Part shown: in pieces, positions 1-64,000 of the stretch | Layout: the number at the start of each line of letters is the position of its first letter | Numbering within the stretch: position 1 is the first letter of the stretch | Source of the DNA: a virus | Reading direction: 5' to 3' (one strand) | DNA length: 64,000 bases | IMG/VR virus record: IMGVR_UViG_3300037518_000459 | The notes under the pieces: model-generated | Seen by the model: only the letters and a program-made list of their open reading frames with translations | The model's database searches: none | Told to the model about the DNA's origin: nothing | Translations under genes and position numbers: made by a program

Positions 1-80
1 TCCATTCGACACAGGGGAAACCCTGTATCCATTCGACACAGGGGAAACCCTGTGTCCATTCGACACAGGGTTTCTACCTA
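1..80. repeat. Three tandem ~27-bp units (tccattcgacacaggggaaaccctgt), each holding a perfect hairpin ACAGGG-GAAA-CCCTGT; the third copy is degenerate.
   Basis: Direct reading of the sequence. The array may continue beyond the left window edge. Confidence 0.8.
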
Positions 81-99
81 GGAAGAAAGGTAACGATGG

Positions 100-190
100 C
101 CGGCCAGGGCGCCGCGGTCCAGGGCGCCACGGTTCAGGGCGCCGCGGTTCAGGGCGCCACGGTTCAGGGCCCGGCCGTCCAGGGCGCCGC
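100..190. repeat. Six tandem copies of a 15-bp unit, cagggcgccgcggtc / cagggcgccacggtt
   Basis: Direct reading. It translates as QGA(A/T)V repeats in the spurious-looking ORF 96..533. Confidence 0.8.
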
Positions 191-212
191 GGTCTGGGCC
201 TGCGCCCGCATG

Positions 213-256
213 GCCGAAACGGGCCGATCGATGGCCGAAACGGGCCGCATGCGGGG
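213..256. repeat. Two copies of atggccgaaacgggccg, and two nearby copies of catgattgacg at ~343 and ~528
   Basis: Direct reading; probably a non-coding repeat-rich region spanning 1-735. Confidence 0.6.
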
Positions 257-734
257 CCCGCCATGGGGCGATCGCCAGGGGGCGAGGGTCAAGGGGCCAG
301 GGCGCCAGGGCCGCGGCCGTCGGGCGCGGGCGCGCGCGCGTAGGGGCCGCATGATTGACGCGGCCCGCGCGCCCGTTGCGCAATCCGCCCGCCGCGTTGT
401 GCATTCTGCAGACAGAAAAGGGCCACGCGCCAAGCGGCGCGGGCCCGATTCCGCCCGGAGCCTATCCCGGAAAGCTAGGCGCGCCGCGCCAGGGCCGCGC
501 GGTAGGCCACGCGGCGCGCGGCGCGGCCCATGATTGACGGATCCGTCCGCCACGTCCACGGCATCGCGCCCCGGACCGCGCGGAGGACCGCGCGCGGCGC
601 CGCATCCGCCCGGAGCCCGTCCGCAACGCGTTCCCCGAAAGCGGCCGCGGCGCGCGCCCGGGCCCGCTCATAGGAACCAATTTCCCGGCGGGTTGGCGCC
701 CGATCGGCGACGATGCGCGCCCGCGCGGCCGCGT

Positions 735-1490
735 TCATCGGACCGCCGCTTGCGCGGCCGCGTCCAACGCATGCGCCCCGATCGCATCGGCGACGTCCGC
801 CAGGACATCCCGCAGGGAAGCGGCCCGGTCCGCCGGATCGTAGGCCAGGGCGAACAATGCGAGCCACGCGCGGCCGCGCGAATCCGAGCCTCCGCGTTCC
901 CATTCCGCCGGGGCTTCCACGTCTTTATCCCGTCGGATTGCTGCGAGGATCGGGGGCGCCGCGTCCGCATCGATCGAAAACCCGCTGTCAATGCGGACGC
1001 GCCCGTAGGCTTCCACGAAAGCGGAAGGGTACCCTAGGATCCGGGCCCGAGCCTCATCGACGATGAATCCCGCGGCGCGGATCCGCGCGCATGCGGCCCG
1101 TTGATCTTCCGCTTCCCGGTCCAGCTGGCTCCGGGCCGCGAGGACCGCGCGCCACGTTTCCAGGAATCCGGGAAGGAACCGCCGCGCGACGTCGCGCGCG
1201 ATCTTCTCGGCGCCGCGCGCGGGATCGCAGGAAATGCGCGGCGGTTCGGGCGCGTTCCAATCCCGCGCGGTTCCACCGATGCGCCCGCCGCGCCCGGGAA
1301 GGGCCGCGGAAACGTGGACGCGCGCGGGCCGCGTCCCGTATCCCTGCGCCAAGGTAACGTAGAAAGCGGCGCCATCGGCGCGCGCGACGCGCGCGTATCG
1401 GTGCGAATCCTCCGCATCCCGCGCGTCGACCGTCCAGGGACCATCCGGAAGGGCGGGCGCGATCGCGCCCGCCAATTCGTACGCGTTCAA
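735..1490 (-). CDS. Hypothetical protein, ~251 aa, TTG start
   Basis: Protein-like C-terminal 250 aa of ORF 735..1757. The TTG start sits immediately 3' of the GGAGCCTAGA start-associated motif, and the upstream gene's stop lies within that motif. Confidence 0.5.
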   Translation of the reverse strand: MNAYELAGAIAPALPDGPWTVDARDAEDSHRYARVARADGAAFYVTLAQGYGTRPARVHVSAALPGRGGRIGGTARDWNAPEPPRISCDPARGAEKIARDVARRFLPGFLETWRAVLAARSQLDREAEDQRAACARIRAAGFIVDEARARILGYPSAFVEAYGRVRIDSGFSIDADAAPPILAAIRRDKDVEAPAEWERGGSDSRGRAWLALFALAYDPADRAASLRDVLADVADAIGAHALDAAAQAAVR

Positions 1491-1491
1491 T

Positions 1492-1848
1492 CTAGGCTCC
1501 CCTCCGCCCGTATCGGGCCAGTTCCTGGGAAACGCGCGCCCGAGCCGCATCGCGGGCCGCGTTGATGGCTCCGGGGCGCCCCGCGTTGACCGCGGCGCAC
1601 AATCCCGCGTTGTCGGCATGTTCCCGCAGGGCCGCAAGGTACGCGGCGCGGCGGACGCGGCGCGCGGCGGGGTGGAATCGGTAGGGGGCGGACAGGGCGC
1701 GATTGACCGCGCGAACCACGGAACGGACGGACGCGCCGCAATGGACGCGGCCCGCAACGCGTTCCCCGAGCCATCCGGCCGCGTCTTCCGCCCCGGGCGC
1801 GTTGATGCTGTCCAGCTGGAACGCGCGCAACGCGCGGCGCGGCGCCAC
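1492..1848 (-). CDS. Hypothetical protein, ~118 aa, GTG start
   Basis: C-terminal part of ORF 1492..2046. Its GTG overlaps the TAG stop of the upstream small ORF (TAGTG). Confidence 0.4.
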   Translation of the reverse strand: MAPRRALRAFQLDSINAPGAEDAAGWLGERVAGRVHCGASVRSVVRAVNRALSAPYRFHPAARRVRRAAYLAALREHADNAGLCAAVNAGRPGAINAARDAARARVSQELARYGRRGA

Positions 1849-2003
1849 TATCGGGCCCGCCACGCGGCGCGGATGCGGTCCAGGATCGACGGACGGACGG
1901 GCTCCGGATTGGTCAGGATCGGGCGCGCGCACACTTCCGCGAGAATCGCGACGATGGCCAGGGCGAACCAGAAGAGGCAGAAAAGCGGGAGAATCGGAAA
2001 CAT
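1848..2003 (-). CDS. Small membrane peptide, 51 aa (MFPILPLFCLFWFALAIVAILAEV...)
   Basis: Not in the ORF track because it is under 60 aa. ATG follows GGAGCCTATACC (SAS plus SD), with one strongly hydrophobic TM segment. Confidence 0.45.
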   Translation of the reverse strand: MFPILPLFCLFWFALAIVAILAEVCARPILTNPEPVRPSILDRIRAAWRAR

Positions 2004-2046
2004 GGTATAGGCTCCAGTTCAGGGGCGGGCGGTTTGAACTCGGCAC

Positions 2047-2145
2047 CTAACGGGCGCGGTTCCGGATCCGATCGCAGTAGGTCAGGAACGGGATTCCGGC
2101 GGTCAGGGTGAGAAGGGCCGTTGCGGTCAGGATTGCGAGGATCAT
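2047..2145 (-). CDS. Small membrane peptide, 32 aa (MILAILTATALLTLTAGIPFLTYCDRIRNRAR)
   Basis: ATG is preceded by GGAGCCTAGAA (SAS), with a single TM helix; it is the C-terminal M of ORF 2047..2475. Confidence 0.45.
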   Translation of the reverse strand: MILAILTATALLTLTAGIPFLTYCDRIRNRAR

Positions 2146-2180
2146 TTCTAGGCTCCGGTCTGTCAGGGACGCAGGACCAT

Positions 2181-2200
2181 ATAGCAGGGCCCGTGCCAAT
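2181..2200 (-). promoter_or_regulatory. sigma54-type -24/-12 promoter-like element (rc GATTGGCACGGGCCCTGCTATATG), leftward
   Basis: Matches TGGCACG-N4-nTGC with GG-to-GC spacing of 12; it lies upstream of the gene at 2047..2145 and its operon. Confidence 0.5.
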
Positions 2201-2270
2201 CCACGAAACGACAACGGGCGCCAAACCGCGGGCCCGGTCCGCCAATTCTGGCGAATCCGGGCCCTTGCGG

Positions 2271-2310
2271 TTTGCAACGCCGTTGCAAAATGCGGACGCA
2301 TTCCGCAACG
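2271..2310. promoter_or_regulatory. Dyad-symmetric upstream elements: TTGCAACGCCGTTGCAA and TTGCAAAATGCGGACGCATTCCGCAA
   Basis: Inverted repeats ~90-120 bp upstream of the 2181-2200 promoter, in an enhancer or operator-like position. Confidence 0.5.
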
Positions 2311-2314
2311 TCGA

Positions 2315-2668
2315 CTAGACCGGGACAGACTCCCCGGTCTGGGAATCGTAGATTGCCAGCTGGCCCGCCCGTCGTCCCGCTTCCAGGGCCGCGGCGCGAT
2401 CCTCGAAACCGCGCGAAACGTCCAGGAAATAGCGCCCGGACGCGGGATCCTTCCATCCGCCGAAGTACGCGCCATCGCGCGAAAGGGCGGGCCAGCGGGT
2501 CCGGATGAACTCGGAGAGTTCCGCTTCCGTGGGCTCCCGGTCGAACTCGGCGCCGCCCGCGTCCGATGCCAGAAACCGCGCGGGCGGGGTTTGGTAGTTC
2601 AGGGCCAGGGTAAAACCGCCATCCGCCCAAAGATCGGACGATGCGGGAATAACAACGTGCGCGCGCAA
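2315..2668 (-). CDS. Hypothetical protein, 117 aa, TTG start
   Basis: Protein-like C-terminus of ORF 2315..2875. The TTG start sits after the CCCCTAGACTGGAGCCTACC SAS, and the upstream ATG-initiated stretch has low GC3. Confidence 0.5.
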   Translation of the reverse strand: MRAHVVIPASSDLWADGGFTLALNYQTPPARFLASDAGGAEFDREPTEAELSEFIRTRWPALSRDGAYFGGWKDPASGRYFLDVSRGFEDRAAALEAGRRAGQLAIYDSQTGESVPV

Positions 2669-2741
2669 GGTAGGCTCCAGTCTAGGGGCGAAGCAAGCAA
2701 GGGCGATTGTAGCACGTTCCGGGCCCGTCAGGGAAAGCAAA

Positions 2742-2903
2742 CTATAGCCTAATCTCCTTTCCATCCGTCGAATCGGTCGGGCCTTTTGCGCGCAACCTAG
2801 CGCGCAATTTGCGAAGATCCCGGGACCATCGGGCCGCAAGGGAAAGGAGCCCGACCAGGACAAGGGCCATTGCAAACGCTAGCAGGATCAAGAATCCTTT
2901 CAT
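2742..2903 (-). CDS. Small membrane protein, 53 aa (MKGFLILLAFAMALVLVGLL...)
   Basis: Internal M of ORF 2742..2996, with a TM helix followed by a basic tail; ATGA overlap with the upstream gene. Confidence 0.5.
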   Translation of the reverse strand: MKGFLILLAFAMALVLVGLLSLAARWSRDLRKLRARLRAKGPTDSTDGKEIRL

Positions 2904-3064
2904 TCCAGGGCCCCGCTTTCCAGCAACGCGGCCGCTTGCCGACCGTACCGCCCGGGAAGGGACCAAACGATCCCGGACCGTATGAGTTCGCGCCACGCGT
3001 CCAGGACGTCCGCCGCGTCCGCTTCCGGATCTTCCACCAATTCGAGCGCTTCGATTGGTCCCAT
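2900..3064 (-). CDS. Hypothetical acidic protein, 54 aa
   Basis: Internal M of ORF 2900..3121 (MGPIEALELVEDPEA...), coupled by ATGA to the downstream gene. Confidence 0.4.
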   Translation of the reverse strand: MGPIEALELVEDPEADAADVLDAWRELIRSGIVWSLPGRYGRQAAALLESGALE

Positions 3065-3081
3065 TGCCAACCTACCCTTTC

Positions 3082-3792
3082 CTAGAAACGGTCCGCCGCG
3101 TTGTCGCGCCACCAAACCCATGTAAGGGCTTGGACGCGCGCGGCGGTCAAGCTAGGGGCCAGTTCCGGGAACGCGGCGCGAAGGGCCGCGGCCGCGTCAA
3201 CGTACGCGCGGGCCGCTTCGCGGTATCGTTTGTCGGTCAGTTTCAGGGCGGGCCCGCCCCCTGCGATCGCCCACGCGTGGCGGTCAATGCAAACCGCATC
3301 CGTTGCGCCCGCGGAAACGATCGACCGATAGAACGCGCGGACTTTCGGGCCCCCTAGCACGTCCAGGGGCGGCGCCCCGTCCAGGATCCGGGCCGCTTTC
3401 GCGCGGTTCCGACCGTATCCCGGTCCGGGAAGGATCGGGGCGCCTTGCTTCCACGCGTCCAGGATCGCGGGCGCCCATGCGGTTTGAACGTCCCAGGATA
3501 CTTGAGGGGAAAGGGCCGCAAGCGCCCCGGCCGTCGATTCGACGGACAGCCCGTAAGGGCGCCCGATCCCTGCGCAGAATCGGCGCGCGTTTTCGTACCA
3601 ATCCAGCCCGTCCCGGGCGCGGGCCGCGTCGTCCAGGGCGCGGCGCGCTACCAGTTCCACGCGCGCCGCGGCGGTTCGCGGTTCCAGGAACGGCGGGCGC
3701 GCCCGCGCGGGCGGTTCCGGATCGGCGGGCGCCGCGGGCCCGTTCGCCCAATCGGCGAGCCACCACTCATCAAGCGGGCGGTCAGGATTCAA
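3082..3792 (-). CDS. Hypothetical protein, 236 aa, TTG start
   Basis: ORF-track protein with ordinary composition. Its start is immediately after the CCCCCTGACCGGAGCCTAGCG SAS. Confidence 0.6.
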   Translation of the reverse strand: MNPDRPLDEWWLADWANGPAAPADPEPPARARPPFLEPRTAAARVELVARRALDDAARARDGLDWYENARRFCAGIGRPYGLSVESTAGALAALSPQVSWDVQTAWAPAILDAWKQGAPILPGPGYGRNRAKAARILDGAPPLDVLGGPKVRAFYRSIVSAGATDAVCIDRHAWAIAGGGPALKLTDKRYREAARAYVDAAAALRAAFPELAPSLTAARVQALTWVWWRDNAADRF

Positions 3793-3833
3793 CGCTAGGC
3801 TCCGGTCAGGGGGCGGGTTTCCGCCCCGGAGCG

Positions 3834-3869
3834 TAGCACGGGCCGTGCCAATCCAATAAATGCCAATCC
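3834..3869 (-). promoter_or_regulatory. sigma54-type -24/-12 promoter-like element (rc GATTGGCATTTATTGGATTGGCACGGCCCGTGCTACGCT), leftward
   Basis: TGGCACG-N4-GTGC with correct spacing, a duplicated GATTGGCA, directly upstream of the SAS of gene 3082..3792. Confidence 0.5.
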
Positions 3870-3899
3870 TGCGGAATCCTGCGGGATTCCTACCAGTTC

Positions 3900-4050
3900 A
3901 AGCAAGCGGCGCGCGTTGCAATTGGCAAACTGCGAATCGCAGAATGCGACCCGTCATTCTGCACGTGTCGGCGCGACACGGTGACCAGTTCCTGGCCGGT
4001 CGTGCATTTTGCACGTTTTGCAGATTTTGACAATCCTGCAAGCCAGCTGC
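3900..4050. promoter_or_regulatory. Cluster of dyad elements: TGCGAATCGCA, CAGAATGCGACCCGTCATTCTG, GTGTCGGCGCGACAC, GTGCATTTTGCAC, TTGCAG-N12-CTGCAA
   Basis: Several perfect inverted repeats 50-200 bp upstream of the 3834 promoter; the GCATTTTGC core recurs at three other sites. Confidence 0.5.
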
Positions 4051-4060
4051 CCGCGAGCGC

Positions 4061-4146
4061 GCGAGCTGCGAAACGCGAGCTGCACTTTTGCGAGCTGCAC
4101 TTTCCGAGCTGCACTTTCCGAGCTGCACTTTAGCAGCTGCACTTTC
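4061..4146. repeat. Six tandem ~14-bp iteron-like repeats (C)GAGCTGCACTTTn(n)
   Basis: Direct reading of the non-coding 383-bp gap 3793-4175. Confidence 0.8.
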
Positions 4147-4149
4147 TGC

Positions 4150-4178
4150 GCACCCCCTCTTTAGGCACCCCCTCTTTA
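4150..4178. repeat. Two copies of GCACCCCCTCTTTA overlapping the stop of gene 4176..5531
   Basis: Direct reading. Confidence 0.7.
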
Positions 4179-5531
4179 CGGCGTCCCCTTGAGGCACAGA
4201 ACGTGGACCACGGCCTCGTTGCCGTACGCCTTGGTCTGCAGCACGAACAGGCGCTCGCCGGCCGCGTCCCACGTCATGCCATTGAAGTAGCGCCGGCGGC
4301 AGACCGGGTCGAAGCCGTCGAGCGGCGACTGCCACAGCCAGTCCGGCATGATGGCTTGGACGGGCTGCACCTCCCACGGCTGGCGGATCCCCATCGCGAC
4401 TTCGCCCAGCTGGTCCGGGTCGTAGAAGTAGAGCATCGGCGTGTACGGCTCCGAGTGCCAGCCGCGGAACGCGTCGCAGCCGATCCCGTCGTCGTAGTGG
4501 TTGGGCCCGAGCCCCTTGGTCCACCCGAAGATCAGCACGCTCAGACCGTTCCGGTCGTAGGGCCACGCCATATTCCACCACCAGTCGCCCTCGGCGTTCT
4601 TGTAGCCCTCGGACCAGCCGAGGGCCCCCGTGCCAGGATAGCCGAGGATCATGCGCGCGCCGAAGTCCGAGCCCGGCGCCGCACTCAGGTCAGGCTTGAA
4701 GACCTGGAGCGTGGGGCCGAAGAGCCCTTCGAACGCGCCGGCGATCCGCTGGCGCGCGCACCCGATGACCGCGTCGGGGTCGTACTTGCCGGCCCACGCC
4801 GGCGGCACGCGCAGCAAGCGCTGGTGCGTCTTGTTCGCGTGGTGCGCGTTCTTCGTGGGGACGTTCACGCCCGCGGGGCCCGCGCGCCACGGCCCGTCCT
4901 TCCGCTGCGTGTCGAGCGACGCGTCGGTCGCAGTGAGCCCCTCGTTATCCCGCGCGACCACGTTGTAGAACTCCCAGTACGCGATCAGGAGGTCCAACCC
5001 CAGGGTCGCCATGCCCCCGAACGTCTTCGCCGGATCGCACAGGGGCGCCGTCAGCTGCGACTCCTGGAACCGCGGGCCAACCGCCTGGGACACGAGGCAC
5101 TTGGTCGGTTGGTTCTTCACCGCACTAAGGGGCAGCCCGGGGTCCGCGGGCACGGTGATCTCGGTGATGCCGCCCAGGGAGCGGATCAGCAGGCGCCCGT
5201 TCGCCTCGTCGTAGTCGAGGTCGCTGTTGTCGAACTGGCGCTGCCCAGTGCCGAAGATCGCGAGCGACGGAAGGCGGAACGTGTGGCGCCACTGGAAGTC
5301 CGAGTACGACAGGCGCCCCGCGCCGGGCGCGTCGGGGATGTTGGCCCAGACGGGGTTCACCGAGAGCACCGCGACCCAATCGCTCCAGATGCCGGCGACG
5401 ACCCAGGCGACGGACCACCAGTGCTCGTCGTACAGGCCGGGGTTCGCGAAGACGTGCTCCAGGTCGCTCCACTTGCCGGCGCCACTCACGGCTTCGGCGA
5501 CCCGGGCTAGGGACAGGGTAGTATTGGACAA
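4176..5531 (-). CDS. Hypothetical protein, 451 aa, Trp/Tyr-rich, possibly an enzyme
   Basis: Long ORF with protein-like composition; no motif recognised. Confidence 0.6.
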   Translation of the reverse strand: MSNTTLSLARVAEAVSGAGKWSDLEHVFANPGLYDEHWWSVAWVVAGIWSDWVAVLSVNPVWANIPDAPGAGRLSYSDFQWRHTFRLPSLAIFGTGQRQFDNSDLDYDEANGRLLIRSLGGITEITVPADPGLPLSAVKNQPTKCLVSQAVGPRFQESQLTAPLCDPAKTFGGMATLGLDLLIAYWEFYNVVARDNEGLTATDASLDTQRKDGPWRAGPAGVNVPTKNAHHANKTHQRLLRVPPAWAGKYDPDAVIGCARQRIAGAFEGLFGPTLQVFKPDLSAAPGSDFGARMILGYPGTGALGWSEGYKNAEGDWWWNMAWPYDRNGLSVLIFGWTKGLGPNHYDDGIGCDAFRGWHSEPYTPMLYFYDPDQLGEVAMGIRQPWEVQPVQAIMPDWLWQSPLDGFDPVCRRRYFNGMTWDAAGERLFVLQTKAYGNEAVVHVLCLKGTP

Positions 5532-5798
5532 CGGGGGCCTCCTTGAGAAACGGGGCCCCCAGTATAGCAGAAGACCGGCCCCCTCGCGGGAGCCGGCCCG
5601 GTCATTCCGGCCGGTCGTCGAGTACCTCGAACTCCCGCCCGCGGAAGATCAGAACCTCCTCTCCCGCGTCACCCATGACCCAGCAACCAGCGTGTCGAGA
5701 GTTCGGGTTGCTCTCCCACCTCAAGGCTGGGAGCACGCGACCGGCCCGAAGCCCGTGCTCGGATCCAACAGGTACGTCTCTCGTCAGCTGGATGCGCA

Positions 5799-6443
5799 CT
5801 ACAGCACCGGCTTGAAGCCCTGGATCTTGCCGCGATTGAAGACGGGCTTCAACCAGGGCCAGACGGCGAGCCGGTCGCGACCGGTGACGGAGGCGCCGCG
5901 CTGGCACACCCGGAACATGCGAGTCGTTCCGCGGGTCAACCCGTACTCGGGCCGGGCCACCGGGTTGTGCACGAGCACATAGAACGCGGCCTTCTCATCG
6001 ACCCGCCGGCCGGCCTCCGGCTCCACCATGTCGCTGACCCAGACCTCGTCGCCGTCGTGGATGACACCGATCGCGGCCTTGAGGTGCTCGTCGCCCTCGC
6101 CCAGCTTGTCGAACTTGTACTCGAAGAACCCCTTGAACTTCGGTTCCTGCTCCACGTTGATCTCCTCCTTCTCCTGAAGTGGCTGGTCGTTGACGTACAC
6201 GATGCTCTTGCCGTCTTGACCGGTGATGGTGATGTTGAAGTAGTTCGGACCGTCCACCTGGGAGGCGGCCGCCTTGACCGCCTTCGTGAGGACGCGCTCC
6301 ACGTGGCCCTGGGACGTGAAGCCCAGCGCCCTCCTCATGTCCGGGGATTTCGCGATCTCCGCAGCGATGCGATTGATCTCGGCGGGGTTGGCGTCGTCGA
6401 AGAATGGCCCGCCCACCGAAACGGTAGTGTGGATGGACTTCAT
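5799..6443 (-). CDS. Hypothetical protein, 214 aa
   Basis: Internal ATG of ORF 5799..6500 preceded by GGGGAG; the upstream leader is AT-rich. Confidence 0.55.
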   Translation of the reverse strand: MKSIHTTVSVGGPFFDDANPAEINRIAAEIAKSPDMRRALGFTSQGHVERVLTKAVKAAASQVDGPNYFNITITGQDGKSIVYVNDQPLQEKEEINVEQEPKFKGFFEYKFDKLGEGDEHLKAAIGVIHDGDEVWVSDMVEPEAGRRVDEKAAFYVLVHNPVARPEYGLTRGTTRMFRVCQRGASVTGRDRLAVWPWLKPVFNRGKIQGFKPVL

Positions 6444-6501
6444 CTCCCCTCGGCCAAGAGGATAATAAGGCTCAGCGAGAAAATACCTGTCGCCGTCCAC
6501 G

Positions 6502-6939
6502 TCACTCCCCCGCTTTCACGCGAATGAACCGCCCCGCGGCCCACTCCATGATCTTCGCGGCGGCGCCCGTGTGGTCCTCGCCGTCGAACCAAGGGAGGTC
6601 CTGGATGGACGCGGTCCACCACTCGTCGTCGTCGTCCTTCTCGACAGTCAGGCCCGGTCCGGCGAGCCGGCCACCCCTGGACGGAGCCTCGGTCCAGGCT
6701 TCCACCCTGAACGGCCCGTTGCTGATCAGGGCGTCGATCACCGCGTCGGACCCGCTGCGACCCCGCTCCAGGGTCTCGCGCAGCGCCATGCGGATGGCCG
6801 GAAGCAGCTCAACCAGTTCCTTGTACTGCTGGTCCTGCTGCTGCTCGTACTGCTGCACGTACGACCGACACCAGTCACTCACGAGGTCGAGCGTCCCCAT
6901 CACCGGCGCCTGCTGAACCTTCTTCTTGAAGATGTTCAT
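6502..6939 (-). CDS. Hypothetical protein, 145 aa
   Basis: Internal ATG (MNIFKKK) of ORF 6502..7056 with SD GGGAGG; ATGA overlap with the upstream gene. Confidence 0.5.
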   Translation of the reverse strand: MNIFKKKVQQAPVMGTLDLVSDWCRSYVQQYEQQQDQQYKELVELLPAIRMALRETLERGRSGSDAVIDALISNGPFRVEAWTEAPSRGGRLAGPGLTVEKDDDDEWWTASIQDLPWFDGEDHTGAAAKIMEWAAGRFIRVKAGE

Positions 6940-7703
6940 GCGGAACCTCCCTTGTTGACTCGCGCCAGAATCTCGTCGAAGGAGGCTGGCGCGTAGTCCC
7001 ACCCCTCGACGCTCATGTCTACCGTCGGTATCGGGGAGTGCCGTCCCCACGTCCACGGGCCGCCGACCACCGCGCCGTTCTTACAATGCGAGTGGCCGTG
7101 CAGGAGCAGGCGGGCCGACCCGCTCTGATCTACGTCCAGGAGCCTGCTGGCGTGCTTCTTCGCCGCGGCCGATCCGCCCCACGACCGCGGCCCGTAGTGG
7201 TAGAGCAGGACCCATCGCTCGCCGATCCCGACGAGCCGCGCATGCGGCGCCTCCCCGAACACCTCGCGTACCGCCGCGGTCAGCGGCTTCTCGCCGCTCC
7301 CCCTCGCGGCCTTCTGCTCCTGGTCGTGGTTCCCGCGCACGAGCAGGATCTCGCCGTTGAGCCGCGCGCGGATCCGCGCGACCTCGTCGACGCCGAGGTG
7401 CCACCACGCGAAGTCGCCGAGGTGGTACACGGTATCGCCCGGCGCGACGCGCTCGTTCCACCGCGTGACTAGCTCATCTTCCATCACCGCGACGTCGGGG
7501 ACCTTGTAGTAGTGCGTCTCCTGAAGTCCGCCCAGCTCGCCGAGCTTCTTCTTCGGGCTGACGCGGCTGTGAACACGCGCCACTTTCGCGAGGTGGTGCC
7601 CCGGCTCCAGCTCCTCCGGTAGCGCCGGCCGCCACCACGGCCGCCCGCAGTAGCCGACGATCCGCCCGTGTCCGAAGTGGTGGTCCGACGTGAACCAAAT
7701 CAT
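6936..7703 (-). CDS. Calcineurin-like metallophosphoesterase, 255 aa
   Basis: Motifs SDHHFGH, YHLGDF, VRGNHD and HGHSH match the phosphoesterase/SbcD-like signature; SD GGGAGG. Confidence 0.8.
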   Translation of the reverse strand: MIWFTSDHHFGHGRIVGYCGRPWWRPALPEELEPGHHLAKVARVHSRVSPKKKLGELGGLQETHYYKVPDVAVMEDELVTRWNERVAPGDTVYHLGDFAWWHLGVDEVARIRARLNGEILLVRGNHDQEQKAARGSGEKPLTAAVREVFGEAPHARLVGIGERWVLLYHYGPRSWGGSAAAKKHASRLLDVDQSGSARLLLHGHSHCKNGAVVGGPWTWGRHSPIPTVDMSVEGWDYAPASFDEILARVNKGGSA

Positions 7704-8419
7704 CTCGGCCTCCCTAGATACTCAGGAGCGATCTTCCCTTGCTTCGCGGCGCGCGCCGCTTCGTCCTGCGTCGGCATCCAGGCGAGTTCAGCGAGGTGCT
7801 CGATCGTTCCGGGCAGGAGGTGCCCCGGGTGACAGAGTTCGCCGAACATCATCTTGGCGTACTGGAAGTGATCGACGATCCGGTGCTCGACGACCTTGTA
7901 CGTCCACCCTTCGTGGACGACGGTCGCGTTGAACAGGTTCTGCTCGCCGAGCGTGTCGATAACATCATGCCCTCGGCACGGACCGTTCAGGAACGTGGCG
8001 GTGACGATCACGGCGTCCCCTTCGTAGGAAGAGCGGCCTTGATGGCAGCGATCCAGCCGCAGGCGTCCGACATCCCGGCACAGATCGAGTCGGTCGTCCT
8101 CCAGCCTCCGCAGCGCCTCGTGCGCCGCTTCGATGGTGATGGTGGCCGCGTCGGGCGGCACTTTTCCCTCGACGCATCCACAGGGAACGTACAGGGGGTC
8201 GTATTCTCGACGAAACCCCGGTCTCCCTGAACCCTTACACTCCAGGCAATCCGGCCAGGAGGCGCGCGCCACCGCGTCAACCACGTCTCCGATGAACTCC
8301 TCTACATCGCTTTGCCGGAGAAGAAACTCCCCCTCGCCCTCCCACGCCTCCAGGTTTATGTCGCCGTGCCGCACACAGAAGCGCGCCCTCCAGTGCCGGA
8401 TCAGTTCCTCGCGCGTCAC
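7700..8419 (-). CDS. Cys-rich hypothetical protein, 239 aa, GTG start
   Basis: The protein-like part of ORF 7700..8629 begins VTREEL after GGAGGTGGA; it carries CLECKG and CGCVEG motifs. Confidence 0.55.
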   Translation of the reverse strand: MTREELIRHWRARFCVRHGDINLEAWEGEGEFLLRQSDVEEFIGDVVDAVARASWPDCLECKGSGRPGFRREYDPLYVPCGCVEGKVPPDAATITIEAAHEALRRLEDDRLDLCRDVGRLRLDRCHQGRSSYEGDAVIVTATFLNGPCRGHDVIDTLGEQNLFNATVVHEGWTYKVVEHRIVDHFQYAKMMFGELCHPGHLLPGTIEHLAELAWMPTQDEAARAAKQGKIAPEYLGRPR

Positions 8420-8487
8420 CACTCCACCTCCCCGAACAGCGCACGCATCATGCGCAGCAGCGCCCACGTTCCGTTGCTCCAGGTCAT
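8416..8487 (-). CDS. Micro-ORF, 23 aa (MTWSNGTWALLRMMRALFGEVEW), possible coupling element
   Basis: Strong AAGGAGG SD. Its ATG overlaps the TGA of the AAA+ gene and its TGA overlaps the GTG of the downstream gene. Confidence 0.25.
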   Translation of the reverse strand: MTWSNGTWALLRMMRALFGEVEW

Positions 8488-9695
8488 GCTTCCTCCTTTG
8501 CGGCGACCAGCCGCTCTTGCGCTTCGGCCATCGAGCATCCGAGCATCTCCAATGCGAAGGCCGCGGCAGCCAAGTCATTCGACACCTCGGGGTAGAACCT
8601 CGCGTAAAGCCGTCTGAGCTGATCGGCATCCGGCTTGGCGAGGTGGATCCGAACGTCCACGCGCCCCGGGCGCACGAGCGCCGGATCCAGCTTCTCGGGG
8701 TGATTCGTCGTCATCAGGACGATGTGTCCCTCGCTGGACGTCACGCCGTCGAGGGCGTTGAGGAGTCCGCTGAAGGTCACCTTGTCCTTGCTCTTCTTCT
8801 TGCGCCCCTCGAACAGCGCGTCGACGTCCTCCATGAGGATGATCTTGTGCCCCGCCCGGGACATCAGGCTCATCAAGCCAGCGTCGCCCAGCTGATCGCG
8901 GCCGAAGTTGATCACGGCGAGGTCCATCTCCAGCTCCGTGGCTAGGGCGATCGCGAGGCTCGTCTTCCCATTGCCCGGCGGGCCGTCGAGGAGGATCCCC
9001 AGGCGCCACGGGATGCCACGCTCCCGGTACCAGTTCCGCGAGTCGAGGAACTGGCGGCACCGCCCGAGCAGCTCTTCCTTGAGGCCAGCCTTGAGCACCA
9101 CGCTGCCGATGGGCCGCGGCTCCGCGCGCTGCAGGTGGCACCAGTTCCCGTAATCGTCGCCGGAGTAGATGTCGGGCCCCGAGCCGAACCGGGCAAGGGC
9201 CTTGTCCCGCGCCGTGTCCAGGAAGGAGCGCACCGCTTCCTTGCTCCACCGCGCCGCGTTGACGTAGTACGTTTCCCTCTGCAGGAGGGAATCGAACCCG
9301 TGTTCGCCGCCCTTGGCGTTGTCGTCCCGTTGGCGATGCACGAAGATCCAGTGTCCCTCGTACCGGAAGAGGTGGCGCCCGAGCCCCGGAACCAGCCGGA
9401 TGGGCATGCGGCGCTCCCCCTCGCGCAGGTGATCCAGCCGCGTGGTGGCACTGAGGCGCCGCGCTCGCCGCGCCGCCCCGCTGCCGGCGAGCCACCGGCT
9501 GATCCAGTCGTACAGGGGATCCGGCTGCCGCACCTCCACCTCCAACGCGATCAGGTTGAGGGTCCTGTCCCACAAGCGCTTCGGCAACTCGCGTGCTTGG
9601 TGCGCGAGGTACGACAACGTGACCACGAACAGACCGCCTGTGGCGAGCTGGTTGGTGGCGGCCTGCTCTTTGACCCACGCGATGAGGTGCTCCAT
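8484..9695 (-). CDS. AAA+ ATPase, BCS1-like family, 403 aa
   Basis: Walker A GPPGNGKT and Walker B ILMEDVD in an AAA+ core. The start is taken at the internal MEHLIAW, since the upstream 95 aa look like Arg-rich frame artefact. Confidence 0.75.
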   Translation of the reverse strand: MEHLIAWVKEQAATNQLATGGLFVVTLSYLAHQARELPKRLWDRTLNLIALEVEVRQPDPLYDWISRWLAGSGAARRARRLSATTRLDHLREGERRMPIRLVPGLGRHLFRYEGHWIFVHRQRDDNAKGGEHGFDSLLQRETYYVNAARWSKEAVRSFLDTARDKALARFGSGPDIYSGDDYGNWCHLQRAEPRPIGSVVLKAGLKEELLGRCRQFLDSRNWYRERGIPWRLGILLDGPPGNGKTSLAIALATELEMDLAVINFGRDQLGDAGLMSLMSRAGHKIILMEDVDALFEGRKKKSKDKVTFSGLLNALDGVTSSEGHIVLMTTNHPEKLDPALVRPGRVDVRIHLAKPDADQLRRLYARFYPEVSNDLAAAAFALEMLGCSMAEAQERLVAAKEEA

Positions 9696-9937
9696 CACCA
9701 CGCCGCCAGCGCGAAGATGTGGGCCGCGGCAACGCCGAGCAGAGTGACCACGCCAGCGAGAATGCCGAGCATCACCCAGTCGACGCGGTCCATGAACTTC
9801 GTCCGATGCTGCCACTCGGCGCGCACCGACCAGCGCCAGCTGGCGAACGGCCGGCACCGGCTGCACGGCGCGGTGCTCGTCATCAGGTAGTTGGCACCGG
9901 GCTCGTGCCGCGTTCCGCCGCACCACTTGCAGGACAT
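9695..9937 (-). CDS. Zinc-ribbon plus C-terminal TM protein, 80 aa
   Basis: MSCKWCGG...CSRC, followed by a hydrophobic C-terminus; SD AGGAGGAGG. Confidence 0.55.
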   Translation of the reverse strand: MSCKWCGGTRHEPGANYLMTSTAPCSRCRPFASWRWSVRAEWQHRTKFMDRVDWVMLGILAGVVTLLGVAAAHIFALAAW

Positions 9938-10431
9938 CACTGGACCTCCTCCTGGGGCATGAGCAGCGCCCGCTCCCCATTGGATCCCAGGATCACGACC
10001 GGCTGCCCGGGCTCCGATGGCAGGTACACCCGAACCGTGCTCCCGTTCTTCGGGAACGCGTCGAGCGCGTCGATCAACAGCTGCGGCTCCACGCGGAAGG
10101 GGATCCCTTGGGCCTCGGCCCGCGGACCAAAGTCGGGCCACGCCTTGAGCCGCTGGGCGCCGGCCACGCGCTCACCCTGTTGCACGACGTGCCCGTTGGT
10201 TCCGACCTCGGCCCCGTGCGTGGCCTTCAGCTTCGCGGGGTCGAAGCCCGCGACGACCTCCCCTTCATGCGCCGCCGGCACCGATACGACGACGAATCCA
10301 TCCGACGCCTCCGCGCGTCCGCGCCCGATCGCGATCACCGGTGGCAGGATCCCGTTCTTCTTGGCCCGCGCGGCGAGGCGCTTGGCCACCCGCACGAAGT
10401 CCTTGGAGAGTTGGACTACCATCTCACTCAT
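9937..10431 (-). CDS. Hypothetical protein, 164 aa
   Basis: ORF-track protein with ordinary composition. Confidence 0.55.
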   Translation of the reverse strand: MSEMVVQLSKDFVRVAKRLAARAKKNGILPPVIAIGRGRAEASDGFVVVSVPAAHEGEVVAGFDPAKLKATHGAEVGTNGHVVQQGERVAGAQRLKAWPDFGPRAEAQGIPFRVEPQLLIDALDAFPKNGSTVRVYLPSEPGQPVVILGSNGERALLMPQEEVQ

Positions 10432-10810
10432 CGCGCTTCCACTCCTCGATCTGGGACGGATTCACTTCGGCGATGCCCATGTGCCGGCGCAGCTGCTCCG
10501 CCTGGACCATCGCGTCCTTCAGGGCCCGGGCGAACGCGCGGGTCGCGACGAAGTCATCTGGCTCTTCTTCTGGCGAGCGACCCCCCGCGCGCCAGTTCAC
10601 CTCGACGCGGGGCGCTCGGCCCAGCCCGGCGTCGTGCGAGGCTCGAACCTCGACCATGTCCTGCCAGAACCCATGCGGGCGGTACGCGATCTCCACGCGG
10701 TCGAAGCGTTCCCCCAGCTCCGGGCGGAACGGGAACCGGAGGGTCGACCGCGTGAACCCGCGCGGGTCGCGGCGCAGCTTGCGAGTGGGCTTGCGAGGGA
10801 GGCCCGTCAT
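10424..10810 (-). CDS. Hypothetical protein, 128 aa
   Basis: ORF track; SD GGAGG. Confidence 0.55.
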   Translation of the reverse strand: MTGLPRKPTRKLRRDPRGFTRSTLRFPFRPELGERFDRVEIAYRPHGFWQDMVEVRASHDAGLGRAPRVEVNWRAGGRSPEEEPDDFVATRAFARALKDAMVQAEQLRRHMGIAEVNPSQIEEWKRDE

Positions 10811-11151
10811 CACTTCACCTCCAGCGCACGCTCGATGTCCTTGATCCAGCTGTCCACGATCGATCGCCCCTCGGGCCAGTTGCCCGCTGCCATCGCCCGA
10901 AGACTTGTCAGCGCGGTTCTGGCCCTCCGCTGAACGTCGGCGTTGACGCGGCGGGCGATCTCGGCGCGGTAGACGGACGCCTCGTCGCGGTAGTAGTTGG
11001 CGTTGAGGGTGCCCTTCTCCAGGTCCATCGCCTCCGCGGCGGGGAGCGTCTTCTCGATGTCCAGCAGGGCCCCGTGGAGTTCCGTGTTGGTCATCACGCG
11101 GGCGTGCTCCTCGGTGGCCTCCCAGACGATGTTGCCGTTCCGGTCGCGCAT
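10810..11151 (-). CDS. Hypothetical protein, 113 aa
   Basis: Internal ATG (MRDRNGN) after GGGAGG; the N-terminal part of the ORF is Gly/Arg junk. Confidence 0.55.
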   Translation of the reverse strand: MRDRNGNIVWEATEEHARVMTNTELHGALLDIEKTLPAAEAMDLEKGTLNANYYRDEASVYRAEIARRVNADVQRRARTALTSLRAMAAGNWPEGRSIVDSWIKDIERALEVK

Positions 11152-11153
11152 GA

Positions 11154-11645
11154 CTACTTGCCTCCCAGCGCCCGAAGGCGCGCTGCGTGGGTCTTCAACT
11201 TGTTGGCCTTCAACAGGCGCCACTGCAGGGACAGTTTCCGGTTGAAGGATTCCGGCGGGAGCCAGCCCCCGGCGTTCAGCCGCATCAGCTCCTCGACCAG
11301 CGGGGTCCTCGCCGCCTCCCACTCGTCCGCGATCCGACGCGCCTCGTCCGAGGCCGGCGTCGCCACGCGCGGGACCCCACCCTGGTCCAGAACCACCGTC
11401 ACGACGCGCCCGGTTCCGTGGTTCGCGCCGCCGCACTTGCAGCCGCACTTGGGACCCGTAGCGGAGGTGCACCGGTCGTCGCACGCGCAGCGCTCCTCCA
11501 CCTTCACGAGTCGATCCACGTGCACCTCACCCATGAACCACCAGCCGGCGCGACCGCACGCCGCGCATTCCGCCTTGGCCGGCATCCGTCCCTCGGTCGC
11601 GACTACGGTCAGGCACGCCTTGCATCGGTGGAAGAACCTGTTCAT
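11154..11645 (-). CDS. Cys-rich zinc-finger protein, 163 aa
   Basis: CKAC...CAAC...CACDDRC...CGCKC clusters. The start MNRFF follows AAGGGGGC; an alternative start lies at 11678. Confidence 0.55.
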   Translation of the reverse strand: MNRFFHRCKACLTVVATEGRMPAKAECAACGRAGWWFMGEVHVDRLVKVEERCACDDRCTSATGPKCGCKCGGANHGTGRVVTVVLDQGGVPRVATPASDEARRIADEWEAARTPLVEELMRLNAGGWLPPESFNRKLSLQWRLLKANKLKTHAARLRALGGK

Positions 11646-11699
11646 CTTGGCCCCCTTGATGGTACCAGTGTAAGTCATGCCCGGAGATAATGCAACCCT

Positions 11700-11792
11700 T
11701 GGGCCAAGCAAAAGGGTGGCCATCTCTGGCCACCCCTTGCCGATCCTGACACCCTGGAGTAGCAAACTGCACGGGGGTCGTGCAGAGTGCGA
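11700..11792 (-). terminator. Two GC-rich hairpins, GGGTGGCCA-N4-TGGCCACCC and CTGCACG-N5-CGTGCAG
   Basis: Inverted repeats directly downstream of gene 11793..12071; there is no T-tract. Confidence 0.35.
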
Positions 11793-12071
11793 TCAGTCCT
11801 GGGGCGCCAGCATCCGGGCCGCGAACGCCAGGGCGCCAGCGATCAGGCCCAGGAGGTGCATGTCGACGCTGTCCGCGTCCTCGACCACCATGACCCCCGC
11901 CTTCAGGGCCACGGAGTCGCGAGCGGCCGTCAGCGCCTCATCGTAGCCGGGCTGGCCGACCGCGACGGACAGGGACAGCGCCCGCTCGGACGCGTACTCG
12001 GCCAGCTCCGCGCGGTCCTCCTCCGCGCCGATCTTCAGGTCGTTCAGGATGTCCAGAAACTCCTGCTCCAT
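11793..12071 (-). CDS. Hypothetical acidic protein, 92 aa
   Basis: ORF track. Confidence 0.55.
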   Translation of the reverse strand: MEQEFLDILNDLKIGAEEDRAELAEYASERALSLSVAVGQPGYDEALTAARDSVALKAGVMVVEDADSVDMHLLGLIAGALAFAARMLAPQD

Positions 12072-12073
12072 GT

Positions 12074-12256
12074 TCAGCTCTCCTGCGCCACGAGGACGCG
12101 GTTGTCAGCCGGCTCCGGAGAACCGGCGTGCGTGATCAGCTGAATCGCGAGCGCCCGCGCGCAGGGGCGGCACAGCCCCCGGTTTCCGAGCTGCACTACT
12201 GCGCGCCTCCGGCACGCGCAGAGCCCGCGATCCTCCTGCTTCAGCGGCTCGACCAC
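12074..12256 (-). CDS. Small Cys-rich, zinc-ribbon-like protein, 60 aa, GTG start
   Basis: C-terminal part of ORF 12074..12415, with GGAG 6 nt upstream, a CAC...CRPC motif and high GC3. Confidence 0.4.
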   Translation of the reverse strand: MVEPLKQEDRGLCACRRRAVVQLGNRGLCRPCARALAIQLITHAGSPEPADNRVLVAQES

Positions 12257-12258
12257 GG

Positions 12259-12717
12259 TCACTCCGGGTCGGTGGGCTCGCCGGCGAGCGCGGTGAGCGC
12301 CTCGTCGAAGCGGTTGATCCTCTCCTGCAGCTCGACAGCGACGGCGGGGCCGATCTCCCCGGCCGACTCGCGAGCGGCGATGCCGCGCACGGCGTAGAAC
12401 ATGAACTCCGACCAATCGCGCGCGCGCAGGGCCACCATCTCACTGACGCGAGGGGACTCGGCGCTCAGTTCGACGCCCCAGTCGGCGGTGCGGTCGAACA
12501 GGTCGACGGCCGCGGTGGACGTGAGGTCCCCCTTGGCCTGTGCGTCATTGACGCCGGACGCGATGTCCATGCTGACGGCCGGCCACGCCTGCTCGATGGC
12601 CGGCAGCAGGACGTGCTCGCGACTCTCCACGCCGGCGCGGCCGAAGATCGAGGCACAGCCCTGGGCCACGATGAACGCGGCGAGCGCGATCGCCACGATC
12701 GCATTGCGGTTCCTCAT
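12259..12717 (-). CDS. Secreted or lipoprotein-like protein, 152 aa
   Basis: N-terminal signal-like MRNRNAIVAIALAAFIVAQGCAS. Confidence 0.55.
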   Translation of the reverse strand: MRNRNAIVAIALAAFIVAQGCASIFGRAGVESREHVLLPAIEQAWPAVSMDIASGVNDAQAKGDLTSTAAVDLFDRTADWGVELSAESPRVSEMVALRARDWSEFMFYAVRGIAARESAGEIGPAVAVELQERINRFDEALTALAGEPTDPE

Positions 12718-12750
12718 GTGGGTCTCCTTCTTTCAGGGTGATGGGGCGGA

Positions 12751-12966
12751 CTACGAACGGGGCGACGGGCTCCGCTTCGCCCAGGTACGGAGCACCATGT
12801 AGAGGGCTTCGAGGCCACCGATGATGGCCATCGCGACGGTGTCGTCGACTTCGGCGATCTGCTGCCCGGCGGGCAGCACGGCGTTGATGGCCATGACGGC
12901 CTGGACGAACAGCTTCGCCCAGAACTCGGAGGTCTTGTTTCCAGGCTTCACGGGCTGCATGCGCAC
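12751..12966 (-). CDS. Small membrane protein, 71 aa
   Basis: ORF track; two hydrophobic segments. Confidence 0.45.
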   Translation of the reverse strand: MRMQPVKPGNKTSEFWAKLFVQAVMAINAVLPAGQQIAEVDDTVAMAIIGGLEALYMVLRTWAKRSPSPRS

Positions 12967-13017
12967 CTCACGGTTAGAGTAGTACAGCGTGCGTGGAACA
13001 TCCTACCACGCCCGAAC

Positions 13018-13566
13018 CTAGTCCGACAAGGGCCTGTCGCCGGAGAACGCGTAGACCCGCGCCCGGGCGAAGTCCGAGATGAAGAACCGCTCGACGTTGA
13101 CCCCATAGGGACGCGACAGGTCCGCGTGGCACAGCTTAGTCAGGTGGGACGAGGCCCCATCCCCCGCTTGGGCTTCTAGCAGGTCCCGGAATCTGTGCTC
13201 CGCGATGTGGCGCGCGAGCGCCGCGAGCGAAATGTCCCCGATTGTGGCGTCGTGGTCCCAGTTCGCGGTCAGGGCCTGAACCACGTTGCGTATTGTGTAG
13301 ACGACCACCCCGGCGACCACCACTGACACGCCGTCCTTCGTGGTCAGCCGCTGCGCCGGCAGGTTCAGGGTCTGGCGCGCGGTCGCGATGACCTCCACCT
13401 CGGTGACCAGTGGCCACCACCAGAAGAGCCCGGGACGGATCTCACTGATGACGGAGCCGCGCCGGAACTTCACGCCACCGTGCGTGGTGCGGCAGATGCC
13501 GAGCCGTGGCACCAGCGACAGCAGCGCCTGGAAAATCTGACCGAGCCAACCGAAGACTTCCACCAT
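13018..13566 (-). CDS. SPFH/band-7 (stomatin/prohibitin-like) domain protein, 182 aa
   Basis: LPAQRLTTKDGVSVVVAGVVVYTI region is typical of SPFH, with an N-terminal hydrophobic anchor. Confidence 0.6.
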   Translation of the reverse strand: MVEVFGWLGQIFQALLSLVPRLGICRTTHGGVKFRRGSVISEIRPGLFWWWPLVTEVEVIATARQTLNLPAQRLTTKDGVSVVVAGVVVYTIRNVVQALTANWDHDATIGDISLAALARHIAEHRFRDLLEAQAGDGASSHLTKLCHADLSRPYGVNVERFFISDFARARVYAFSGDRPLSD

Positions 13567-13573
13567 GAGGGAC

Positions 13574-13756
13574 CTACCGCTTTCCTTGCGTGATGGAGGA
13601 CTCATGGCCCTTGAGGGCCATGAGTGAGACGAAGCCGACGACGAACACGAGAGACCGCGCCCACCACGACATGCCATCGGCGAACACGGAGCCGAACATC
13701 AGGCCCAGGGAGAGAATCAGTTCACCGACCGCGCTTGGGCGCCAGTAGGTCTTCAT
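13574..13756 (-). CDS. Small membrane protein, 60 aa
   Basis: Internal M of ORF 13574..14011, SD GGAAGG, two TM segments. Confidence 0.5.
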   Translation of the reverse strand: MKTYWRPSAVGELILSLGLMFGSVFADGMSWWARSLVFVVGFVSLMALKGHESSITQGKR

Positions 13757-13980
13757 GCGAACGCACTTCCTTCCTGCGCGATGCGACGCGCGTAGAGGTC
13801 GACCATGTCCAGGTCGTTGTTGACGTAGATGCCGTGGGGGTTGCCCGGGCACTTGAAGCACGCGTGCCGGATCTCGTACGTGGTGACCCCGCACGTGTGG
13901 ATCTTCGTGACCTCGACCGCGTCCTTGTCCCCGACCAGCGTCAGCACCAGCTCCCGTTCCAGCAGAAGCTCCTCCTTCAT
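13753..13980 (-). CDS. Hypothetical protein, 75 aa
   Basis: ORF track, SD GGAGGAG. Confidence 0.5.
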   Translation of the reverse strand: MKEELLLERELVLTLVGDKDAVEVTKIHTCGVTTYEIRHACFKCPGNPHGIYVNNDLDMVDLYARRIAQEGSAFA

Positions 13981-14174
13981 CGTTCTCCTCCAGGCTCAGG
14001 GACTTCACCACTCGGCCGCGGCCCTCGATTCAGCGTGGATACGAGGTTGCGCAGGGCCAGTTCGATCGTCTCCTTGTCCACCGTGTTCAGCTCGACCAGG
14101 AAGACGCGAAGGCTTCCTTCCCGAGCCGCGGGGTCCACTGGTTCCATCCACTCCGTGGACCGGATGCGGGGCAC
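13977..14174 (-). CDS. Hypothetical protein, 65 aa, GTG start
   Basis: ORF track; GGAG upstream. Confidence 0.45.
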   Translation of the reverse strand: MPRIRSTEWMEPVDPAAREGSLRVFLVELNTVDKETIELALRNLVSTLNRGPRPSGEVPEPGGER

Positions 14175-14175
14175 G

Positions 14176-14748
14176 TTAGCTCCACAGCGCGGTCAGCCCG
14201 TTCCGGTGCCACGCGCCGACGAACTCCTCGGGCGTGCCGGCGTTCGGGTTGCGGTTGTAGTGCGTGTCCCAGTAACGGGCCATCGCCTCGACGTCCCCCA
14301 CCTTCGGCAGCGGTTTCGGCACGCGCAGGTAGTGCACGCGAGCCATCAGCGCCGCGTAGCGCAGGTTCCACGCCATCTCGTCGGCGTCGGGCCACCACTC
14401 AGGACCATCAGCCTCGGCGATCTCATTGGGCTCGTAGCGGCAGGGAGTAGCTCCGGAAACCGCCTCCGCTGCGACGCTCTGCCACAGGAACCGCCGGAAC
14501 TTCAGGTAGTTCAACCAGATGTCGTCGTGCGTCGCGGGCTCCATCTGCCAGAGACCCAGCGCGGGCCCGCGCCGGCCGTCGGCGTGCGCGAGCTGCCGCA
14601 GGCACGTGAAGTTCGCGGACTCCTGCGCCGCGGTACCCATCAAGAGCTGTTCGGCTTCCACGCTGGCGGCCCAACGCGAGACGTGGGCGATCGTCGCGAG
14701 CGCCGGCCGGACGACCAGCTCCAGGAGATGATCCGGTCTGAGGGCCAT
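14176..14748 (-). CDS. Lytic transglycosylase (SLT-like) domain protein, 190 aa
   Basis: AAQESANF with catalytic Glu-Ser, plus a GLWQM motif; SD GAGGAG. Confidence 0.55.
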   Translation of the reverse strand: MALRPDHLLELVVRPALATIAHVSRWAASVEAEQLLMGTAAQESANFTCLRQLAHADGRRGPALGLWQMEPATHDDIWLNYLKFRRFLWQSVAAEAVSGATPCRYEPNEIAEADGPEWWPDADEMAWNLRYAALMARVHYLRVPKPLPKVGDVEAMARYWDTHYNRNPNAGTPEEFVGAWHRNGLTALWS

Positions 14749-15122
14749 CAGTCGATCTCCTCGACTTCGACGTTTTCGATGTTGTCGAAGTTCAGCTGTT
14801 TCAGCGCCATCTCTTCGGCCAGAACGGCCGCCTCTTCCGGATCCAGCTCGTCCTCTACGCGCACTTCGCGGGTGACCTCCACCGTGGCCGTCACGTGGAC
14901 GCGGTGGGTTGGGGCCGAGGTGCAGGTGGGGTCTGGAAGCGGAGCATCGCCGATGCCGCCGAACTCCTGGTTCCTGCGCAGGGTCTCCGCGGCCATCGCG
15001 CATTCGGCCGCGGCCTGGGCCAGCTGCACGCGAAGCTCCAGCCGCGAGTTCCGGGTTTGGGGGGTGCCTCCCTCGGCCAAGGCCAGGAACTCCTCGGCGA
15101 GGGCCTCGAAACGCTTGATCAT
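14748..15122 (-). CDS. Hypothetical acidic protein, 124 aa
   Basis: Internal M, SD GAGGAGG. Confidence 0.5.
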   Translation of the reverse strand: MIKRFEALAEEFLALAEGGTPQTRNSRLELRVQLAQAAAECAMAAETLRRNQEFGGIGDAPLPDPTCTSAPTHRVHVTATVEVTREVRVEDELDPEEAAVLAEEMALKQLNFDNIENVEVEEID

Positions 15123-15355
15123 ACCACGTCCTCCTCTTCTGGGTCCAGGGCCCCGCAAATGTGCCTCGTGATGGCCTTCCAGTAGCGGGCATGACTGTGC
15201 ACCAGCTGAACGGCGACCTCGCCCCCGCACTCGAAGCCCAACCTCACGCGAGGTTGCCCGCTCGGGGATGCCGCCAAGTCCTTCTCGGCGACGACCTCCG
15301 CGCCGCACTCGCACTTGCGGTTGAACGAGTCCAGGAGGCGAGGGTCCGTCGTCAT
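15119..15355 (-). CDS. Small Cys-containing protein, 78 aa
   Basis: Internal M (MTTDPRLL) of ORF 15119..15448. Confidence 0.45.
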   Translation of the reverse strand: MTTDPRLLDSFNRKCECGAEVVAEKDLAASPSGQPRVRLGFECGGEVAVQLVHSHARYWKAITRHICGALDPEEEDVV

Positions 15356-16623
15356 TTCAGCTTCCCGGCCTCGATGACGTACGCGCCCTCGTTCCCCTCG
15401 CCGCCCACCACCTCCATGAGGACCTGGACGCCTTCCTCCTGCGCCCACTCATTCAGGACCCGCAGCGCTTCCGCGTCCAGCGACTCGCCGCGGTGAATGA
15501 CGAAGACCGGGAGCCCCGGATGCTGCGCCGCGCCGAGCGCGAGCCCGATGCGCAGCTGCTCGGCGGTGCCGAGCGAGGCCCAGCGGACGCCGTTGAAGGT
15601 GGCGTCGGCGTCGTCGAAGCCGAGGCCCTCCAGCGGCAGCTCCGCCTTGTCGATCAGGACGTCGCGCGCGGCGCGGGCCGACTCGACCGTGCTCTCCGCG
15701 GCCGCGTGCTTCTGCTCGGTGACGCGCATGCGGTCCTTCGCGGCCGCCTTCTGCAGCTTCCGCTCGACGTTCGCGTTCACGTAGTCCGCGCCGTCGATCT
15801 GGACCTTCAGCGTCTCTCCGCGCTCCTCGGAGGGAACCGGCAGGGCCGCGCGCTGATCGACGGCCTTCTTGTAACCCGTTGCCGCTGCCTCTTCCTCGGC
15901 CTCCGCGAGCGCGAGGGCTTTGGCAGCGGCGAGCACCTTGGAGGAAGCGCGCTCCAGCGTGTCCTGTGTCTTTTCGACCAGGGTCTGAGCGGCCTTCAGC
16001 TCCTGATGCTGGCGTTGCAGCTCCTGCAGTTCCGCCAGGAGCGCCGACGCCGACACCTTCTCGTCGGGCGTCCCCTTGGGCGCGTCGGGCAGCTCCTTGA
16101 ACGCCGCCGCTGCGGACCGGGCCTCACGGCCGGCCGACAGGCGCGCGGCCTCGGCGGCCTCGATCATCTCCTCGGCCTTCGCCAGCTCCTCGCCGAGGCC
16201 CGCCACCCGGATCATCAGCGTGCGGCGCTCCGCCGGCGGCATGCCGCTGAACGCCAGGGGATCCAGCAGGTCCGGTGGACGGATCGTGTCGAGGAAGGAC
16301 TGCGGGGATCCGATGACCTCGTCGCCGCGCTTCACGGTCAGGGTCGTGCCCTTCTCCGTGAACGTGCGCCGCACCACGAGCCCGTCGCCCAGGTCCAGCT
16401 CCGTCCAGCCCTTGTCCTGCCCCTGGCGCAGCGGCTCCGCGACCTTCTGGGCCGCGGCGCGGTACTCCAGGAGCAGCTCGATCGCCCGCAGCAGGGACGA
16501 CTTGCCCTGCCCGTTGCGGCCGGCGATGATGGTCACGCCGGACGCCGCCGGCTCCAGCTCGACGTGCTCCACCGCGAGCACGTTCTGCACGCGGAGGCTG
16601 TGGATTCGATGCTGCTCACTCAT
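15352..16623 (-). CDS. SbcC/RecN-like SMC-family ATPase, 423 aa
   Basis: N-terminal Walker A GRNGQGKSS, a long coiled-coil middle, and C-terminal Walker B VFVIHRGESLD; SD AGGAGG. Confidence 0.75.
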   Translation of the reverse strand: MSEQHRIHSLRVQNVLAVEHVELEPAASGVTIIAGRNGQGKSSLLRAIELLLEYRAAAQKVAEPLRQGQDKGWTELDLGDGLVVRRTFTEKGTTLTVKRGDEVIGSPQSFLDTIRPPDLLDPLAFSGMPPAERRTLMIRVAGLGEELAKAEEMIEAAEAARLSAGREARSAAAAFKELPDAPKGTPDEKVSASALLAELQELQRQHQELKAAQTLVEKTQDTLERASSKVLAAAKALALAEAEEEAAATGYKKAVDQRAALPVPSEERGETLKVQIDGADYVNANVERKLQKAAAKDRMRVTEQKHAAAESTVESARAARDVLIDKAELPLEGLGFDDADATFNGVRWASLGTAEQLRIGLALGAAQHPGLPVFVIHRGESLDAEALRVLNEWAQEEGVQVLMEVVGGEGNEGAYVIEAGKLK

Positions 16624-16864
16624 GGTTCCGCTCCTCCTGAAGAAGTTCGATATTGACCCTCTCGCATTCCGCCAAGAACTGATCCCGAGCCGCGATGATG
16701 CGTTTGGCTTTGTCCCGCGGGATGCGCTCGATGATGTCGCCTCCGACATGGGCAATGTCCACACTCCCGTCCCCGTACTCGCCGAAGATGAACCAATCGG
16801 CAAATACTCCGGACTGGTGCTCTTGGATGTACTTCCAGCGGTAGGGCAAGCGTATAGCGTTCAA
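16616..16864 (-). CDS. Hypothetical protein, 82 aa, TTG start
   Basis: ORF track. Confidence 0.45.
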   Translation of the reverse strand: MNAIRLPYRWKYIQEHQSGVFADWFIFGEYGDGSVDIAHVGGDIIERIPRDKAKRIIAARDQFLAECERVNIELLQEERNHE

Positions 16865-16868
16865 TGCT

Positions 16869-18119
16869 TTACCCCTTCACGCACACGACTTGCTTGAGCA
16901 CCGTCGCCGGCTCGACAAGGTCCACCTGCGCGGCCATGACCGCGTCGATGTCCTTGTACGCGCGCGGGGACTCGTCGAGGACGGTTTCGTCCTTTCGGCA
17001 GTGCACGCCGTGCGTGTCGGCGGCGTGCTGCTCCTTGGTGATCGTGCGCCGCGCCGCCGTCCGGGACATGACCCGGCCGGCGCCGTGGGAGCACGAATGG
17101 AAGGACTCAGGATTCCCGAGCCCGCGAACGATGAAGGACTTCGCGCCCATCGAGCCGGGGATGATGCCCAGGTCGCCCTCGCGAGCGCGGACCGCGCCCT
17201 TGCGCGTGACGATCACGTTCTCCCCGAAGTGGTTCTCGATCGCGGCGTAGTTGTGGTGGCAGTGGATCAGGTCAGCCGCGCGCGGCGCCCGGTCCTCGCC
17301 CAGCGTCGCGTTGATCGCGCGCAGCGCCTGCCGCATCATCAGCAGGCGGTTCTCCCACGCGTAACGCTGGCACCAGTCGAGCGCGAACAGGTAGTCGTCG
17401 TACGCCTTCTCGCCGCGCGGGAAGAACGACAGGTCCTTGTTCGGGAGCTTCGAGTGCCACGCCGCGCACTTCTCCTGAGCGCGCGCGATGAAGTAGCGCG
17501 CGATCCGGTTCCCGATGCCGCGCGAGCCGGAGTGCAGCATCAGCCACACCGTATCGGTCCCGCGCTCCAGGCAGACTTCGATGAAGTGATTCCCGCCGCC
17601 CAGCGTGCCGAGCATGTTCCACGCGTGCGTGTGGGGCCTCGTGCGTCCTTGGGCGAATACGCCCCGATCGCGCTCCATCAGCTCATTGAGACCGGCGCGG
17701 AACTCGCGGTCGTAGACCTCCTTTACCTCTTCCAGCGGGCGCAGCTTCCATCCGCCTTCGTCCGTGTCGATGCGGCCGTGGTCCGAGCGCCCGTGCGGAA
17801 CGGCCACCTCGATCGCCGCGCGCAAGCGGTCTAGCCACCCGACGATCTCCGGCGCGCGCCAGCCCGTCGGGATCGCGAGCATGCCGCACCCGATGTCCAC
17901 CCCGACCGCTGCCGGGATGACGGCGTTCTTCGTCGCGATGACGGAGCCCACGGTGGCACCGAGCCCCCAGTGGGCGTCCGGCATCAGCGCGACGTGCTTG
18001 TGGATGAACGGGAGCCCCGCGATGTCGAGGGCCTGGGCCAGGGTCGCGTCGTCCATCGGAACCGCGCCGTTGCCGTCCCAGACCTTGACCGGCCGAGGGC
18101 TCGTGGAGAAAACCCTCAC
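16869..18119 (-). CDS. rtcB: RtcB RNA ligase (RNA-splicing ligase family), 416 aa, GTG start
   Basis: PVKVW...MPDAHWG...GGGNHFIE...HNYA...HSCSHGAGR motifs are diagnostic of RtcB; SD GGAGGTG. Confidence 0.9.
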   Translation of the reverse strand: MRVFSTSPRPVKVWDGNGAVPMDDATLAQALDIAGLPFIHKHVALMPDAHWGLGATVGSVIATKNAVIPAAVGVDIGCGMLAIPTGWRAPEIVGWLDRLRAAIEVAVPHGRSDHGRIDTDEGGWKLRPLEEVKEVYDREFRAGLNELMERDRGVFAQGRTRPHTHAWNMLGTLGGGNHFIEVCLERGTDTVWLMLHSGSRGIGNRIARYFIARAQEKCAAWHSKLPNKDLSFFPRGEKAYDDYLFALDWCQRYAWENRLLMMRQALRAINATLGEDRAPRAADLIHCHHNYAAIENHFGENVIVTRKGAVRAREGDLGIIPGSMGAKSFIVRGLGNPESFHSCSHGAGRVMSRTAARRTITKEQHAADTHGVHCRKDETVLDESPRAYKDIDAVMAAQVDLVEPATVLKQVVCVKG

Positions 18120-18463
18120 GACCGCACCTCCAGGTGCTTGGACAGCTCCACCATCTTGTCGAGGCTCAGGTGCGGGCCGAAGATCGCGTGCCCGTCGTAC
18201 GTGAACTGCTCCCGCGCCTCGTGCTCCTCGGCAGTGAGGACCGCCTTGAGTGCTGTCTGCACGATCTCGGCGTCCGTCATGTACCGGGACAAGCGCCACT
18301 TGCGGGACGTCCAGCTCCCATCGACGCCGTCTCTCGTGGGATCGATCGCGTTGAATCGGACCTGGAGCCACACGGACGAAGGGCCATCGGTACCGACGAC
18401 GAAGAGCCAGTTCTTGTACCGAACCCGGGTGAGAAGAGCGGCGGCCCGCTCGCGGAGGCTCAT
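18116..18463 (-). CDS. Hypothetical protein, 115 aa
   Basis: ORF track, SD GGGAGG; overlaps the RtcB start. Confidence 0.55.
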   Translation of the reverse strand: MSLRERAAALLTRVRYKNWLFVVGTDGPSSVWLQVRFNAIDPTRDGVDGSWTSRKWRLSRYMTDAEIVQTALKAVLTAEEHEAREQFTYDGHAIFGPHLSLDKMVELSKHLEVRS

Positions 18464-18771
18464 TTCTTCTGCCTCCCGCGTCCGAACAGCCCGCGGATCG
18501 CGCCGACCGCGCGCTGCAGGATCCCCTGCTGCTCCTGGCGCGGCGCGGCCTTCCCGCCCCGCAGCTCTTCCAGCTTGGCCTCGATGGCCTCGGCACGCTG
18601 CCGGGCCCGGAAGCCGCGCTTCGCGCCGCGCTCGTGCATACGCTCCAGGCGCTTCAGCACACGGCGCTGCTTCCGGTTGAACCCGGCGAAGGGGCCCTTC
18701 ACGTACCGGCCCCCCGTCTTCAGGTACTCCGTGACCAGCTTGTCGTTGGCCTTCGTCTCGTCCCAGCTCAT
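18460..18771 (-). CDS. Basic hypothetical protein, 103 aa
   Basis: Internal M (MSWDETK) with SD GAGGAGGGGG. Confidence 0.5.
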   Translation of the reverse strand: MSWDETKANDKLVTEYLKTGGRYVKGPFAGFNRKQRRVLKRLERMHERGAKRGFRARQRAEAIEAKLEELRGGKAAPRQEQQGILQRAVGAIRGLFGRGRQKK

Positions 18772-19034
18772 CGGGTCTCCCCCTCCTCTTCGCGCAGGAG
18801 CTTGCCGCCGCTTTCCAGCCAGTCTTCCCAATCCTGGTGCGGCGGCCCCAGGCGGTGCGTGTGACCGTAGCGCAGGGACTTCACAAGCAGGTCCCCTGCG
18901 TGATCCGGGAACGCGTAGGGATCGCGGGTCTTCCTGATGCTCAGGACCACGGCGATCGGTTCCCCCTTCTCGTTCAGCACCTTGTCGCCCGCCTTCGGGC
19001 GGTTGGCTGCGTAGTTGCTCGCGTCGATGATCAT
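18768..19034 (-). CDS. Hypothetical protein, 88 aa
   Basis: Internal M (MIIDASNY) with SD AAGGAG. Confidence 0.5.
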   Translation of the reverse strand: MIIDASNYAANRPKAGDKVLNEKGEPIAVVLSIRKTRDPYAFPDHAGDLLVKSLRYGHTHRLGPPHQDWEDWLESGGKLLREEEGETR

Positions 19035-19109
19035 CCTCGTGGCTCCTTCGAGGTGCGGAGGTGGAGGGAACCCAAGCCCCCGTGCTCGGGCCCCTCCATC
19101 CCGGGTGCC

Positions 19110-19175
19110 CCTGCTACCCGGCCTCCGACTTGACAATCCTACTGCCGAAGCAGGAGGGTTGTCAACTTGGTGCTT
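19110..19175 (-). promoter_or_regulatory. sigma70-like candidate promoter (TTGACA-N18-TAGGAT) inside the inverted repeat TTGACAA-N24-TTGTCAA
   Basis: Direct reading of the 326-bp intergenic region 19035-19361. Confidence 0.3.
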
Positions 19176-19265
19176 CGAGGTGCCTCGGCTCGAAGCTGCC
19201 CACCCCGATCGGGTATACGCTCTACGATGCAAGTAGCCGGTGGGCCCCGCCCCTTCAACCGGTAG

Positions 19266-19290
19266 CTGCACTTCCCGTGCCAATCTACTA
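19266..19290 (-). promoter_or_regulatory. sigma54-type -24/-12 promoter-like element (rc GATTGGCACGGGAAGTGCAGCT), leftward
   Basis: TGGCACG-N4-GTGC, the same architecture as at 2181, 3834 and 31655. Confidence 0.45.
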
Positions 19291-19325
19291 GCTTAGCCCT
19301 GATTAGTGGTTCCTTGACAACCAGT

Positions 19326-19372
19326 GGCAGCTCGCCGTTGCAAATTGCGAACGCTTCGGCATTATGCGAACG
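19326..19372. promoter_or_regulatory. Upstream repeat element CCGTTGCAAATTGCGAACGCTTCGGCATTATGCGAACGG
   Basis: Shares the GCCGTTGCAAAaTGCGgACGC core with the 2276-2300 element; overlaps the 3' end of the primase gene. Confidence 0.45.
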
Positions 19373-21797
19373 GCTTCTGCTCATCGTCGGGTGCGTCCAT
19401 CACAGTTTCCCACTCGTAGGGTCCGCCGTAATGCTCGTCCCAGTGCTCGCGGCACTTCTTCAGAGGCGGAATCACGTAGGCCCACGGGCGTGCGTAGGTC
19501 TGGTCCGTCCCGCCGATGGACAACGTCAGCGGCTCGGGCTGCTGCTTGCGAGTTGGTCCGCCGGGGATCGCTTTCTTCAGCAGCTGTCCGACCGCCGTGG
19601 AGTTGCCGCGCCGCGTGCTGGAGATGCCCCAGCCGCGGAGGTAATTAGCGTAGTCCAGCGCCAGTTCCTCGACGTGCACCAGGGGCCTCCAGCCTCCGTG
19701 CTTCGGCAGAACCGTGCCGTCCTGCAGTTTCGAGTACCACCAGCGTTCGACGGGCTTCATCGTATGGAGCTTCTGTTCCCGGAGGGCATCCGTCTTCGGC
19801 ACGTCGCGCACGTTGAACTTCGAGATGTCCAGGTTAAGCAGCAGGTACAGGAGCGCCTCCCGTCCGCCGTTGTCCATCTGCTTGCGGATCGCCTCGAAGT
19901 ATGTGGTGTCCTGCTTATGGTTGGAGGAGACGCGCAGTACGAAGAAGCGCCGCTCCTCCAGGGCCGCGGGGATCACGTGGTCGTCGTTGGACGCCATCAG
20001 GATGTGCAGGCAGTTGGGCGCCACCTCGGAGTCCACGCCCTTCGGCTCGACCATGATCGTGGGCTCCGTGACGTATGCCTTGAGCGTCGAGATGTGCCGC
20101 GGGTCCCCGGCGAAGAACGCCTCGTCAGGGAAGAGCACCGCGCAATCCCGCAGGTGCGCGTTGAACTGCCCGGTGAAGTGATGCGAGCTGGACACGTGCA
20201 CGAAGTGATGGCCCCACAGCGTGCCGAACTGGAGGATGGCCGTGCCCTTGCCGGTCCCCTGCTCGCCCTGCAGCACCACCGCGACGTGCCCGGGCTCGTA
20301 CGGAATCTGCACCGCGCGAGCCATCCACCCGAGCAGGTATTCGTAGTGCTCTTGGTTGCCACTGCAGATCGTGTTTCGTAGCAGATCGAGGTACAAGTCG
20401 CAGTCGCCCTGGACCGCGGAGCAGTTGAACCCGCGCCACAGGTTGTACGCGTTGCCCTTCACCTTGCGCCCAGGGGCGAAGACGATCGTGTCGTACTGCC
20501 GGCGAAGCGGGTGCTGCATCCACCACTTGCCGAGCGGCATCCGGATGGGCCTCCCCTTGTCGTCGGTGCCCAGGTCCACCATCTGGTTCATGTAGCGCGT
20601 CAGCACGTCTTCCTTGGTCTGCCGGCTGATGCGCCACCGTTCCAGCGACGGGTCCCAGACCTCACTGATGACCCGGCACTTGCCACCCATGTCCCCGATG
20701 ACCGCGTGCTTCTCGTTCATGTCAGCCAGCATCGGGTTCCCGTCCGGGCCCGCGGCCAGCTTGGCCTTGCCGATCTGGCGTCGCGCCTCTTCCTCCGGAC
20801 GGCGCCGCTCCAGTACGCACTCCGAGATGCCGAACCGCTCGTCCGTGATGATGGAGTACATGACGTCGTCCTCGACGCCCGCGCGCACGAGGGCAGTCAG
20901 CACCGCGAACAGGGCAGCGCTGCGATCCACCTCGTTGCTGTTCGGCTTCCGGTACTTCTGCGGCTCCTCCGGATCGTAGCCCCGGACGATGATAGCCTTG
21001 GTCCGGTTGCTGACCTCCGCCGGCAGCTCGTCGAGGGTCGAGGACACCGGCTGGATGTTGCCCGACAGCTTCACGAGGTCGTGGTAGGCCCCCGCGAGGT
21101 TCCCACCGCCGGTCGGACCGCTACCCGCCTGGACCGCGACCGCGGGGGTGAACCGGCTCAGGGGGTACACGCGGGACTCGTCCCACTCCACCACCTGCGC
21201 CAGCTGCTCGGTCCGTCCCTTCGCTCGCTTCTTCTCGTTGGGGATGTTCACGGTCCCGGGGAGGCGCATGAGGCGATCGACGTTGTGGCACTGGTCGGCA
21301 CCGAACACCAGCTCCAGCTGCTGGTTCCAGCGCTTCGCCTCCTCGGCCTTGTCCACGTCCCCGTCGATGGGGAAGGGCTCCGAGAGCCGCCAGAATCCCT
21401 GGTAGCCCCCGCCCGAGAACACGATCACCGTGGGCGCAGGGACGCCCGCCGGGAGCTTCTCGGTCAGGAGCTTGAGCGCACGCCGCTGCTCCAGCTCCAG
21501 GTCCTCGCCGGCACGCGGGTCGATGTCCACGTGCAGCCACGCGAGGGCCCGGATGTCCTGGCGCTCCGCCTTCTTCGTCAGGGGCCCGGTGACCGGGTTG
21601 ACGTGGAAGTACAGGTTGCGCGTCTCGTTCTGTTTGGCCACCCAGGCGAGCAGGTCCTTCGCGTCCGATTCCACGAACGTGCGCGTGGTGATCGCGCGCT
21701 GCTCGGCAGCGATCGCGGTCAGGACCCAGAGACCGTCCGGGTCCCATCGGCGCAGGAAGTCCAGCGCCGCCTGGGGATCAGTACGGGGGCAGGTCAT
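19362..21797 (-). CDS. Primase-helicase, 811 aa (prim-pol/primase-like N-terminal region plus D5-like SF3 helicase C-terminal region)
   Basis: Walker A GEQGTGKGT in the C-terminal NTPase and a P4/D5-like architecture. Confidence 0.8.
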   Translation of the reverse strand: MTCPRTDPQAALDFLRRWDPDGLWVLTAIAAEQRAITTRTFVESDAKDLLAWVAKQNETRNLYFHVNPVTGPLTKKAERQDIRALAWLHVDIDPRAGEDLELEQRRALKLLTEKLPAGVPAPTVIVFSGGGYQGFWRLSEPFPIDGDVDKAEEAKRWNQQLELVFGADQCHNVDRLMRLPGTVNIPNEKKRAKGRTEQLAQVVEWDESRVYPLSRFTPAVAVQAGSGPTGGGNLAGAYHDLVKLSGNIQPVSSTLDELPAEVSNRTKAIIVRGYDPEEPQKYRKPNSNEVDRSAALFAVLTALVRAGVEDDVMYSIITDERFGISECVLERRRPEEEARRQIGKAKLAAGPDGNPMLADMNEKHAVIGDMGGKCRVISEVWDPSLERWRISRQTKEDVLTRYMNQMVDLGTDDKGRPIRMPLGKWWMQHPLRRQYDTIVFAPGRKVKGNAYNLWRGFNCSAVQGDCDLYLDLLRNTICSGNQEHYEYLLGWMARAVQIPYEPGHVAVVLQGEQGTGKGTAILQFGTLWGHHFVHVSSSHHFTGQFNAHLRDCAVLFPDEAFFAGDPRHISTLKAYVTEPTIMVEPKGVDSEVAPNCLHILMASNDDHVIPAALEERRFFVLRVSSNHKQDTTYFEAIRKQMDNGGREALLYLLLNLDISKFNVRDVPKTDALREQKLHTMKPVERWWYSKLQDGTVLPKHGGWRPLVHVEELALDYANYLRGWGISSTRRGNSTAVGQLLKKAIPGGPTRKQQPEPLTLSIGGTDQTYARPWAYVIPPLKKCREHWDEHYGGPYEWETVMDAPDDEQKPFA

Positions 21798-21804
21798 GGG
21801 ATCC

Positions 21805-22134
21805 CTAGATCCCCCAGAAGGCGGTCAGCGTCTCCACGGGCGCGGTACCGCGCTCCATGCGCGAGAGCCAGTAGCGCGACACCCCGATCTTCTTGGCGAC
21901 TTCCCCGGCCGTCAGGCCCTTGCGCCGGCGCAGCATGAAGCACTCCTCGTGCGGTTCGAGGATGCCGATCGCCGGGCCGCCGCTCTTGATCTCGTCGGTC
22001 TCCAGCTGCAGCCACTCGTAGAGCGAGACACCAGCGGCGTCCGCGGCCTCACCCTGGGACAGGTTCTGACGACGGCGCTCGATCAGGCGTCGCTCGCCGG
22101 CGGTGAGGTCGGCGGTACGGATTCGGTCAGGCAT
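21805..22134 (-). CDS. Helix-turn-helix DNA-binding protein, 109 aa
   Basis: Two HTH-like segments (GEAADAAGVSLYEW; AGEVAKKIGVSRYWLSRMERG); SD GAGGAG. Confidence 0.65.
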   Translation of the reverse strand: MPDRIRTADLTAGERRLIERRRQNLSQGEAADAAGVSLYEWLQLETDEIKSGGPAIGILEPHEECFMLRRRKGLTAGEVAKKIGVSRYWLSRMERGTAPVETLTAFWGI

Positions 22135-22526
22135 CGGATGAACTCCTCTTCGATCAGGCCATCAGGCCAGTGACCCAGGGCGCGCTGCACGAGGAACTCC
22201 CGTGGCGTGTACCCCAGGTATTTCGCGGCGACGTCGCCGCGGAACAACATGTACTCCCGGGCGCCGACCCGGAGGAGCACGAAGGCGCGCCCCCCGTGGC
22301 GGCAGCGCCGGGACAACCACACGCGCTGCGCCGGCGTGAAGTGGTCCAGCGCGAGGCGCGTCCCCGGGCGCTTCGGCCACCCGGGAGAAACCTTCAACTC
22401 GATCCACCCGTCGCGGTAATTGACGTCCGGCACGCCGCACCGGATGGCGTCCTCGATGCGCTGGGGATCCAGCCCGTTGCGCTTCAGCTGCCCCACGACG
22501 TTGCGGCTAAGGATCTTCTCGCTCAC
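22083..22526 (-). CDS. VRR-NUC domain nuclease, 147 aa, GTG start
   Basis: GVPDVNYRDGWIELKVSPG...TPAQRVWL matches the VRR-NUC pattern. Confidence 0.65.
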   Translation of the reverse strand: MSEKILSRNVVGQLKRNGLDPQRIEDAIRCGVPDVNYRDGWIELKVSPGWPKRPGTRLALDHFTPAQRVWLSRRCRHGGRAFVLLRVGAREYMLFRGDVAAKYLGYTPREFLVQRALGHWPDGLIEEEFIRCLTESVPPTSPPASDA

Positions 22527-24484
22527 TCCACTTCTCCCCAGCTGGGGCCCACGGCGGGGTCGACGCGGGACACGCACTGCAGCTCCAGGCACGTCTCCAT
22601 GAGCCGCGCGCAGAACGAGGCAGCTTCCGGCGACTCAAAGTTGCCGTCCAGCTCGTCGTGCACCTGGAGCCGGATGTCGTAACCCGCGTCGACCGCCGCG
22701 ATCATCGCGAGCTTGGTCTGGTCAGCGGCCGTGCCCTGCACGTACTTGTTGAACGCCTTGTGCAGGAAGTCGTAGCCGTTGCCTGCGCCCTTGCTCGGGA
22801 AGTGCAGGCGCCGACCGCCGGCCGTGGTGATGTAGCCCTTGCGCGCGGCGACGGCCTTCGCGAGCCGCTGCAGCTCCGACAGGAACGGCACCGCGGCGTC
22901 GATGGCGTTGACGATGCCCTCCGTCGCAAGCCCCACCGGCACTAGGAACACGCGCCCGTCCGCCTGGGTCTCCTCCGCGTACGGGAGCCCGAGCTGCATC
23001 GCCAGCTTCCCGAGGCCCGCACCGTAGGCGCGCGCGAGGCCCGCGATCTTGCACTGATCCCGGGTGACGTCCGCCCCTCCGGCGCGCGCCAGGGCCGTGA
23101 CCATGTCGTGGAAGTCCGTCGTGTCCGGCTCCTCGCGGTAGCGGCGCGCGAACTCCGCGGCGCCCCTCAGCCCCTGGGCCACGCCCGCGTGCACCATGAT
23201 CCGGGGCTCCTGCGACGAGTAGTCGAGCTTCCCCCACAAGGCGCCGGGCTCCGGGACGTAGATGCGGCGCCACATGGCCCCGATCTCCCCACGGCGCGGC
23301 TGCTGGTGCAGGTTGGGGGCCTTCAAGGACAAGCGCCCCGTGATCGTGCCGTCCAGGTCGCTCCCGTCGTCCTGGCGCTTGAGCTGGTTGAACGTCGCGT
23401 GCACACGGCCGTCCGCGCCCAGGAAGCGGCGGATAGACGCGCAGAACGTGCGGCGCAGCTTGTCGGCCTTCTTGGCCGCGAGGATCGCGTCGGCCACCGG
23501 GTGGTCGATGAGCCGCAGCGCCTCGGCGGTGACCTCGTAGTCGACGGGCCGGAGTTCGAGCCCGGCCGCCAGCCGCTTCGCGCCGCCCGCGGTCAGGGAG
23601 AACCTGGAGCGGGAGAAGCCGGCCTCCTCCAGCGCGGGCAGGAGGGCCCCCTTGTCTCCCAGCTCGTCGGGGTCGATCCGCCGCCCCGTGTGGTAGCGGA
23701 CGACCTCCAGCTCCTTGCGCGCCTCGGCCAGGGACCACGCCTCCACGTGGGCCAACTGGTCCTGGTCGATCAGGACGCCCTTCTGCCGCATCCCGAGGAG
23801 GATCGGGAGGACCCTGCACTCCATCTCCCACACGCTCCACAGTTCCTTCTCCTCGATCTCCCGCTCCTGTCGGCGGAGCGCGAGGAGGGGGCCCACGGCG
23901 TCCTGCTCCGCGTAGGCCCCGACGTGGGAAGCAGGTAGCCGCCAGAGGTTCCCCTTCACGGACGCGGAGAAGCCCCAGGCCCTGGCCGCTTCGCGCAGGT
24001 GGGACTCGTCCTTGCCGGGTACCCCCCAGCGGCCCAAGACGGCCTCCAAGGTGTAGGAGTGGTGCAGCTCGTAGATCACGGGGTCCGCCACCTGCACGTC
24101 CTTGAACCACTTCGCCGCGGCGAACACGACGTCGTTCGCCGCGAGCCAGTCGAGGTCGTACTGCAGGTTGGCCCCGACGATCGTACCCTGGAACCGATCC
24201 GCTTGATCTTGCAGGTAGCGCCACACGTGCTTCGGGTCCAGGTTCCCGCCGCCCTCGTGGGCGATCGGTAGGTAGTAGGCTCCCCCGTCCTCGATGGCGA
24301 ACGACACGCCGACCACGTACGCGTCGTCCGTGCGGCGCAGTCCGGTGCCGTTCTTCCCGAAGTCCGACGGCTCTCGGGTCTCGACGTCCACGGACACGCG
24401 TCCGTGCACAGGCCACGCCGGCAGCTCCGACACCGGCGTGGGCGTCCACGTGGACGACGGCTCGACGAGGGGGCGCTTGATCAC
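22523..24484 (-). CDS. Family A DNA polymerase (PolA-like) with 3'-5' exonuclease domain, 653 aa
   Basis: Exo motifs VDVETRE and YDLDWL, a polymerase motif resembling DYSQIELR (DYSSQEPRIMVH), and motif C QVHDELD. Confidence 0.9.
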   Translation of the reverse strand: MIKRPLVEPSSTWTPTPVSELPAWPVHGRVSVDVETREPSDFGKNGTGLRRTDDAYVVGVSFAIEDGGAYYLPIAHEGGGNLDPKHVWRYLQDQADRFQGTIVGANLQYDLDWLAANDVVFAAAKWFKDVQVADPVIYELHHSYTLEAVLGRWGVPGKDESHLREAARAWGFSASVKGNLWRLPASHVGAYAEQDAVGPLLALRRQEREIEEKELWSVWEMECRVLPILLGMRQKGVLIDQDQLAHVEAWSLAEARKELEVVRYHTGRRIDPDELGDKGALLPALEEAGFSRSRFSLTAGGAKRLAAGLELRPVDYEVTAEALRLIDHPVADAILAAKKADKLRRTFCASIRRFLGADGRVHATFNQLKRQDDGSDLDGTITGRLSLKAPNLHQQPRRGEIGAMWRRIYVPEPGALWGKLDYSSQEPRIMVHAGVAQGLRGAAEFARRYREEPDTTDFHDMVTALARAGGADVTRDQCKIAGLARAYGAGLGKLAMQLGLPYAEETQADGRVFLVPVGLATEGIVNAIDAAVPFLSELQRLAKAVAARKGYITTAGGRRLHFPSKGAGNGYDFLHKAFNKYVQGTAADQTKLAMIAAVDAGYDIRLQVHDELDGNFESPEAASFCARLMETCLELQCVSRVDPAVGPSWGEVE

Positions 24485-24963
24485 GGTTCCACGTCCTCGA
24501 AGGTGATCAGCCCCGCGTCGCGCAGCTGCGTGAGTGCCTGCATGACGTGGCGCGTGACGTTGAACACCGTGGTAGGTGAGAATGAGCCCGTGGGGTTCTT
24601 ACGCACACTCAACGTGCGCAGCGGCTCGGACGGCTCCTCGCGCTCGCGCAGGACCTGCCGCACGTACTGCACCGCGTCCAACAGCTCCTGGTACAAGTCG
24701 ACCAGCCCGTCGCGGCCGTTGCGCGCGCGCAGGGGCACGCCGTACTTGGCGATGCCCATGCGCTTCTTCTCCGCGATGTCCGCGATCACGAGGTCCGCGA
24801 CGTCTGGCTCGTCGTCGCGGTTCACGGGCGGCGGCTCCGGGGCAACAGGATTGCTGTCACGAGGTACGAAGTCCAGGCAAGAGCACCCCAGTACGAGGCA
24901 CTGACTGAGGCGCTCCCAGGTTGCGTGCGTAGTTCCGTCGTGGCCGCAACGGCAGATAGACAT
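24481..24963 (-). CDS. Hypothetical Cys/His-containing protein, 160 aa
   Basis: Internal M (MSICRCGHDG) with SD GGAGG. Confidence 0.55.
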   Translation of the reverse strand: MSICRCGHDGTTHATWERLSQCLVLGCSCLDFVPRDSNPVAPEPPPVNRDDEPDVADLVIADIAEKKRMGIAKYGVPLRARNGRDGLVDLYQELLDAVQYVRQVLREREEPSEPLRTLSVRKNPTGSFSPTTVFNVTRHVMQALTQLRDAGLITFEDVEP

Positions 24964-25625
24964 CACTTGTCCTCCAGGTGCTCGTCCGTGCGCACCCAGG
25001 ACAGCGCGTCCAGGAAGTCCGCCGCGCGCGGGGGCAGGGCCATGCGACCCAGCTCCTCGGCACCGCGGCGCTCGATCGCGGAAGCGTGCTGGTTGCCCCC
25101 GGCGAGCTGGTCCAGGGCCCACTGCCGCAGCTCGATCCGGTCCACCGCCTTGACCCAGGCCGTGGACTCTGCGTCCAGGTCGTTCAGGAAGTCAAGCCCC
25201 AGCTTCCGGTTCACGTCCTCCGCGGCGCGTTCGTGGGCCTCCCCCAGCTCGGGGTACTTCCACTTCGCGGGCCCGTACAGGTCCCCAAGCCACCGCTCGT
25301 GCGTGTCGTGGAAGAGCACCGCGAGCAGCAGCTTCCCGGCCGGCGACTGCTCCAGCTCGTGCTGGAGGGTCGGATGCAGGATCAGAAGCAGGAGCGCCGC
25401 GTTGTAGCTGTGCCACCCCACGGAGTAGCTGCCGTGGTGCGGGGTACCGTGGCAACGCTCGACCGAACTGGCCTCCCGCAGGCGCGTGGCCTTGAGCACC
25501 GCGGCCGCCGCGTCGAAGCTCTCGGGGCACGGCTTACGGTCCGCGGTCTCCACGCCCGGGAAGAGGCCGTTGCACCGCGTGCAGCGCACGCCGCCCAGGG
25601 TACGCACCAGCTCATGGCTTTCCAT
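24963..25625 (-). CDS. HD-domain phosphohydrolase, YfbR-like 5'-deoxynucleotidase family, 220 aa
   Basis: HSYNAALLLLILHP...LFHDTHERWLGD matches the HD motif arrangement of YfbR-type dNMP phosphatases. Confidence 0.7.
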   Translation of the reverse strand: MESHELVRTLGGVRCTRCNGLFPGVETADRKPCPESFDAAAAVLKATRLREASSVERCHGTPHHGSYSVGWHSYNAALLLLILHPTLQHELEQSPAGKLLLAVLFHDTHERWLGDLYGPAKWKYPELGEAHERAAEDVNRKLGLDFLNDLDAESTAWVKAVDRIELRQWALDQLAGGNQHASAIERRGAEELGRMALPPRAADFLDALSWVRTDEHLEDK

Positions 25626-26049
25626 TCGGCTTCTCCTCCGGGATCAGGTACTCGGCGTCCGTGTGCACCCCGACCAGCTCCGAGCGCACCCGGGTGAGGA
25701 GGATGCGCTGCTGCTTCGAGAGCCGCTGACGACTCCAGCCGCGCGGAGCCTCGCGGTCGCCCAGGAGGAAGTCCAGGACCTCCCCCGCGGAGCGAACGCG
25801 ACTGAAGATGCTGCCGGCGATCTGGAAGCTGGTCGGGCGCCCGGGACGCAGGCGCTCCCACCGGCCGAACGACTTCAGGTAGGGGCGACCCAGGAGCACC
25901 AGCCGGTTCACGGTCCTGTCCTTCCCCTCGAAGGGGCGGCCCCAACCGGTGGCCCACCGCCCCATCCACAGCATCCACACCTCGCTGTTCGTCTTCTCGT
26001 CGTACAGGCGCCGCGGCCAGCCGACGCGGTTCCAGAGCTTCTTGATCAA
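25612..26049 (-). CDS. Hypothetical Trp-rich protein, 145 aa, TTG start
   Basis: Protein-like C-terminus of ORF 25612..26505, with the TTG inside the TTGA overlap with the helicase stop. Confidence 0.45.
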   Translation of the reverse strand: MIKKLWNRVGWPRRLYDEKTNSEVWMLWMGRWATGWGRPFEGKDRTVNRLVLLGRPYLKSFGRWERLRPGRPTSFQIAGSIFSRVRSAGEVLDFLLGDREAPRGWSRQRLSKQQRILLTRVRSELVGVHTDAEYLIPEEKPNGKP

Positions 26050-27236
26050 AGCACCACCGTCACCTTCTCCGCGGCGCGGGTGATTGCGGTGTACGTCCAG
26101 CGCCGCGGGTCGCCGGACCGGAACCGTCTGGATTCGTCGTACACGAACACGTTGGGCCACTGCGAGCCCTGCGCCTTGTGGCACGTCAGGGCGTAACCGT
26201 AGTCGAACTCCTGGGCGTTGCACCGCTCCCAGTAGCTGTCGGGGATGGGGCTCTTCTCGTCGAAGGTGCCGGCCCACGCCTCGACCGTCATCTCCACGCC
26301 CGCGTCGTCGGTGATGGAGAGGCCGACCGTCTCCCCGTCGGCGGCCGACGCCAGCACCCGCCACAGGCTCCCGTTGAGGAGTCCCGTGTCCCGGTCGTTG
26401 CGGAGGCACACGAGCTTGTCGCCCTCCTCGGGATACGGCGACCTGCACCCGGCACCCTCCCGCACCCAGTTGTTGATCGCGCGGCGCGTCTTGTTCAGGC
26501 CGCACAGCATCTGGTCCGCGCCCGCGGCCTGCGCCAGCGTCTCGCCCTCGTCCGCCTTCGTGATGACGCGGCTCTCGCCGTACGCTCCCGGGTGCAGGCC
26601 GCGCCCCTGGCGCACGTCAGTCGCGAGGCGGATGATGGGGTTGTCGGCGGCCTGCCGGTGGATCTCGGTCAACATGACGTCCGGCTTCCGTTCGGTGAAG
26701 TAGCCGCCGCCGGCCACGGGCGGCAGCTGGGCCGGGTCCCCCAGGACGAGGATCGGCGTTCCGAAGCTCTCCAGGTCTGCGCCGATGCGCGCGTCCAGCA
26801 TGGACACCTCGTCGATCACGACAAGGTCCGCGTCGCGGACGGGGCTCTCCTCCCGCAGAGCGAACGACGGCCGCTGCAGGTTGGCACGCTCCCACTCGAT
26901 CGCGTGGAGGAGCTTCGCCCGGGTGTTGGGATCGCGCTCGGTCTTCACCGCCTGCTCCAGCTGCTCCAGCCGCGCGCGGCTCTTGCCCTTGGGCAGGTAG
27001 ATCAGGGAGTGAATCGTGCTGGCGCCCGGGCACCCCTTCTGCGCGAGCACCAGGGCCGCCTTGCCGGTGAACGCCGCGAAGAGGGCGTTGGGCGTGCAGA
27101 GGTTCAAGACCTCCTTCGCCAGCGTCGTCTTCCCGGTGCCCGCGTAGCCGGCGAGGTAGAACGGCTGCTGCCCGCCGCCGTCGAACCACGCCTTGATCGC
27201 CGCGAGCGCCGCGTCCTGCTGCGGGGACCAGTTCAC
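26046..27236 (-). CDS. SF1 helicase, Dda/RecD-like, 396 aa, GTG start
   Basis: Walker A GYAGTGKTT and Walker B VVIDEVSM, plus a RecD/Dda-type C-terminal region; SD GGGAGGAG. Confidence 0.8.
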   Translation of the reverse strand: MNWSPQQDAALAAIKAWFDGGGQQPFYLAGYAGTGKTTLAKEVLNLCTPNALFAAFTGKAALVLAQKGCPGASTIHSLIYLPKGKSRARLEQLEQAVKTERDPNTRAKLLHAIEWERANLQRPSFALREESPVRDADLVVIDEVSMLDARIGADLESFGTPILVLGDPAQLPPVAGGGYFTERKPDVMLTEIHRQAADNPIIRLATDVRQGRGLHPGAYGESRVITKADEGETLAQAAGADQMLCGLNKTRRAINNWVREGAGCRSPYPEEGDKLVCLRNDRDTGLLNGSLWRVLASAADGETVGLSITDDAGVEMTVEAWAGTFDEKSPIPDSYWERCNAQEFDYGYALTCHKAQGSQWPNVFVYDESRRFRSGDPRRWTYTAITRAAEKVTVVL

Positions 27237-27703
27237 GTGGATCTCCTCCCGTCGATTGCCTCGATCCACGCGACGGCCACGGCCGCCACCTGCACCAGCT
27301 CCGCGCGCAGATCCCGATCGTCCTTGGCCTCGAATGCCTCGGCGACTTCCTCCAGCAGGACCGCGGCCCACGTGAGGTCGCCGGCCTCCGCGCAGAGCGC
27401 GACCAAGTTCTTGATCCACGTCGCGCCCGGTACGACCGTGCGCGCGTCGAACTGCCGGCTGGAGAAGTCTTCGTAGTTCTGGGGTCCCCACTTCTTGTCC
27501 TGCCGATTGCGCTCACGACGGACATCCATGAGCACGTAGCCCGGTCCGTCGACGGCCTCTCCGTTGAGGATGGCGTTGACCATGCTCCACAGCTTGTTGT
27601 ACACCTGTCCCGGTCGTTTGCCGGTGCGAGCCTCGACTGAGTCGAGCACGTCCTGCACAATGGTGTTCGTCTCGGCAGACATGGGAATCTTGCTCGTGTC
27701 CAA
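27233..27703 (-). CDS. Hypothetical protein, 156 aa, TTG start
   Basis: ORF track, SD AAGGAG. Confidence 0.5.
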   Translation of the reverse strand: MDTSKIPMSAETNTIVQDVLDSVEARTGKRPGQVYNKLWSMVNAILNGEAVDGPGYVLMDVRRERNRQDKKWGPQNYEDFSSRQFDARTVVPGATWIKNLVALCAEAGDLTWAAVLLEEVAEAFEAKDDRDLRAELVQVAAVAVAWIEAIDGRRST

Positions 27704-27839
27704 CGTCGTTCTCCTTAGGGGGCTGGTGGACCGGGGGCCATCGAAGATGAACCCCCGGCCCTTTGGAAGGTAGGTGCTGGCGTCCAGGATCTAGTCTCCG
27801 TCGGGCCGCTGCAGCACCCCCTTGCCCTTCCCGCTGCGA

Positions 27840-28709
27840 CTACTTCTCGAAGACGGACTTTCCGGTGGGAGCCTCGTCGTCGTCGTTCTCGTGCTCGCCG
27901 ATCTCGCGCTCGCCGGCACTGAACTCGGCCAGGATCTTGCGGCCCATCTTGTAGGCCGGGTGCTCCTGGTCGGTGATCAGGGAGGCGACCACGTTGGGGT
28001 TCCCGTCCTCGTCGGTCACGGCCGGCGTCAGGACGTAGTTCCAGAAGTCGCCCTTGGCGCTCGACTCGAAGCGCGACGTCAGGCGGATCTGGTGCGCGAA
28101 CAGCGGCGCCGCCTCGGACAGCGGCATCTCGGCCCCGGCCACCGACACCAGCGTCGACTCGACCAGGGTCGCCCACTCGGACCACGGCCCGAGCTGCTTG
28201 CTCTTGAACGGGAACACGACGACGTCGATCACGCTGCCGCCCGGCTTGTCCAGCACGAGCGCCGGCACGTAGTTCGTCTCGATGATCTCGTTCTCGGGTT
28301 CCGACGGGTCGAGGATCTTGCCGAAGACCTTCTTGCCGCCCGTGAGCTTCAGGATCGTCGGATCCGTCGGGGCGAAGCGCCCGCGGAAGCCGCCGCCGTT
28401 GTCCCGGTTGCGGTACTTCACGAACCACTTCTGCCGCTCGATCGGCACGATGGTGATCCCGTCTCCCTCGCGCAGCTCGTACACGCGCCGCGTGCCCTTG
28501 TTCAGGGCCATGCCGGGCTCGGCGCCGGCGATGTACTTCTGGTGACCCTTCTGGACCTGCGGGCTGTTCGTCGCGAGGAGCCCCATGATCGGGATGACGC
28601 GGTCCTCGCCGAGGCCCTTGGTCCCGGCGCCGGCGTCCGTTCCGAAATTGACACCGAGCGCGACGGCGGTGGTCCCCTTCGTCGCGACGGCCTTTCCGTT
28701 CTTCGCCAT
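27840..28709 (-). CDS. Hypothetical protein, 289 aa
   Basis: ORF track; possibly a recombination or annealing partner of the adjacent coiled-coil protein, but this is speculative. Confidence 0.55.
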   Translation of the reverse strand: MAKNGKAVATKGTTAVALGVNFGTDAGAGTKGLGEDRVIPIMGLLATNSPQVQKGHQKYIAGAEPGMALNKGTRRVYELREGDGITIVPIERQKWFVKYRNRDNGGGFRGRFAPTDPTILKLTGGKKVFGKILDPSEPENEIIETNYVPALVLDKPGGSVIDVVVFPFKSKQLGPWSEWATLVESTLVSVAGAEMPLSEAAPLFAHQIRLTSRFESSAKGDFWNYVLTPAVTDEDGNPNVVASLITDQEHPAYKMGRKILAEFSAGEREIGEHENDDDEAPTGKSVFEK

Positions 28710-28762
28710 TCGATTCTTCCTTCTCCAGCGGGATGGTTGATGTAGCCCCGCGCGGGGTCCCG

Positions 28763-29323
28763 CTAACCCTTGCGCGTGACCTTCAATTGCCGGCGCCAGT
28801 AGGCCCCGAACGTTTCCTTCAGCTCCGGGATCTGGACTCCCCGCTTGAGCAGCTGCTTCAGGATCGACTTGAGGGTGGAAGAGTGGATCATCTCGTCGCG
28901 AGAGACCAGGAGTCCCCGTGCGCGCAGCTCCGTCACCAGCTCGTCGGCCTTGGCGTCCTCCTGCAGGGAAAACTCGACCATCACGACGTTCCGGATGGAG
29001 CCGCCCTGCTTCAACTGCCGCATGATCTGGAGGGCGCGCGCCTTGTTGGCGGGATCGTTCCCCAGGCTGTGCTTCAGCTCTTCCTTGACCTGGACCCGAA
29101 GACCGCCGGCCGTCGTGAAGTCCTTGGTCCGCAGCTCGTCCATCAGCTCCGGACCGCGCTGCTCCTGGACCTCCGCCAGCTCCGCCTTGGCTGTCTTCAG
29201 CTCCTCCTCGATCTGCAGCACACGCTCCTCGCGGGCCTGCATCTCGGTGATCAGCTCGGACAGCTCCCCGAGGCGGGACGTGTCGACGCGGGGGGCGTCG
29301 GCACCGAAGTCGAACTCCTTCAC
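28763..29323 (-). CDS. Coiled-coil hypothetical protein, 186 aa, GTG start
   Basis: SD AGGAGG; the upstream ATG-initiated stretch has low GC3. Confidence 0.5.
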   Translation of the reverse strand: MKEFDFGADAPRVDTSRLGELSELITEMQAREERVLQIEEELKTAKAELAEVQEQRGPELMDELRTKDFTTAGGLRVQVKEELKHSLGNDPANKARALQIMRQLKQGGSIRNVVMVEFSLQEDAKADELVTELRARGLLVSRDEMIHSSTLKSILKQLLKRGVQIPELKETFGAYWRRQLKVTRKG

Positions 29324-29513
29324 GTGGACCTCCTGGTTCGCGTGTGAATACAACCCTATCACGGTCGCGAGGGGGTTGTCAACTCCACCACCGGTTGCCC
29401 TCTGTACCTACCTACCTCCCCGGGCATCGGCTGAGGGAGCCCGCACGGGATCCCCACCAGCTCGGGCGGGAAGTAATTGCGCAGGGGCAGAAAGTCGATC
29501 TGCTCTTCAACGT

Positions 29514-31010
29514 TCATCGGAGCCACTCCCGGAGCTGGTCCCCGGTGATCTGGGAAGCGACGTTCATCTTGGTCCGCAGGGCTCGGACGATGTGCCGGTC
29601 CACGGTCCCGGGGGCGACGATGTCGATGTACTGGACGGGGTGCTCCTGCCCGATTCGGTGAGCCCGGTCCTCGGACTGCAGGCGATTCTCCAGGTTGAAG
29701 TCGTTGGAGTAGTAGATCACCGTGGTGGCCGCGGTCAGGGTCAGCCCCGTTCCGCCTGCCGCGGGGTTCGCCACGAAGAACCGCGCGTCGCCCTCCTGGA
29801 AATGCCGGATCGCCTCGGCCCGGGCATCGGATTCCACCTTGCCGTCGTACCGCACGGCCCGCTCCCCGGACTGCGTCAGGGCGTCCATGATGATGTCGAT
29901 GTCCCGCCGGAACCGGGCCCAGATGATACCCTTGCGCTGCGCCGGCATCTCCTCGATGACCTCCATCAGAGCCCCGAGCCGCGGGTTCCCCTCCTTCAGG
30001 TCGCACGGTGACGTGCCCCACGGCCCGCGGCCGGCGGGCTCCGGATCCTGGAAGTCGTCCGAGGGCAGGTACCCGCACAGGATCTGCTGAAGCCGCAGGA
30101 GGCGCGTGATCGCCATGTCCGCGGTGACCGGCTCCCCGGAGTCGAGCCACACGATGTACTCATCGCGCAGCTGCTCGTAGATCCGGGCCTGCTCGGGGGT
30201 GGGCTCGAAGAGCCGCTCGCCGTAGAGCTTCGGCGGCAGGTTCAGCACGTCGTCCTTCGTCACGCGGGTACTGATCCCCTTCAGCATCTCCTGCAGCTGG
30301 TCCAGGCGCCGGTACGCCACCACGTGGTCGTACATGCGCCGCTGCTGGTGGTTCTCGCGGCTCTCGATGACGGCGAAGTACGACTTGAACGTCGCGAACG
30401 TGTCCAGGTGCCGCTCCCGCCAGAAGCTAGGCTCCAGGAAGCGAATCTGCGAGTAGACATCGAAGGGCCCGTTGGTCACGGGCGTCCCGGTCAGGATCCG
30501 GCGGAACGGGGCGTACTTCCCGAGCGTCAGGATGCGCTTCGTGCGCGCGGCGCCCGGGGTCTTGATGCGAGTCGACTCGTCGAGCACCAGGAGCCCCGTG
30601 CGCTTGATCAGGAAGTCCATCGCCGCCTTGTTGCCCCGCGGCGTGATCACCGCATCGTAGGACATCGTCAGGACGGCCAAGCCTTCGTGCAGCACCAGCT
30701 CCCGGAACGCTTCGGCGTGCCGCTTCGTACCAGCGCGCTTCGACTCCCAGAAGAGAGCGCGCACCGGGATCCTGTCCGGGAGGTGCGCGGGCAGCTCGTT
30801 GTCGATCCAGTTGCGGTGGACGCCGTTGGGCGCAACCACGAGCAGCGCGTCGACCTTGTCCTCGGCGTGGAGCATGGCCGCCGTGTCGATCACGAGCTTC
30901 GACTTCCCGGTGCCCATCTCCCAGAAGAGCGCGCGGACATCGTCCCCCCAATGTGCCTCCAGCTCCTCGCGCTGGTGGTCGAAGGGCCGCGTCTTGGGAA
31001 CGTAGTTCAA
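29514..31010 (-). CDS. SNF2-family helicase/ATPase, 498 aa, TTG start
   Basis: Motif I GTGKS and motif II LVLDESTRIK in the SNF2_N part, plus a helicase-C region; TTGA coupling. Confidence 0.85.
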   Translation of the reverse strand: MNYVPKTRPFDHQREELEAHWGDDVRALFWEMGTGKSKLVIDTAAMLHAEDKVDALLVVAPNGVHRNWIDNELPAHLPDRIPVRALFWESKRAGTKRHAEAFRELVLHEGLAVLTMSYDAVITPRGNKAAMDFLIKRTGLLVLDESTRIKTPGAARTKRILTLGKYAPFRRILTGTPVTNGPFDVYSQIRFLEPSFWRERHLDTFATFKSYFAVIESRENHQQRRMYDHVVAYRRLDQLQEMLKGISTRVTKDDVLNLPPKLYGERLFEPTPEQARIYEQLRDEYIVWLDSGEPVTADMAITRLLRLQQILCGYLPSDDFQDPEPAGRGPWGTSPCDLKEGNPRLGALMEVIEEMPAQRKGIIWARFRRDIDIIMDALTQSGERAVRYDGKVESDARAEAIRHFQEGDARFFVANPAAGGTGLTLTAATTVIYYSNDFNLENRLQSEDRAHRIGQEHPVQYIDIVAPGTVDRHIVRALRTKMNVASQITGDQLREWLR

Positions 31011-31474
31011 CTCCGGACCCCCATGCGGTTCTTCTTCGTCTCGGTGGCGCGGCGCAGCGCGACGAGTGCCTCGGAAATCTGGTCAATCGGTTGCTCCACG
31101 CACACGCTGTGCACGGTTCCGTCACCCTCGATGTCGCTCCTACTGCGGTCCGTCCACTCGGCGAAGACGACGTGCAGCAACTCGTGCACCAAGGTCGTCT
31201 CCATGTCGTACCACAACCGAGGTTCCTCGGTTCGATGGTCCCGGGGATCCAAGAGGTGAACGGTAGCAGCGCGCCGAGAAGCCAGCCACGTAGCGGCGCC
31301 CTGGATGTGGTCCTGCGGAAGATCGGGGGCCCTGGTGATCTTCAGGTTGATCTTCCATGCCTGGAGCCCAAGGCGCGGGACCCAGTAGTCCAGGAGCTGC
31401 TCCAGCTCCTCACCGGTGAGGTAGACGTTGATCGGATCGTGCTCGGGCGGGTCGAAGTGCTGGATCAGAGCCAA
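31007..31474 (-). CDS. HExxH motif (putative zinc metallopeptidase-like) protein, 155 aa, TTG start
   Basis: LVHELLHVVF; SD AGGAGG. Confidence 0.5.
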   Translation of the reverse strand: MALIQHFDPPEHDPINVYLTGEELEQLLDYWVPRLGLQAWKINLKITRAPDLPQDHIQGAATWLASRRAATVHLLDPRDHRTEEPRLWYDMETTLVHELLHVVFAEWTDRSRSDIEGDGTVHSVCVEQPIDQISEALVALRRATETKKNRMGVRS

Positions 31475-31566
31475 CCGGGTCCTCCTGGACTAGGGTTGCC
31501 TGCGCCGGGCGGGGGCGGGGCGGATGCCCCCGAACCCGGCTGGAGAGCCGAGTCTAGCACCGCCCC

Positions 31567-31607
31567 TGCGCGGAATGCAACCCCCTAGTTCGCATTTTGC
31601 GCGCGTC
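31567..31607. promoter_or_regulatory. Dyad upstream element GCGCGGAATGC-N11-GCATTTTGCGCGC
   Basis: Lies 50-90 bp upstream of the 31655 promoter and shares CGCATTTTGCG (reverse complement of CGCAAAATGCG at 2283) and GGAATGC cores. Confidence 0.45.
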
Positions 31608-31654
31608 GGTGTTCCGGAGCCCAGGTAGATGCCAAGATTGGCAATGGTTCTCGT

Positions 31655-31676
31655 TGGCACGGGTCGTGCTATACTC
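31655..31676 (+). promoter_or_regulatory. sigma54-type -24/-12 promoter-like element TTGGCACGGGTCGTGCTATACT, rightward, preceded by GATTGGCA
   Basis: TGGCACG-N4-GTGC with GG/GC spacing of 12; it lies ~27 nt upstream of the GAAGGAGG-GTG start of the plus-strand cassette. Confidence 0.5.
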
Positions 31677-31702
31677 CTGGCCAGCCCCGAAGGAGGTTCA
31701 CC

Positions 31703-31972
31703 GTGAACAGATTCTGGAAGGTGTACCAGACCAAGCTGACCCAGGCCGTGCGGCGCGACCCGGAGTCCTACGCGCTGACGCGTGACGAGACCCCGGAAGC
31801 GTACGCGGAGAAGGTGGCCCTGTCCTTCTCGGACAGGACGTCGATCGGGAGCCCGCGAGCCGTGCGGGCCATCAACATCCACGGGAGCGCGGCGTTCCGG
31901 GCCACGGCGCGGCACTTCGGGGTTCCGTGCTCCTACGACTCGCTGGGCCCCCTGGCCGCGGAAGGGAGCTGA
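31703..31972 (+). CDS. Hypothetical protein, 89 aa, GTG start; first gene of the plus-strand cassette
   Basis: Strong SD GAAGGAGG 6 nt upstream. Confidence 0.6.
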   Translation: MNRFWKVYQTKLTQAVRRDPESYALTRDETPEAYAEKVALSFSDRTSIGSPRAVRAINIHGSAAFRATARHFGVPCSYDSLGPLAAEGS

Positions 31973-31975
31973 AAC

Positions 31976-32137
31976 ATGGACAAGGAGTGCATTGCCTGCG
32001 CGGATCCCTCGAACCAACTGAAGCACGGGCTGTGCCCCCGATGCCGAGCCATCCAGCGTACCGCCGCGGACCGCCGCCGGCGCCGTGACAGTCGCCGTAC
32101 CGGACACCGGTTCAAGCGCCGGGAGGGGATCCGATGA
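31976..32137 (+). CDS. Small zinc-ribbon basic protein, 53 aa (CIAC...CPRC)
   Basis: Not in the track because it is under 60 aa; SD GGGAG, tightly packed between the flanking genes. Confidence 0.45.
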   Translation: MDKECIACADPSNQLKHGLCPRCRAIQRTAADRRRRRDSRRTGHRFKRREGIR

Positions 32138-32730
32138 CACGGGGGCGAATGGATTCGACGGACCCGCAGCGGGTGGTGCCGCGTAGGGATCCCGGACGCC
32201 GGTTCGATTCCGGCCGCCTCCACCAGCCTTCGCACGACCCCGGCGCCGGCTTCCGGCAAACCTTCTGCGGTCCCGCGGCGTTGTCCGCTCTGACCGGCAT
32301 ACCCGCGGAGACCGTGGCGCGACGCATCGAGCACCTCACCGGCCCGGCTGAACACTTGGCCGGCATGCACCACTGGGAGATGACCGCGGCCCTCAAGCAC
32401 TTTGGATTGTCGCACAAGAGCATCGCCTACGGTCGCTTGGAGGATCGCCCAAAGCGGCGGCGCGGCTGGTGGGCCCAGCTAGTCACGCGGGATTGCCTGA
32501 AGGGACAGTCCGAGGTGGCTTGGGTCGGGCGTCCGACGTTGGCTCGCTGGGCCCTTGAACGCGACGCCGAGACCTACAACAGCCCCTGCGTCCTGGTCAT
32601 CAGCAATCACTTCGTGGTCGTCCAGGGTGGCGACATCGCGGACAGCGTCCACGGGCTGATGCCCTTGGACGAAAGTCCCTACCGCCGTCGGCGCGTCCAT
32701 CGCGCCACCGTCATCGGGCGCTCGGATTGA
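32134..32730 (+). CDS. Peptidase C39-like (papain-fold) domain protein, 198 aa
   Basis: The QTFCGPAALSAL and SNHFVVV (Cys...His) arrangement is typical of C39-like domains; ATGA overlap; SD GGGAGGGG. Confidence 0.5.
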   Translation: MTRGRMDSTDPQRVVPRRDPGRRFDSGRLHQPSHDPGAGFRQTFCGPAALSALTGIPAETVARRIEHLTGPAEHLAGMHHWEMTAALKHFGLSHKSIAYGRLEDRPKRRRGWWAQLVTRDCLKGQSEVAWVGRPTLARWALERDAETYNSPCVLVISNHFVVVQGGDIADSVHGLMPLDESPYRRRRVHRATVIGRSD

Positions 32731-32862
32731 CGTGGATAGGCCCAGGGGGCAAGCCGAGCGCCAGGTCGCCCTGGAACCACGCCGGGGCGATGCCCTTCGT
32801 GTCGTCCACGAACTTGCCGGCCTGGACGCCGTGCGCGAACAGCTCGGGCGTGACGAGGTAGA

Positions 32863-33348
32863 TCACGCTTGCCATTTCCCACCAGCTGGGTCAATGCCAT
32901 CAAGGCTCGTAACGTAATCTGCGATACGGCGCAGCTCTTCCGGAGTCGCATCGCATTTGATACGGTTCGCACGCCACGAGATGACGGCAACATTTCCAGG
33001 GACGTAGCCGCACGAGTTGTTAATGCGATCGAGCGTCGGAGCGTTGTCGTTCATTCGATGACGTGATGCTTGCAGCTCCAGACCGAGAACTGGACAATGC
33101 GTCGGGATGACAATGTCAGACTCAGTGATTGTGCAGGGGATACCACTCTTCCGAGCCCGTGAGAGGGCGCTCAAAAGAAGCCGCTTCTCGGGCTTTGCTT
33201 TTCGGTAGCGCGCCATATATTCTCGCGCCCGTTTGCGTTCGGGATCTGCACGTTCGCGCGACTCCCGATTAACCGCGATCTTGCATGATCTGCAGACAGC
33301 ATCCCGACCATAACCACTACGATCCTCGCCGCATCGCGTGCAGATCAT
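32863..33348 (-). CDS. HNH homing-type endonuclease, 161 aa
   Basis: An N-terminal zinc-ribbon-like Cys pair (MICTRCGE...CRSC), a second Cys pair (CPVLG, CGYVPGN) and a DRINNSCGY...N HNH-like core. Local GC is about 55%, against about 68% for the window. Confidence 0.65.
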   Translation of the reverse strand: MICTRCGEDRSGYGRDAVCRSCKIAVNRESRERADPERKRAREYMARYRKAKPEKRLLLSALSRARKSGIPCTITESDIVIPTHCPVLGLELQASRHRMNDNAPTLDRINNSCGYVPGNVAVISWRANRIKCDATPEELRRIADYVTSLDGIDPAGGKWQA

Positions 33349-35009
33349 GCGCGCCACTTCCCAGAATACATTGTGACGATCGCCCGCTTTCCGTTCGGGT
33401 ACGTGATCACGTGTGAATGGGACCAGCTGCCCGGCCCGGCGGTGTAGCCCAAGCGCAGCTTGGAGCTGGTGCCGGCGACGTACAGGCCCTCGAAGATCGC
33501 GGCACTGTGCGTGTGCCCCGTGTTGGCGCGACGCCCCATGCGCGCGAGGGCCTGCGGGGAACCCTTCCCGCCGTTCGGGCCCAGGTGCCCGTGCATCCCA
33601 CACTCGATGTCCCCACAGATGACGTGGGACTCGTCCTCTCGCAGGAACCGAACGCGCTCCGGCGCACCATAGCGGCGCAGCGCCCACTCCAGGAGATGGA
33701 ACCGATCGTCGCGGGCGGCCAGCGCCTCGTACTGCGCGAGCTGGGCCCGCAGGAAGAACACCGCGTTCAACGGGTCCTCGCGGTAATCGCTTTCGCGCAG
33801 CCAGCGGCTCATCGCTTGGTCGTGGTTCGAGTCGACGACCACGGTACGACACCACGGACGGTCGATCTCCATCAGGACGCGGGCCGCCTCCTCCACCTCG
33901 TCCTCAACGCGGTCCTTGCCCTCGACGTGCCGGCGGAACATCCGGTGCGGGTCCTTCCGGTCGTGGTGGTTCCGCGCGTAGAAGTCGAGCAGGTCGTGGA
34001 CGTGCTGCTCCTTGGGTCGGAGCACGTCGAGCATGTTGCCTTCTTCAGGTGGACGAGATACCTCGACCAAAAATCCCGGAGGTGTATTCGGACCCGCCCT
34101 ATGCTCGCAGTAGTTGCCCCAGCCGAGCCGTCGCACTCCGGGGTCAAGGTGCGCCGTGTGGAAGTCGCCCCAGGTAATCGCCTCCACTCGGCACCCGGTC
34201 CTGAGCTTGTCGCCGGCGACCCTCACGTCGAGGTCCTGGATGCAGCCCTCCCGATCCGCGATCAGCTGACGGCACCACCAGCGCCCCTCGTCGTCGATCT
34301 CAACGAGCAGCGCCCCGTACACGTGGTGAAACTCGGCCTTCTGCCCGGCCTTCTTCTGAATGTAGTTGCGCAGCGTCACGGTGCCCGTCGTGTAGTTCAT
34401 CTTCGCCGACTCGTTCGCCAACGACGGCACGGACTGCAGCGCGACCTTCACGTGCGGGAAGATCCCGCTCTTCCTCCTCGTGTAGTTGTCGAGGCTGGAC
34501 AGGGGATTGGCCGCGGTCGGCTGGATGTTCATCTCGCCGCACCAGACGAGGCCGGGCGCCAGCTGAACACGCTCGTCCACCACATAGGGCAGGATCTCGG
34601 GGGCGTACCACAACTCGTCCTGGTGACCGGCCGTTCCCCTCTTCACCGCGAGTTGCCCGTACGCGTTCTTGTTGTAGGCGAAGGTCGAGACCCAGATGTC
34701 GGCCCGATAGTGCCGGGCCAGGGTCTTCAGGCTTCGCCAGACCCCTTCGTGGATGAGCGTGTTGTTCTGGGCGCAGGTGAGAATGAGGCGGCGCACCGCG
34801 CCCTTGAGCGGCAGCGGCTCTTTGCGGGCCGCAGTGTCCTCGACCCGTCCGCCGGCGAGGGGCTTGATGTTCAGCTCCCCGTCCGCTTGGAGGCGGTCGC
34901 GATGGTAGCGTACCGCCTTGGGAGTGATCTCCAATTCACGGGCAGTCTTGCGCACGTTCCCGCCGTACTCGACGAGAAGCTGCGCGACCCGGTCGCGCAT
35001 GGACTGCAT
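33345..35009 (-). CDS. N-terminal HTH fused to a calcineurin-like metallophosphoesterase (SbcD/Mre11-like?) domain, 554 aa
   Basis: N-terminus VRKTARELEITPKAVRYHR is HTH-like; phosphoesterase motifs GDFHTAH, DSNHD, MHGH and GHTH; SD GGAGG. Confidence 0.55.
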   Translation of the reverse strand: MQSMRDRVAQLLVEYGGNVRKTARELEITPKAVRYHRDRLQADGELNIKPLAGGRVEDTAARKEPLPLKGAVRRLILTCAQNNTLIHEGVWRSLKTLARHYRADIWVSTFAYNKNAYGQLAVKRGTAGHQDELWYAPEILPYVVDERVQLAPGLVWCGEMNIQPTAANPLSSLDNYTRRKSGIFPHVKVALQSVPSLANESAKMNYTTGTVTLRNYIQKKAGQKAEFHHVYGALLVEIDDEGRWWCRQLIADREGCIQDLDVRVAGDKLRTGCRVEAITWGDFHTAHLDPGVRRLGWGNYCEHRAGPNTPPGFLVEVSRPPEEGNMLDVLRPKEQHVHDLLDFYARNHHDRKDPHRMFRRHVEGKDRVEDEVEEAARVLMEIDRPWCRTVVVDSNHDQAMSRWLRESDYREDPLNAVFFLRAQLAQYEALAARDDRFHLLEWALRRYGAPERVRFLREDESHVICGDIECGMHGHLGPNGGKGSPQALARMGRRANTGHTHSAAIFEGLYVAGTSSKLRLGYTAGPGSWSHSHVITYPNGKRAIVTMYSGKWRA

Positions 35010-35270
35010 TTAGCCTCCGATGGGAAGTTTGCCTGCTCCGATTGCCCAGGCCGCGGCGACGGAGACCAGAGCGATGACGAGCACCGAAAGGACCTTGGTG
35101 GCGATGCTCCCGAAGAAGCGCCGGGAGGCTCTGGTGAACTGCAGGTCCCGCTGCACCTCGGTCGGATTGTGCACGTCGAATCCGTAGTGCTCCAGGGTGT
35201 ACCTGACGCACTCCGGTACCGTGGCCTTCACGGCCAGCTTCACGATGTCCTCGATCTCGCTCCGATCCAT
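35010..35270 (-). CDS. Small membrane protein with a C-terminal TM, 86 aa; holin-like candidate
   Basis: Internal M (MDRSEIED) with SD AAGGAGG and a hydrophobic C-terminus. Confidence 0.45.
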   Translation of the reverse strand: MDRSEIEDIVKLAVKATVPECVRYTLEHYGFDVHNPTEVQRDLQFTRASRRFFGSIATKVLSVLVIALVSVAAAWAIGAGKLPIGG

Positions 35271-35317
35271 CGACACGGGGGACCTCCTTTGCGTTCCCCA
35301 TCCTAGCACGGCCCCGG

Positions 35318-38188
35318 CTAGACGATCAAGACCCCGTACGCCTCATTCGTGCCTCCGTGGTGGATCCGGAGGTGCGTGTAGCTGGTGCCGCTCCCGGCCT
35401 GCGTGTGGCGCCACTCGACCTTGTCCCCAGCCGTGATGGAGATGGTCCCGGAGGTGCCTCCCCCGGAGCTGATGACCGTCACGAAACCCCCGTCGTTCAG
35501 CTCCACCTCCAGGGCCCCGGACGTCAGGAGGTCCGTCCCGATCTCGAAGGTGTACGTGGCCGTCACGTCCGCGGTGAATGAGGCGCTGACCACGTTCTGC
35601 GCCCGGGCCCCGGTGTTGTCCAGCCCGGACAGGGCCGCCGAGGTGACCGGGAACTCCCACTGCTCGTCTTGGAGGGCGTCCACGTCGGTGATCGTGGCGT
35701 CGTAGTCGTGGCGGGTGTTGACCAGCACCTGCAGGTCGGTCGGCACGACCCCATCCGTATGGGCCAGGATCTCGGTGCGCGTCACCACGTCCGAGGCTTT
35801 CTGCGCGAACGGCGTGGAGAAAAGCGCCGCGGGAGCCCCGGACACGTCGACCACGCTCACCCGGTGGCGCGTGTTGTTGCCGCCCGGGAACCCGGATCCC
35901 ACGATCCCGTTGACGTTGTCGACCTCGTCGTACGTCTCGAAGTCGCGCCGAGTCCAGCTGACGTCGAACCCAACCTGATCGAGCCCCGAGCCCGAGGCCG
36001 TCGTGTTGTCCAAACTGATGGGCCCCGCCGGGTAGCGCGCGGCCTCGATGTTAAGGTCCTGCGGCGGGTACGGGGCGCGCCCCCGGTCGGCGAGCGTGAT
36101 CTGGATGGTGTTCGCGCCCCCCTCAGACAGCTCGTCCAGGGTGGAGCGCGTGCGCAGCTTGACGTCGACGTTGTTCCCCCGAGGGTAGATGAGGCGCCCG
36201 ATGTTCCCGATGACCAGGAACACGTTCGCGCCGGACGCGTGCTCCCTGGCCACAGAGTCGAGGGCTCCACGATACGCGACCTGCAGGTCGATGTACGTGG
36301 TCTGATCGACGACGTTGGTCACCAGCAGGAACTCGTCCTCGATGAGGAACAGGTTCGCGAGGTCCTGACCCAGGTCCCCGACCGAGGCAGAGGCCAGGAC
36401 CTCGGCCAGGATCTCGTCGATGTTCGTGACCGGGTCCACGCGAATGTCCTCCGTGGCCAGCGTCGTCGGGTTCGCCGTGTTCTGCGGGAGCGTGACGTTC
36501 AGCGTTCCCAGCTTGATGAAGTCGAACACCTCCACGTCTTCCGTGTAGGCCCCCGAAGGCGTGCCCGCAGCGTGACGCGTCCACGCCCTGAAGGACGTGG
36601 CCCCGTCGCCCTGGTGCACCGCGCCCACGTAGATCCGGTCGAACACCCCGGGGTTGCTTGGGTCCCGCAGAGCGATGGCCCTCGGGGCCTCCATGACGAT
36701 GTCCTCGTCCGTGGGAATCGCCACCAGGGTATCGGCCGGCGGCACCCACCCAGAGTTGCCCGGGTTGCCGTAGGACCCCGCCTCGAAGCTGAACGCGTCC
36801 TCGCTGACCTGCAGCGTGATCTTGCCCGAGACCAGTTCGCCGAGGTCCACCTTGTTGACCCGGATGGGCAAGTCCGTGTAGTTCAGGTCGTCGCCGTACG
36901 TCAGGCGCAGCACGTCTCCCGGGTTCACGTCGTAGAAGTCCCTGTTCACGACCAGGGTCCCGTGAGCCAAGGGCCTGCTGCGCCCGCGCAGCTCGCGCCA
37001 CGCGATCTGGTTCGCGAGCGCCGCCGTCTTCACACCGGGGAAGTTCTCGTCGGCCGGCGTGTAGAGGCCCCCCTGGATCCCGAAGTTGGCGATGTCCTGG
37101 GCGCGAGCGCTCGTCGTCTTCCAGTCCGACAGGGACGCGTCGAAGTAGCTGAACTCGATGTTGACCTGATTGATGGTGTCGTCCCAGGACCCGCGCGACC
37201 AGTCCCGGATTTCCAGCACGTTCGAGTTGTCCGCCAGGGGCAAGGACCCGATCGTGTAGCCCCCACGCGCGAGGTTGATCTGCCACAGGGCCGTCGACCG
37301 GTTGAAGAAGAGGAACCCGTCGATCTGCCTCTCGACCTCGCGGATGATGTCGACGATGTCGCGCTGGGAGTCCAGCACGAAGCTGAAGCCGTTGCCCTCC
37401 GTCGCCAACGTGTCGGCGATAGAGACGAAGTTGGCCGTGTCGATGTCCGTGCCGGGAAGGTTCAGGCCCCACTCGTCGTTGGTCAGAATCTCGTAGAGCA
37501 CGTTCGCCGGGTTCATGCCCCCCGCGATGTTCTCGTCTCCCCCGGTCAGCCCAAGGGGGTTGGCGATGCGTTCCACCTCGAACTTCCACGGCTTGATGGA
37601 AGTGGAGTTGCCGATGGTTCCCTTCTCGTAGACGACGTACGCCGTGCCGCGGTAGGCCGGCTGCGGCGACTGGAACGCGGACAGATAGGAGTTGGCGGCC
37701 TGCGTTTCGGTGCCCAGGTAGGCGCGCACGGTGCCGACGATCCCGCCGTTGCCCCCAACGTCGTCGCCGCCGAAGAAGTCCGGGAAGTCCAGGGCCAGCG
37801 CTTCTCCCTCCGCGTCGAATCGGTTCGCGGTCAGGAGCTTGTCCCCGATCCAGATGCGAGTGATGGCGTCGACGGGACCCCGGCACAGGGCCATCTGCAT
37901 GCCCACGAGGTAGTTGTACCCCTTGATGATGGTCTCGCTGGAGAAGATCCCGGTCTTGATCTTCTCCTTGATCGCCCGCGCCTCCAGGTCGCCGTACCAG
38001 ATGACGTTGGGACCCTTCAGCTGCACGGTCCCCCAGACCAGGGGGATCTTGCGTCCCTCGGTCGCGGTGGGAAAGTCGAACTCGCCCAGGTCCTTCGGGC
38101 GCGCGTTCTCGATCTGCGGCTTAGGACGCAGCAGCTCCGAAGCGATGAAGGATCCGACAAAGATGAGCGCGGTAAACCACCAGGGCAT
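35318..38188 (-). CDS. Tail host-specificity protein (lambda J / GTA gp15-like), 956 aa
   Basis: Large protein at the distal end of the tail module, after the BR0599-like gene. Confidence 0.7.
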   Translation of the reverse strand: MPWWFTALIFVGSFIASELLRPKPQIENARPKDLGEFDFPTATEGRKIPLVWGTVQLKGPNVIWYGDLEARAIKEKIKTGIFSSETIIKGYNYLVGMQMALCRGPVDAITRIWIGDKLLTANRFDAEGEALALDFPDFFGGDDVGGNGGIVGTVRAYLGTETQAANSYLSAFQSPQPAYRGTAYVVYEKGTIGNSTSIKPWKFEVERIANPLGLTGGDENIAGGMNPANVLYEILTNDEWGLNLPGTDIDTANFVSIADTLATEGNGFSFVLDSQRDIVDIIREVERQIDGFLFFNRSTALWQINLARGGYTIGSLPLADNSNVLEIRDWSRGSWDDTINQVNIEFSYFDASLSDWKTTSARAQDIANFGIQGGLYTPADENFPGVKTAALANQIAWRELRGRSRPLAHGTLVVNRDFYDVNPGDVLRLTYGDDLNYTDLPIRVNKVDLGELVSGKITLQVSEDAFSFEAGSYGNPGNSGWVPPADTLVAIPTDEDIVMEAPRAIALRDPSNPGVFDRIYVGAVHQGDGATSFRAWTRHAAGTPSGAYTEDVEVFDFIKLGTLNVTLPQNTANPTTLATEDIRVDPVTNIDEILAEVLASASVGDLGQDLANLFLIEDEFLLVTNVVDQTTYIDLQVAYRGALDSVAREHASGANVFLVIGNIGRLIYPRGNNVDVKLRTRSTLDELSEGGANTIQITLADRGRAPYPPQDLNIEAARYPAGPISLDNTTASGSGLDQVGFDVSWTRRDFETYDEVDNVNGIVGSGFPGGNNTRHRVSVVDVSGAPAALFSTPFAQKASDVVTRTEILAHTDGVVPTDLQVLVNTRHDYDATITDVDALQDEQWEFPVTSAALSGLDNTGARAQNVVSASFTADVTATYTFEIGTDLLTSGALEVELNDGGFVTVISSGGGTSGTISITAGDKVEWRHTQAGSGTSYTHLRIHHGGTNEAYGVLIV

Positions 38189-38197
38189 GTCGGGCTC

Positions 38198-39010
38198 CTA
38201 GTCCAGACCCGTGATGAACGGGTTCTTGTTGGGCACGAAGGGGGTCCCGCCGAAGTTCAACTCGTTGGCGAACTTCGACTGGCACGTCGCGAGGCTGTGG
38301 TCGCAGCCGGCAAAGACGTCGACCGTTTCCCCCAGAGGGGTGTCCTCGAACGGAAACAGGAGTTGGAGGGTGTCCGTGGCGGTGTGGCGGATGATCAGGC
38401 GCCGATCGCCGTTGGCCCGAACCACCTCACCGGCTGTGGCCCAGCCGACGCCCTTCGAGCCGTCGAGGCCCGTCACGGTGATCGTGCTGCCGGACACGGT
38501 GGCCACCGTTCCCTGGTATCGAAACGCCCCGGGAGCCACCTTGCAGCGCGCGTCGTAGAGCATGTGGCTGCACTGGGCCCCGAAGTCGATCCGGGGCATC
38601 GCCTTGGCCAGGGCCCCTTCCACGGGCACCACGAGGAGGGTGGCCTGCTGACCAGAGTCCTCGAACTTCACGGTCTTCACCACGCCCTTGAATAGGAGCA
38701 CCGTGTCGGTCAGGTCCCCGCGGTGCACGCGGAAAATCTGGAGGGTAGCCTGACTGACCGGGATGCTCGCCACGTACTTCTGCGCGAACGTGTTGCTGGC
38801 CGGCATCGTCACTTCGATCGGCTGGGTGCGCGCCTCGGGGCTGATCGGGATCGAGGACCGCTTCAGAGGAATCGCCGTCCAAGTGTTGGCGGACACGACG
38901 ATGTCGTCCTCCCCGCTGGCGTACCTGAACACGTCCACCCCAAGGCGGATCTCGTACAGCTCAACGGGCTGCCCCGATTCTACGCTGGTCTCTTCCGCGT
39001 CGTAACTCAT
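38198..39010 (-). CDS. Tail tip protein, phage BR0599/DUF2163-like, 270 aa
   Basis: C-terminal GCDHSLATCQSKF...NFGG motif and position between the Dit-like and J-like genes. Confidence 0.6.
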   Translation of the reverse strand: MSYDAEETSVESGQPVELYEIRLGVDVFRYASGEDDIVVSANTWTAIPLKRSSIPISPEARTQPIEVTMPASNTFAQKYVASIPVSQATLQIFRVHRGDLTDTVLLFKGVVKTVKFEDSGQQATLLVVPVEGALAKAMPRIDFGAQCSHMLYDARCKVAPGAFRYQGTVATVSGSTITVTGLDGSKGVGWATAGEVVRANGDRRLIIRHTATDTLQLLFPFEDTPLGETVDVFAGCDHSLATCQSKFANELNFGGTPFVPNKNPFITGLD

Positions 39011-40734
39011 TCGAGCACCGCCTTCACTGGAAACGTGAGCGTACCGCGTCCGGCGAAATCATCGTGGATGATGACCACCGTGTCCGTGTCCAACCGCACC
39101 TTCTCGATCAGGTCGATGAAGTCGACATCCGCCACGGCGATGTTGGCCGGCCAGCCCGAGTCCACCGTTAGGTGCTCGATGGTGTCCGACAGCTCGGCCG
39201 ACGACAGAATGGTCCTGATGGTCTTGGTGCCGTCCTTCTCCACCACGCGCAAGATGTTCCTGGGCTGCCGAGACTGCGAGAAGTCACTGTACCCCGCATT
39301 CTGAACGTCCGCCGTCGTCCCCGCCACTACGAGGGCCGAGTCCAGGGTAAACTCCTCCGCGAAGGTAGGCAGGTAGAACGACACCTGTCGCCCCCGAAGC
39401 GCGTGCAGCAATTGCCGGATCTGCCACATGGCCTGCCGACTCTGGGGTCGGAACCTCTTGGCGGAGCCCCGGCGAGAGACGTCCCATTGGCTGATCTGGG
39501 AAAGGATGCCGGTCTCTCCATCGAACACGTGCACCTGCCGGTCGAAGAATTCGGGTACCGTCTCGCGGACGAAGTTGGGGTCGTCCAGCAGCACCTTGCC
39601 GTTGAAGGCGTTGAAGGCCGAGACGTCCGCGAGGTTCGCGTCGTTGTCCGTCACGATGAACCGAATGCGGTAGTTGGTCGCCCCGACGGGGTAACGCCGG
39701 ATCCGCGGCTGGGACTCCACGAAGGCCACCCGCATCGGGAACACGAGGGTGCCCACCGGGAACGCCTTGGTCGCGGTCGAGGTGAGCGTGAAGCTGCTGG
39801 CGCCGACCACGTCCACGTTCAGGATCTCGTAGTCCGTCTCGTCCGTCCAGATGATGGCCAATCCCGAGTCCCTGAGATCCGAGTAGCTTGTGTCGTCCAC
39901 GTTGATCGTTGAGTCCCCGATGCCGACGGCCGCAGACAGGTACATGGCGTCCGTCCAGACCGGAAGGCCGAACAGCCGCGCCTGCCAGTCGAACAGGAGG
40001 TTCTCCAGGCGTTGGCGCTCGACGTTGTTCTCCCGCAGGAACCCCAGGTCGTAGAGCTGCCGGGGGTTCTTGCGCAGCGCCACCCGCTTCTCCGTCCCAT
40101 CCACGGCGCGCTGGACGTCGGTCAGCCACGCCAGCTCCTCTCGGATCTTGCGCTCCGGGGCGAACACGATGGGCACCAGACGGGTGAGGCTGATCGGCTG
40201 GACCACGATGATGGTGGACGCATCGAAGTCGTAGACCAGCGTCGAGTCCACGGACGGTGGCCCGTCGGGGGTCACCGTCAGCGTGAGCACGAGCCCGTTC
40301 ATGGACGGAATCGTGGTGGGAAGAGCCGGATTGTTCAGGCTGATCCCCGCGCCGGCATTGTTAGTCCACGCCCCATAGTCGTGCGACGAGAAGTCCGCGT
40401 TGAAGATGTCGATGGTCACCTGAACGGTGCCCAGGATGTTGCCCAAGGCGATCTCCCTGGGTGTCACGTGGATCAGCCCGAACCACAGCCCCCCGATGCC
40501 CTCGCCCTCGCAGCTCGGGTGATTCACGCTGGAGATGGACGGAATCACTGGGGTGCTCGGGCCAGCCAGCGCCTCGGCCGCGAGGAAGTCGCCCAGAAGG
40601 TAGTCCATGCGCGGAGACACGGGTGCCCCGGTGCCCCCCAAGGCGCCAGCCGTGTAGCCCGGCTCGAACTGGTCGTCCGACATCTGGTCGGTCAGCTCGT
40701 ACGCCGTGTTGTTCCAGCTCGGGTGCGCAACCAT
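39007..40734 (-). CDS. Distal tail (Dit-like) protein, 575 aa
   Basis: Position downstream of the tape measure and paralogous tail proteins. Confidence 0.5.
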   Translation of the reverse strand: MVAHPSWNNTAYELTDQMSDDQFEPGYTAGALGGTGAPVSPRMDYLLGDFLAAEALAGPSTPVIPSISSVNHPSCEGEGIGGLWFGLIHVTPREIALGNILGTVQVTIDIFNADFSSHDYGAWTNNAGAGISLNNPALPTTIPSMNGLVLTLTVTPDGPPSVDSTLVYDFDASTIIVVQPISLTRLVPIVFAPERKIREELAWLTDVQRAVDGTEKRVALRKNPRQLYDLGFLRENNVERQRLENLLFDWQARLFGLPVWTDAMYLSAAVGIGDSTINVDDTSYSDLRDSGLAIIWTDETDYEILNVDVVGASSFTLTSTATKAFPVGTLVFPMRVAFVESQPRIRRYPVGATNYRIRFIVTDNDANLADVSAFNAFNGKVLLDDPNFVRETVPEFFDRQVHVFDGETGILSQISQWDVSRRGSAKRFRPQSRQAMWQIRQLLHALRGRQVSFYLPTFAEEFTLDSALVVAGTTADVQNAGYSDFSQSRQPRNILRVVEKDGTKTIRTILSSAELSDTIEHLTVDSGWPANIAVADVDFIDLIEKVRLDTDTVVIIHDDFAGRGTLTFPVKAVLE

Positions 40735-40735
40735 G

Positions 40736-41722
40736 CTAGGTCGTGTTCTTCTTGTAGAAGATGCCGCCGTTGCCCGACTGCTCGATGTCCGGATTCGACG
40801 CCCACGCCTTGCGGACGATCGGGAACGGGATCCACGTCTCGCTGCCGAACGCGTACTCCTGCTTGGGCTCGAACGCCCGGATGTTCGCGACGCGGACGTC
40901 GGGCTGGTAGCCCATGAAGAACCAGCGATCGGGAGCCGGCGCGAGGTTCTGGTAGATCACCGAAACCGGGCACCCAGGAACCGCCCCGGTCAGCGCCGAA
41001 GCCACGAACCCGCCGAAGGAGCGTACGTACGGACCCCCACGGCTGCCCCCGAAGCACGGGGTTCGGCCCACGCCGTCCGAATCGTTTCCGGCGGAAGTGA
41101 TTCCTCCGATCACGCCCCACTTGGAGGAGGCGGACGGCTCCCCCTGGAAACCCTCCATGCGGATCGTGGCACACTCGGCTGTAACGTTGGGCAACGAATC
41201 GAGAAGTACCGAGTGACCGGAGTCATTCGGAGTATCGATAGCCCCCGCAGCTTGATCCCATGTGTGGCCGTACGCGTATGCTCCTCCGGCCCAATCTCCG
41301 ACCTTCACGAGGTCCCCGAAGCCGAAGTGCCGGAAGAAGCCGGGAGTGTACTCGATCACCACGTGAATGTAGCTCTCCCCAGCGCCAGTGGCGTTGGAGA
41401 AGAACCAGTAGGTCCCCCCACCGTTCCCAATCAGCTCCACCCGACGAGTGTTCGTGTTGCCGTCGGCCCCGTTGCCAGAGTCCCCGGGATTGGATCCAGG
41501 AGCACTGCCGTCGTACCCCGTGGACTGGAAGACCCAGATGTGGTTCGTGTTGTCCCACGTGAACTGCACGAAGACGGTGCCCTTCGAGATGGCCATCTCG
41601 TCGTTCACCGTGTCCAGCTCGCCGTTCGTCCAGGTCCCGTCCGTGCCCCCGGCCACGGCGAACGTGTGGAGCTTGGTCATCAGGTCTTCCTGGTTGGTAT
41701 AGGTGCTGCTCTCGAAAGCCAT
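40736..41722 (-). CDS. Tail protein, 328 aa (paralog of 41725..42795)
   Basis: N-terminus MAFESSTYTNQEDLMTKLHTF against MAWQTGTSTDHQDLLADLRTF of the neighbouring gene. Confidence 0.55.
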   Translation of the reverse strand: MAFESSTYTNQEDLMTKLHTFAVAGGTDGTWTNGELDTVNDEMAISKGTVFVQFTWDNTNHIWVFQSTGYDGSAPGSNPGDSGNGADGNTNTRRVELIGNGGGTYWFFSNATGAGESYIHVVIEYTPGFFRHFGFGDLVKVGDWAGGAYAYGHTWDQAAGAIDTPNDSGHSVLLDSLPNVTAECATIRMEGFQGEPSASSKWGVIGGITSAGNDSDGVGRTPCFGGSRGGPYVRSFGGFVASALTGAVPGCPVSVIYQNLAPAPDRWFFMGYQPDVRVANIRAFEPKQEYAFGSETWIPFPIVRKAWASNPDIEQSGNGGIFYKKNTT

Positions 41723-41724
41723 TT

Positions 41725-42795
41725 CTATACCTCCTCGATGGCCTGCAGGTTGAAGTCCGACGACCGATTGCCCTGCGCGAACACGTGGAACGTCGAAGCC
41801 CCGTCGGTCAACGTGTCCTCCGACGTGACCGCCCCGTCCACCTGCCCGGGCGCCGCGGAAACCCAGAAGACGCCGTCTAGCTCACCGTAGATTTGACTCT
41901 CCGGGTTGGCGTTGAACCCCCAAATCGTCAGGGGGAACCTCTTGACCAGATCCCCGCCGCTGTCATCACTCTTGTACAGCTTGGCCACTTCGGTTCCCGG
42001 GTTCCCGCTGTTGGGAATGACCTGGGTCCAGTCGCGCGTGGCCACCGACTCGATCCACAGTCGGTCCGCGTCATCCGGGACGGTGGTAGTGTTGATGATG
42101 GGACTGTTGCAGGGCCAGACTCCCCGGCCGCTGATGAGCGTGCGCCCGTTGACGGTGGTCTCGAACGAGTTTCGCACCGGCAACCACAGCCCAGCGGGGC
42201 TACGAACGAACGCCGGCCCGTTGTTGCTGTTGGACAGCATCGTGATCGGATCGGCCAGACCGGACAGGCCAATGTTCCCCGAGTTCGGAAGCCGATCGAA
42301 CTGGGCCGTGCAGCCGGCGATGTACAGTGGGTACGGGTACTCGCTGGCCGCCGCGAAGGGATTCAGGAAGCCGAGGTAGAAGCTGAGGTACGACGTTCCG
42401 ATCTTCAGCACCCCGTAGACCCGGCGGCCGGTCGCGCTGAACCAATAGGTGATCGTTCCACTGGACGCAGGGACGTAAGCCCCGTACTTGAGCGCGGTGG
42501 TCAGGCCATCGTATCGCCCCGGGCTGATGCCCGGCTGGTTCTCCCAGGTGTTGCCCGCCGCATAGCCAGTGAAGCCCGCCAGCTCCCAGTTGTAGGCGTT
42601 GGCCGACGAGTTGAAGAACGTGCGGATCCCGATGTAGAAGTCCTCCGACGTGGAGTGCACGATCATCTCGTCATTTTCCGCGTCGTTCACCGCGAGATCG
42701 TACCGGTCACTCGTGTAGCCGTTGGCCAGCAGGAACGTTCGCAGGTCCGCGAGCAGATCCTGATGGTCGGTGGAAGTGCCAGTCTGCCAAGCCAT
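41725..42795 (-). CDS. Tail protein, 356 aa (paralog of 40736..41722)
   Basis: Internal M with SD AAGGAGAAAG directly after the tape measure gene. Confidence 0.55.
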   Translation of the reverse strand: MAWQTGTSTDHQDLLADLRTFLLANGYTSDRYDLAVNDAENDEMIVHSTSEDFYIGIRTFFNSSANAYNWELAGFTGYAAGNTWENQPGISPGRYDGLTTALKYGAYVPASSGTITYWFSATGRRVYGVLKIGTSYLSFYLGFLNPFAAASEYPYPLYIAGCTAQFDRLPNSGNIGLSGLADPITMLSNSNNGPAFVRSPAGLWLPVRNSFETTVNGRTLISGRGVWPCNSPIINTTTVPDDADRLWIESVATRDWTQVIPNSGNPGTEVAKLYKSDDSGGDLVKRFPLTIWGFNANPESQIYGELDGVFWVSAAPGQVDGAVTSEDTLTDGASTFHVFAQGNRSSDFNLQAIEEV

Positions 42796-42808
42796 TGCTT
42801 CTTTCTCC

Positions 42809-45250
42809 TTAGACGCCGAGCGCGGCCCGGATCTGGCTGCGGTTGCGCGAGACGAGCTGCACGATCGTGTGCCCACCCTCGACAGAGTTCAGGAACGCGG
42901 GAACGTCGTTGGGGTCCGCCACCGCGATCACGTTGACCTGCTGCGGGGCCTGTTGCTGCACGGGCTGCACGTTGGCCTGCTGGCCGGGACCCACGAACAC
43001 GTTCTCCGGCCCGCGCTCTCCAACCCGCATGACGCGTCCCTCGCGCCCGCCCTGCACGGTGCCCCCGAAAGCCTTACCGACAGGAGACACTCCGATGCTG
43101 GCCAGGAACCCGCCGCCACCCAGGGCGGTGATCGACTGGATGAGCAAGAGGCGGAACGTCAGCTGCGCGAGCTGCCCGAGCACATCCGACAGCCCGGCCT
43201 TGAAGCTCTCGAAGAAGTCCCCGATGTTGCCCCCGCGACGGAACGTCTCAGACAGGGCATCCCCGAAGGACTGAAGGGTGCCGATGCCCGTCTGCTCCAG
43301 GGACTGGAACAAGGACTGCGCCGGCTGGATGAACCCAGCGAGGAGCCCCTTGCCCGCGCCGCTGATCGAGTTGTCCGTCTCCAGGATCTTGCGGTTCAGC
43401 TCCGCCAGCTTGTTGTTGAACTCGTCCAGGTTGATGCGGCCCGAGTCATACAGGATATTCAGCGCTTCGACCTGAACCATGTGCTGCTGCAGGGGGCCCT
43501 TGATCTCCTCGTAGAGGCTCGCCTGATCCGCCAGGAGCTGGTTCCGCGTGATCAGCTTATCGATCGCCGCCACGTCCGCGAGGTCGAACTGCGCACCGGC
43601 CTTCCGCAGCGCCACAACGATGCGAAGGAGCTGCTCCTCCCGCTCCCGCTCGCGGTTGTTCAGCTGCAGCAGGCGCCCCTCTTGCTCCAGCTGCGCGAGC
43701 ACCTGCGCCACCGTCAGCTTCGGCGCCTTGCCTCCGGTGACCGTTGCGGTCTTCACCCCAGGGTCTTCTAGATTAACCTTGCTCGCCTCGAATGCCCGCC
43801 GGTTGGCGTCGATCTGGCGCTTCGTGGCCCGCTGGTTGGCGCGGTCGAATACCCCGTCCACCGCGTCTTCCACCCTGGTCCCCTCCAGTATGCCGGCCAG
43901 CCGATCCCCAAAGTCCAGGAATCCGGCGCCAAACTGATCTCGGAAACCCAGGTCGAGAGCCTCCGCGATGGACGCGCCTCCCTTACGCGCAGCACCGACC
44001 GTGGCGCTGAAGCCGGCCAACTTGTCCAGATCCAGCAGGAGGGTAAGCACCGCAACCGTAGTGCGAAACGAACTGGCGACTGTCTCAGCAAGCACCTTGA
44101 ACGAGTTGATGATCACATCGATGATCCTGGCAATACCAAAAGCAAGGGAGCGAAAGTCAAGCAGCTCAAAGTTGTCGTTGACGTCCTGGACGGCTAGGAC
44201 GACCCCCTTCACGAAGAACCCAAGCTCGAAGACGATAGTCTTGAGTGCCTCGACACCAACATCCTGAAACGTAGTGAAGCTACCTTCGGCCACCATGAGC
44301 TGACTGCTAAAGGCGATCAGCGCCGAAGTTGCCAGAGTAAGCCCTGTCACGATCAGACCGATGGGGTTCGCCAGAATAGCCGCCGTGATCCCGACGATAC
44401 CATTCCTGATGGCATTCAGCGCCAGAGCGATTCCGCCAGCGGCGATGATCCGAACAAAAATGTCGATGTTCTTGGCCAGGGCCAGAACGATTTCACTAAA
44501 CGTCTGAGCCGCACCAGTGCCAGCATTCAACCGCCCGATGAAAATAACCACTTCGTTACGCAGCACCGCGAACGACTGCTGGATGGTGGGAACAGTCGTC
44601 TTGAACAGGAACTCCAGCTCATCTCGGGAGTTCTTGAATGCCTCCAGGATCACTTCGGCCGTGATCGCACCGGTAGCCCCCAGCTTGCGCAGCGCCCCGC
44701 GCGTCACGCCGAGCTGCTTCGCGATCACGTCCGCCACGAGCGGCAGCTGCTCCAGCACCGATCGAAGCTCGTCCCCGCGAAGGGAGCCGGACGCGATGCC
44801 CTGGGAGAACTGGATCAGTCCCTTCTCGGCTTCCACTGCCGTGGCGCCGGAAAGGATGATGGCTTGGTTGACCGAGCGCGTCAGATCCAACAGCTGCCGC
44901 TGGGACACACCCAATTCCCGCGAGGCCAGAGCCGCGCGCGCGTAGAACTCGCCCGTGTTGCTGAACGCCGTGCGCGTTTCGTTCGCAGTCTTCCGAAGCT
45001 CCTCGGTCACCACGCCCAGCTCGGCCGAACTCTTCGTGACGAGCTTGAGCCGGTTCTGGAGGCTGGTGTAGGCGTCCGAATACTGGATGACGGAACGGAT
45101 CGCCAGCACGCCACCAAGGAGGCCGAGGGCGCGCTGAAGGATCCCTACTCCGTTGGCTGCCTGCCGACCGGAGTCCCCGATGTTCTTGAAGTTGCGGACA
45201 ACCTTGAGGGCGCCGTCTGCCCGGAGCCGGATGATTAGATTCTCGGCCAT
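42809..45250 (-). CDS. Tape measure protein, 813 aa
   Basis: Long Ala/Gly/Leu-rich protein between the chaperone genes and the tail tip genes. Confidence 0.8.
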   Translation of the reverse strand: MAENLIIRLRADGALKVVRNFKNIGDSGRQAANGVGILQRALGLLGGVLAIRSVIQYSDAYTSLQNRLKLVTKSSAELGVVTEELRKTANETRTAFSNTGEFYARAALASRELGVSQRQLLDLTRSVNQAIILSGATAVEAEKGLIQFSQGIASGSLRGDELRSVLEQLPLVADVIAKQLGVTRGALRKLGATGAITAEVILEAFKNSRDELEFLFKTTVPTIQQSFAVLRNEVVIFIGRLNAGTGAAQTFSEIVLALAKNIDIFVRIIAAGGIALALNAIRNGIVGITAAILANPIGLIVTGLTLATSALIAFSSQLMVAEGSFTTFQDVGVEALKTIVFELGFFVKGVVLAVQDVNDNFELLDFRSLAFGIARIIDVIINSFKVLAETVASSFRTTVAVLTLLLDLDKLAGFSATVGAARKGGASIAEALDLGFRDQFGAGFLDFGDRLAGILEGTRVEDAVDGVFDRANQRATKRQIDANRRAFEASKVNLEDPGVKTATVTGGKAPKLTVAQVLAQLEQEGRLLQLNNREREREEQLLRIVVALRKAGAQFDLADVAAIDKLITRNQLLADQASLYEEIKGPLQQHMVQVEALNILYDSGRINLDEFNNKLAELNRKILETDNSISGAGKGLLAGFIQPAQSLFQSLEQTGIGTLQSFGDALSETFRRGGNIGDFFESFKAGLSDVLGQLAQLTFRLLLIQSITALGGGGFLASIGVSPVGKAFGGTVQGGREGRVMRVGERGPENVFVGPGQQANVQPVQQQAPQQVNVIAVADPNDVPAFLNSVEGGHTIVQLVSRNRSQIRAALGV

Positions 45251-45253
45251 TTC

Positions 45254-45709
45254 CTACCCGGTCCCCGGCGGCAGCAGCTTTGTCTCTTTCAGCACGCGGC
45301 GACCTGCCAGAATCGCTTGCCTGCTCATTCCCTTGGGGGCCTGACGACTACTTCCGCGGTCCAGCTCCCCGATGTACGGCACCCCGTTCGAGACGTAGAT
45401 GTCGCCCGATCCGAGCCGCCACGACGCGATCACCGGCCGCCCCTGGGAGAAAGCCTGATCCGCGGCCTGCCTCCCTCGCGCGCTGACGCTGTCCCCACCC
45501 GGTGGCTCGTTGTCCGTGAGCACGGGGGACCCGAAGCTCACGAACCAGTTGCTCCGAGCCCGCCCGGTATCCACGGGGGTCGTGACGACCACCGTCTGGT
45601 GGACCGCCAGCGCCACCGATCGCATGAGTTGAGTCGCCCGCGTAATGAACTCCGCGGAGATGAAGTTCATCCGATTAGCGAGTTCCCCGAACGATCGGTG
45701 CGTCGGCAC
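45254..45709 (-). CDS. HK97 gp10-like protein, ~151 aa; start uncertain, GTG at 45709 or ATG at 45670
   Basis: TPVDTGRARSNW matches the HK97 gp10 family signature. Confidence 0.5.
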   Translation of the reverse strand: MPTHRSFGELANRMNFISAEFITRATQLMRSVALAVHQTVVVTTPVDTGRARSNWFVSFGSPVLTDNEPPGGDSVSARGRQAADQAFSQGRPVIASWRLGSGDIYVSNGVPYIGELDRGSSRQAPKGMSRQAILAGRRVLKETKLLPPGTG

Positions 45710-45710
45710 G

Positions 45711-46052
45711 TCACTTCTTCTTGCTGTTCTGCTCGGCCACGTAGTCGATGAACTCGCTGTCCATCTCCCTGACGTAGAAGAGCAGGTCATCCATCTCTTC
45801 GTAGTCCAGCTCGTGCATCTGACCCCACTCGATGATCGCGGACCAAGGAATGGGTTGAACCGACCACCCCGACGGCCGGCACGTCGTCAGGTCCCAGAAG
45901 GCGCTGAAGAACAGCTCCAGCCCCAGCTCCAGCTCAGGCGCGTTGGCGATCGACTCCGGGAGCGGCACATTGTGCGCGTAGCAGTTCCGGATGATCGTCC
46001 GCTCTTTGGGGCCCTTCGTCAGCTGGTAACGAAGGACCGCCCTCAGTTTCCC
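45711..46052 (-). CDS. Tail assembly chaperone T extension, expressed as a G-T fusion by -1 frameshift
   Basis: -1 frame ORF 45711..46154 overlaps the 3' end of G. The slippery heptamer G GGA AAC (complement 46046..46052) sits immediately before the G stop. Confidence 0.6.
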   Translation of the reverse strand, partial: GKLRAVLRYQLTKGPKERTIIRNCYAHNVPLPESIANAPELELGLELFFSAFWDLTTCRPSGWSVQPIPWSAIIEWGQMHELDYEEMDDLLFYVREMDSEFIDYVAEQNSKKK

Positions 46053-46450
46053 GCGGCCTCCTCCCGCAGCGAGGCCCGGTAGAGCGTCGCTTTGTGTGCG
46101 TCCTCCCGGATCGCCTGGAACAGGTCGTCCAGCTCCCGGAAGAGCCACAGGCACTTCTCTTTGCTGTACGGGACCTCGTTGCCCTCAGCGTCGGTGATAC
46201 CCTTCCAGTCGAGCACGATGGTCTCGGCGAACGCCTGCTTCATCAGGTCAAACGCCTTGTCCGAATCGATCGCCTCGGCCTCCAGGGCCCGACGGTGCGG
46301 CTTGGTGATACGGGCCAGGGCCTTCTCGTACGCCTTGTTGGCCCCACCCGCGCGGGCCACCAGGAACTCCCCGGCGTCGCCGTAGTCGAGCCACAGGCCG
46401 TTTCGCTCGCGATCCACGTCGCTCTTGAAGGCTGCGAACGTTCCGCTCAT
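46043..46450 (-). CDS. Tail assembly chaperone G, 135 aa
   Basis: Position between the major tail protein and tape measure; SD GGTAGGAGAAG. Confidence 0.65.
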   Translation of the reverse strand: MSGTFAAFKSDVDRERNGLWLDYGDAGEFLVARAGGANKAYEKALARITKPHRRALEAEAIDSDKAFDLMKQAFAETIVLDWKGITDAEGNEVPYSKEKCLWLFRELDDLFQAIREDAHKATLYRASLREEAAGN

Positions 46451-46499
46451 TCTTCTCCTACCTCAGCGGGGGCTGGGTAACAGGGGCACGAATTGTCCC

Positions 46500-48104
46500 T
46501 TACGCGTCCGCCGCGTTCGGGAGGTAGTCCCAGAAGACCCAGAGGAGCGTGTGGTCGAGCGTCGGATGCACCTTGGCGCCCGTTGCCGCCTGGATCTCCA
46601 GCGGGATCTTGATGGACTGGTCCTTCTCGACGTTCAGCTTGCCGTCCCCCAGGGACAAGAGCGGAATGTCGAAGCTGATGCCGGAATTGGCCTTCACGAA
46701 GTGCGCTTCGACCGTGATGTCCGCATTGTCGATCACGGACTGCATGGCCGCCGTCTCGACGAAGTACGCCTCGATGCTCCCACCCACCGTGAAGTTGCCC
46801 ACGGCGATGTCGAGGGCCCCGAGAACGCCCAGGGCGGGCTCCGCCGAGGCGTTGTTGGAGATGGTCAGCGTCAGATCCGTAGCGAACGCGAAGAGCGCAG
46901 CCGGGTTCGACACTCCGCCAGCCGTCGACAGCTTGATGCGGCTGATGTCCGACGACGTGTTGAACGCATCCGCTTCGGCGAGCGTGGGCGCCCCGCCCGA
47001 GGACACGGCCGACTTGATGTTGGGGGCCGCCGCGGCCGCCAGAGTCTCGTAGCCGGCGGCCAGGAATCCCAGGTCCACGGTGACCTTGTCGGCGCTGGCC
47101 ACGTTCAGCGTGAACTCGTTGCCCACCGCACCCGTCAGGTACTCGGCCTGCAGCTCGGTGGTCGCCGCGTCGTCCGGGTAGCTCAGGCTGCGCTCCAGCT
47201 GGTAGGTCCGCCGGATCTGGTTGGCCGGAATCGCCTCGTTCTTCAGGACGCGCCCGAAAAAGATGCGGATGGTCTCGCTGCCGCCGCCCGCCTCATCCAC
47301 CATCGTGAGGGACGTCTTGTCCAGCTCGATGGAGTCGTTGGAGAGCGTGGTCGTCACGATACCACGCACGCGAACAAACTGAGCCGTGTTGCCAACAGAG
47401 TCGAACGCCTCGTCCGCAGCATCACCGCCGAGGAACGCCAGCTCACCGGGCACGAGGCCGAGCGTGGTCATGTCGAATCCCGCGGTCGAGACGAGGCGCG
47501 GGAGCGAGCCCGTCGATACGTCGACCGAGAGGTCATCCGTCGCGAACTGGTGCCCGACCTTGTAGAGCTTCGCACCTTCGACGCCCAAGGCGTACGCGGC
47601 CGGCGAGGCATCATCGACCAGCGTCGGGCCCACGACCGTGATCGTGGTCGCCGTCTGCGCGGAGACCTCCATCAGGACGTTGTTGGCCGAGTCGTCGAAG
47701 CCGGAACCCTTCAGCAGGTCGCCGACCACGAACGTGTGCGCCGTGACGGTGAAGACGTTGCTGGTCAGGTCCGTAATCGGGGTGCCCGCCGCGTTGTTCG
47801 CGACGTTGTCCTTCTCGCGGAAGCTCGCGAACATGAAGCCCTGCAGCAGCCGCTGGAGATTGACCTGGGTCAGGTCGTTGTTCCAGCCGCCGGCCGCCTC
47901 CAGGTTCGTCACCACGCCCTTGCGGTTCTGGCGGTCGGCGTTGATGGGATTCCGAGCGACGAGCTGCACTTCGCCCCCGAAATCGTTGTACGTGTTCGGA
48001 TCGAGGCCGTACCAGACCTCGTCCCCGGACACGGTCTTCAGGGTGTCCTCCTCGGCGAACCGGAGGCCCGTCGAGTTGGAGCTGATCTTGTTCAGGAGCG
48101 CCAT
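46500..48104 (-). CDS. Major tail protein, 534 aa, probably with a C-terminal Ig-like extension
   Basis: Ser/Thr/Ala-rich; position between the tail terminator and the chaperones. Confidence 0.6.
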   Translation of the reverse strand: MALLNKISSNSTGLRFAEEDTLKTVSGDEVWYGLDPNTYNDFGGEVQLVARNPINADRQNRKGVVTNLEAAGGWNNDLTQVNLQRLLQGFMFASFREKDNVANNAAGTPITDLTSNVFTVTAHTFVVGDLLKGSGFDDSANNVLMEVSAQTATTITVVGPTLVDDASPAAYALGVEGAKLYKVGHQFATDDLSVDVSTGSLPRLVSTAGFDMTTLGLVPGELAFLGGDAADEAFDSVGNTAQFVRVRGIVTTTLSNDSIELDKTSLTMVDEAGGGSETIRIFFGRVLKNEAIPANQIRRTYQLERSLSYPDDAATTELQAEYLTGAVGNEFTLNVASADKVTVDLGFLAAGYETLAAAAAPNIKSAVSSGGAPTLAEADAFNTSSDISRIKLSTAGGVSNPAALFAFATDLTLTISNNASAEPALGVLGALDIAVGNFTVGGSIEAYFVETAAMQSVIDNADITVEAHFVKANSGISFDIPLLSLGDGKLNVEKDQSIKIPLEIQAATGAKVHPTLDHTLLWVFWDYLPNAADA

Positions 48105-48128
48105 GACGTTTTCCTTCTCCTCGCGTGG

Positions 48129-48587
48129 CTAGACGATCTCGTCGTACTCGAAGTCCACCAGGACATCCATTCGGAACCAGACGCCGTCGCGCCCGATCTC
48201 CTGGTGCCGCACGTTCCGGAACGTGGCCCCTCCGGCCGTCCTCTGGCCGCGAAAGGCGTTCTTGACGATCTTAGCAAGTCTGTCGGCTTGTCGCAAGCCT
48301 TGAGCAGGGGCCACGTAGATTTCGCACTGGAGGAACCCCTCAGAGGTCTCCTTGTGGGCCCCTAGGCCCCCGGCGAGGGTCGTCGCCCCTCCGGTGGCGT
48401 GGAACAGCGATACCCGGGCCCAGGGGGTGGGGGACCCCGCCTCGCCGGTCTCCTGGGCGTCTGGGGGTTGCTGCCCGTCGTTCAGATAGACCACGGCGAT
48501 CCCGGCCGATTCCAGGCCGGCATCCCACGCGGTCTTGAAGAGGTCCAGGATTTCGTCCCGGGCCTGCTCCTGGTCGGCCATCGCCAT
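48129..48587 (-). CDS. Tail terminator (tail completion) protein, 152 aa
   Basis: Size and position; the C-terminal FRNVRHQEIGRDGVWFRMDVLVDFEYDE is typical of this family. Confidence 0.5.
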   Translation of the reverse strand: MAMADQEQARDEILDLFKTAWDAGLESAGIAVVYLNDGQQPPDAQETGEAGSPTPWARVSLFHATGGATTLAGGLGAHKETSEGFLQCEIYVAPAQGLRQADRLAKIVKNAFRGQRTAGGATFRNVRHQEIGRDGVWFRMDVLVDFEYDEIV

Positions 48588-48970
48588 TACAGCTCCACCT
48601 CCAGCATCCAGGCGATCACCACGTCCCCCGGCGCGATCTTCAGGCGCCGGATGATCTTCCGGGGCTTGCTCCCGTCGTTGACGACGTCGTAGGTCGACAG
48701 ATCCACGCCGGAACCCAGGGAATCCTGGGCGATCATCACCGTGCCCACGTTCTTCCGGTGCACCATCGTGCCCGCGGAATCGAAGGTCGTGTCATCGAAG
48801 AACGCCGCGATGACCGTCGTCTCGGTAGGGCTCGTGGCCACCACCCCATCCCAGGGCTTGGTCGCGTCCGCCAACGTGGCCGAGACCTTCACCAGCGTCA
48901 CGGATCGCCCGTTCTTCTCGATGAGCCGCTTGGCCGTCGCCGCCAGCCGAATGTGGGTCGCGTTCGCCAT
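48587..48970 (-). CDS. Head-tail joining protein (head closure/neck candidate), 127 aa
   Basis: Position. Confidence 0.4.
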   Translation of the reverse strand: MANATHIRLAATAKRLIEKNGRSVTLVKVSATLADATKPWDGVVATSPTETTVIAAFFDDTTFDSAGTMVHRKNVGTVMIAQDSLGSGVDLSTYDVVNDGSKPRKIIRRLKIAPGDVVIAWMLEVEL

Positions 48971-48973
48971 GCG

Positions 48974-49513
48974 CTAGGCCCTCAGTAGCTCGCGCCCGCC
49001 GATCACCAGGAAGCGCAGGATCTTGTCGACCCGCGGATACTTCCTGAAGTTCGTGGGGGCCCCGGCCTGTGAGTACCGGGTGCTCGTTTCGATCGGACCC
49101 ACTCGCTCGGCCAGGGCCTCCACGAAGCGACCGGAGTCGTCGTACTCCGGGTTCGGCGCCAGGGCCGAGCCGTCCGCGGCCTGCAACGCAAGCTCGGCGC
49201 ACGCCTTCTGGACCTCGATCGGTACCTCCAGGGCGGAGCGATCGTCGTCGGTGTAGCGCGCGTCCACCCGAGGCCACTCCAGGGCCTGCGATGTCAGCTT
49301 GCGGATCCCAACGAACCGATACCGGCCCCCGTCGATGTAGTCCGTGGCCCGGATGATGGCCGCTTCCTTTTCGGACGTGCCAAGATCGAACCACGCCGCA
49401 TGCGTAGCGATCGCATCGCCGCCACGATCGTTGGCGTAGTCGTCGACGAAGTCGGCATCGACGTAGGCGTTCGAGTTCGCGAGCCCAGTTCCATCTTCTT
49501 TCACGAACGCCAT
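48974..49513 (-). CDS. Head-tail connector (adaptor) protein, 179 aa
   Basis: Internal M (MAFVKEDG) with SD AAGGGGGC; position. Confidence 0.45.
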   Translation of the reverse strand: MAFVKEDGTGLANSNAYVDADFVDDYANDRGGDAIATHAAWFDLGTSEKEAAIIRATDYIDGGRYRFVGIRKLTSQALEWPRVDARYTDDDRSALEVPIEVQKACAELALQAADGSALAPNPEYDDSGRFVEALAERVGPIETSTRYSQAGAPTNFRKYPRVDKILRFLVIGGRELLRA

Positions 49514-49515
49514 TG

Positions 49516-49905
49516 CTATGCCCCCTTCGCGATGTCTTGCTTCACGATCCACTTGCCGTACATGAGGGTTCGGCGATCCGAACTGGTGTCCGTCATCTCG
49601 ATCTCGTAGTAGTATTGGCCAGGAATCAAGTTCGCCTCCGAGTCCGACAGGGCGAACTCGACCTTGTTCAAGGGCGCGTCCGTGATCGTCCCGGCTCGCT
49701 CGAACACGTTCGTGACGCTGGACACGGAGCCCCCCGGCTCCTTCTCAGTGTCCACGGCCAACTTGAACGTGTACCCAGCGATTCCGGCAGGGATCAAGGG
49801 ATCCGTGGTTCCCGCCTGCAGGAGCTGAATTGCCAGGGGCCACGTGTCCCCGCGGCGCCGCTGCAGATCGCAGTTGACGGGAATCCCGGGATCATTCGTT
49901 GCCAT
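49516..49905 (-). CDS. Hypothetical structural protein, 129 aa
   Basis: ORF track, SD AGGGGAG. Confidence 0.5.
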   Translation of the reverse strand: MATNDPGIPVNCDLQRRRGDTWPLAIQLLQAGTTDPLIPAGIAGYTFKLAVDTEKEPGGSVSSVTNVFERAGTITDAPLNKVEFALSDSEANLIPGQYYYEIEMTDTSSDRRTLMYGKWIVKQDIAKGA

Positions 49906-49911
49906 TTCCTT

Positions 49912-50091
49912 TTACTCCCCTTCCAGAATGAACTGCGTGGTGAGGATCGACACGTCCACCTCGGGCGTCAACAGGGACACCTCGACAGGTTCGTTGTCCA
50001 CCTCAACCGTGATCTCCGTCACCACCCGGTTGATCGTGACCCCGCCACCGCCACCAGGACCCTGGCCGAAGCCTTGAATCACTACGCTCAC
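49912..50091 (-). CDS. Small Gly-rich protein, 59 aa, GTG start
   Basis: Fills the gap 49906-50087, with SD AAGGGA and a GTGA overlap with the upstream stop; not in the track because it is under 60 aa. Confidence 0.35.
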   Translation of the reverse strand: MSVVIQGFGQGPGGGGGVTINRVVTEITVEVDNEPVEVSLLTPEVDVSILTTQFILEGE

Positions 50092-51464
50092 GAGAGTGCG
50101 TCCCTTCGGTGGATGGCCGCCGTCCCATCGTAGTCAGTAGCCCCGGACGCATCCAGGTACAACTGCGCCGTCAGCAGCGGGGTCGTACCATCGTCATCGT
50201 ACAGGGTCGCGACTCCGGTCACGGTGCTAATCTCGAAGCGGTTCTTCAGCAGCTTCTGGATCAGGACCACGCGCGGCTGCGCGTCCGCGGTATCCGCCAG
50301 GATGTCCGACACCGCCTGCCCAAGGGAACCGGGTGTAGTGTGCCCGGACAGCAGTTCGTCCAGAACCGCGTCCACCACCGCAGCACGTTCGGTTCCGGTG
50401 AGCGCCATCGCGTCCCCAGCGACGGCCCTGGAGGACACCGCCACATCCAGGTTCGACGCGACCACTGCGTCGATGTCGTCGATCAGGTTCTGGTTCTCCC
50501 CGGTAGAGCCGCCAGCCACGTGACCCACGAGCGGCTCGTCCCAGACACCATCTGCGATCTCACCGACCGCGTCCGCCGCCAGGGCAGCCGCATCCACGGC
50601 TCCAGCAACCAAGTCCATCGCGTCCCCTGGCGCAGAACGCGTGCTCGTCGCGACGTCGACGCGCCCCTCGATCGTGTCCAGATGCTCGTCGACCGACCCC
50701 GCGGCAGGGGTGCCGGCGGTCGGCGCGAGCTTCATGGCATCCCGCACCTCCTGCGCCGTCAGATCGTTGATCACCGCCGTGATCGCGTCCCGGATCTCCG
50801 TCACTGCGTCGGCGGCCAACTCGGCTGCTCCGATCGCGTCGGTGGCCAGCACGGCGCTCGTGATGGCGTCGGCGGCGAACTTCGCCGCGGTGATCGCTCC
50901 GTCTACCAGATTCATCTGGTCACCCGGAACCGCAAAACCGGTAGCCGTGTCCCACGCAGCATCGCCGCGATCCCTGATCGCCTCCAGGGAGTCGTCCGCT
51001 TGGTTGAAGGTCTGACTCCCGTTCTTGTTCAGGATTCGATCCAGAAACGAGCTGATGACGGGATTGGACCCCGCGGCTACAGCCACCAGCTCGTCCAGGC
51101 GGTACGTCTCCAGGGCCTGCTCTGCTTCGGTCTGAATGCTGGCGAGGCTGAGGGTGTCCGGCAGGCGGTCCCCGATGACAGCCGCAGCCACCTCGTAGAC
51201 CCGAATCTCCTCCGCCGGGACCGACGACTCAACGATGGTGACGGTCCACGTTCCAGCTGCGTCCGGAGTGAACGACGCCTGATAGACGCCCGTGATGGGC
51301 TCCGTGACGGAGGGTGTGGTGAATGAGACGTCCGCCTCGTCGTAGACGGTCACCGTGGTGGTTCCGGCGAGTCCAGTCTGCAGCTCGCCCGCCACGCGCA
51401 CTCGCCACCGGACGACGATCGCCTCGCCGGTCTTGTAGACGATACGGTCTCCGAGCTTGGCCAC
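50088..51464 (-). CDS. Ala-rich repeat protein with an N-terminal Ig-like domain (head fibre or decoration candidate), 458 aa
   Basis: Internal repeats of the (D)AITxAxLAADAV type. Confidence 0.5.
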   Translation of the reverse strand: MAKLGDRIVYKTGEAIVVRWRVRVAGELQTGLAGTTTVTVYDEADVSFTTPSVTEPITGVYQASFTPDAAGTWTVTIVESSVPAEEIRVYEVAAAVIGDRLPDTLSLASIQTEAEQALETYRLDELVAVAAGSNPVISSFLDRILNKNGSQTFNQADDSLEAIRDRGDAAWDTATGFAVPGDQMNLVDGAITAAKFAADAITSAVLATDAIGAAELAADAVTEIRDAITAVINDLTAQEVRDAMKLAPTAGTPAAGSVDEHLDTIEGRVDVATSTRSAPGDAMDLVAGAVDAAALAADAVGEIADGVWDEPLVGHVAGGSTGENQNLIDDIDAVVASNLDVAVSSRAVAGDAMALTGTERAAVVDAVLDELLSGHTTPGSLGQAVSDILADTADAQPRVVLIQKLLKNRFEISTVTGVATLYDDDGTTPLLTAQLYLDASGATDYDGTAAIHRRDALS

Positions 51465-51465
51465 G

Positions 51466-53415
51466 CTACACCGCCTCCATTAGAACGCCGTCGGTCTGGT
51501 CCGACTCGGCGTCTCCGAAACCAATGGTCACCGCCGGCTCGTACTGTACATCAATCTGCCGCAGGGCACCACTGCTCATCTGATCCATTCCCGCGGTGAA
51601 GCTGGCCGTGATCTCCAGGACGTCCTGGCCGTTGCCAGCGCACGCCAGCGCTCGCAGGTTCGCAGTGTTGAGGGTAGCTGGGGACGACCACGTCGAACCG
51701 CCATCGGTAGAATGGCGGAACGTGTACGAGATGGCGCCCACCTCCTGCGAGGAGGCGCCGGCCTGCTCGTCGTCGATCGTCACGCCGCGGAAGAAGGCCA
51801 CGCCCTCCGCGGGCTGGAGGAGCGGCAGGACGATCGACCCCGACGCGGGCACGAGCCCCTGGAAGTCCGCGGGGGTGTTCCCGTACCGGATGTTGCACGC
51901 CATCCAGTCCCAGAAGCCCTCCTCCGCGGCGGAGTCCGCGCGGTGGCGGATCCCGAACCCGTTCACGTCGCCCGGGGTCGTGCCGACCTCCTCGTGGACC
52001 ATGTCGCCGTCGATGTAGAAGCGCACGGTGCAGGTGGTGAGACCGACGTCGCGCGTCACGCTGATCGCCAGCTCGTGGAGCCCCTGCGAGCGGGCGACCC
52101 CGGTGTCCACCGTCCCGGAGTCAGTCCGCACCACGTAGTTGCCGGACGAGTCCGAGACGTTCACGCCGAGGGCGAACTCCAGGGTGGCGCCGTTGAAGAA
52201 CGTGAGCCGCTGCTGCATCGTCGAGGTGGTGTCCCCGGAGTCGTAGAAGTCCGCGCGCCCCCACCGCATCTGGCCGGCGGCGCTAACGCCGCCGTGGTTC
52301 ACGACGTCCGCGCGCGAGGACGTCACGCCGCCGGAGTTCGACGTCTTGACGTTCTCCACGCCGATCGTGACGTGCGCGGTATCATCCCCCACAAGGTTCC
52401 CTACTACGAGGTAGTCCCGAGCGCGCCCGTCCCCGTGCTCCTTCCAGATGCAGGGGTGCAGGCGCAGACGAAGCTCGCCCGCCGTCGGGTTCGGCCGCGA
52501 GCCGACGGGCGAGAAGATAGGCTGCGGCGAGACGTCGGGGGCGTCGCTCTCTCGCAGCGCGTAGCCCGCAACGTTCTCAAAGGCCCAGCGAGCCTCCCCG
52601 GGCGCAGGGAACTGGGGATCCGCCTCGGCGGCGTCGGCCCAGACGAGGCCGGACGACGTCCCGGTGTTAGAGGCGCCCTCGTCGGCGACGACGTTGCCCG
52701 AGCCGGCGCCGAGGAAGTAGGCCGAGGACTTGGCAGTGTCCACGCCTGAGTTCAGCGACAGCTCCTCGAACGAGTCCAGCATCCCGTCCGGGGCGTCGAT
52801 CTCCCCACCCGTGATCGTGAGGCCGCGGTCCACCTCCCACCGCCACTGGATGATGTCCATGATGGCGCGCTCGTGGTCGACGAGCCCCAGGAAGTTGTCG
52901 ATCGGGGAACCCCCCCACCGCATGATCGGGTCGCCAGAGGCGTTGATGTCGTGGATCTGCCCCGTCTGACTGGCCTGATAAACGCTCGCACCGTCGATGA
53001 ACACGGCGAAGTAGGTCTTCGCGTCCCCGCTGTTGTACTTCATCGCCATCTGGATCTGGTAGACCGCCCCGAGCCGGAGGGGCACCCCCGTCGCCGGACC
53101 CGCGAACGACTCGATCGTCGGCCCCGAGCTGACAGGCCACTGGAACCCCAGGCAGTACTCGTCGCCGGTGACCTGCCGCCCGCCGCCTACGGTGTCTGCG
53201 AACTGGTCCGCGTACAGGAACGCCCCGATGGCTTGGTCGGTGGAGTTGTCGCGGGCCTGCCAAATGAGGGCGTTGGAGACGGGCCACTCCAGGACGCGCA
53301 TGAACCACGTGACGAGGAGGTCCCCCGTCGCGTTCACGGCGTTGGGTGCCTGGAAGTTCGCGAAGCTGTTCGCGGCGCCGTCGAACTGGAGGTAGCTGGG
53401 GGTCTTGGCGGCCAC
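51466..53415 (-). CDS. LamG/concanavalin-like domain protein, 649 aa
   Basis: N-terminal YLQFDG...W motif typical of LamG_3 folds. Confidence 0.5.
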   Translation of the reverse strand: MAAKTPSYLQFDGAANSFANFQAPNAVNATGDLLVTWFMRVLEWPVSNALIWQARDNSTDQAIGAFLYADQFADTVGGGRQVTGDEYCLGFQWPVSSGPTIESFAGPATGVPLRLGAVYQIQMAMKYNSGDAKTYFAVFIDGASVYQASQTGQIHDINASGDPIMRWGGSPIDNFLGLVDHERAIMDIIQWRWEVDRGLTITGGEIDAPDGMLDSFEELSLNSGVDTAKSSAYFLGAGSGNVVADEGASNTGTSSGLVWADAAEADPQFPAPGEARWAFENVAGYALRESDAPDVSPQPIFSPVGSRPNPTAGELRLRLHPCIWKEHGDGRARDYLVVGNLVGDDTAHVTIGVENVKTSNSGGVTSSRADVVNHGGVSAAGQMRWGRADFYDSGDTTSTMQQRLTFFNGATLEFALGVNVSDSSGNYVVRTDSGTVDTGVARSQGLHELAISVTRDVGLTTCTVRFYIDGDMVHEEVGTTPGDVNGFGIRHRADSAAEEGFWDWMACNIRYGNTPADFQGLVPASGSIVLPLLQPAEGVAFFRGVTIDDEQAGASSQEVGAISYTFRHSTDGGSTWSSPATLNTANLRALACAGNGQDVLEITASFTAGMDQMSSGALRQIDVQYEPAVTIGFGDAESDQTDGVLMEAV

Positions 53416-53480
53416 GAAACGTCTCCCCGATCAGAAGAGGGGCCCCGCGGGGCCCCCCTCAGATCAGCAGTGTAGGAACC

Positions 53481-54308
53481 CTACTTGCTGGGACGCGGCT
53501 CGGGATCCGACTGGGGCGCGACGGCCTTGGGACGAATCTCCACCGCGTTGCTCGTCACCACCGGCGGACCCGACAGGATCTGGTCGGCCCACACGCCGAC
53601 CCGCATCCAGCAGTGCGCGCGCGCGACGATGACCGGGTAGTCCCAGCTCGGATTCTGCGCCGAGAACTGTACAGGAGCCGCCTCGATGGCGCCGCCGCTG
53701 CCAGGACCTCCGGCCGTAACCCAGGGGGCGCCCTCAGCCTCGCTGGAGAACTGCACTCCAGCGACCTCCTCGGTCACGCCCTGCAGCTGTTGCTCGACGT
53801 GCGCGCTGAACGGCTGCAGCTTGACGATCATCGGCGGCACGCTCATCTGCATCTCACCGCCGACCACCGCTGCCGCCGAAGCCGCAGGCTTGCTGGGATC
53901 CACCCAACCGGCCGCCTCCATCGCGCTCACCTGCTTGTCGTCCGCGAAGCACTCGGCCCCACTCGCGGCGTGCACCATCCGGATGCGACCCATGACCGGG
54001 TCACGGCCCTTGATCGCTCGGTACACCGGCACCTCGCCCTTGGGAACCGGCTGCTTCTTGGAGACCTTCCATCCAGCCTTCGTCATGGCCTCGATCTGCC
54101 TCGGATCCGCGAAGCACGACTGGCCTTCGCGCTCCATCCGCACCACCGAGCCCATGTTCATCTGCCTACCGGCCTGCCGAGCTACGCGCGGCTCCTCCAC
54201 CGGCTTCTCGAAGAGCGAGTACCCGCGCTTCTTGAACGCCGCGACCTGCGCGTCGTTCACCCGGATCTCCTCGCCCTTGCCGTTCTTCATCCAGCGACAG
54301 TTCTGCAT
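53481..54308 (-). CDS. Protein with three tandem ~30-aa repeats (xRMxxxGxxxFADxxQVxAMxxAGW), 275 aa
   Basis: Repeats read directly from the ORF-track translation; it lies just downstream of the capsid gene. Confidence 0.5.
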   Translation of the reverse strand: MQNCRWMKNGKGEEIRVNDAQVAAFKKRGYSLFEKPVEEPRVARQAGRQMNMGSVVRMEREGQSCFADPRQIEAMTKAGWKVSKKQPVPKGEVPVYRAIKGRDPVMGRIRMVHAASGAECFADDKQVSAMEAAGWVDPSKPAASAAAVVGGEMQMSVPPMIVKLQPFSAHVEQQLQGVTEEVAGVQFSSEAEGAPWVTAGGPGSGGAIEAAPVQFSAQNPSWDYPVIVARAHCWMRVGVWADQILSGPPVVTSNAVEIRPKAVAPQSDPEPRPSK

Positions 54309-54359
54309 GTTCGCCTCCCCGCTGTGCCCGCCCCCGGCGAACCGGGGGCGGGACAGGGA

Positions 54360-55520
54360 CTACGGGATGTCCTTGACGATCTGGGCGCCGAGGCGACCAT
54401 CGACCATCTTCGCACCGACCAGGATGTCGAGCGACAGGACGTCAGACTTCAGGTCGCGATCGTAGTCGAACGTCGCGCGGATGGAGAGACCGGTCACCGG
54501 GTCCTGGATGTAGGACGACGGAGCCGCCTCGGGGGTATCCAGCGGCACCGCCACGAACGCAAACGCGTTCGGGTGGAACGCCGCGCCGTGGTTCTGCCGC
54601 GTGTTGCTACCACCGTCGTACACGGTGATCGCCACGCCGTCACCCACCGCCTCACGGAGAGGCTCACGGATGACGAGCGTACCCGCGTTGGCCACGGAGG
54701 TGACGTTCGCGTCGACCACGGCGTTGCCGTAGCCGGCGATCGTGATGATGTCCCCGGCCAGGAACGTTCCCGCCGCCAGCGACGCGCCGTCGTAGGCGAT
54801 GCTGGTCGCACCGGCCGCCAGGGCACCGTTGGTGACCGCGGACACTTCGGTGCCCGAGGTGTGGGTGGTCGAATCGACGTTCTGCGCCATGAAGGACATG
54901 AGGCCCATCAGGGAACCCAGCTCGGCCTCGCGCAGGGCGGAGGTCGCACCGGACTCGTTGACCTTCACGAACTCGCCGACGCCGAGCAGGGTCTGCTCGT
55001 ACTCGGTCGAGACGATCTGGAACCGGGGGCTCATCGGGACCTTCAGGTCGTTCAGGGTCTTGCGGACCTGGGCCAGGGTCGTCAGGGAGTTCGGCAGAGC
55101 CGCCGGAGCCGCCTCGGACGGACCGGCAACCGCCGGCAGGTCCTTCAGCTTCTCCAGGGCGTACGCGTCGATGCGTTCGCCCATCTCGACCATGCGCGGA
55201 GCCAGCACCTGCTGCGAGAAGGAGACGAGATCCAGCGTCCGCTCCCGGTCGGTGATCTTCACCGTCGCGTCGAAGTGCTTCTCCAGGGTGAGCGGAATGC
55301 TCGACTCGACGATGTCGCGGATGGTCACGGTGGAACCGTTGTACTCGTCCACGACGCCCGCACCGCGCCGACGGATGCGAATGGTGTCGCCGACCTTTGC
55401 GCCGGCGTTCAGATCGGTCTCGTAGTCACGGCTGAACAGCCGAGCGGCCACCAGCTGGGACTGCAGGAGCATCAGCGCCTCGCGGGCGACGATGTCCGGG
55501 TTCAGAAAGGCGTTCGCCAT
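54360..55520 (-). CDS. Major capsid protein, 386 aa
   Basis: Canonical order portal, MuF, scaffold, capsid; N-terminus MANAFLNPDIVAREALMLL. Confidence 0.7.
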   Translation of the reverse strand: MANAFLNPDIVAREALMLLQSQLVAARLFSRDYETDLNAGAKVGDTIRIRRRGAGVVDEYNGSTVTIRDIVESSIPLTLEKHFDATVKITDRERTLDLVSFSQQVLAPRMVEMGERIDAYALEKLKDLPAVAGPSEAAPAALPNSLTTLAQVRKTLNDLKVPMSPRFQIVSTEYEQTLLGVGEFVKVNESGATSALREAELGSLMGLMSFMAQNVDSTTHTSGTEVSAVTNGALAAGATSIAYDGASLAAGTFLAGDIITIAGYGNAVVDANVTSVANAGTLVIREPLREAVGDGVAITVYDGGSNTRQNHGAAFHPNAFAFVAVPLDTPEAAPSSYIQDPVTGLSIRATFDYDRDLKSDVLSLDILVGAKMVDGRLGAQIVKDIP

Positions 55521-55572
55521 TTGGATCGTTCTCCTGCCCCGATGTCAGGGGCAACGTTGCGAGGAGGAGTCT

Positions 55573-56382
55573 CTAGCCCGGGATTCCCTTGGGCCGGCTC
55601 ATCCCCTTCTCTTCGCGCCACTTCGCGTAATCTGCCCAGCTCATCTTGGACGGGTCAGGCTCGCCGGCGCCATTGCCATGCGCGCCCTGGGCGCCGGAAC
55701 CCTTCGAGGGCGGGAACCAGTGCCGCGCCGACTCCTTCTGGCTCTCCAGCCATTCGTCGACGGACATCGGATTCTTACCGTCCTTCCCGAGGACCGCGCC
55801 ATCCTTCTCGTCCCTGATGACCAGGGCGTCACGCTCCTGATCGAAGCTGAACACGCCACGCGCGCGGAGAATCACGTCGGACACCGCGGAGTCGATCACG
55901 CCCATCTTGCCGGAAGCCGCACGAACCGCGGTCTCCAGCATCAGGTCGGTGCGAGCCTTCTCGGCAGCTCCTCGGCCCTTCTTCTCGGCCTCCAGCTGCT
56001 CCATGAGACTCTCCACCTGCTGCTGGTGCTCGGAGCGCATCCGGCCGGTCCGCTTCTCGAACCACTCCTCGTGCTTCCCCTCGGTCAGCAGCTTGCCGAT
56101 CTCGTCCTTCTCCAGCCGGGTCTTCAGCTCCTGCAGAGCCTTGATCCCGTCCGAACCTCCCGCCGCCTCGATGACCGCCTCGATCGCCACCAGCTTCTCC
56201 TTCAGCTGGCGCTTCTCGGCGAGCACCTCGTCACGGTTGGTCCGGAGTCCCGCGTACTCCTGCTCCAGCTCCTTGCGGATCTGGGCGCGCTCCTCTTCCA
56301 CGCTCTTCCTGCCACCGCCACCGCCACCCCCCTGGGGGTCATCCTCGAAGAACGGGGCATTCTCGTTCAGCTTGCGCAACAT
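55573..56382 (-). CDS. Scaffolding protein, 269 aa
   Basis: Highly charged, coiled-coil, with a Gly7 run; SD AAGGAG. Confidence 0.6.
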   Translation of the reverse strand: MLRKLNENAPFFEDDPQGGGGGGGRKSVEEERAQIRKELEQEYAGLRTNRDEVLAEKRQLKEKLVAIEAVIEAAGGSDGIKALQELKTRLEKDEIGKLLTEGKHEEWFEKRTGRMRSEHQQQVESLMEQLEAEKKGRGAAEKARTDLMLETAVRAASGKMGVIDSAVSDVILRARGVFSFDQERDALVIRDEKDGAVLGKDGKNPMSVDEWLESQKESARHWFPPSKGSGAQGAHGNGAGEPDPSKMSWADYAKWREEKGMSRPKGIPG

Positions 56383-56443
56383 CGTCCGTGCTCCTTGCAT
56401 CTGGGCGAAGCGATCCGCTCGGCGGATCTACGTTAACCTTGCC

Positions 56444-57649
56444 TCACAAACCAGCGGCGCGAAACGCTTCTGCGTCGCGAACGCGAAGTTCGGCAAGAGT
56501 GTACCGACGTCCAGTATGATCGACGAATCTATCCAATGTCAAGCCCCCCGTTCGGAAAAGTTTCCCACGGGTTGGGCCGAGGAGGTCGTCCTGGAACACG
56601 GCCGACTTCGTCCGCAGCCAGTCCTCGAAGCGCACCTCCGCCGAGACCTGCCCGATGTTGGCGTCCGCCCAGGCGCGGCGAGCTTGGGCCACGCTGATCC
56701 CGTCCTCGCGGGCCTGACGCCGGAAGTCGATCTCACGCCGGCGCCGGTTGCGGGTGTCCGTCACGAAGGGCCGCTCTCCGACGATCTCCTGGCCCCCGAG
56801 AACGGCGATCGTGACGGATCGGCAGTTGACGTGCGCCGGGGGCCGCGCGCCAGGGGGGTCGAGTCGCAGGGCCCCCTCCGGCAGCTCGTGCCCAGGGAGG
56901 GGGTCGATCCGGCCGTCCCGGTCCTGACAAATCGGCGTAGTCCGCCCGTCCAGCACCGAGACCCACTTCACCCCGGTCACGATGTCCACGTTGGCCTGCC
57001 ACACCTCCTCATGCGTGGCCGCCGCGAAGTGCGTAACTGCCGTCCGCACAACGCTTTCCGCCTGCCGGCGGGTCAAGCCAAGGGCCCCGTCGGAGAACCG
57101 GGCCGCTCGGGTACCCCGCACGCGGGCCACGATGTCGTCGACGGTCTCCCCGTTGACCCAGCCTTGGCGCAGGCTCCGCAGGAGGCGATCCTGATCCGCG
57201 GCCTCCAGGTCAGCGAACCAGTCCCCCATCAGGCGCCCCTGGAAGGGCATCCCCTCGGTGGCCGTCCGGAGGCGCCGGACGGTCGGGGCCACGACCTCGA
57301 TCTCCGCGAGCGCGATGGACCGCTTCAGGGCCGACGCGCTGAAGGCCGCCTCGTCCTCGGCGAACTCCCGCAGCTCCCGCCGCACCTGCTCGCGGTACGC
57401 GGCCCAGGTCTCGGCGCGCTGGTCCCGGATCGTCTTGAGCGCCGCGTCCAGTTGTCGCAGCTGGGCTCGCGTGGCGGTGCGCCCCCCAGGGGGCGCGTCC
57501 TCCATCACCTCCCGGATAAGCGCGAGCAGGTTCCTCTCAGCCTCGTCGAGCACCTGCTGCGCCCGCGAGACCATGCCGGCCTTCAGACGCTCGATGCCCA
57601 CCGCGTGGGTGACGAGGATGTCCTGCAACCGGTCATTCGCCGTCGCCAT
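56444..57649 (-). CDS. MuF-like minor head (head morphogenesis, SPP1 gp7 family) protein, 401 aa
   Basis: VSVLDGRTTPICQ...PAHVNCRSV matches the family signature. Confidence 0.75.
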   Translation of the reverse strand: MATANDRLQDILVTHAVGIERLKAGMVSRAQQVLDEAERNLLALIREVMEDAPPGGRTATRAQLRQLDAALKTIRDQRAETWAAYREQVRRELREFAEDEAAFSASALKRSIALAEIEVVAPTVRRLRTATEGMPFQGRLMGDWFADLEAADQDRLLRSLRQGWVNGETVDDIVARVRGTRAARFSDGALGLTRRQAESVVRTAVTHFAAATHEEVWQANVDIVTGVKWVSVLDGRTTPICQDRDGRIDPLPGHELPEGALRLDPPGARPPAHVNCRSVTIAVLGGQEIVGERPFVTDTRNRRRREIDFRRQAREDGISVAQARRAWADANIGQVSAEVRFEDWLRTKSAVFQDDLLGPTRGKLFRTGGLTLDRFVDHTGRRYTLAELRVRDAEAFRAAGL

Positions 57650-59102
57650 CGTCTTCGTCTTCGTCCGGCGGGACCGCGTCGCGGTTGTCCAGGTTCGGGA
57701 CGCGCGGCGGCGGGAGTTCAGTCGGAATGTCCTCGGACATCAATTCCTTCGTCTTCTCGAACGTGAACTCGGTCGCACCGCCGCGCACCGCGAGCGCGTG
57801 CAGCTCCGCATCGCTGATGGGGAAGCCCGCGTTCTGCGCCTGCGCCCACTCGAACGCTTCCTGCCCGGTCATCGTCGGGGTCGCGAAGTCCAGATCCGGA
57901 CGGAACACGACCAGCTCCGGGTTCTCGCCGAGGGTGACCGCGATCTTGCGTAGAGCCATCTGCAGGGCGTCGCCAGCGTTGATCACCACGTTCTTCAGGG
58001 TGACCTGCTTCGCGTGCTCCCGCTTCGCCAGCGCGCGCCCGGATTCGGGGGCCGCGTCGCCCGGCGACAAGAGTCTCGCGCCCTCCTCCCAGAAGCGAAC
58101 GTATTGGTCGTTGATTGCATCCCGCTGCAGGGGGATCCCCTTGCCGTCGATGTCCAGGTACGCGGCCTTGGCGTCGGTGTTGGGGAAGTTCCAGATGCTC
58201 TGGCCCCCGATCGCCGTGGGGACATCCTCGTCCATCACCCCAGACAGCACGACCTGGGGGTCACTCTTGTTGTACAGCGACCGGTAGTAGTCCGCGGTGA
58301 GCCGGTAGATGCGCAGGGCCCGCTTGGTGAGCGGGGACAGGGGCACCGCCCCGTACTGGAACCCGATGTCCAGCGTGTTCACCGACAGGAAGGGAATCTC
58401 GTCGAAGGTCTTCCCGAAGTAGGTCACCGGCTCCCAGGGCTCCACCTCGACGTATCGCCCATCCCGGTTCTCGACGACACGCGACTGGTACACGCCCTCG
58501 CGCATGCGCAGCTCGCGCCAGAACGTCACTTCCTTCGCCCGGAAGGAATCGTCCTGGGCATCGATCTCGCGGATCTCGCGTAGCACCACGAACTGGATCT
58601 TCTCACCGGTACGCTTCGAGCCCAGGCGCCAGTTCGTGATGTTCTCGACGCTGTACGTGGCGAACCGCAGCAGGTCGTCCTCGCTTCCTACGTCGCACAG
58701 CAACCCGATGCGTCCCCCGCTGAGGATCTCGCGCGTCATCGTGCGCCACAGCACCTGCAGCGACTCGCCATCCACGGTCGAGTCGTCCATCAGGTACTTC
58801 ATCTTCGGCGGCAGCTCCACGCGCGCAGGCTTCGAGTGGATGATACCCTGGAATCCATTGAGCGCCGGCTCCACGATCTCCGGGAACTCGGCGAAGGTCT
58901 GATAGTGCGCGTAGCGCGACGTCCCGACGCGCTTTCCACCCTCCAGGAACTCGCTAACGGAGCCCGCCGGCATCCCGGGGGGTGCCGGGAGGTAGTCGAT
59001 TCCGCGGGACTTCACCGCGCGCTCGCCCGCCAGGGCGTCGCGGTTCATCCGCCAGTCGTCTTCGCGGGCCTTGTATTCGGGGTGCGTGGTGTCGATCGGC
59101 AT
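57633..59102 (-). CDS. Portal protein, 489 aa
   Basis: Size, acidic C-terminus, position directly after the large terminase. Confidence 0.7.
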   Translation of the reverse strand: MPIDTTHPEYKAREDDWRMNRDALAGERAVKSRGIDYLPAPPGMPAGSVSEFLEGGKRVGTSRYAHYQTFAEFPEIVEPALNGFQGIIHSKPARVELPPKMKYLMDDSTVDGESLQVLWRTMTREILSGGRIGLLCDVGSEDDLLRFATYSVENITNWRLGSKRTGEKIQFVVLREIREIDAQDDSFRAKEVTFWRELRMREGVYQSRVVENRDGRYVEVEPWEPVTYFGKTFDEIPFLSVNTLDIGFQYGAVPLSPLTKRALRIYRLTADYYRSLYNKSDPQVVLSGVMDEDVPTAIGGQSIWNFPNTDAKAAYLDIDGKGIPLQRDAINDQYVRFWEEGARLLSPGDAAPESGRALAKREHAKQVTLKNVVINAGDALQMALRKIAVTLGENPELVVFRPDLDFATPTMTGQEAFEWAQAQNAGFPISDAELHALAVRGGATEFTFEKTKELMSEDIPTELPPPRVPNLDNRDAVPPDEDEDDGDGE

Positions 59103-59105
59103 GGC

Positions 59106-60596
59106 CTATCTTCCTTGGAAGGGCTTCACGCCCATGCGTGACGGGCGCGTGAAAAGCCGGTAACGGACCTCGTCCCCGACGTGGTCCTCGCTCTCTGTGT
59201 CAACGTCGTCGATCTTGCGACTGTCCCGAGACAGGCTGGGCACCGTCCGGAAGAACTGCTCGCAACAGTCGAACACGAAGAAGCCCGGCTCCTCGCGTGA
59301 GCCCTGCTTGGCCACCCGTAGCATATCACGGATCCGCTGCCAACCCAACTCCCGGGTGCCGGGGCCCTTGCTGGCCCTGACCCAGTAGACCCCGAACTTC
59401 GCCATGATCTGCGCCACGGACTCGTCCTGGTCCGTCGCCCAAATCTGGGAATCAGCGGGTCCCGGGCGGATCTTGCGCTCCCCGAAGATGCGCTTCTCAC
59501 GCTCCCGGATCCCCTCGGCCACCTGGGACGCCGTCATGCGGCAGCCCTCGTCCACGTTCCCGGTCCACCCGTACCACTCCGCGATGCGGAAGACGTCCCC
59601 CCGCCGCGTCGGCCCGAAGCCCGGAACGTCGCACCCATCGGACTGCGCGTACCAGCCGACGGAGAAGGGCCGCGACGACCCCCAGTCGAACGCGCGGTCG
59701 ATGATCCACGTGTCCGGGATCGGGAAGGGCGTGATGAAGTGCACGCCCTTGTCCCAGATGTCGTCGAACATCCCGCCGGCGATGATGTCCCAGTCGCCGT
59801 GCAGCCACGCGCGCTCCATGCTCTCGCTGGTCGCGGACTGCCGCAGGCGGGACTTGTACCCGGGGTCAGCGTGCAGGAGGACCCTGTTCTCCTCCAGGTA
59901 GCCGTGGATGGCGACCCGCTCGTTGGTGCCCCCATCTTCGTCCGTCTCGCGGATGACGCGCCCGACGACCTTGCCCCGTTCGATCGGGAGGTGGAACCGC
60001 GAGCGCACCCAGTTGTGTCCGCGGCCGAACGGGTTCGTCGTCGATCGATACTTGCGTGGCATGCCGGGCGTGGTAGACCGGCACACGGACATCATCATCA
60101 GGTAGCACTTGTCGTCGGGCCACGTCGTCAGCTCTTCCCACGCGATCCACGGATAGGCATGGCCGTGGTAGTCCCAGTAGCCGTCGACGTTCTTGATGTT
60201 CCGGAAGTAGAGCTTCTCGCCGTCCGGGAACGTCCACTCGGGGTTCGGGGAGCTGGTGAAGCGCGCCTTCGGGAAGAGGAGCGGGAACCACTTCAACGAC
60301 TTCTGGATGACGTCTTCCAGCTCGGGGTACGTCCGCCGGAAGAGGATGCCCTTCCACTCCGCGCCCCAGCCCTGCCCCACGTGCTGCGCGAAGTCCATCA
60401 GCAGCGCGTCGGTTTTGCCGGGCCCGCGCGTACCCTCGTACAGCACCTCGAAAACCGGGCACTCCAGGAATGCTTCCTGGCTGCCCGGCTGAGGCGCCCA
60501 CGTCACGCGGCGGCGGTCCTCGTTCGCTTCGATCAGGAACGGGGAGAGCTGGTTTTCCTCGTCGACTTCCCAGACGAGGGTGGGGGCGAGGCTCAC
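59106..60596 (-). CDS. Terminase large subunit, 496 aa
   Basis: N-terminal ATPase (GTRGPGKT) and C-terminal nuclease-like region; upstream of the portal. Confidence 0.8.
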   Translation of the reverse strand: MSLAPTLVWEVDEENQLSPFLIEANEDRRRVTWAPQPGSQEAFLECPVFEVLYEGTRGPGKTDALLMDFAQHVGQGWGAEWKGILFRRTYPELEDVIQKSLKWFPLLFPKARFTSSPNPEWTFPDGEKLYFRNIKNVDGYWDYHGHAYPWIAWEELTTWPDDKCYLMMMSVCRSTTPGMPRKYRSTTNPFGRGHNWVRSRFHLPIERGKVVGRVIRETDEDGGTNERVAIHGYLEENRVLLHADPGYKSRLRQSATSESMERAWLHGDWDIIAGGMFDDIWDKGVHFITPFPIPDTWIIDRAFDWGSSRPFSVGWYAQSDGCDVPGFGPTRRGDVFRIAEWYGWTGNVDEGCRMTASQVAEGIREREKRIFGERKIRPGPADSQIWATDQDESVAQIMAKFGVYWVRASKGPGTRELGWQRIRDMLRVAKQGSREEPGFFVFDCCEQFFRTVPSLSRDSRKIDDVDTESEDHVGDEVRYRLFTRPSRMGVKPFQGR

Positions 60597-60632
60597 TTGA
60601 TCGCTTCTGGCGCGGCCCCTGGCCGGCGCCGG

Positions 60633-61361
60633 CTAGAATACCTTGGGGTCCGGGCTCAGGTCTACACCGTGGGGTTTCGTCCACCAGTAGAACCACTTCC
60701 GCTGCGGAGGGTTGTCCATCCAGGTCGTGTCGGGCTCCGGGAGCCGCAGCGCCGCGACGACGTCGCGCGGCTCGCCGAGCACCACGCTACTGAGCGTGCC
60801 CTTCTTCGTCACCCACCACATGCGGCCGGCCTTGGCGACTTCCTCCGTCAGCAGCCGCTGGATGCGCGCGTCCTGCGCGACGTACTCCAGGACCTTTTCG
60901 CGCTCGCCCGAGGCCCACAGCTCAGGTGCGCCGGCACCAGTAACGCCCTCGGTCTTGCCCTCGATGTCCATCCCCTCGCACGCCTTCGCGAGGCTGCAGC
61001 GGAAACCCTTCGCGCACACGAAATGGAACATCAGGTCCACGTGGTGCTCGCTCGCGGCGATCACCGCGATGCGCTTCGCGACGTCGACCTCCGCCTCCTC
61101 GGCCAGGATGTCGAAGTCGAACGCGAGCCCGTTCCACGTGGCGATCGTGTAACCCTTCCCGATCAGCTCCTCCAGCTGATCGACCACCGCGCGCACCTCC
61201 GCCGGCGTCATCTGGCCGGAGGCCGCCGCGATGGTGCGCTTGAAGTCCTCGGCGTCGAACGCGACGCACGTCACGCCCAAGGGGCGCTCGTCCCGTAGGT
61301 TCGCCCCCTCCGGGATCACCTTCGCCGTCTCGATGTCGAATCCGACGTACTTGCGGCTCAT
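60633..61361 (-). CDS. DEDD (DnaQ-like) 3'-5' exonuclease, 242 aa
   Basis: Exo I VGFDIETA, Exo II WNGLAFDFD and Exo III HHVDLM. Confidence 0.65.
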   Translation of the reverse strand: MSRKYVGFDIETAKVIPEGANLRDERPLGVTCVAFDAEDFKRTIAAASGQMTPAEVRAVVDQLEELIGKGYTIATWNGLAFDFDILAEEAEVDVAKRIAVIAASEHHVDLMFHFVCAKGFRCSLAKACEGMDIEGKTEGVTGAGAPELWASGEREKVLEYVAQDARIQRLLTEEVAKAGRMWWVTKKGTLSSVVLGEPRDVVAALRLPEPDTTWMDNPPQRKWFYWWTKPHGVDLSPDPKVF

Positions 61362-61867
61362 CTCTCGCGACCCTCCATGAACTCCTCGATGGTCGGGAGC
61401 GTGATGAACTCGCCGATGTAGTCGATCTCGTCGAAGCCGAAGACGCCCACCACGACGCCGACGAGGTTCCCGTCCTTGTCCAGCACCGCGCCGCCGGACA
61501 TGCCGGCCAGGATCATGGCATCCGTCCAGCCCATCTTGGCGTTGGACGCGATGCCCCTCGTCACAACCGGCTCCTCCTCGAAGTACGCGTGCACCTGCAC
61601 CGCGTCGCCCGACACGAGGGTGCGCACGCTCCACGGAGTGGGCTCCCCGGTCAGCTCGTCCACGCGGATCAGGGCGAGATCCAGGTCCTCGTCGTAGGCG
61701 AGCACCTCGCACTCGACCCCTTCGTCCAGGACATGGGCGCAGGTCAGGATGTCGCCGCCGTCGACGACCACGCCGGAGCCGACGAACTCACCATCGGCGT
61801 GCAACGGGACGACGCCCGCGGCGGCCGGCGCGGCGAGCACCAGCAGGGACAGCAGGATGCGCCTCAT
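61358..61867 (-). CDS. Secreted trypsin-like (S1) serine protease, 169 aa
   Basis: Signal peptide MRRILLSLLVLAAPAAAG; catalytic triad TCAHV, DLALIRV and GMSGGAV; SD AGGAGG. Confidence 0.65.
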   Translation of the reverse strand: MRRILLSLLVLAAPAAAGVVPLHADGEFVGSGVVVDGGDILTCAHVLDEGVECEVLAYDEDLDLALIRVDELTGEPTPWSVRTLVSGDAVQVHAYFEEEPVVTRGIASNAKMGWTDAMILAGMSGGAVLDKDGNLVGVVVGVFGFDEIDYIGEFITLPTIEEFMEGRER

Positions 61868-62265
61868 GCCCGAGCCTCCTGGTTCTTGATCTCGCACTTC
61901 GCGCAGCGGAGCACGGCCCCCACGGGCACCGCGTCCGCCGGAATCGCGCGGGACATGAACTCGTGGCAGTCCATGCACTGCAGCCGAGCGTAGGTGATCG
62001 CCGCCGGCCGCATCCAGAAGCCGGCGCCCTCGTGCGCCCGGATGCTCATGCCGAGGATCTGGCGCTTCGGGTCGTCGGCCTCCAGGTTGTCCGGGTTCGG
62101 CCACACGATACCGGCCTGATGCAGGAACAGGTCGTTGGACAGGTCCATCGACGTCGGCTTCCCAAGCTCGACCCACGCCGCGACAATCTCCTCTGCGGTC
62201 GGCGCGTTCTCGAACCGGTGGAACTTCTCGATGGGCCCCTGGCAGATCGGGCAGTGGAGGCTCAT
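61864..62265 (-). CDS. Zinc-binding (CxxC...CxxC) hypothetical protein, 133 aa
   Basis: ORF track. Confidence 0.5.
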   Translation of the reverse strand: MSLHCPICQGPIEKFHRFENAPTAEEIVAAWVELGKPTSMDLSNDLFLHQAGIVWPNPDNLEADDPKRQILGMSIRAHEGAGFWMRPAAITYARLQCMDCHEFMSRAIPADAVPVGAVLRCAKCEIKNQEARA

Positions 62266-62861
62266 ACCCGGAACTCCCCTTCCAGGGGCAACGTGTAGGT
62301 CTGCCCGAGGATACCGAAGCCGTCGTCGCCGTCGGCCTGCGGAAGGGCAACGGGCACGTAGCCGGCCGGCGCGGCGCCGCTCAGGCGACCCCCGCCCGGC
62401 ATGTCGAGGGCGTTCTGCGCGTAGCCCTGGATGTCAAGCCAGTTGTCCGCCTTGAGCGCGTTGGCCGCACGCGACAGCTTCTGGCAGATGTTGAACGCGA
62501 CGACGTCCTCGGCGTCGAACAGCTGCAGCGGCGTTCCCGAGCCGTACTTGCGCGCGACCCAGGTTGCGAAGAAGTCCGCGGTCGCGCCGTGATTGTCCTC
62601 CGGCGCGCCGTACACGGATCCGCGCTCGGCGACGAGGGCCTGGGGGCTAGCGGGAACGAGCGGCTGGGGCCACAACCACTGCTCCACGAGATTGGCGTCG
62701 AGGGAAGCGAAGAGCAGCTCCTTGCCCTTGTACACGTGGTACTCCTCCGGAGAAGCGAACATGCGCCCATCCGGGGCGATGTGGGCTGCCTCACGGCGCA
62801 CTTCCAGAGCAAGGCCCCGCTCCGCGGCCAGCTTGCTCAGCATTTCGAGGGTCTCTTCCAT
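62262..62861 (-). CDS. Hypothetical protein, 199 aa
   Basis: ORF track. Confidence 0.55.
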   Translation of the reverse strand: MEETLEMLSKLAAERGLALEVRREAAHIAPDGRMFASPEEYHVYKGKELLFASLDANLVEQWLWPQPLVPASPQALVAERGSVYGAPEDNHGATADFFATWVARKYGSGTPLQLFDAEDVVAFNICQKLSRAANALKADNWLDIQGYAQNALDMPGGGRLSGAAPAGYVPVALPQADGDDGFGILGQTYTLPLEGEFRV

Positions 62862-62926
62862 TCCGCGTCCTCCTGGACGTAGGTGTGAGTTGCTCGCCTC
62901 AGTCTATCCGGGGCGCGCACATTTTG

Positions 62927-63172
62927 TCAACTGGCCAGCTGCAGGTACTCCACGCGCGGCCAGTAGAGCTTGCGCCGCTTGCCGATCTGGATCAGGTACG
63001 ACTCGTGGGGCCGCGGGCGCCCGTCGTTGCCGAAGTTGAATCCCTCCGGGATGAAATCCTGCGGCTTCTGGGCCGCGGGAACCACGGCTACCACCTTGCC
63101 GAGCTTCTCCTTCCGGAAGCCACCCGACTGGCTCGTCCACTTGACCTCGTCACCCACCTTGAACGCCAGCAT
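62927..63172 (-). CDS. Hypothetical protein, 81 aa
   Basis: Internal M with SD GAGGAGAAGGG. Confidence 0.5.
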   Translation of the reverse strand: MLAFKVGDEVKWTSQSGGFRKEKLGKVVAVVPAAQKPQDFIPEGFNFGNDGRPRPHESYLIQIGKRRKLYWPRVEYLQLAS

Positions 63173-63225
63173 TCCCTTCTCCTCTCTGGTTGTTCGCCAA
63201 GGACTGCGCGTACTGCCGCAACGCC

Positions 63226-63921
63226 TCAAGCGTCAGGGGCTTGCTCACCGGCATCCTCGCCGGCCACTGCGCCATCGTCTCCTTGATCAGCTGCTCCACT
63301 GCTCTCATCGATCACCTCGTGCTCTGCGTCGACCGGGGCCCCGAACTTCTCTTCCCAGCTCTCGGAGCTAGAGCCCGGCGCGTTCACCACCAGCACCCCG
63401 CCAGACGCGTTGTTCGCGATGATGTCGCCCTTCTCGCGGAACTCCGGCATGCGGGACTTCGCGTAGGCGAGGAGCATCGCGTCGGACATCTTGCGCACGC
63501 GCTTCGTCAGGACCATCTCCTTCGAGAGTCCGCCGCCGGACTTGAGCGTCTTGGCCTGATGGACCATCATGGCCTCCCACGTCTCCTCAACCTGCCCGTT
63601 CTCCGCGCGGTCCAGGATCAGCGCGCGGACCATGTCGTTGTGCAGCTCCAGCGCCGCCTCCTCGGCCCGCGCGAACTGCTTGTCGACCGACCGCAAGCGG
63701 CGCATCGTCTCGTACGAGACCCCCGCCACCAGCGCCGCCTCCCCGCGGCGTCCACACCGAATCAGGTACCGCAGGTACAGGACCTGCCGTTCCGGCGTGA
63801 ACCGCACGTACGGCTTGCGCTCCGAGTCGACGCCCAGGAAGTCGACCAGGGCCTCCTCGCCCAGGGACTCGACCAGGGCGCGCGGGTTCGGTTGCTGCGG
63901 GGCGGGGAGGTTGTCACTCAT
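63226..63921 (-). CDS. HTH-containing terminase small subunit-like protein, 231 aa
   Basis: N-terminal HTH (GEAALVAGVSYETMRRLR), acidic C-terminus, upstream of the packaging genes but separated from TerL by 5 genes. Confidence 0.45.
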   Translation of the reverse strand: MSDNLPAPQQPNPRALVESLGEEALVDFLGVDSERKPYVRFTPERQVLYLRYLIRCGRRGEAALVAGVSYETMRRLRSVDKQFARAEEAALELHNDMVRALILDRAENGQVEETWEAMMVHQAKTLKSGGGLSKEMVLTKRVRKMSDAMLLAYAKSRMPEFREKGDIIANNASGGVLVVNAPGSSSESWEEKFGAPVDAEHEVIDESSGAADQGDDGAVAGEDAGEQAPDA

Positions 63922-64000
63922 ACGCCCCACCCGATGTGCACGAGGAGCCACGCGAGGAAGCCGGTGATTGCCACGCGGCGCAGGCGCCACGCTTTGTTCT

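Follow-up and report, generated by a model that had tools for sequence, protein, structure and literature searches.

A putative start-associated sequence before five genes of a phage accessory module, and a reverse copy after the last gene

The 64,000-nt stretch of DNA analysed here (the window) comes from an uncultured phage whose structural proteins are most similar to those of siphoviruses of Proteobacteria rather than actinobacteriophages. Downstream of its replication genes lies an accessory module of nine minus-strand genes, gA to gI (Table 1). Five of these (gA, gD, gE, gF and gH) have an exact copy of the 8-mer GGAGCCTA placed 2-4 nt ahead of the start codon, confirming the shared motif reported in the initial annotation; we refer to it as a start-associated sequence (SAS), with copies 1-5 spanning positions 1493-3803. 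The gaps upstream of the SAS genes are 383, 73, 169, 43 and 1 nt (copies 1-5). The module genes that lack an SAS (gB, gC, gG and gI) lie within 475-3064; the starts of gC, gG and gI overlap the upstream stop codon, and gB has a site of its own, GAAAGGGTAGGTTGGCA. Stored gene calls on seven metagenome contigs that are 100% identical give the same five SAS-associated starts, except that gH is called at 271 aa on two of the seven. Alignments of homologues show N-terminal conservation that backs the starts of gA, gD and gH, which supports the non-ATG start calls made earlier.

Table 1. Genes and sequence features of the module, and other copies of the motif in the window
Feature	Position	Strand	Description
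gA	3792-3082	minus	DUF7178; 236 aa; TTG start
gB	3064-2900	minus	DUF7417; no SAS
gC	2903-2742	minus	no SAS; overlap ATGA
gD	2668-2315	minus	117 aa; TTG start
gE	2145-2047	minus	32-aa hydrophobic peptide, probably membrane; ATG start
gF	2003-1848	minus	51-aa hydrophobic peptide, probably membrane; ATG start
gG	1848-1492	minus	no SAS; overlap TAGTG
gH	1490-735	minus	251 aa; TTG start
gI	738-475	minus	no SAS; overlap ATGA
SAS copy 1	3803-3796	minus	GGAGCCTA gcg TTG(3792); 3 nt before gA start
SAS copy 2	2678-2671	minus	GGAGCCTA cc TTG(2668); 2 nt before gD start
SAS copy 3	2156-2149	minus	GGAGCCTA gaa ATG(2145); 3 nt before gE start
SAS copy 4	2015-2008	minus	GGAGCCTA tacc ATG(2003); 4 nt before gF start
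SAS copy 5	1500-1493	minus	GGAGCCTA ga TTG(1490); 2 nt before gH start
C-rich box, copy 1	3812-3806	minus	CCCCTGA, exact
C-rich box, copy 2	2688-2681	minus	variant CCCCTAGA
C-rich box, copy 3	2169-2163	minus	TCCCTGA
C-rich box, copy 4	2025-2019	minus	CCCCTGA, exact
Promoter-like motif, gA	3834-3850	minus	TGGCACGGCCCGTGCTA; -24/-12 geometry; ~40 nt upstream of gA start
Promoter-like motif, gD	2710-2725	minus	GGCCCGGAACGTGCTA(CAAT)
Promoter-like motif, gE	2182-2198	minus	TGGCACGGGCCCTGCTA
gA leader hairpin	3794-3837	minus	predicted fold, z = -2.5
Anti-SAS	464-457	minus	RNA reads UAGGCUCC; exact reverse complement of SAS
Terminator-like hairpin and U-tract	442-423	minus	intrinsic type; ends gE-gI unit
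GGAGCCTA off starts	457-464		strand opposite to module copies
GGAGCCTA off starts	24276-24283		inside DNA polymerase ORF
GGAGCCTA off starts	30428-30435		inside ORF 29514-31082

Each SAS contains a recognisable Shine-Dalgarno (SD) sequence: all five sites have a purine-rich core complementary to CCUCC, GGAG, which lies 6-8 nt from the start (5-9 nt being usual for an SD), and no alternative SD is present at any of the five genes. The bases outside this core, CCTA (CCUA in the mRNA), are invariant in all five copies and are usually preceded by C(C/U). About 50 other genes in the window use GGAGG, GGAGA or AGGAG/AAGGAG sites, and no other likely start in the window has GGAGCCTA, such that the proposed restriction of the motif to the module holds for its start-associated copies. 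The exact 8-mer occurs eight times on the two strands of the window, as compared with 1.10 expected, a count reached by none of 100 shuffles. Its frequency away from starts, a check set beforehand, is three copies, which is near the chance level (~1.1). One-mismatch variants are not enriched in the window (40 observed, 40.4 expected), which makes the exactness of the module copies unusual. Translation-initiation regions with an SAS are slightly more open than others, but not significantly so (p = 0.08).

Upstream of the SAS, the initial annotation had described a C-rich box (CCCCTGA/CCCTGAC) before four of the starts. This stands for copies 1 and 4 and, with one altered base, copy 3, whereas copy 2 has only a variant; no such box precedes gH. 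The C-run of the copy 1 box is the 3' arm of a hairpin in the gA leader, GGGGCGG-aaac-CCGCCCC. Three of the five SAS sites also have a conserved promoter-like motif, (T)GGCMYG-N5-TGCTA, ~30 nt upstream. In the predicted fold of the gA leader, an inner GC stem is enclosed by pairing between UACGCUCCGG and CCGGAGCCUA, and hence the SD would be hidden only if transcription began upstream of the promoter-like motif. Among the five SAS sites, only the gA leader contains an inverted repeat.

The module has a counterpart in a related phage, represented by contigs L149 and L316, whose proteins are 46-72% identical to those of the window phage; we took the two contigs as one genome on the basis of a shared sample and complementary gene content, not overlapping sequence. 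The exact 8-mer is kept before the orthologues of gA, gD and gH, and precedes a small membrane-protein gene that occupies the position of gE. A fifth gene carries GGAGCCAA instead, and CCTA is found in four of the relative's five copies. At these orthologous sites, 32 of 32 motif positions are identical, as compared with 54% identity for the flanks (40 nt on the upstream side, 20 nt on the downstream side), indicating that all eight bases, and not the GGAG core alone, are under selection. Even the overlap with a stop codon is shared: the TAG at 1494-1492 that overlaps copy 5 ends gG, and its orthologue in L316 likewise stops at a TAG within the motif. In the gA-orthologue leader of L149, the outer stem is a perfect 10 bp (z = -3.4). 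The suggestion that the motif marks a recombination-prone module boundary found no support, since copies lie inside the module, each ahead of its own cistron, and the relative keeps the orthologous sites at the same places. We found the exact motif in only two related phages; sites in other relatives read GGAGCCTGA, GGAGCTTGA, GGAGTAGG and CGGAGG. Uniformity within a genome and difference between genomes would fit recognition by a phage-supplied factor.

A reverse copy of the motif, which we call the anti-SAS, begins 11 nt past the gI stop codon, with GGGCGG and then the terminator after it. Read on the plus strand, this copy has no start codon after it. In L316, the reverse copy (2972-2979) occupies a 9-nt hairpin loop where the gI orthologue is called to stop, and a strong hairpin and UUUU come next; its position after the last gene is conserved in both phages. 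Complementarity to copies 1 and 3 extends to 10 nt, UAGGCUCCGG. Predicted SAS/anti-SAS duplexes range from -21 to -31 kcal/mol in the window and from -34 to -35 kcal/mol in L149/L316, and SAS sites are the top three predicted anti-SAS targets in both phages. Duplex energies alone are weak evidence, because other G-rich windows pair equally well: when 31,911 windows were ranked by their pairing with the full set of five sites, the true 3' segment came no higher than 6th to 10th. The anti-SAS is partly paired locally in the minimum-energy fold of the window sequence, and the region matches no Rfam family. The anti-SAS combines the sequence features of an antisense or 3'-UTR-derived RNA, namely a seed complementary to its targets, an adjoining intrinsic terminator, and conservation in a relative.

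We propose, with somewhat less than even confidence, that the SAS is an SD joined to an address tag that is read in trans, with an anti-SAS RNA as the leading candidate reader. GGAG would be the SD core of each independently initiated cistron from gA to gI, with the remaining genes coupled by overlap and gB using a second type of site. CCUA cannot pair with the canonical 16S rRNA tail, and we infer that it may serve as an mRNA address tag for a sequence-specific trans-acting regulator that would control the translation or stability of module messages collectively. The sequence offers a single candidate partner, the conserved reverse copy UAGGCUCC(GG)GCGG, which lies in the 3' UTR of the last unit, immediately before the terminator. 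Each SAS could form an 8-10 bp duplex with this segment, which could also pair with the C-rich upstream box, and such pairing would out-compete the 4-bp contact between SD and anti-SD, shutting off only the tagged genes. Action at the level of RNA, and antisense pairing as the mechanism, are suggested by these sequence features.

An alternative that we consider unlikely is that a protein reads the SAS on the mRNA, with the reverse copy being incidental or serving the terminator. The protein could be a RegA-like repressor/activator or a RegB-like endoribonuclease that cuts in or near GGAG; in the latter case, cutting would time the shut-off of the module. RegB and RegA of phage T4 act on SD or start-region sequences, jointly silencing defined early messages, and RegB cuts within GGAG, although the purine/A-rich context of its sites is not matched by the GGAGCCUA of the module motif. 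Selection on non-SD bases and a motif that varies only between genomes are both consistent with a protein reader, and RtcB RNA ligase, encoded by the window phage and by the Cluster K phage Anaya, would fit RNA cleavage and repair during infection. Citrobacter phage Mordin (FelixO1-like), which has a 26-bp leader repeat (PMC4611695), carries both a GGAG-containing leader that recurs before ~15 early genes and a gene whose annotation is RegB-like. Moreover, forward copies without any reverse copy are seen in the right arms of TM4 and Pixie and within the first 30 kb of Mordin, and so antisense pairing cannot be the general reason for SASs. On the other hand, a non-exhaustive comparison with Pfam or PHROGs, covering 30 proteins of the module and replication region of the window phage but not ~25 further ORFs, found no homologue of RegA or RegB and no CsrA or other RNA-binding domain, and a protein reader does not account for a reverse copy that has stayed behind gI in both phages despite their divergence.

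An equally unlikely possibility is that there is no trans partner, and that a cassette of promoter, leader and ribosome-binding site has spread inside the module by duplication or recombination, being kept because it gives a suitable, probably low, level of translation (a 4-bp SD, often with TTG). Indeed, the SAS sites fall into two near-identical subtypes, with copies 2 and 4 reading CGCCCCT(A)GAACTGGAGCCTA and copies 1 and 3 reading CCCTGAC..ACCGGAGCCTAG; L316 has two duplicated promoter-leader cassettes; Mordin illustrates that whole leaders can recur before many early genes; and the site 2 leader is significantly unstructured (z = +2.6). However, ribosomes are not known to read CCUA, which makes the perfect conservation of the motif between poorly conserved flanks hard to accommodate. 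Moreover, the gD orthologue retains TGGAGCCTA in a leader that has otherwise been replaced, C-rich box included, and spread of a cassette gives the conserved reverse copy no role.

We think it quite improbable that the SAS acts as DNA, with a regulator of the phage binding to an asymmetric site that lies near starts because that is where intergenic space is found. A parallel is offered by the stoperators of Cluster A mycobacteriophages (L5 gp71 sites), asymmetric 13-bp DNA sites (cited in PMC3203893) that, like the SAS, are present in many copies in one orientation to transcription and in short intergenic gaps. A short, asymmetric motif that sometimes lies over stop codons would suit such a role, and to a DNA-binding protein the reverse copy would be one more site; the gA promoter-like motif of L149 is overlapped by a perfect inverted copy, and the window phage encodes an HTH protein (21805-22134), for which we saw no link to the motif. 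Stoperators, however, block transcription on DNA and have neither an SD nor a fixed spacing to start codons, whereas GGAG-to-start spacing is tight here and the SAS genes have no other SD. In addition, the reverse copies of L316 and Anaya lie in hairpin loops, and the stem in Cluster K has compensatory changes, as expected for RNA rather than duplex DNA. Lastly, an extended SD matching an unusual 16S rRNA tail in the host is very improbable, as is a chance repeat, since the ~50 canonical sites elsewhere in the phage indicate an ordinary CCUCC anti-SD, and chance is excluded by the enrichment of the motif and its conservation in the relative.

The sites described here resemble several known systems. 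The repeated leader of Mordin, which ends in ..CCT(A/G)AACTGGAG..CTA.., precedes many small early genes; site 4 (CCCCTGAACTGGAGCCTATACC ATG) and Mordin (ATCCTAAACTGGAGAATCTAAA ATG) have 11 contiguous-block positions in common and an identical 8-nt GGAG-to-ATG spacing. Mordin repeats a whole AT-rich leader of 26-45 nt, whereas the module motif is only 8-10 nt. At gA, one of the five SAS sites, there is a likeness to the transposase messages of IS10 and IS50, which are subject to fold-back inhibition: the pairing partner of the ribosome-binding site lies ahead of the predicted transcription start, such that read-through transcripts would be translationally silent and promoter-initiated ones open. 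The proposed anti-SAS RNA is similar to CpxQ and SroC of enterobacteria, 3'-UTR-derived small RNAs that end in a terminator and pair with ribosome-binding sites, in that the 3' end of an mRNA carries a seed for target SD regions and, directly after it, an intrinsic terminator. Unlike for CpxQ and SroC, the targets predicted here are cistrons from the phage module that would yield the RNA itself, all with one private tag, and hence the loop would be self-regulating.

The most extensive likeness is to the SASs of Cluster K mycobacteriophages, described in 2011 (PMC3203893) and considered in a study of Adephagia (PMC11373665). The resemblance claimed in the initial annotation holds as analogy but not by sequence. 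Membership of the Cluster K family, defined by a match to GGGATAGGAGCCC with two or fewer mismatches (PMC3203893, PMC12699233), was rejected: such matches are at chance level (three in the window, 2.13 expected, none at the five sites), and only GGAGCC is common. By function, we regard the module motif as a putative SAS, and the role in translational control first suggested for it is plausible. Both motifs are short, asymmetric, and 2-7 nt ahead of start codons (3-9 nt in the Cluster K description); both combine an SD core with bases that are conserved but cannot pair with 16S rRNA; both have a single orientation and are confined to the non-structural region; and both prefer genes that follow an intergenic gap, sometimes with the upstream stop codon within the motif. 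About half of the Cluster K copies have a promoter-containing extension upstream, and three of the five copies here follow the promoter-like motif. They differ in consensus (GGAGCCTA, 8-10 nt, as compared with 13 nt), copy number (five in one 3.3-kb module; 11-19 over a 25-kb arm), start codons (TTG at three of five; a strong ATG bias), upstream promoters (-24/-12 geometry; SigA -35/-10 with 17-bp imperfect inverted repeats) and the type of phage that carries them, Cluster K phages being actinobacteriophages. In Cluster K1, as here, there is a single reverse copy, away from gene starts and downstream of every forward copy. In Anaya, which has 16 SASs in forward orientation, a hairpin (z = -2.4) carries the reverse copy in its apical loop; this region is conserved across 126 phage records, with three compensatory pairs in the stem. 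We suggest, as a rather doubtful generalisation, that SASs are private tags for a phage-encoded anti-Shine-Dalgarno RNA, and that a reverse copy in a downstream loop or 3' UTR represses the tagged genes together while leaving other messages untouched, an arrangement that would have arisen independently here and in Cluster K1. If true, this would explain a feature of Cluster K phages that has lacked an explanation since 2011.

The 8-mer GGAGCCTA, which contains a GGAG Shine-Dalgarno (SD) core, occurs eight times in the window (1.10 expected), a count reached in none of 100 shuffles; variants with one mismatch are not enriched in the window. Five copies lie 2-4 nt before the start codons of gA, gD, gE, gF and gH, with GGAG 6-8 nt from each start, confirming the initial annotation's claim for five genes in this module of nine minus-strand genes, gA-gI (475-3792). 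Two other copies are on the minus strand within long ORFs, and one is on the opposite strand, downstream of gI. Module genes without this start-associated sequence (SAS) have an initiation site that overlaps the preceding stop codon, except gB, which has a site of its own type (GAAAGGGTAGGTTGGCA). GGAGCCTA is absent from likely starts elsewhere in the genome, which have GGAGG, GGAGA or AAGGAG instead, so the start-associated 8-mer is indeed restricted to the module. The five starts, the non-ATG ones among them, are also backed by three observations: stored gene calls on identical contigs use the same starts, the N-terminal DEWW region of gA is conserved among homologues, and the gD and gH orthologues start at equivalent positions, with ATG codons. 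A second recurring type of ribosome site, G(G)GTAGGTTGG(C)A ATG, is found before gB (3047-3064) and before the gA homologue of contig L312 (about 750-767), and a related GAAAGGGTTAGCAC GTG precedes gC-like genes of L149 and L312; a small set of initiation-region types seems to have been shuffled among non-orthologous genes of these relatives.

The C-rich box said to lie upstream of four SAS copies is exact (CCCCTGA) at two sites and present as a variant at two others (TCCCTGA and CCCCTAGA); there is none before gH. We rejected the possibility that the TGA, TAG or TAA upstream of the SAS is a working stop codon, since it is not in a constant frame with the start that follows (spacings of 13, 13, 17 and 15 nt) and these triplets do not terminate any upstream ORF. 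Similarly, an excess of CCCTGA(A/C)C is not a separate DNA signal, the extra copies being mostly coding-strand CTG-AAC/CTG-ACC codon pairs.

Features of the gA-gI module and of the genomes compared with it
Feature	Coordinates	Strand	Remarks
gA	3792-3082	minus	TTG start; DUF7178
gB	3064-2900	minus	ATG start; DUF7417
gC	2903-2742	minus	ATG start; ATGA overlap with gB
gD	2668-2315	minus	TTG start
gE	2145-2047	minus	ATG start; 32-aa hydrophobic peptide, probably membrane
gF	2003-1848	minus	ATG start; 51-aa hydrophobic peptide, probably membrane
gG	1848-1492	minus	GTG start; TAGTG overlap with gF
gH	1490-735	minus	TTG start
gI	738-475	minus	ATG start; ATGA overlap with gH
SAS before gA, gD, gE, gF, gH	3803-3796, 2678-2671, 2156-2149, 2015-2008, 1500-1493	minus	
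Anti-SAS	464-457	minus	RNA UAGGCUCC; starts 11 nt past gI stop
Terminator after gI	442-423	minus	
Hairpins/long imperfect inverted repeat	about 2211-2299		between gD stop and gE promoter-like motif
Promoter-like motif	3834-3850, 2710-2725, 2182-2198, 5565-5580, 19267-19282	minus	
Promoter-like motif	31655-31671	plus	
Tandem repeats in gap	4076-4146 and 4150-4178		upstream of gA
L149/L316 8-mer, gA orthologue			GGAGCCTAtcgcGTG
L149/L316 8-mer, gD orthologue			GGAGCCTAgcaaaATG
L149/L316 8-mer, 50-aa membrane-protein gene at gE's position			GGAGCCTAaccGTG
L149/L316 8-mer, gH orthologue			GGAGCCTAgcatcATG
Anaya reverse-SAS hairpin region	L317 34850-34905 (Anaya 59,849-59,904)		homologous regions L320-L327

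An uncultured siphovirus genome of ~66 kb (67% G+C), of which the window covers most, encodes terminase, portal, capsid and tail genes, DNA polymerase, primase and small genes in that order, nearly all on the minus strand; cultured Proteobacteria siphoviruses have portal proteins with no more than 31-36% identity to the one encoded here. Third-position G+C is 0.76-0.85 in the module, below the 0.85-0.95 of the remaining genome. The region of interest is present in seven public metagenome contigs that are 100% identical, with no polymorphism, and that are therefore uninformative on motif variation. One of them, L134, extends beyond window position 1 into a non-coding repeat region, followed by early genes and the terminase. 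The window itself begins with a 27-bp tandem repeat (1-70; 2.6 copies, each unit palindromic, CCCTGTGTC..GACACAGGG) and then a 15-bp tandem repeat (104-194; six copies); past the window start, L134 6100-6760 is AT-richer and non-coding, with many CTTAACC/GGTTAAG repeats, and the equivalent place in L316 has CTTATCC repeats. This region probably contains an origin or a packaging site, or is the end of the genome. A canonical promoter, TTGACT-N17-TATACT (L134 about 6812-6850), lies 5' of the first early gene.

Homologues of gA occur on short metagenome contigs (52-68% identity); searches of IMG/VR, JGI metagenomes and GTDB genomes yielded only more distant or short-contig matches, and protein searches with gH and gI returned only the phage's own contigs and L316. 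One relative consists of L149 and L316, which come from the same sample (SRR14194063), carry complementary parts of the module and share no overlap, and which we treated as one phage (protein identity to the window: gA 62%, gD 59%, gG 46%, gH 53%, gI 72%). The exact 8-mer is conserved before four genes of this relative; at the gH site, the TAG inside the motif is the gG stop codon, as in the window. Before a fifth gene the sequence is GGAGCCAA. The motif is identical at 32 of 32 positions when the four orthologous sites are compared, versus 54% for the flanks (40 nt upstream plus 20 nt downstream), which indicates that all eight positions, and not only GGAG, are under purifying selection. The corresponding sites in L153 (sample ERZ27292723), whose gA is 68% identical, are GGAGCCTGA, GGAGCTTGA and GGAGCCCAC, and those in L312, L313, L150 and L151 are ordinary or different; thus, copies within one genome agree, and the motif drifts from one genome to another. 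The small Arg/Ala-rich proteins gG and gI, both kept in L316, have a common RRV(R)(R)AAY(L/R)AAL motif toward their C-terminal parts, and it is conceivable that they bind nucleic acid.

Scans of IMG/VR for CCCTGA-N-GGAGCCTA and for GAAAGTGCAGCTCG gave only single chance-like matches among the matches listed, with one multi-copy locus, L044, which we rejected as SAS-like because its repeat is an unrelated hairpin 30-45 nt from starts. L044 (8725-10570 of IMGVR_UViG_3300034092_001898, an unrelated viral contig of lower G+C) has four copies of this repeat, GCCCGCCCGGAGCCTATCCGGGC, and has 17 contiguous bases in common with window 448-464 (plus strand, anti-SAS region). Both hairpins are flanked by CCGG, and the likeness may be coincidental.

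About 30 nt upstream of the SAS copies of gA, gD and gE is a promoter-like motif, (T)GGCMYG-N5-TGCTA-YNNT. GGCNNG-N5-TGCTA has five matches in the window (0.24 expected), all five apparently intergenic, and the motif also occurs in L149, L150, L153, L312 and L316. Its spacing is sigma-54-like (-24/-12), with two copies one base off the sigma-54 consensus TGGCACG-N4-TTGCW; an extended -10 element is an equally good reading of TGCTAYNNT. Given these SAS-linked motifs, the module seems to be divided into three transcription units, namely gA-gC, gD and gE-gI. The gD unit probably ends at the inverted repeat after gD, as its terminator; this repeat gave only spurious microRNA-precursor matches in Rfam, and there was no meaningful Rfam match to known RNA families. 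The 383-nt gap upstream of gA contains tandem repeats CGAGCTGCACTTTC (five copies) and GCACCCCCTCTTTAG (two copies), and the same two families lie upstream of gA homologues in four relatives (L149 4190-4330, L153 170-290, L312 and L313); they could be binding sites for a regulator or activator, or an origin.

An SD-occluding hairpin is not a general feature of SAS sites, since only the leaders of gA (UACGCUCCGG paired with CCGGAGCCUA, z = -2.5) and its L149 orthologue (a perfect 10-bp version, z = -3.4) are predicted to fold significantly. The 5' arm of the gA hairpin overlaps the promoter-like motif, such that the arm would be present only in read-through transcripts, and the predicted hairpin would act by fold-back at this single site. 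None of the remaining four SAS leaders has significant predicted structure, that of gD being unusually open, and accessibility of SAS initiation regions does not differ significantly from that of 40 other genes.

We propose that the non-SD bases (CCUA) form a recognition tag on the mRNA that is read in trans. The only candidate partner visible in the sequence is an RNA carrying the reverse complement, anti-SAS, which is followed by GGGCGG and then the terminator; no start codon follows this copy on the plus strand. The L316 anti-SAS starts where the gI orthologue is called to stop and lies within a 9-nt hairpin loop; a strong hairpin and UUUU come next. The reverse copy is conserved in position in the two phages; the chance of an 8-mer complement in a ~100-nt stretch is about 0.002 per phage, a post hoc estimate from base composition. 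When the 3' segment is paired in silico with SAS initiation regions, the duplexes have predicted energies of up to -21 to -31 kcal/mol (window) and -34 to -35 kcal/mol (L149/L316), and the best three predicted targets are SAS sites in both phages. In these duplexes the C-rich box pairs with the G-rich tract adjoining anti-SAS, such that pairing would account for the bipartite shape, box plus SAS, noted initially. The predicted energies are supportive of pairing and not unique to the true segment, which ranks 6th to 10th among the 31,911 windows scanned.

A protein partner, RegA- or RegB-like, that reads the SAS remains a serious rival because some SAS systems have no reverse copy, although no RNA-binding domain was found among 30 proteins scanned. 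We found no reverse copy in the right arms of TM4 and Pixie, though forward copies are present, nor in the first 30 kb of Mordin, which has a repeated leader. It is unlikely that the SAS is a cis-only cassette with no trans partner, and a DNA operator model is more doubtful still. Extended pairing with 16S rRNA was rejected, since canonical SDs are found elsewhere in the genome. Should antisense pairing fail, the element would still be a well-documented, phage-specific extended ribosome-binding tag, and one that helps to assign non-ATG starts in metagenomic phage genomes.

The likeness to mycobacteriophage SASs that was suggested initially is apt as an analogy and does not extend to sequence. 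Hundreds of Cluster K mycobacteriophages, some of them candidates for therapy, have catalogued SASs, whose role was still described as unknown in 2024-2025 (PMC11373665, PMC12699233). The Cluster K consensus, GGGATAGGAGCCC, is confined to the right arm, where it precedes starts by 3-7 bp in a single orientation, with one lone reverse SAS in K1 phages (PMC3203893, PMC11373665, PMC12699233). The window element does not match this consensus and, judged by its sequence, is an SAS outside the Cluster K sequence family. Anaya, a classic Cluster K carrier, also encodes an RtcB-like ligase (gp88), and the window encodes an RtcB RNA ligase (16869-18119, minus strand; Pfam E = 8e-122), which may be coincidence or a hint of RNA cleavage and repair tied to SAS biology.

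In Anaya, the reverse SAS is downstream of all 16 forward copies, intergenic after gp96, and forms the apical loop (CCUCCUAUCC) of a predicted hairpin (z = -2.4), of which we found no description in the literature searched. The hairpin is at Anaya 59,839-59,914 and Adephagia 58,654-58,727. This region occurs in 126 phage records; in a nine-phage alignment, eight retain the loop, and compensatory changes affect three pairs of the stem. Comparative evidence from the window adds that the non-SD bases are under selection, and the reverse complement at the 3' end of the tagged genes is a concrete candidate partner that makes the role of the SAS directly testable, a lead on how SASs work. The window phage is a second lineage with SAS architecture, unrelated to Cluster K, and in both it and Cluster K1 a reverse copy lies downstream of the tagged genes.

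Follow-up and report, generated by a model that had tools for sequence, protein, structure and literature searches.

Four sigma-54-type promoter-like elements with shared upstream dyads precede accessory gene blocks of an uncultured phage

Promoters read by sigma-54 stay silent until an ATP-driven activator fires; without the activator ATPase, the closed complex made by the sigma-54 holoenzyme does not open. In the searchable literature, the Pseudomonas phage YuA is the only phage documented with gene blocks behind such promoters. In a 2008 study, the YuA sigma-54 promoters reportedly were inactive in an rpoN mutant and controlled host-interaction genes, and they are said to show full reporter-plasmid activity in uninfected host cells. 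The YuA annotation (NC_010116) marks three promoter-trap fragments with the -24/-12 consensus. PMC10914365, citing Ceyssens et al. 2008, describes rpoN-dependent -24/-12 promoters in YuA, as well as a repeated 28-bp promoter-like element in the early/middle region that is annotated as needing a phage cofactor. Among bacterial systems, Vibrionaceae qrr promoters have the 13-bp LuxO site TTGCAWWWTGCAA at -89 to -120 (PMC11443567, PMC10162802), and RtcR/sigma-54 control is described for the rtcBA RNA-repair operon in E. coli and Salmonella (PMC9879122). Given the YuA precedent, phage sigma-54 promoters are not unprecedented, and those proposed here would add a further case.

We analyzed the genome of an uncultured phage (66,140 bp, 66% GC); the window is a 64,000-nt stretch of it. 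The string TGGCACGG-N3-(C/G)TGC occurs exactly four times, against 0.05 copies expected. The N3 is counted after the CGG of TTGGCACGG, which corresponds to TGGCACG-N4-STGC. An earlier sequence-only reading had correctly counted four copies but had written the string as TTGGCACGG-N4-STGC, which has no matches as written because one base was miscounted. At all four sites (Table 1) the distance from GG to GC is the canonical -24/-12 spacing, as that reading had claimed, and the gene map agrees with its statement that every copy is intergenic and gene-oriented: all four lie in intergenic DNA, which makes up 6.5% of the genome, and share the orientation of the next gene, the single plus-strand cassette included. 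Shuffling and matrix scoring were the checks that the same reading had proposed. None of 100 shuffled sequences reached four copies, and a sigma-54 matrix, an approximate one built from the published consensus and not trained on these sites, ranked them 1 to 4 among all genome positions on both strands, at 15.2-17.2 bits. Four positions scored at least 14 bits, compared with 0.77 in simulations. Judged by this approximate matrix, the match to the extended consensus YTGGCACGR-N3-TTGCW is good and above genomic background, with the T at -15 absent throughout. Sites 1, 2, and 4 are followed by a ribosome-binding site and a start codon 22-32 nt downstream. All six ATTGGCA words of the whole genome lie within the four regulatory regions, and a possible weak fifth box stands upstream of a 117-aa gene with its own dyad, GCAATTTGC, at 2804-2812.

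Table 1. Promoter-like elements, upstream dyads and neighboring features, in window coordinates
Feature	Position	Strand	Details
Site 1 core	2183..2198 (motif match 2184-2198)	-	TGGCACGGGCCCTGCT; 15.2 bits
Site 1 predicted start	~2172	-	27-nt leader to ATG at 2145
Site 1 dyads	2265..2295		CCGCATTTTGCAA 2283-2295; palindrome TTGCAACGGCGTTGCAA 2272-2288; TTGCGGTTTGCAA 2265-2277
Possible weak fifth member	2711..2726	-	GGGCCCGGAACGTGCT then ACAAT (TGCTACAAT, extended -10-like); 7.5 bits
Site 2 core	3835..3850 (motif match 3836-3850)	-	TGGCACGGCCCGTGCT; 15.2 bits
Site 2 predicted start	~3824	-	32-nt leader to TTG at 3792, DUF7178 gene
Extra ATTGGCA box	3861..3867	-	lacks a -12 partner; 15 nt upstream of site 2 box
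Site 2 dyads	3916..4029		GTGCATTTTGCAC 4002-4014; CGCATTCTGCG 3938-3948; CGCAGTTTGCC 3924-3934; TTGCCAATTGCAA 3916-3928
First genes of site 3 unit	16869..19034	-	88-, 103- and 115-aa proteins and RtcB RNA ligase
RtcB RNA ligase	16869-18119	-	fourth gene of site 3 unit
Sigma-70-type promoter	19136..19165	-	TTGACA-N18-TAGGAT; inside site 3 leader
Conserved structured leader RNA	19172..19245	-	downstream of site 3; 23 predicted pairs
Site 3 core	19267..19282 (motif match 19268-19282)	-	TGGCACGGGAAGTGCA; 17.2 bits, best in genome
Site 3 predicted start	~19256	-	222-nt leader, then 88-aa gene and RtcB operon
Site 3 dyads	19338..19368		TCGCAATTTGCAA 19338-19350; CGCATAATGCC 19358-19368
Divergent sigma-70-type promoter, replication module	31551..31580	-	TTGCAT-N18-TAGACT, TGC before -10
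Site 4 dyad	31591..31601		CGCATTTTGCG; begins 64 nt upstream of TGG
Extra ATTGGCA-like box	31637-31643	+	no -12 partner; upstream of site 4
Site 4 core	31655..31670 (motif match 31655-31669)	+	TGGCACGGGTCGTGCT; 16.2 bits
Site 4 predicted start	~31681	+	22-nt leader to GTG at 31703, plus-strand cassette
Plus-strand cassette	31703..32730	+	behind site 4; 89-aa ORF, 53-aa ORF, tmRNA, 198-aa ORF
tmRNA, tRNA-like domain only	32141-32225		85 nt; within plus-strand cassette

For comparison we used four metagenomic loci of related phages at 62-80% protein identity (L141, L142, L144, and L146) and, for site 2, L145. In the first four, the locus-wide top matrix match falls in the orthologous gap in the same orientation, with scores of 13.7, 13.9, 17.3, and 15.3 bits, respectively. 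Orthologs were thus found for three of the four sites: TGGCACCGATCCTGCT in L146 for site 1, TGGCATATCCTATGCA in L141 for site 3, and TGGCATGGGCCGTGCT in L142 and TGGCACGAAGCCTGCA in L144 for site 4. When these four are aligned with the four window sites, the only invariant bases are TGGCA (-26 to -22) and TGC (-14 to -12), seven bases apart; L141 has all seven intervening bases replaced. The bases at -21 (C or T) and -11 (A or T) agree with the sigma-54 consensus, and -15 is C, G, or A at all eight sites, never the consensus T. Conservation across the eight does not extend to TATACT (-10-like), the GAT prefix, or the GCAC/GTGC dyad. At sites 1, 3, and 4 this pattern indicates that purifying selection acts on the two boxes and not on their flanks, and it supports the sigma-54 promoters with activator sites that the sequence-only reading had proposed, the relatives keeping only the -24 TGGCA and the -12 TGC.

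For site 2, the L145 ortholog scores 8.5 bits and is degenerate, with a TTGGCACG box ~30 nt away from TGCTAGGCT and a TTGACG -35. Retention of TGCTAGGCT, gain of a -35, and displacement of the TGGCAC box would suit sigma-70 extended -10 promoters (TGC-TAnnnT) whose sigma-54 likeness is coincidental. In this reading, a DNA-binding protein of phage or host origin that sets the timing of the units would bind TTGGCACGG within the spacer as its operator or activator box. Sites 1, 2, and 4 can also be read as TGn-TAnnn(T), with usable -10 hexamers at site 4 (TATACT) and site 2 (TACGCT), and TGCTAnAnT occurs five times, always intergenic, including three copies at gene starts without a good -24 box (31551-31559, 5561-5569, and 2706-2714). 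The extra ATTGGCA boxes upstream of sites 2 and 4 and the partial dyad GCAC-N5-GTGC within the motif fit the same account. However, the hexamers are poor at site 3 (AGCTAC) and site 1 (TATATG, last T missing), and L144 (TGCAATGAAAG) and L141 (TGCAGTAGGG) lack the extended -10 (TGn + TAnnnT) yet keep TGGCA-N7-TGC; the sites therefore do not form a class with a conserved sigma-70 extended -10. Failure of the dyad and GAT prefix to be conserved also argues against an operator in the spacer, and a chance match of such an operator to 11-13 sigma-54 positions, with exact spacing, at eight independent sites would be very unlikely. We consider the sigma-70 explanation unlikely overall. Start-site mapping would be unable to discriminate here because the overlapping extended -10 predicts the same start.

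Upstream of the boxes, the word GCAWWWTGC is overrepresented (six genome copies against 0.47 expected). Five of the copies begin at a distance of 62-161 nt upstream from a box among the four, and the remaining one precedes the weak fifth box by 78 nt. All four genome copies of TTGCAACG are upstream of sites 1, 2, and 3, and all three of GCATTTTGC are upstream of sites 1, 2, and 4. Measured from TGG, the CGCATTTTGCA word of site 1 begins 96 nt upstream and its dyad cluster reaches to 67 nt; the site 2 dyads start at 78 to 172 nt, GTGCATTTTGCAC being embedded in a run of three TGCAAAAYG units (4005-4029) in tandem; and those of site 3 begin at 67 and 86 nt, CGCATAATGCC overlapping the primase stop codon. 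At the position of the site 4 dyad, L144 has CGCATCCTGCA and L142 has CACATCCTGCA, and the dyad-to-box distance is 53-54 nt in the window, L142, and L144 despite diverged intervening sequence. Strict GCAWWWTGC is absent from the close relatives, which have variants such as CGCATCCTGCA with a non-W central triplet instead. No IHF consensus was found between dyads and boxes. The upstream dyads of the sequence-only reading are thus real and enriched at the four sites, but part of the site 4 'enhancer' that it placed at 31567-31607, namely GGAATGCAACCCCC, belongs as the -35 region (TTGCAT) to the divergent sigma-70-type promoter, which L142 and L144 keep. At a distance that suits activator sites (roughly -80 to -150), the dyads are candidate sites for an enhancer-binding protein.

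With up to two mismatches allowed, the LuxO consensus TTGCAWWWTGCAA is matched five times, where 0.51 matches are expected. Each match lies upstream of site 1, 2, or 3; they agree at 10-12 of 13 positions (12 of 13 for TCGCAATTTGCAA at site 3) and differ in the outer bases. The arrangement resembles that of the qrr genes, whose -24/-12 promoters are preceded by a single 13-bp dyad or a pair of them; the phage dyads lie at comparable distances from their promoter-like boxes. Unlike the LuxO sites, the phage dyads mostly have CGCA/TGCG or GTGCA/TGCAC rather than TTGCA/TGCAA at their outer positions, the phage, unlike Vibrio, has 66% GC, and the relatives' central triplets are non-W (CGCATCCTGCA). 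The resemblance may reflect a common NtrC-family half-site. Only tentatively do we suggest that the accessory and counter-defence modules (the RtcB operon with its structured leader, the mini-tmRNA cassette, and the small-protein blocks) are wired, in a clade of uncultured relatives, to one host NtrC-family protein with LuxO-like specificity, and would fire on a particular host signal, e.g., cell density, stress, or RNA damage. If that were true, the phage would use enhancer-dependent transcription to 'listen in' on the signalling of its host.

The observed pattern, placement, enrichment, and conservation in relatives lead us to regard it as likely that the four elements are host sigma-54 (RpoN) promoters with upstream activator sites, forming a host-activator-dependent phage regulon. 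Several observations count against this: the missing T at -15, the overlapping extended -10, the degenerate site 2 ortholog, the unpaired ATTGGCA boxes, the palindromic form of the box in a low-GC phage group, the lack of an IHF consensus, and the absence of strict dyads from close relatives. We infer that host RNA polymerase with sigma-54 would read the -24 TGGCAC and the -12 TGC. Because the closed complex cannot open alone, the dyads that stand 60-170 nt upstream, whose core is CGCA-N3-TGCR and which in many cases read GCAWWWTGC, would likely bind an NtrC-family enhancer-binding ATPase, and the activity state of this host activator would set expression of a small regulon: the RtcB RNA-ligase operon, the DUF7178 block, a small-protein block, and the plus-strand cassette with the mini-tmRNA. 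Some accessory genes are probably on only when the host activator fires, given the near-consensus boxes, the upstream dyads, and the conservation of three sites. Early transcription in general, which the sequence-only reading had also placed under such gating, does not fit: the sites are predicted to drive accessory modules, whereas the replication module and other blocks carry sigma-70-type promoters. The genome has four copies of TTGACAA-N17-TAGRRT, among them the sigma-70-type promoter within the leader of site 3, and in the leader RNA 7 of 23 predicted pairs show compensatory changes between the window and L141. As in rtcBA, an RtcB RNA ligase gene stands behind a sigma-54-type promoter; unlike rtcBA, the phage has RtcB fourth in its unit and neither rtcR nor rtcA, and the unit also has a sigma-70-type promoter.

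Gene blocks behind sigma-54 promoters would hand control to a host signalling protein, here for accessory genes of a lytic-type phage, with RNA repair and a possible trans-translation decoy among them. Near-consensus sites, a shared activator-site family, and orthologs for three of the four sites make clean material for studying coupling to host physiology. Since they exclude actinobacteria and cyanobacteria, such sites also give a clue to the host, and they can be recognized in metagenomic phages. Related phages have hosts such as Pseudomonas, Bordetella, Xanthomonas, and similar, and the 3' end of the tmRNA-like domain matches only Gammaproteobacteria/Pseudomonadota genomes. Both lines support the Gram-negative, non-actinobacterial host suggested earlier, and the host is probably a proteobacterium. 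The related phage Pam3 infects a cyanobacterium; it has no sigma-54-type sites of this kind.

No PF00158 domain was found among the called genes of the 66-kb phage genome, nor any GAFTGA-like motif in its six frames, which extends to the whole genome the earlier remark that no GAFTGA-type activator is visible. The activator would be a host protein because the phage encodes none. A phage-specified factor, either a sigma-like protein or an activator that redirects the polymerase, might instead read the motif, with T4 MotA and the YuA repeat as precedents. According to PMC10914365, the 28-bp repeat carries the phage-cofactor annotation, and one copy lies directly downstream of the YuA primase gene, the same genomic position as site 3; many proteins of the present phage have no known function. 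As with the MotA box and the repeat, gene blocks here begin with copies of a conserved box that is followed by a TAnnnT-like hexamer. However, this box is the sigma-54 -24 element, 10 nt rather than 12-17 nt from a hexamer that the orthologs do not conserve, and the YuA repeat (CTTTACTTCTTCGG-N7-CACTATACT) shows no sequence similarity to it. The called genes have no recorded sigma-like or activator domain, one small HTH protein excepted, and the conserved positions are exactly the host sigma-54 consensus, which a phage factor would have no reason to copy. Dependence on a phage factor is accordingly highly improbable.

Under the preferred sigma-54 reading, YuA is among the closest comparisons. 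Both are siphophages of a common broad replication-module lineage (primase about 48% identical), without an RNA polymerase of their own, and with sigma-54 promoters (predicted here) beside sigma-70 ones. Homology to the three annotated YuA fragments was considered and rejected, since neither sequence nor position corresponds: those fragments are not homologous to the present elements and lie in the YuA structural region. In YuA no plus-strand site scores more than 13.3 bits, and the gaps orthologous to those here hold none. The present sites are much nearer consensus, and no shared upstream dyad family is described for YuA.

A repeated palindromic or hairpin element (terminator, processing site, or mobile repeat) in place of a promoter has only a very slight chance of accounting for the motif. 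In an unrelated low-GC phage group, known from IMG/VR contigs, the same 17-22 nt box forms an arm of a long palindrome: hairpins of the form TTGGCACGG...CCGTGCCAA have GATTGGCACGG-N3-GTGCA as one arm and occur on both strands with T/A-run flanks and with consensus sigma-70 promoters 60-90 nt later. Yet the CCGTGCCAA partner is absent from all four window sites, each of these is strictly gene-oriented, with three of them 22-32 nt from a start codon, and the orthologs keep two short boxes and not a stem.

Four intergenic sites in the phage genome carry a -24/-12-like element and, judging from their sequence, are probably sigma-54-dependent promoters (sites 1 to 4, see table). The sequence-only reading had described them by a string with an N4 spacer. 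One base had been miscounted, and the string as written has no match; with N3 it occurs exactly four times, as had been claimed. This string, TGGCACGG-N3-(C/G)TGC (equivalent to TGGCACG-N4-STGC), has no further copies, the expectation from shuffles is 0.05, and none of 100 shuffles reached four. The distance from GG to GC is the canonical sigma-54 spacing at all four sites, and by reading, the block common to the four regions is (G)ATTGGCACGG-N3-STGC(T/A). Each site is aimed at the next gene, and intergenic DNA makes up 6.5% of the genome. At three of the four (sites 1, 2 and 4), a ribosome-binding site and start codon lie 22-32 nt beyond the predicted start, and at site 3 the predicted start is followed by a 222-nt leader.

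Exact-protein look-ups placed the window's proteins also on metagenomic contigs some 66 kb long (Logan SRR12683097, JGI 3300037482 and others). One ENA contig joins both window ends; the genome is therefore circular, with 66,140 bp, of which 2,140 nt lie outside the window. The minus strand carries nearly all genes. Followed with transcription, their order starts with small early genes and then terminase, head and tail genes, after which come a short opposite-strand cassette and a replication module (SNF2 helicase, PIF1-like helicase, DNA polymerase A, an HTH protein and primase). The module is followed by an RtcB-containing block, a 451-aa protein, a DUF7178 block and a small-protein block.

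Candidate promoters, their orthologs and other features of the phage genome (scores are from the approximate sigma-54 matrix)
Feature	Position (strand)	Placement	Sequence	Bits
Site 1	2184-2198 (-)	head of 32-aa membrane peptide and four more genes		
Site 2	3836-3850 (-)	head of DUF7178		
Site 3	19268-19282 (-)	after primase, head of RtcB block		
Site 4	31655-31669 (+)	head of opposite-strand cassette		
Site 1 ortholog	relative L146		TGGCACCGATCCTGCT	15.3
Site 3 ortholog	relative L141		TGGCATATCCTATGCA	13.7
Site 4 ortholog	relative L142		TGGCATGGGCCGTGCT	13.9
Site 4 ortholog	relative L144		TGGCACGAAGCCTGCA	17.3
Fifth-best match	11691-11706	intergenic	TGGCCCAAGGGTTGCA	12.8
Gap with terminator-like hairpin	11679-11792 (-)		AAGGGGTGGCCA...TGGCCACCCTTTTGC	
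Weak -24/-12-like box	2711-2726		GGGCCCGGAACGTGCT	7.5
Sixth GCAWWWTGC	2804-2812			
Tandem arrays	4076-4178 (-)	230-330 nt upstream of site 2	GAAAGTGCAGCTCG, TAAAGAGGGGGTGC	
Sigma-70 consensus family	62901-62930, 29353-29382, 19136-19165 (all -); L010 ~7290-7320		TTGACAA-N17-TAGRRT	
tmRNA-like gene	32141-32225 (+)	cassette behind site 4		
Structured leader	19172-19245 (-)	after site 3		
RtcB RNA ligase	16869-18119 (-)	unit headed by site 3		
Non-coding hub	L010 6440-6760	within the 2.1 kb outside the window	TTCTTAACC, GGTTAAGGAGG	
Window-start repeats	1-70, 104-194	adjoin GC-rich stretch (1-2000)	CCCTGTGTCGAATGGACACAGGG	

A 16-column matrix with approximate frequencies, built from the published sigma-54 consensus, was run over the complete genome on both strands. 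With this approximate matrix, the four sites were the four best matches genome-wide (15.2-17.2 bits), and four matches of at least 14 bits compare with 0.77 in Markov simulations. The bare consensus TGGCAC-N5-TTGC with up to one mismatch was not enriched alone (7 matches versus 3.6 expected), and enrichment was visible only with the matrix or with G at -20. Because the plain consensus is unenriched, the case is strong through how well the four sites match and where they are placed. The fifth-best match was not counted as a further site: it directly follows an intrinsic-terminator-like hairpin and stands only 13 nt before an annotated ATG.

Contigs of relatives at 62-80% protein identity were retrieved through homolog searches with primase, SNF2 helicase and DUF7178. 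At every informative locus, the top matrix match on either strand of the whole locus fell in the orthologous gap and in the orthologous orientation. When the eight sites were aligned, the only invariant columns were TGGCA (-26 to -22) and TGC (-14 to -12). The bases seen at -21 are C and T and those at -11 are A and T, and G predominates at -20. The GAT prefix, the GCAC/GTGC dyad, a TATACT-like hexamer and the seven inter-box bases (all replaced in L141) vary. Such conservation is expected of sigma-54 promoters; neither a sigma-70 -10 element nor a symmetric operator would lead one to expect it.

The main rival explanation is a sigma-70 extended -10 promoter with an overlapping operator. It predicts the same start site as the sigma-54 reading, and TGCTAnAnT occurs in five copies, all intergenic, three of which head genes and lack a good -24 box. 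However, the hexamers are defective at sites 1 and 3, and the L144 and L141 orthologs have no -10 hexamer. Three observations are unexplained if the sites are sigma-54 promoters. First, sites 2 and 4 are each preceded by an extra ATTGGCA box that has no -12 partner. The second concerns site 2, the exception to the conservation: the orthologous position in relative L145 is CGGCCCGATTCCTGCT (8.5 bits), with a TTGGCACG box some 30 nt farther upstream and a TTGACG -35 newly present; in this rearrangement the two boxes are parted. The third, a palindrome in low-GC phages, is described below. Comparable sites were not found in the more distant relatives L147, YuA, MW2, Epa5, Pam3 and L001 (from IMG/VR), and a primase scan of metagenomes found no relative. 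Strain variants L003-L008 are uninformative because they are identical in the site 3 region. Separately, the genome has a family of consensus sigma-70 promoters, followed by TGT in three of four copies, which probably serves the phage as its principal promoter class.

The sequence-only reading had also described related elements upstream of the four sites. Across the whole genome, words common to the four upstream regions are indeed nearly unique to those regions: all four copies of TTGCAACG lie upstream of sites 1, 2 and 3, and all three copies of GCATTTTGC upstream of sites 1, 2 and 4. They have in common a short core dyad, CGCA-N3-TGCR, which begins 64-172 nt before TGG. GCAWWWTGC has six matches versus 0.47 expected. 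Every site has one or two of them in its upstream region, and the sixth copy precedes a weak -24/-12-like box by 78 nt. At site 4, the distance from dyad to box is 53-54 nt in the window, L142 and L144 despite diverged sequence in between. A portion of the stretch at 31567-31607, proposed as an enhancer, is the -35 element (TTGCAT) of a divergent, conserved sigma-70-type promoter of the replication module. LuxO, the sigma-54 activator of qrr genes, binds TTGCAWWWTGCAA at -89 to -120 of qrr promoters (PMC11443567, PMC10162802). The window's dyad core resembles this site, with five matches at two or fewer mismatches in the window versus 0.51 expected, all upstream of sites 1-3. Close relatives carry the dyad variants CGCATCCTGCA and GTGCAAGTTTTGCAC in place of the strict core, and the likeness is therefore a lead to the activator class, not an identification. 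Farther upstream of site 2 are two tandem arrays, with five GAAAGTGCAGCTCG and two TAAAGAGGGGGTGC, both kept in L145; they may be iterons or protein-binding arrays, and their word AAGTGCAGCT is also the -12 half of site 3.

No called gene contains a sigma-54-interaction domain and, in agreement with the sequence-only reading, no GAFTGA-like motif occurs in any frame, so that a host activator would be required. An IHF consensus was not found. Hosts of related phages are Pseudomonas, Bordetella, Achromobacter, Xanthomonas, Vibrio and Salmonella. Among 185,579 species genomes, 29 contain an exact copy of the 31 nt at the 3′ end of the phage tmRNA-like domain; all are Gammaproteobacteria or Pseudomonadota bins, plus Salinisphaera. 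The sigma-54 gene rpoN is almost universal in proteobacteria; actinobacteria and cyanobacteria are not known to have it. An accessory regulon gated by a host signal is a richer reading of the four sites that we regard as rather doubtful.

Primases with about 48% identity to the one encoded here occur in Pseudomonas phages PaMx11, Ab18 and Epa5, Bordetella phages MW2, FP1 and CN1, and Pseudanabaena phage Pam3. At the DNA level, window 1-20000 has a single match to deposited phages (128 nt, in the RtcB gene) and window 20000-44000 has none. Our literature search found no phage sigma-54 promoter set other than that of Pseudomonas phage YuA, whose GenBank record annotates three -24/-12 promoters. 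The window sites are not homologous to these; comparison with YuA led us to reject homology to its promoters or its 28-bp repeat.

Scanning IMG/VR with the box identified a group of uncultured low-GC phages, where GATTGGCACGG-N3-GTGCA forms one arm of a TTGGCACGG...CCGTGCCAA palindrome. These contigs (L055, L076, L077, L082, L083, L091, L108, L113 and L125; 40-45% GC) contain about 30 intergenic copies of TTGGCACGG-N3-GTGCAGC...CCGTGCCAA. Often GTATGCATTTTGCATAC comes next, and after it a consensus sigma-70 promoter, TTGACT-N17-(C/T)A(T/G)ACT. The first 22 nt of the palindrome are almost those of site 3, and its partner arm is at none of the window sites. Within the stretches retrieved, no protein is common to these contigs and the window phage, and the contigs match no cultured phage. 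The co-occurrence of both words in unrelated low-GC phages is unexplained.

The cassette behind site 4 includes an 85-nt RNA gene with an Rfam tmRNA match (69.9 bits; gathering score 47). It comprises the tRNA-like domain only, namely both acceptor strands with G3:U70, the T arm and the CCA end, with a 27-nt insert in place of the 314-nt mRNA-like and pseudoknot part. The gene is absent from L141, L142 and L144, in which Rfam detects no tmRNA; its product could be a decoy for SmpB or alanyl-tRNA synthetase. The leader after site 3, upstream of the operon that includes the RtcB RNA ligase, is kept in L141 and folds as a multi-branch structure plus a hairpin. Seven compensatory pairs were seen between the two sequences compared, the single-sequence z-score was not significant, and the leader has no Rfam match. 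A phage RtcB behind a sigma-54-type promoter is reminiscent of bacterial rtcBA, which is under sigma-54/RtcR control. Together, RtcB and the mini-tmRNA suggest that RNA repair or the rescue of translation is a common theme, perhaps targeting anticodon-nuclease defences.

Outside the window lies an AT-richer non-coding hub. In it, TTCTTAACC / GGTTAAGGAGG recurs about ten times, in both orientations, and is followed by TTGACT-N19-TATACT heading the early gene array; the hub may be a replication origin or the main early control region. The window itself starts with two tandem repeats, next to a stretch of 72.8% GC. One has 2.6 copies of a 27-nt unit that is itself an inverted repeat, and the other has six copies of a 15-nt unit.

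Follow-up and report, generated by a model that had tools for sequence, protein, structure and literature searches.

The 383-bp gap between the stop codon (TAA) of a 451-aa ORF and the start codon (TTG) of a DUF7178 gene (positions 3793–4175 of the window, by which we mean the whole 64,000-bp stretch of phage DNA analysed) is a composite: it holds a strongly conserved array of two kinds of repeat unit, a conserved sigma-54-type promoter with a conserved stem over the ribosome site, and a cluster of dyads that is not conserved. The preliminary description of this DNA had proposed a phage origin, a centromere-like site or a multi-operator control region; among these three candidates the control region is the best supported, while origin and centromere are weaker. 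Our preferred reading, a tentative one, is that a sequence-specific DNA-binding protein occupies the multiple sites of the array and from there controls the sigma-54-type promoter in front of the DUF7178 module, the array serving as an enhancer or an insulator.

The window has a GC content of 66.8% and comes from a siphovirus-type phage with nearly every gene on the minus strand. One contig (L045) joins position 64000 to position 1 with 2,140 further bases, so that the map is circular and 66,140 bp long. Structural genes (terminase, portal and capsid through the tape measure) lie at 33–60 kb, and the replication module at 19–31 kb encodes an SNF2 helicase, a Dda helicase, a family A polymerase and a RepB_primase/DUF5906 primase-helicase. 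By PolA, the closest annotated phages (42–45% identity) are PaMx11, Ab18, Pam3 and CN1; PaMx11 and YuA both belong to the Mesyanzhinovviridae. An identical 451-aa protein is encoded on contigs from six samples, which are 99.98–100% identical to the window; these contigs of the same phage show zero differences across the gap region and so are uninformative on its conservation. The genes on the two sides of the gap are:

4176–5531, minus strand: 451-aa orphan ORF, with its TAA stop codon at 4176–4178
3082–3792, minus strand: DUF7178 gene (Pfam E = 3.7e-34) with a TTG start, at the head of the module that the gap serves

The DUF7178 product has an HhH-GPD DNA-glycosylase-like fold in a structure model. 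The left module that starts with this gene runs on the minus strand from 3792 down to ~475, where it also contains DUF7417 and several orphan genes, and its composition is odd (weak GC3 and zero GC skew).

That the gap is non-coding, as first described, holds up: none of the independent gene calls on the six contigs of this phage falls within 3793–4175, coding composition is absent, and no Rfam covariance model matches in the gap at E ≤ 1. The only sizeable ORF within it (62 aa, 3954–4142, minus strand) was rejected as a gene, as it has no GC3 signal (0.63/0.53/0.61) and is not called by any pipeline; it begins 8 nt past an SD-like B unit. BLAST of the gap region against GenBank phages and PLSDB plasmids gave no match, a scan of 3793–4175 for intrinsic terminators (GC-rich hairpin plus U run) found none, and CcrM (GANTC) sites are not enriched in clusters. 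The gap had been called the largest non-coding one; it is the largest internal gap of the window, but is exceeded by a second non-coding repeat hub of ~1.1 kb that straddles position 1 (window 1–474 plus sequence outside the window, in L045); this hub falls to 35% GC in an 80-bp stretch and has ~ten TCTTAACC units, which lie in both orientations.

In the direction of transcription, the array begins at the TAA codon that closes the 451-aa ORF and consists of:

4150–4178, minus strand: two B units, TAAAGAGGGGGTGC, with a 15-bp period (exact copies)
4076–4146, minus strand: five A units, AAAGTGCAGCTCG, with a 14–15-bp period (from TRF and shuffle enrichment)
4062–4075, minus strand: sixth A unit in degenerate form, reading TTTCGCAGCTCG on that strand (CGAGCTGCGAAACG), identified from the sequence

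TRF reports a 14-bp array at 4076–4146 with 5.0 copies, 89% matches and a score of 105. The sequence GAGCTGCACTTT is exact at 4077, 4092, 4106 and 4120 and has one mismatch at 4134, and allowing up to two mismatches gives 14 matches in the window versus 3.07 expected (none of 100 shuffles reached 14). Thus of the six tandem units originally counted five are good, the sixth being only degenerate. Both B copies are confirmed as exact (GCACCCCCTCTTTA at 4150–4163 and 4165–4178), and the latter overlaps the TAA stop (4176–4178). Each A unit is composed of a conserved core, AAAGTGCAGC, and a variable linker of 4–5 bp; the conserved cores of the array are 10–13 bp long (AAAGTGCAGC for the A unit, and AGGGGGTGC). 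Starts of successive units are 14 or 15 bp apart, except at the B/A junction (17 bp), and the array as a whole lies 212–330 bp upstream of the promoter P1. Single A-like copies are found in two other control regions of the genome, at 12186–12199 and at 19263–19274, the latter overlapping a −12 element. As RNA the array folds no better than its shuffles (z = −0.31). Tandem sigma-54 promoters were considered for the array and dismissed: as read from the sequence, the GG/GC spacing is wrong both within and between units.

We collected relatives by a protein search with DUF7178 (homologues at 52–68% identity) and then compared their contigs. The units found are:

Window (reference): two B units; five A units and a degenerate sixth
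L054 (DUF7178 62% identical): four B units; five A units and a degenerate sixth
L058 (DUF7178 68% identical): one B unit and inverted degenerate B-like copies; four A units
L059 (DUF7178 59% identical): one B unit; four A units (at most one mismatch) and a weaker fifth by eye, with irregular spacing

In L054, L058 and L059 the A and B units come directly after the stop codon of the upstream gene and before DUF7178, and the terminal A unit of L058 is similarly degenerate. No other DNA is as well conserved between the window and L054 as the array: in blastn the 125 bp of the array are 88.8% identical, whereas the shared coding regions reach 68–72%. In the pairwise alignment of these two, ~210 bp between array and promoter are essentially unalignable, and conservation resumes at the −12 element, the hairpin and the ribosome site. 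The upstream neighbor is a homologue of the 451-aa protein (with an FNGMTWD motif) in L058, but unrelated genes in L054 and L059; as the upstream gene varies while the array stays, the array belongs with the DUF7178 module. So the repeats, whose conservation in relatives the preliminary description had left to be checked, divide into two: the tandem A and B units are kept, strongly, and the dyads have no conserved counterpart in the closest relatives.

An analogous layout, with other repeat units in front of DUF7178 and its sigma-54-like promoter, is found in two phages that are more distant: in L055 the 11-bp GAGTTCCGCTT is present ~four times (by eye) at ~360–420 bp upstream of the promoter, and in L062 the dyad CCCATGGCATGGG recurs ~ten times (by eye) from −50 to −620 of TGGCACGGTATCTGCT (TRF: 26-bp period, 6 copies). 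Scans for exact repeat pairs in IMG/VR, JGI metagenomes and GTDB genomes returned nothing, or low-GC chance matches only (L014–L016), and a B-to-A pattern scan of IMG/VR returned nothing. AAA-ATPase relatives and the first DUF7178 loci (L001–L042) were unusable, having only a single gene in common with the window; arrays near DUF7178 in L012 and L013 were set aside as evidence, these phages being otherwise unrelated.

A −24/−12 motif of the sigma-54 type is found at P1 and at other sites of the genome:

3835–3850, minus strand: P1, TGGCACGGCCCGTGCT, identified by motif recurrence and conservation; intergenic, exact match to TGGCACGG-N3-GTGCT
2183–2198, minus strand: exact match to TGGCACGG-N3-GTGCT, intergenic
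31655–31670, plus strand: exact match to TGGCACGG-N3-GTGCT, intergenic
19267–19282, minus strand: TGGCACGG-N3-GTGCT with one mismatch, intergenic
11691–11706, minus strand: TGGCCCAAGGGTTGCA, intergenic, added by the consensus-score scan
near 2712–2727: weaker sixth site GGGCCC-N5-GTGCTA, seen in the sequence

P1 scores 11 out of 12 consensus positions and has the GG-N10-GC spacing of TGGCAC-N5-TTGCW. Five of the six genome hits of the consensus-score scan are intergenic and point into downstream genes (one is intragenic); by a binomial estimate the chance of five intergenic hits out of six is ~4e-6, and such a bias is very unlikely to arise by chance because non-coding DNA makes up only ~6% of the genome. 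GG-N10-GC with TGGCA[CT]/[GC]TGCTA is kept in all five phages compared: TGGCACGGCCCGTGCT in the window, CGGCCCGATTCCTGCT in L054 (where the −24 element is weak, CGGCCC), TGGTCCGGACCGTGCT in L055, TGGCATGGAACGTGCT in L058 and TGGCATGCTTTCTGCT in L059. The sigma-54-like promoter earlier assigned to the left module is therefore borne out, with a motif that recurs at five or six gene-oriented intergenic sites and is conserved in four other phages. It is likely, judging from the motif, that it uses sigma-54; this is not proven, because the −12 part also resembles a TGn-extended −10 element (TGCTATACT at P4). The GAFTGA signature of sigma-54 activators is absent from every phage ORF, and P2, P4 and P5, other sigma-54-like promoters of the genome, have no array of their own.

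Sigma-54-dependent promoters have been experimentally demonstrated in phage YuA (PMC10914365) and are annotated in its GenBank record (NC_010116). Our phage is distantly related to the YuA family (its PolA is ~45% identical to those of PaMx11 and Ab18) and shares with RpoN promoters and YuA the −24/−12 geometry (GG-N10-GC, TGGCAC...TGCT). Unlike in YuA, where sigma-54 promoters serve structural genes, the promoters here serve non-structural modules, and the promoter fragments of YuA show no similar array. PaMx11 and YuA have no analogous array and no intergenic site of the TGGCACGG type, and the repeated promoter motif of YuA differs.

Between array and promoter lie, after 20 GC-rich bp that follow the degenerate sixth A unit:

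4005–4037, minus strand: A-tract segment AGGATTGTCAAAATCTGCAAAACGTGCAAAATGCAC with 9–10-bp phasing (TRF period 9; phased tracts at 4005–4033), ~37% GC
3873–4015, no strand assigned: cluster of five dyads (4001–4015, 3964–3980, 3939–3962, 3930–3942 and 3873–3890), phage-specific
3847–3884, minus strand: repeated GGATTGGCA / GGATTCCGCA motifs with ~10-bp phasing, upstream of the −24 element and running into it

The gap as a whole has eight perfect dyads (arms ≥6 bp, loops ≤10 bp) versus a shuffle mean of 1.47, and none of 500 shuffles reached eight; one of the eight falls within the promoter motif, and another is produced artefactually by the repeats of the array. For the cluster the count is five versus a shuffle mean of 0.86 (none of 300 shuffles reached five). 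The claim of at least five perfect dyads is thus correct as to their presence, but these dyads are not a conserved feature: in L054, L058 and L059 dyads are not enriched and the sequence of the dyad cluster is not conserved. L055 has a dyad cluster of its own (8 versus 1.34 in shuffles), which includes a similar GTGCAA...TTGCAC dyad. For the dyads that separate array and promoter in our phage we propose a lineage-specific role, as operators or as structural DNA. The A-tract segment has no counterpart in L054 and L058; within it a promoter scan found a weak sigma-70-like site (TTGTCA-16-CAAAAT), and k-mer comparison shows that the segment's motif AGGATTGTCAA is common to a sigma-70-like promoter near 19170. 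As for the element next to the promoter, AATCCTGCGG is repeated twice within 3847–3884, GATTGGCA occurs five times in the genome, each time within an intergenic control region, and the relatives have phased TTGGCA-like, TGGC-like or T-tract repeats at the equivalent position, close to the promoter. No match to the IHF consensus was seen by eye between array and promoter.

Downstream of P1 the ribosome site of DUF7178 can be covered by a hairpin:

3799–3832, minus strand: two-tier hairpin (RNA fold of −28.8 kcal/mol, z = −4.35)

Its outer stem (CUCCGG/CCGGAG) pairs the Shine–Dalgarno GGAG (3800–3803), and its inner stem is GGGGCGG/CCGCCCC. The CUCC/GGAG outer stem is present in four phages and is nearly invariant, with minimal covariation; the arrangement with an anti-SD CUCC is seen in L054, L058 and L055 and at P4. 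By the usual sigma-54 geometry transcription would start at the first G of GGGGCGG, and the CUCC(G) arm would then lie upstream of +1, so that only read-through transcripts, and not promoter-initiated ones, could mask the ribosome site. The CUCC, lying after the −12 element and before the predicted start, would in such an arrangement pair with the ribosome binding site, leaving read-through RNAs poorly translated and sparing promoter-initiated RNAs. Fold-back inhibition is known from IS10, in which sequence upstream of the transposase's own start pairs with its ribosome binding site. The likeness is that only transcripts from the proper promoter would be translated; the difference is that here the arrangement is read from sequence geometry alone, and from a stem that hardly varies.

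Taken as a control region, the gap would work as follows. It would be the upstream control region of the left module, with transcription from P1 at 3835–3850. A phage- or host-encoded protein may oligomerise along the head-to-tail array of these two related unit types (two B units, then five or six A units) and act on the promoter by DNA looping, enhancer-like, with the phased A-tracts and the TTGGCA repeats as the intervening DNA of the loop. The array may double as a barrier to read-through from the preceding operon, since it begins at that operon's stop codon. Sites for a DNA-binding protein are favoured because the 10–13-bp cores are conserved while linkers and copy number vary; and an enhancer-like platform is favoured because of these cores, the constant linkage to the promoter, the analogous layouts in the more distant phages and the dispersed A-like copies. 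A search for the binding protein (Pfam and PHROG scans of small ORFs) yielded only an Xre-type HTH protein (21805–22134) and a zinc-ribbon ORF (31976–32137); the former is the only recognisable HTH protein and is encoded 18 kb from the array.

Among known systems, RpoN promoters with upstream activator sites are alike in having a repeated element a few hundred bp upstream and phased A-tracts in between. Known sigma-54 activators, however, act as dimers on dyad sites ~80–200 bp upstream and not on head-to-tail 14-bp repeats: here the conserved units, at −212 to −330, are head-to-tail direct repeats of 14–15 bp, no activator gene was found in the phage, and the dyads (at −25 to −165 from the promoter) are the part that the closest relatives do not keep. 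Arrays bound by RHH proteins (ParR/parC, omega heptads and MetJ boxes) resemble ours in their abutting units, variable copy number and position upstream of a promoter, but their units are 7–11 bp rather than 14–15 bp, and no RHH or partition protein was recognised here. We also considered, as a bolder version that is probably wrong, that the array is a new kind of enhancer: six to eight head-to-tail 14–15-bp sites would assemble an unrecognised activator without GAFTGA, of phage or host origin, and switch on a non-structural sigma-54 regulon of six promoters, with the anti-SD segment restricting translation to proper starts.

Other causes could also account for the high conservation of the array: a protein of replication or packaging, or a recent recombination event at the module boundary. 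As a replication origin, which we regard as unlikely, the A and B units would be iterons for a phage initiator, e.g. the primase-helicase or the Xre-type HTH protein, and the A-tracts would unwind. The units do share with iteron origins (lambda ori, P1/F/R6K, P4 ori/crr) their contiguous, one-orientation direct repeats made of a core and a variable linker, with single related copies elsewhere, and they are strongly conserved in related phages. The AT-richer A-tract segment is ~25 bp from the array, and the cumulative GC skew stops falling at ~4 kb. The phage also encodes a prim-pol helicase of the RepB_primase/DUF5906 type (811 aa, 19362–21797) next to the Xre-type HTH gene, and in satellite phage P4 a protein of the prim-pol helicase type binds repeated octamers at ori and crr. 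But the flat skew of 1–4000 matches a composition that is odd throughout the left module, and the AT-rich element is not conserved (L054 and L058 are GC-rich after the array, the window having only a 32-bp A-tract patch); nor does the gap contribute any 80-bp stretch to the 15 lowest-GC windows of the genome. Known iterons have a period of 17–22 bp, compared with which 14–15 bp is short. Rather than with replication genes, the array is associated with the DUF7178 module, its sigma-54-type promoter and its glycosylase-fold gene, and no initiator gene adjoins it: its neighbors are the 451-aa orphan, dispensable in L054, and DUF7178, whose modelled DNA-glycosylase fold led us to reject it as a repeat-binding initiator. 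Two better origin candidates exist, i.e. the hub at position 1 with its low GC and TCTTAACC units, and a 328-bp gap directly downstream of the primase gene. A dispersed regulon fits better than a single origin because single A-like copies sit in two other control regions.

A pac site, at which a ring-shaped small terminase would wrap the eight contiguous 14–15-bp units and start headful packaging, is less likely still. The array spans ~117 bp with equal spacing and one orientation, which would be compatible with wrapping an 8–10-mer ring, and a conserved terminase would fit its conservation; in three more distant phages (L060, L061 and L062) the DUF7178 module is 2–3.5 kb upstream of the large terminase gene, and YuA-type relatives are said to be circularly permuted. 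In this genome, however, ~9 kb separate the array from the terminase genes. The other repeat hub is nearer both to a terminase-small-subunit-like gene (63226–63990) and to the large terminase gene (59106–60596), and the contigs from six samples break in other repeats and not in the array. We give about the same low weight to the idea that the array is a module-boundary sequence, kept as a recent or recurrent crossover point for the DUF7178 module and free of any binding function. The distinct composition of the left module (weak GC3, zero GC skew) fits this, as do the different genomic contexts of the DUF7178 module in different phages and the switch of upstream neighbor exactly at the array. 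Yet across four phages the 10–13-bp cores hardly vary, in contrast to copy number, linkers and the flanks on either side, a pattern that argues for selection on each unit and not for a single recent transfer, and L059 retains the units though they are dispersed and not tandem. By far the least probable is a partition (centromere-like) site of a plasmid prophage. Centromeres of the ParR and omega types are made of contiguous short direct repeats, as is our array, but a scan of ~60 ORFs (Pfam/PHROG) found no ParA, ParB or ParR-like protein, no integrase and no plasmid replication gene, there is no similarity to plasmid DNA in PLSDB, and the closest annotated PolA relatives are Mesyanzhinovviridae, the family of YuA. 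YuA is listed among virulent phages (PMC10914365).

The use of sigma-54 by phages is rare and poorly understood, YuA being the only documented case we found. Here a set of non-structural modules bears sigma-54-type promoters, one of them coupled to a repeat array whose conservation exceeds that of the genes around it; by comparison with relatives, the hub can be divided into conserved parts (array, promoter and ribosome-site stem) and lineage-specific dyads. If the array is an origin or a pac site, it would be the first mapped cis-acting site for this uncultured clade. If it is an activator platform, as we tentatively prefer, it offers a cis element with two 10–13-bp cores for fishing out the factor that binds it, and such a factor would allow sigma-54 transcription by a phage that has no obvious activator gene.

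The A-unit core (AGTGCAGCT), which belongs to the tandem repeat in the non-coding gap 3793-4175, also occurs once each in two other intergenic regions of the phage genome, at 12186-12199 and 19263-19274, the latter overlapping the -12 element of a sigma-54-like site (19267-19282). In a more distant phage with a DUF7178 module (contig L062), about 10 copies of a different repeat, the dyad CCCATGGCATGGG, which includes TGGCAT, occupy positions 8074-8790 and are scattered around a TGGCACGGTATCTGCT site, reaching 620 bp upstream of it and 75 bp past it.

We also observed a recurring sigma-70-like promoter class, TTGACAA-N16-TAGG(A/G)TTGT, with these members:

~19150-19185, minus strand, window
~29370-29400, minus strand, window
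~7290-7325, in L045, a contig of the same phage

In the member at 19.17 kb, a 7-bp inverted repeat (TTGACAA...TTGTCAA) comprises the -35 element and sequence past the -10 element. The AGGATTGTCAA portion of this class is also present in the gap, at 4027-4037, without a -35 element.

The left module (window 1-3792) has weak third-position GC (~0.6-0.78 versus 0.82-0.96 elsewhere), a GC skew near zero and a ribosome-site context of its own (GGAGCCTA, with five minus-strand occurrences). In other phages (L055, L060 and L062), the genomic surroundings of homologous modules differ. It contains two further sigma-54-like sites:

2183-2198, sigma-54-like site
~2712-2727, sigma-54-like site

A plus-strand island (31703-32730) contains a tmRNA-like element:

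32141-32225, plus strand, tmRNA-like element, 85 nt

Only the tRNA-like domain is present (5' end GGGGCGAATGGATTCGACGG, a T-arm and 3' end GCCTCCACCA), matching Rfam RF00023 at 69.9 bits in an alignment that skips the model's mRNA-like part; the ARAGORN call is longer (31883-32225), with an implausible tag peptide. The element is preceded by an 89-aa ORF and a 53-aa zinc-ribbon ORF (CxxC...CxxC), and a sigma-54-like site (31655-31670) lies upstream of all three. No integrase was found among the phage ORFs scanned.

One ORF near the window's end resembles a terminase small subunit (PHROG phrog_4044, E = 2e-25) but is separated from the downstream large terminase gene by 2.6 kb; in PaMx11 and YuA, too, an additional gene located away from terL bears the annotation "terminase small subunit":

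63226-63990, minus strand, 254-aa terminase-small-subunit-like ORF

A second repeat hub of ~1.1 kb, larger than the gap 3793-4175, spans window 1-474 and L045 6183-6890; its outer part was taken from the 2,140 bp that L045 supplies and the window lacks. Its repeats include:

1-70, 27-bp hairpin unit, 2.7 copies
104-194, six 15-bp units

The hub also contains a T-tract repeat, about 10 TCTTAACC/GGTTAAGA units, which occur in either orientation, and, at 35% across 80 bp, the genome's GC minimum. A promoter-like site, TTGACT-N17-GATATA, comes next. As a candidate for an origin, a pac site or an early control region, this second hub is better than the gap 3793-4175.
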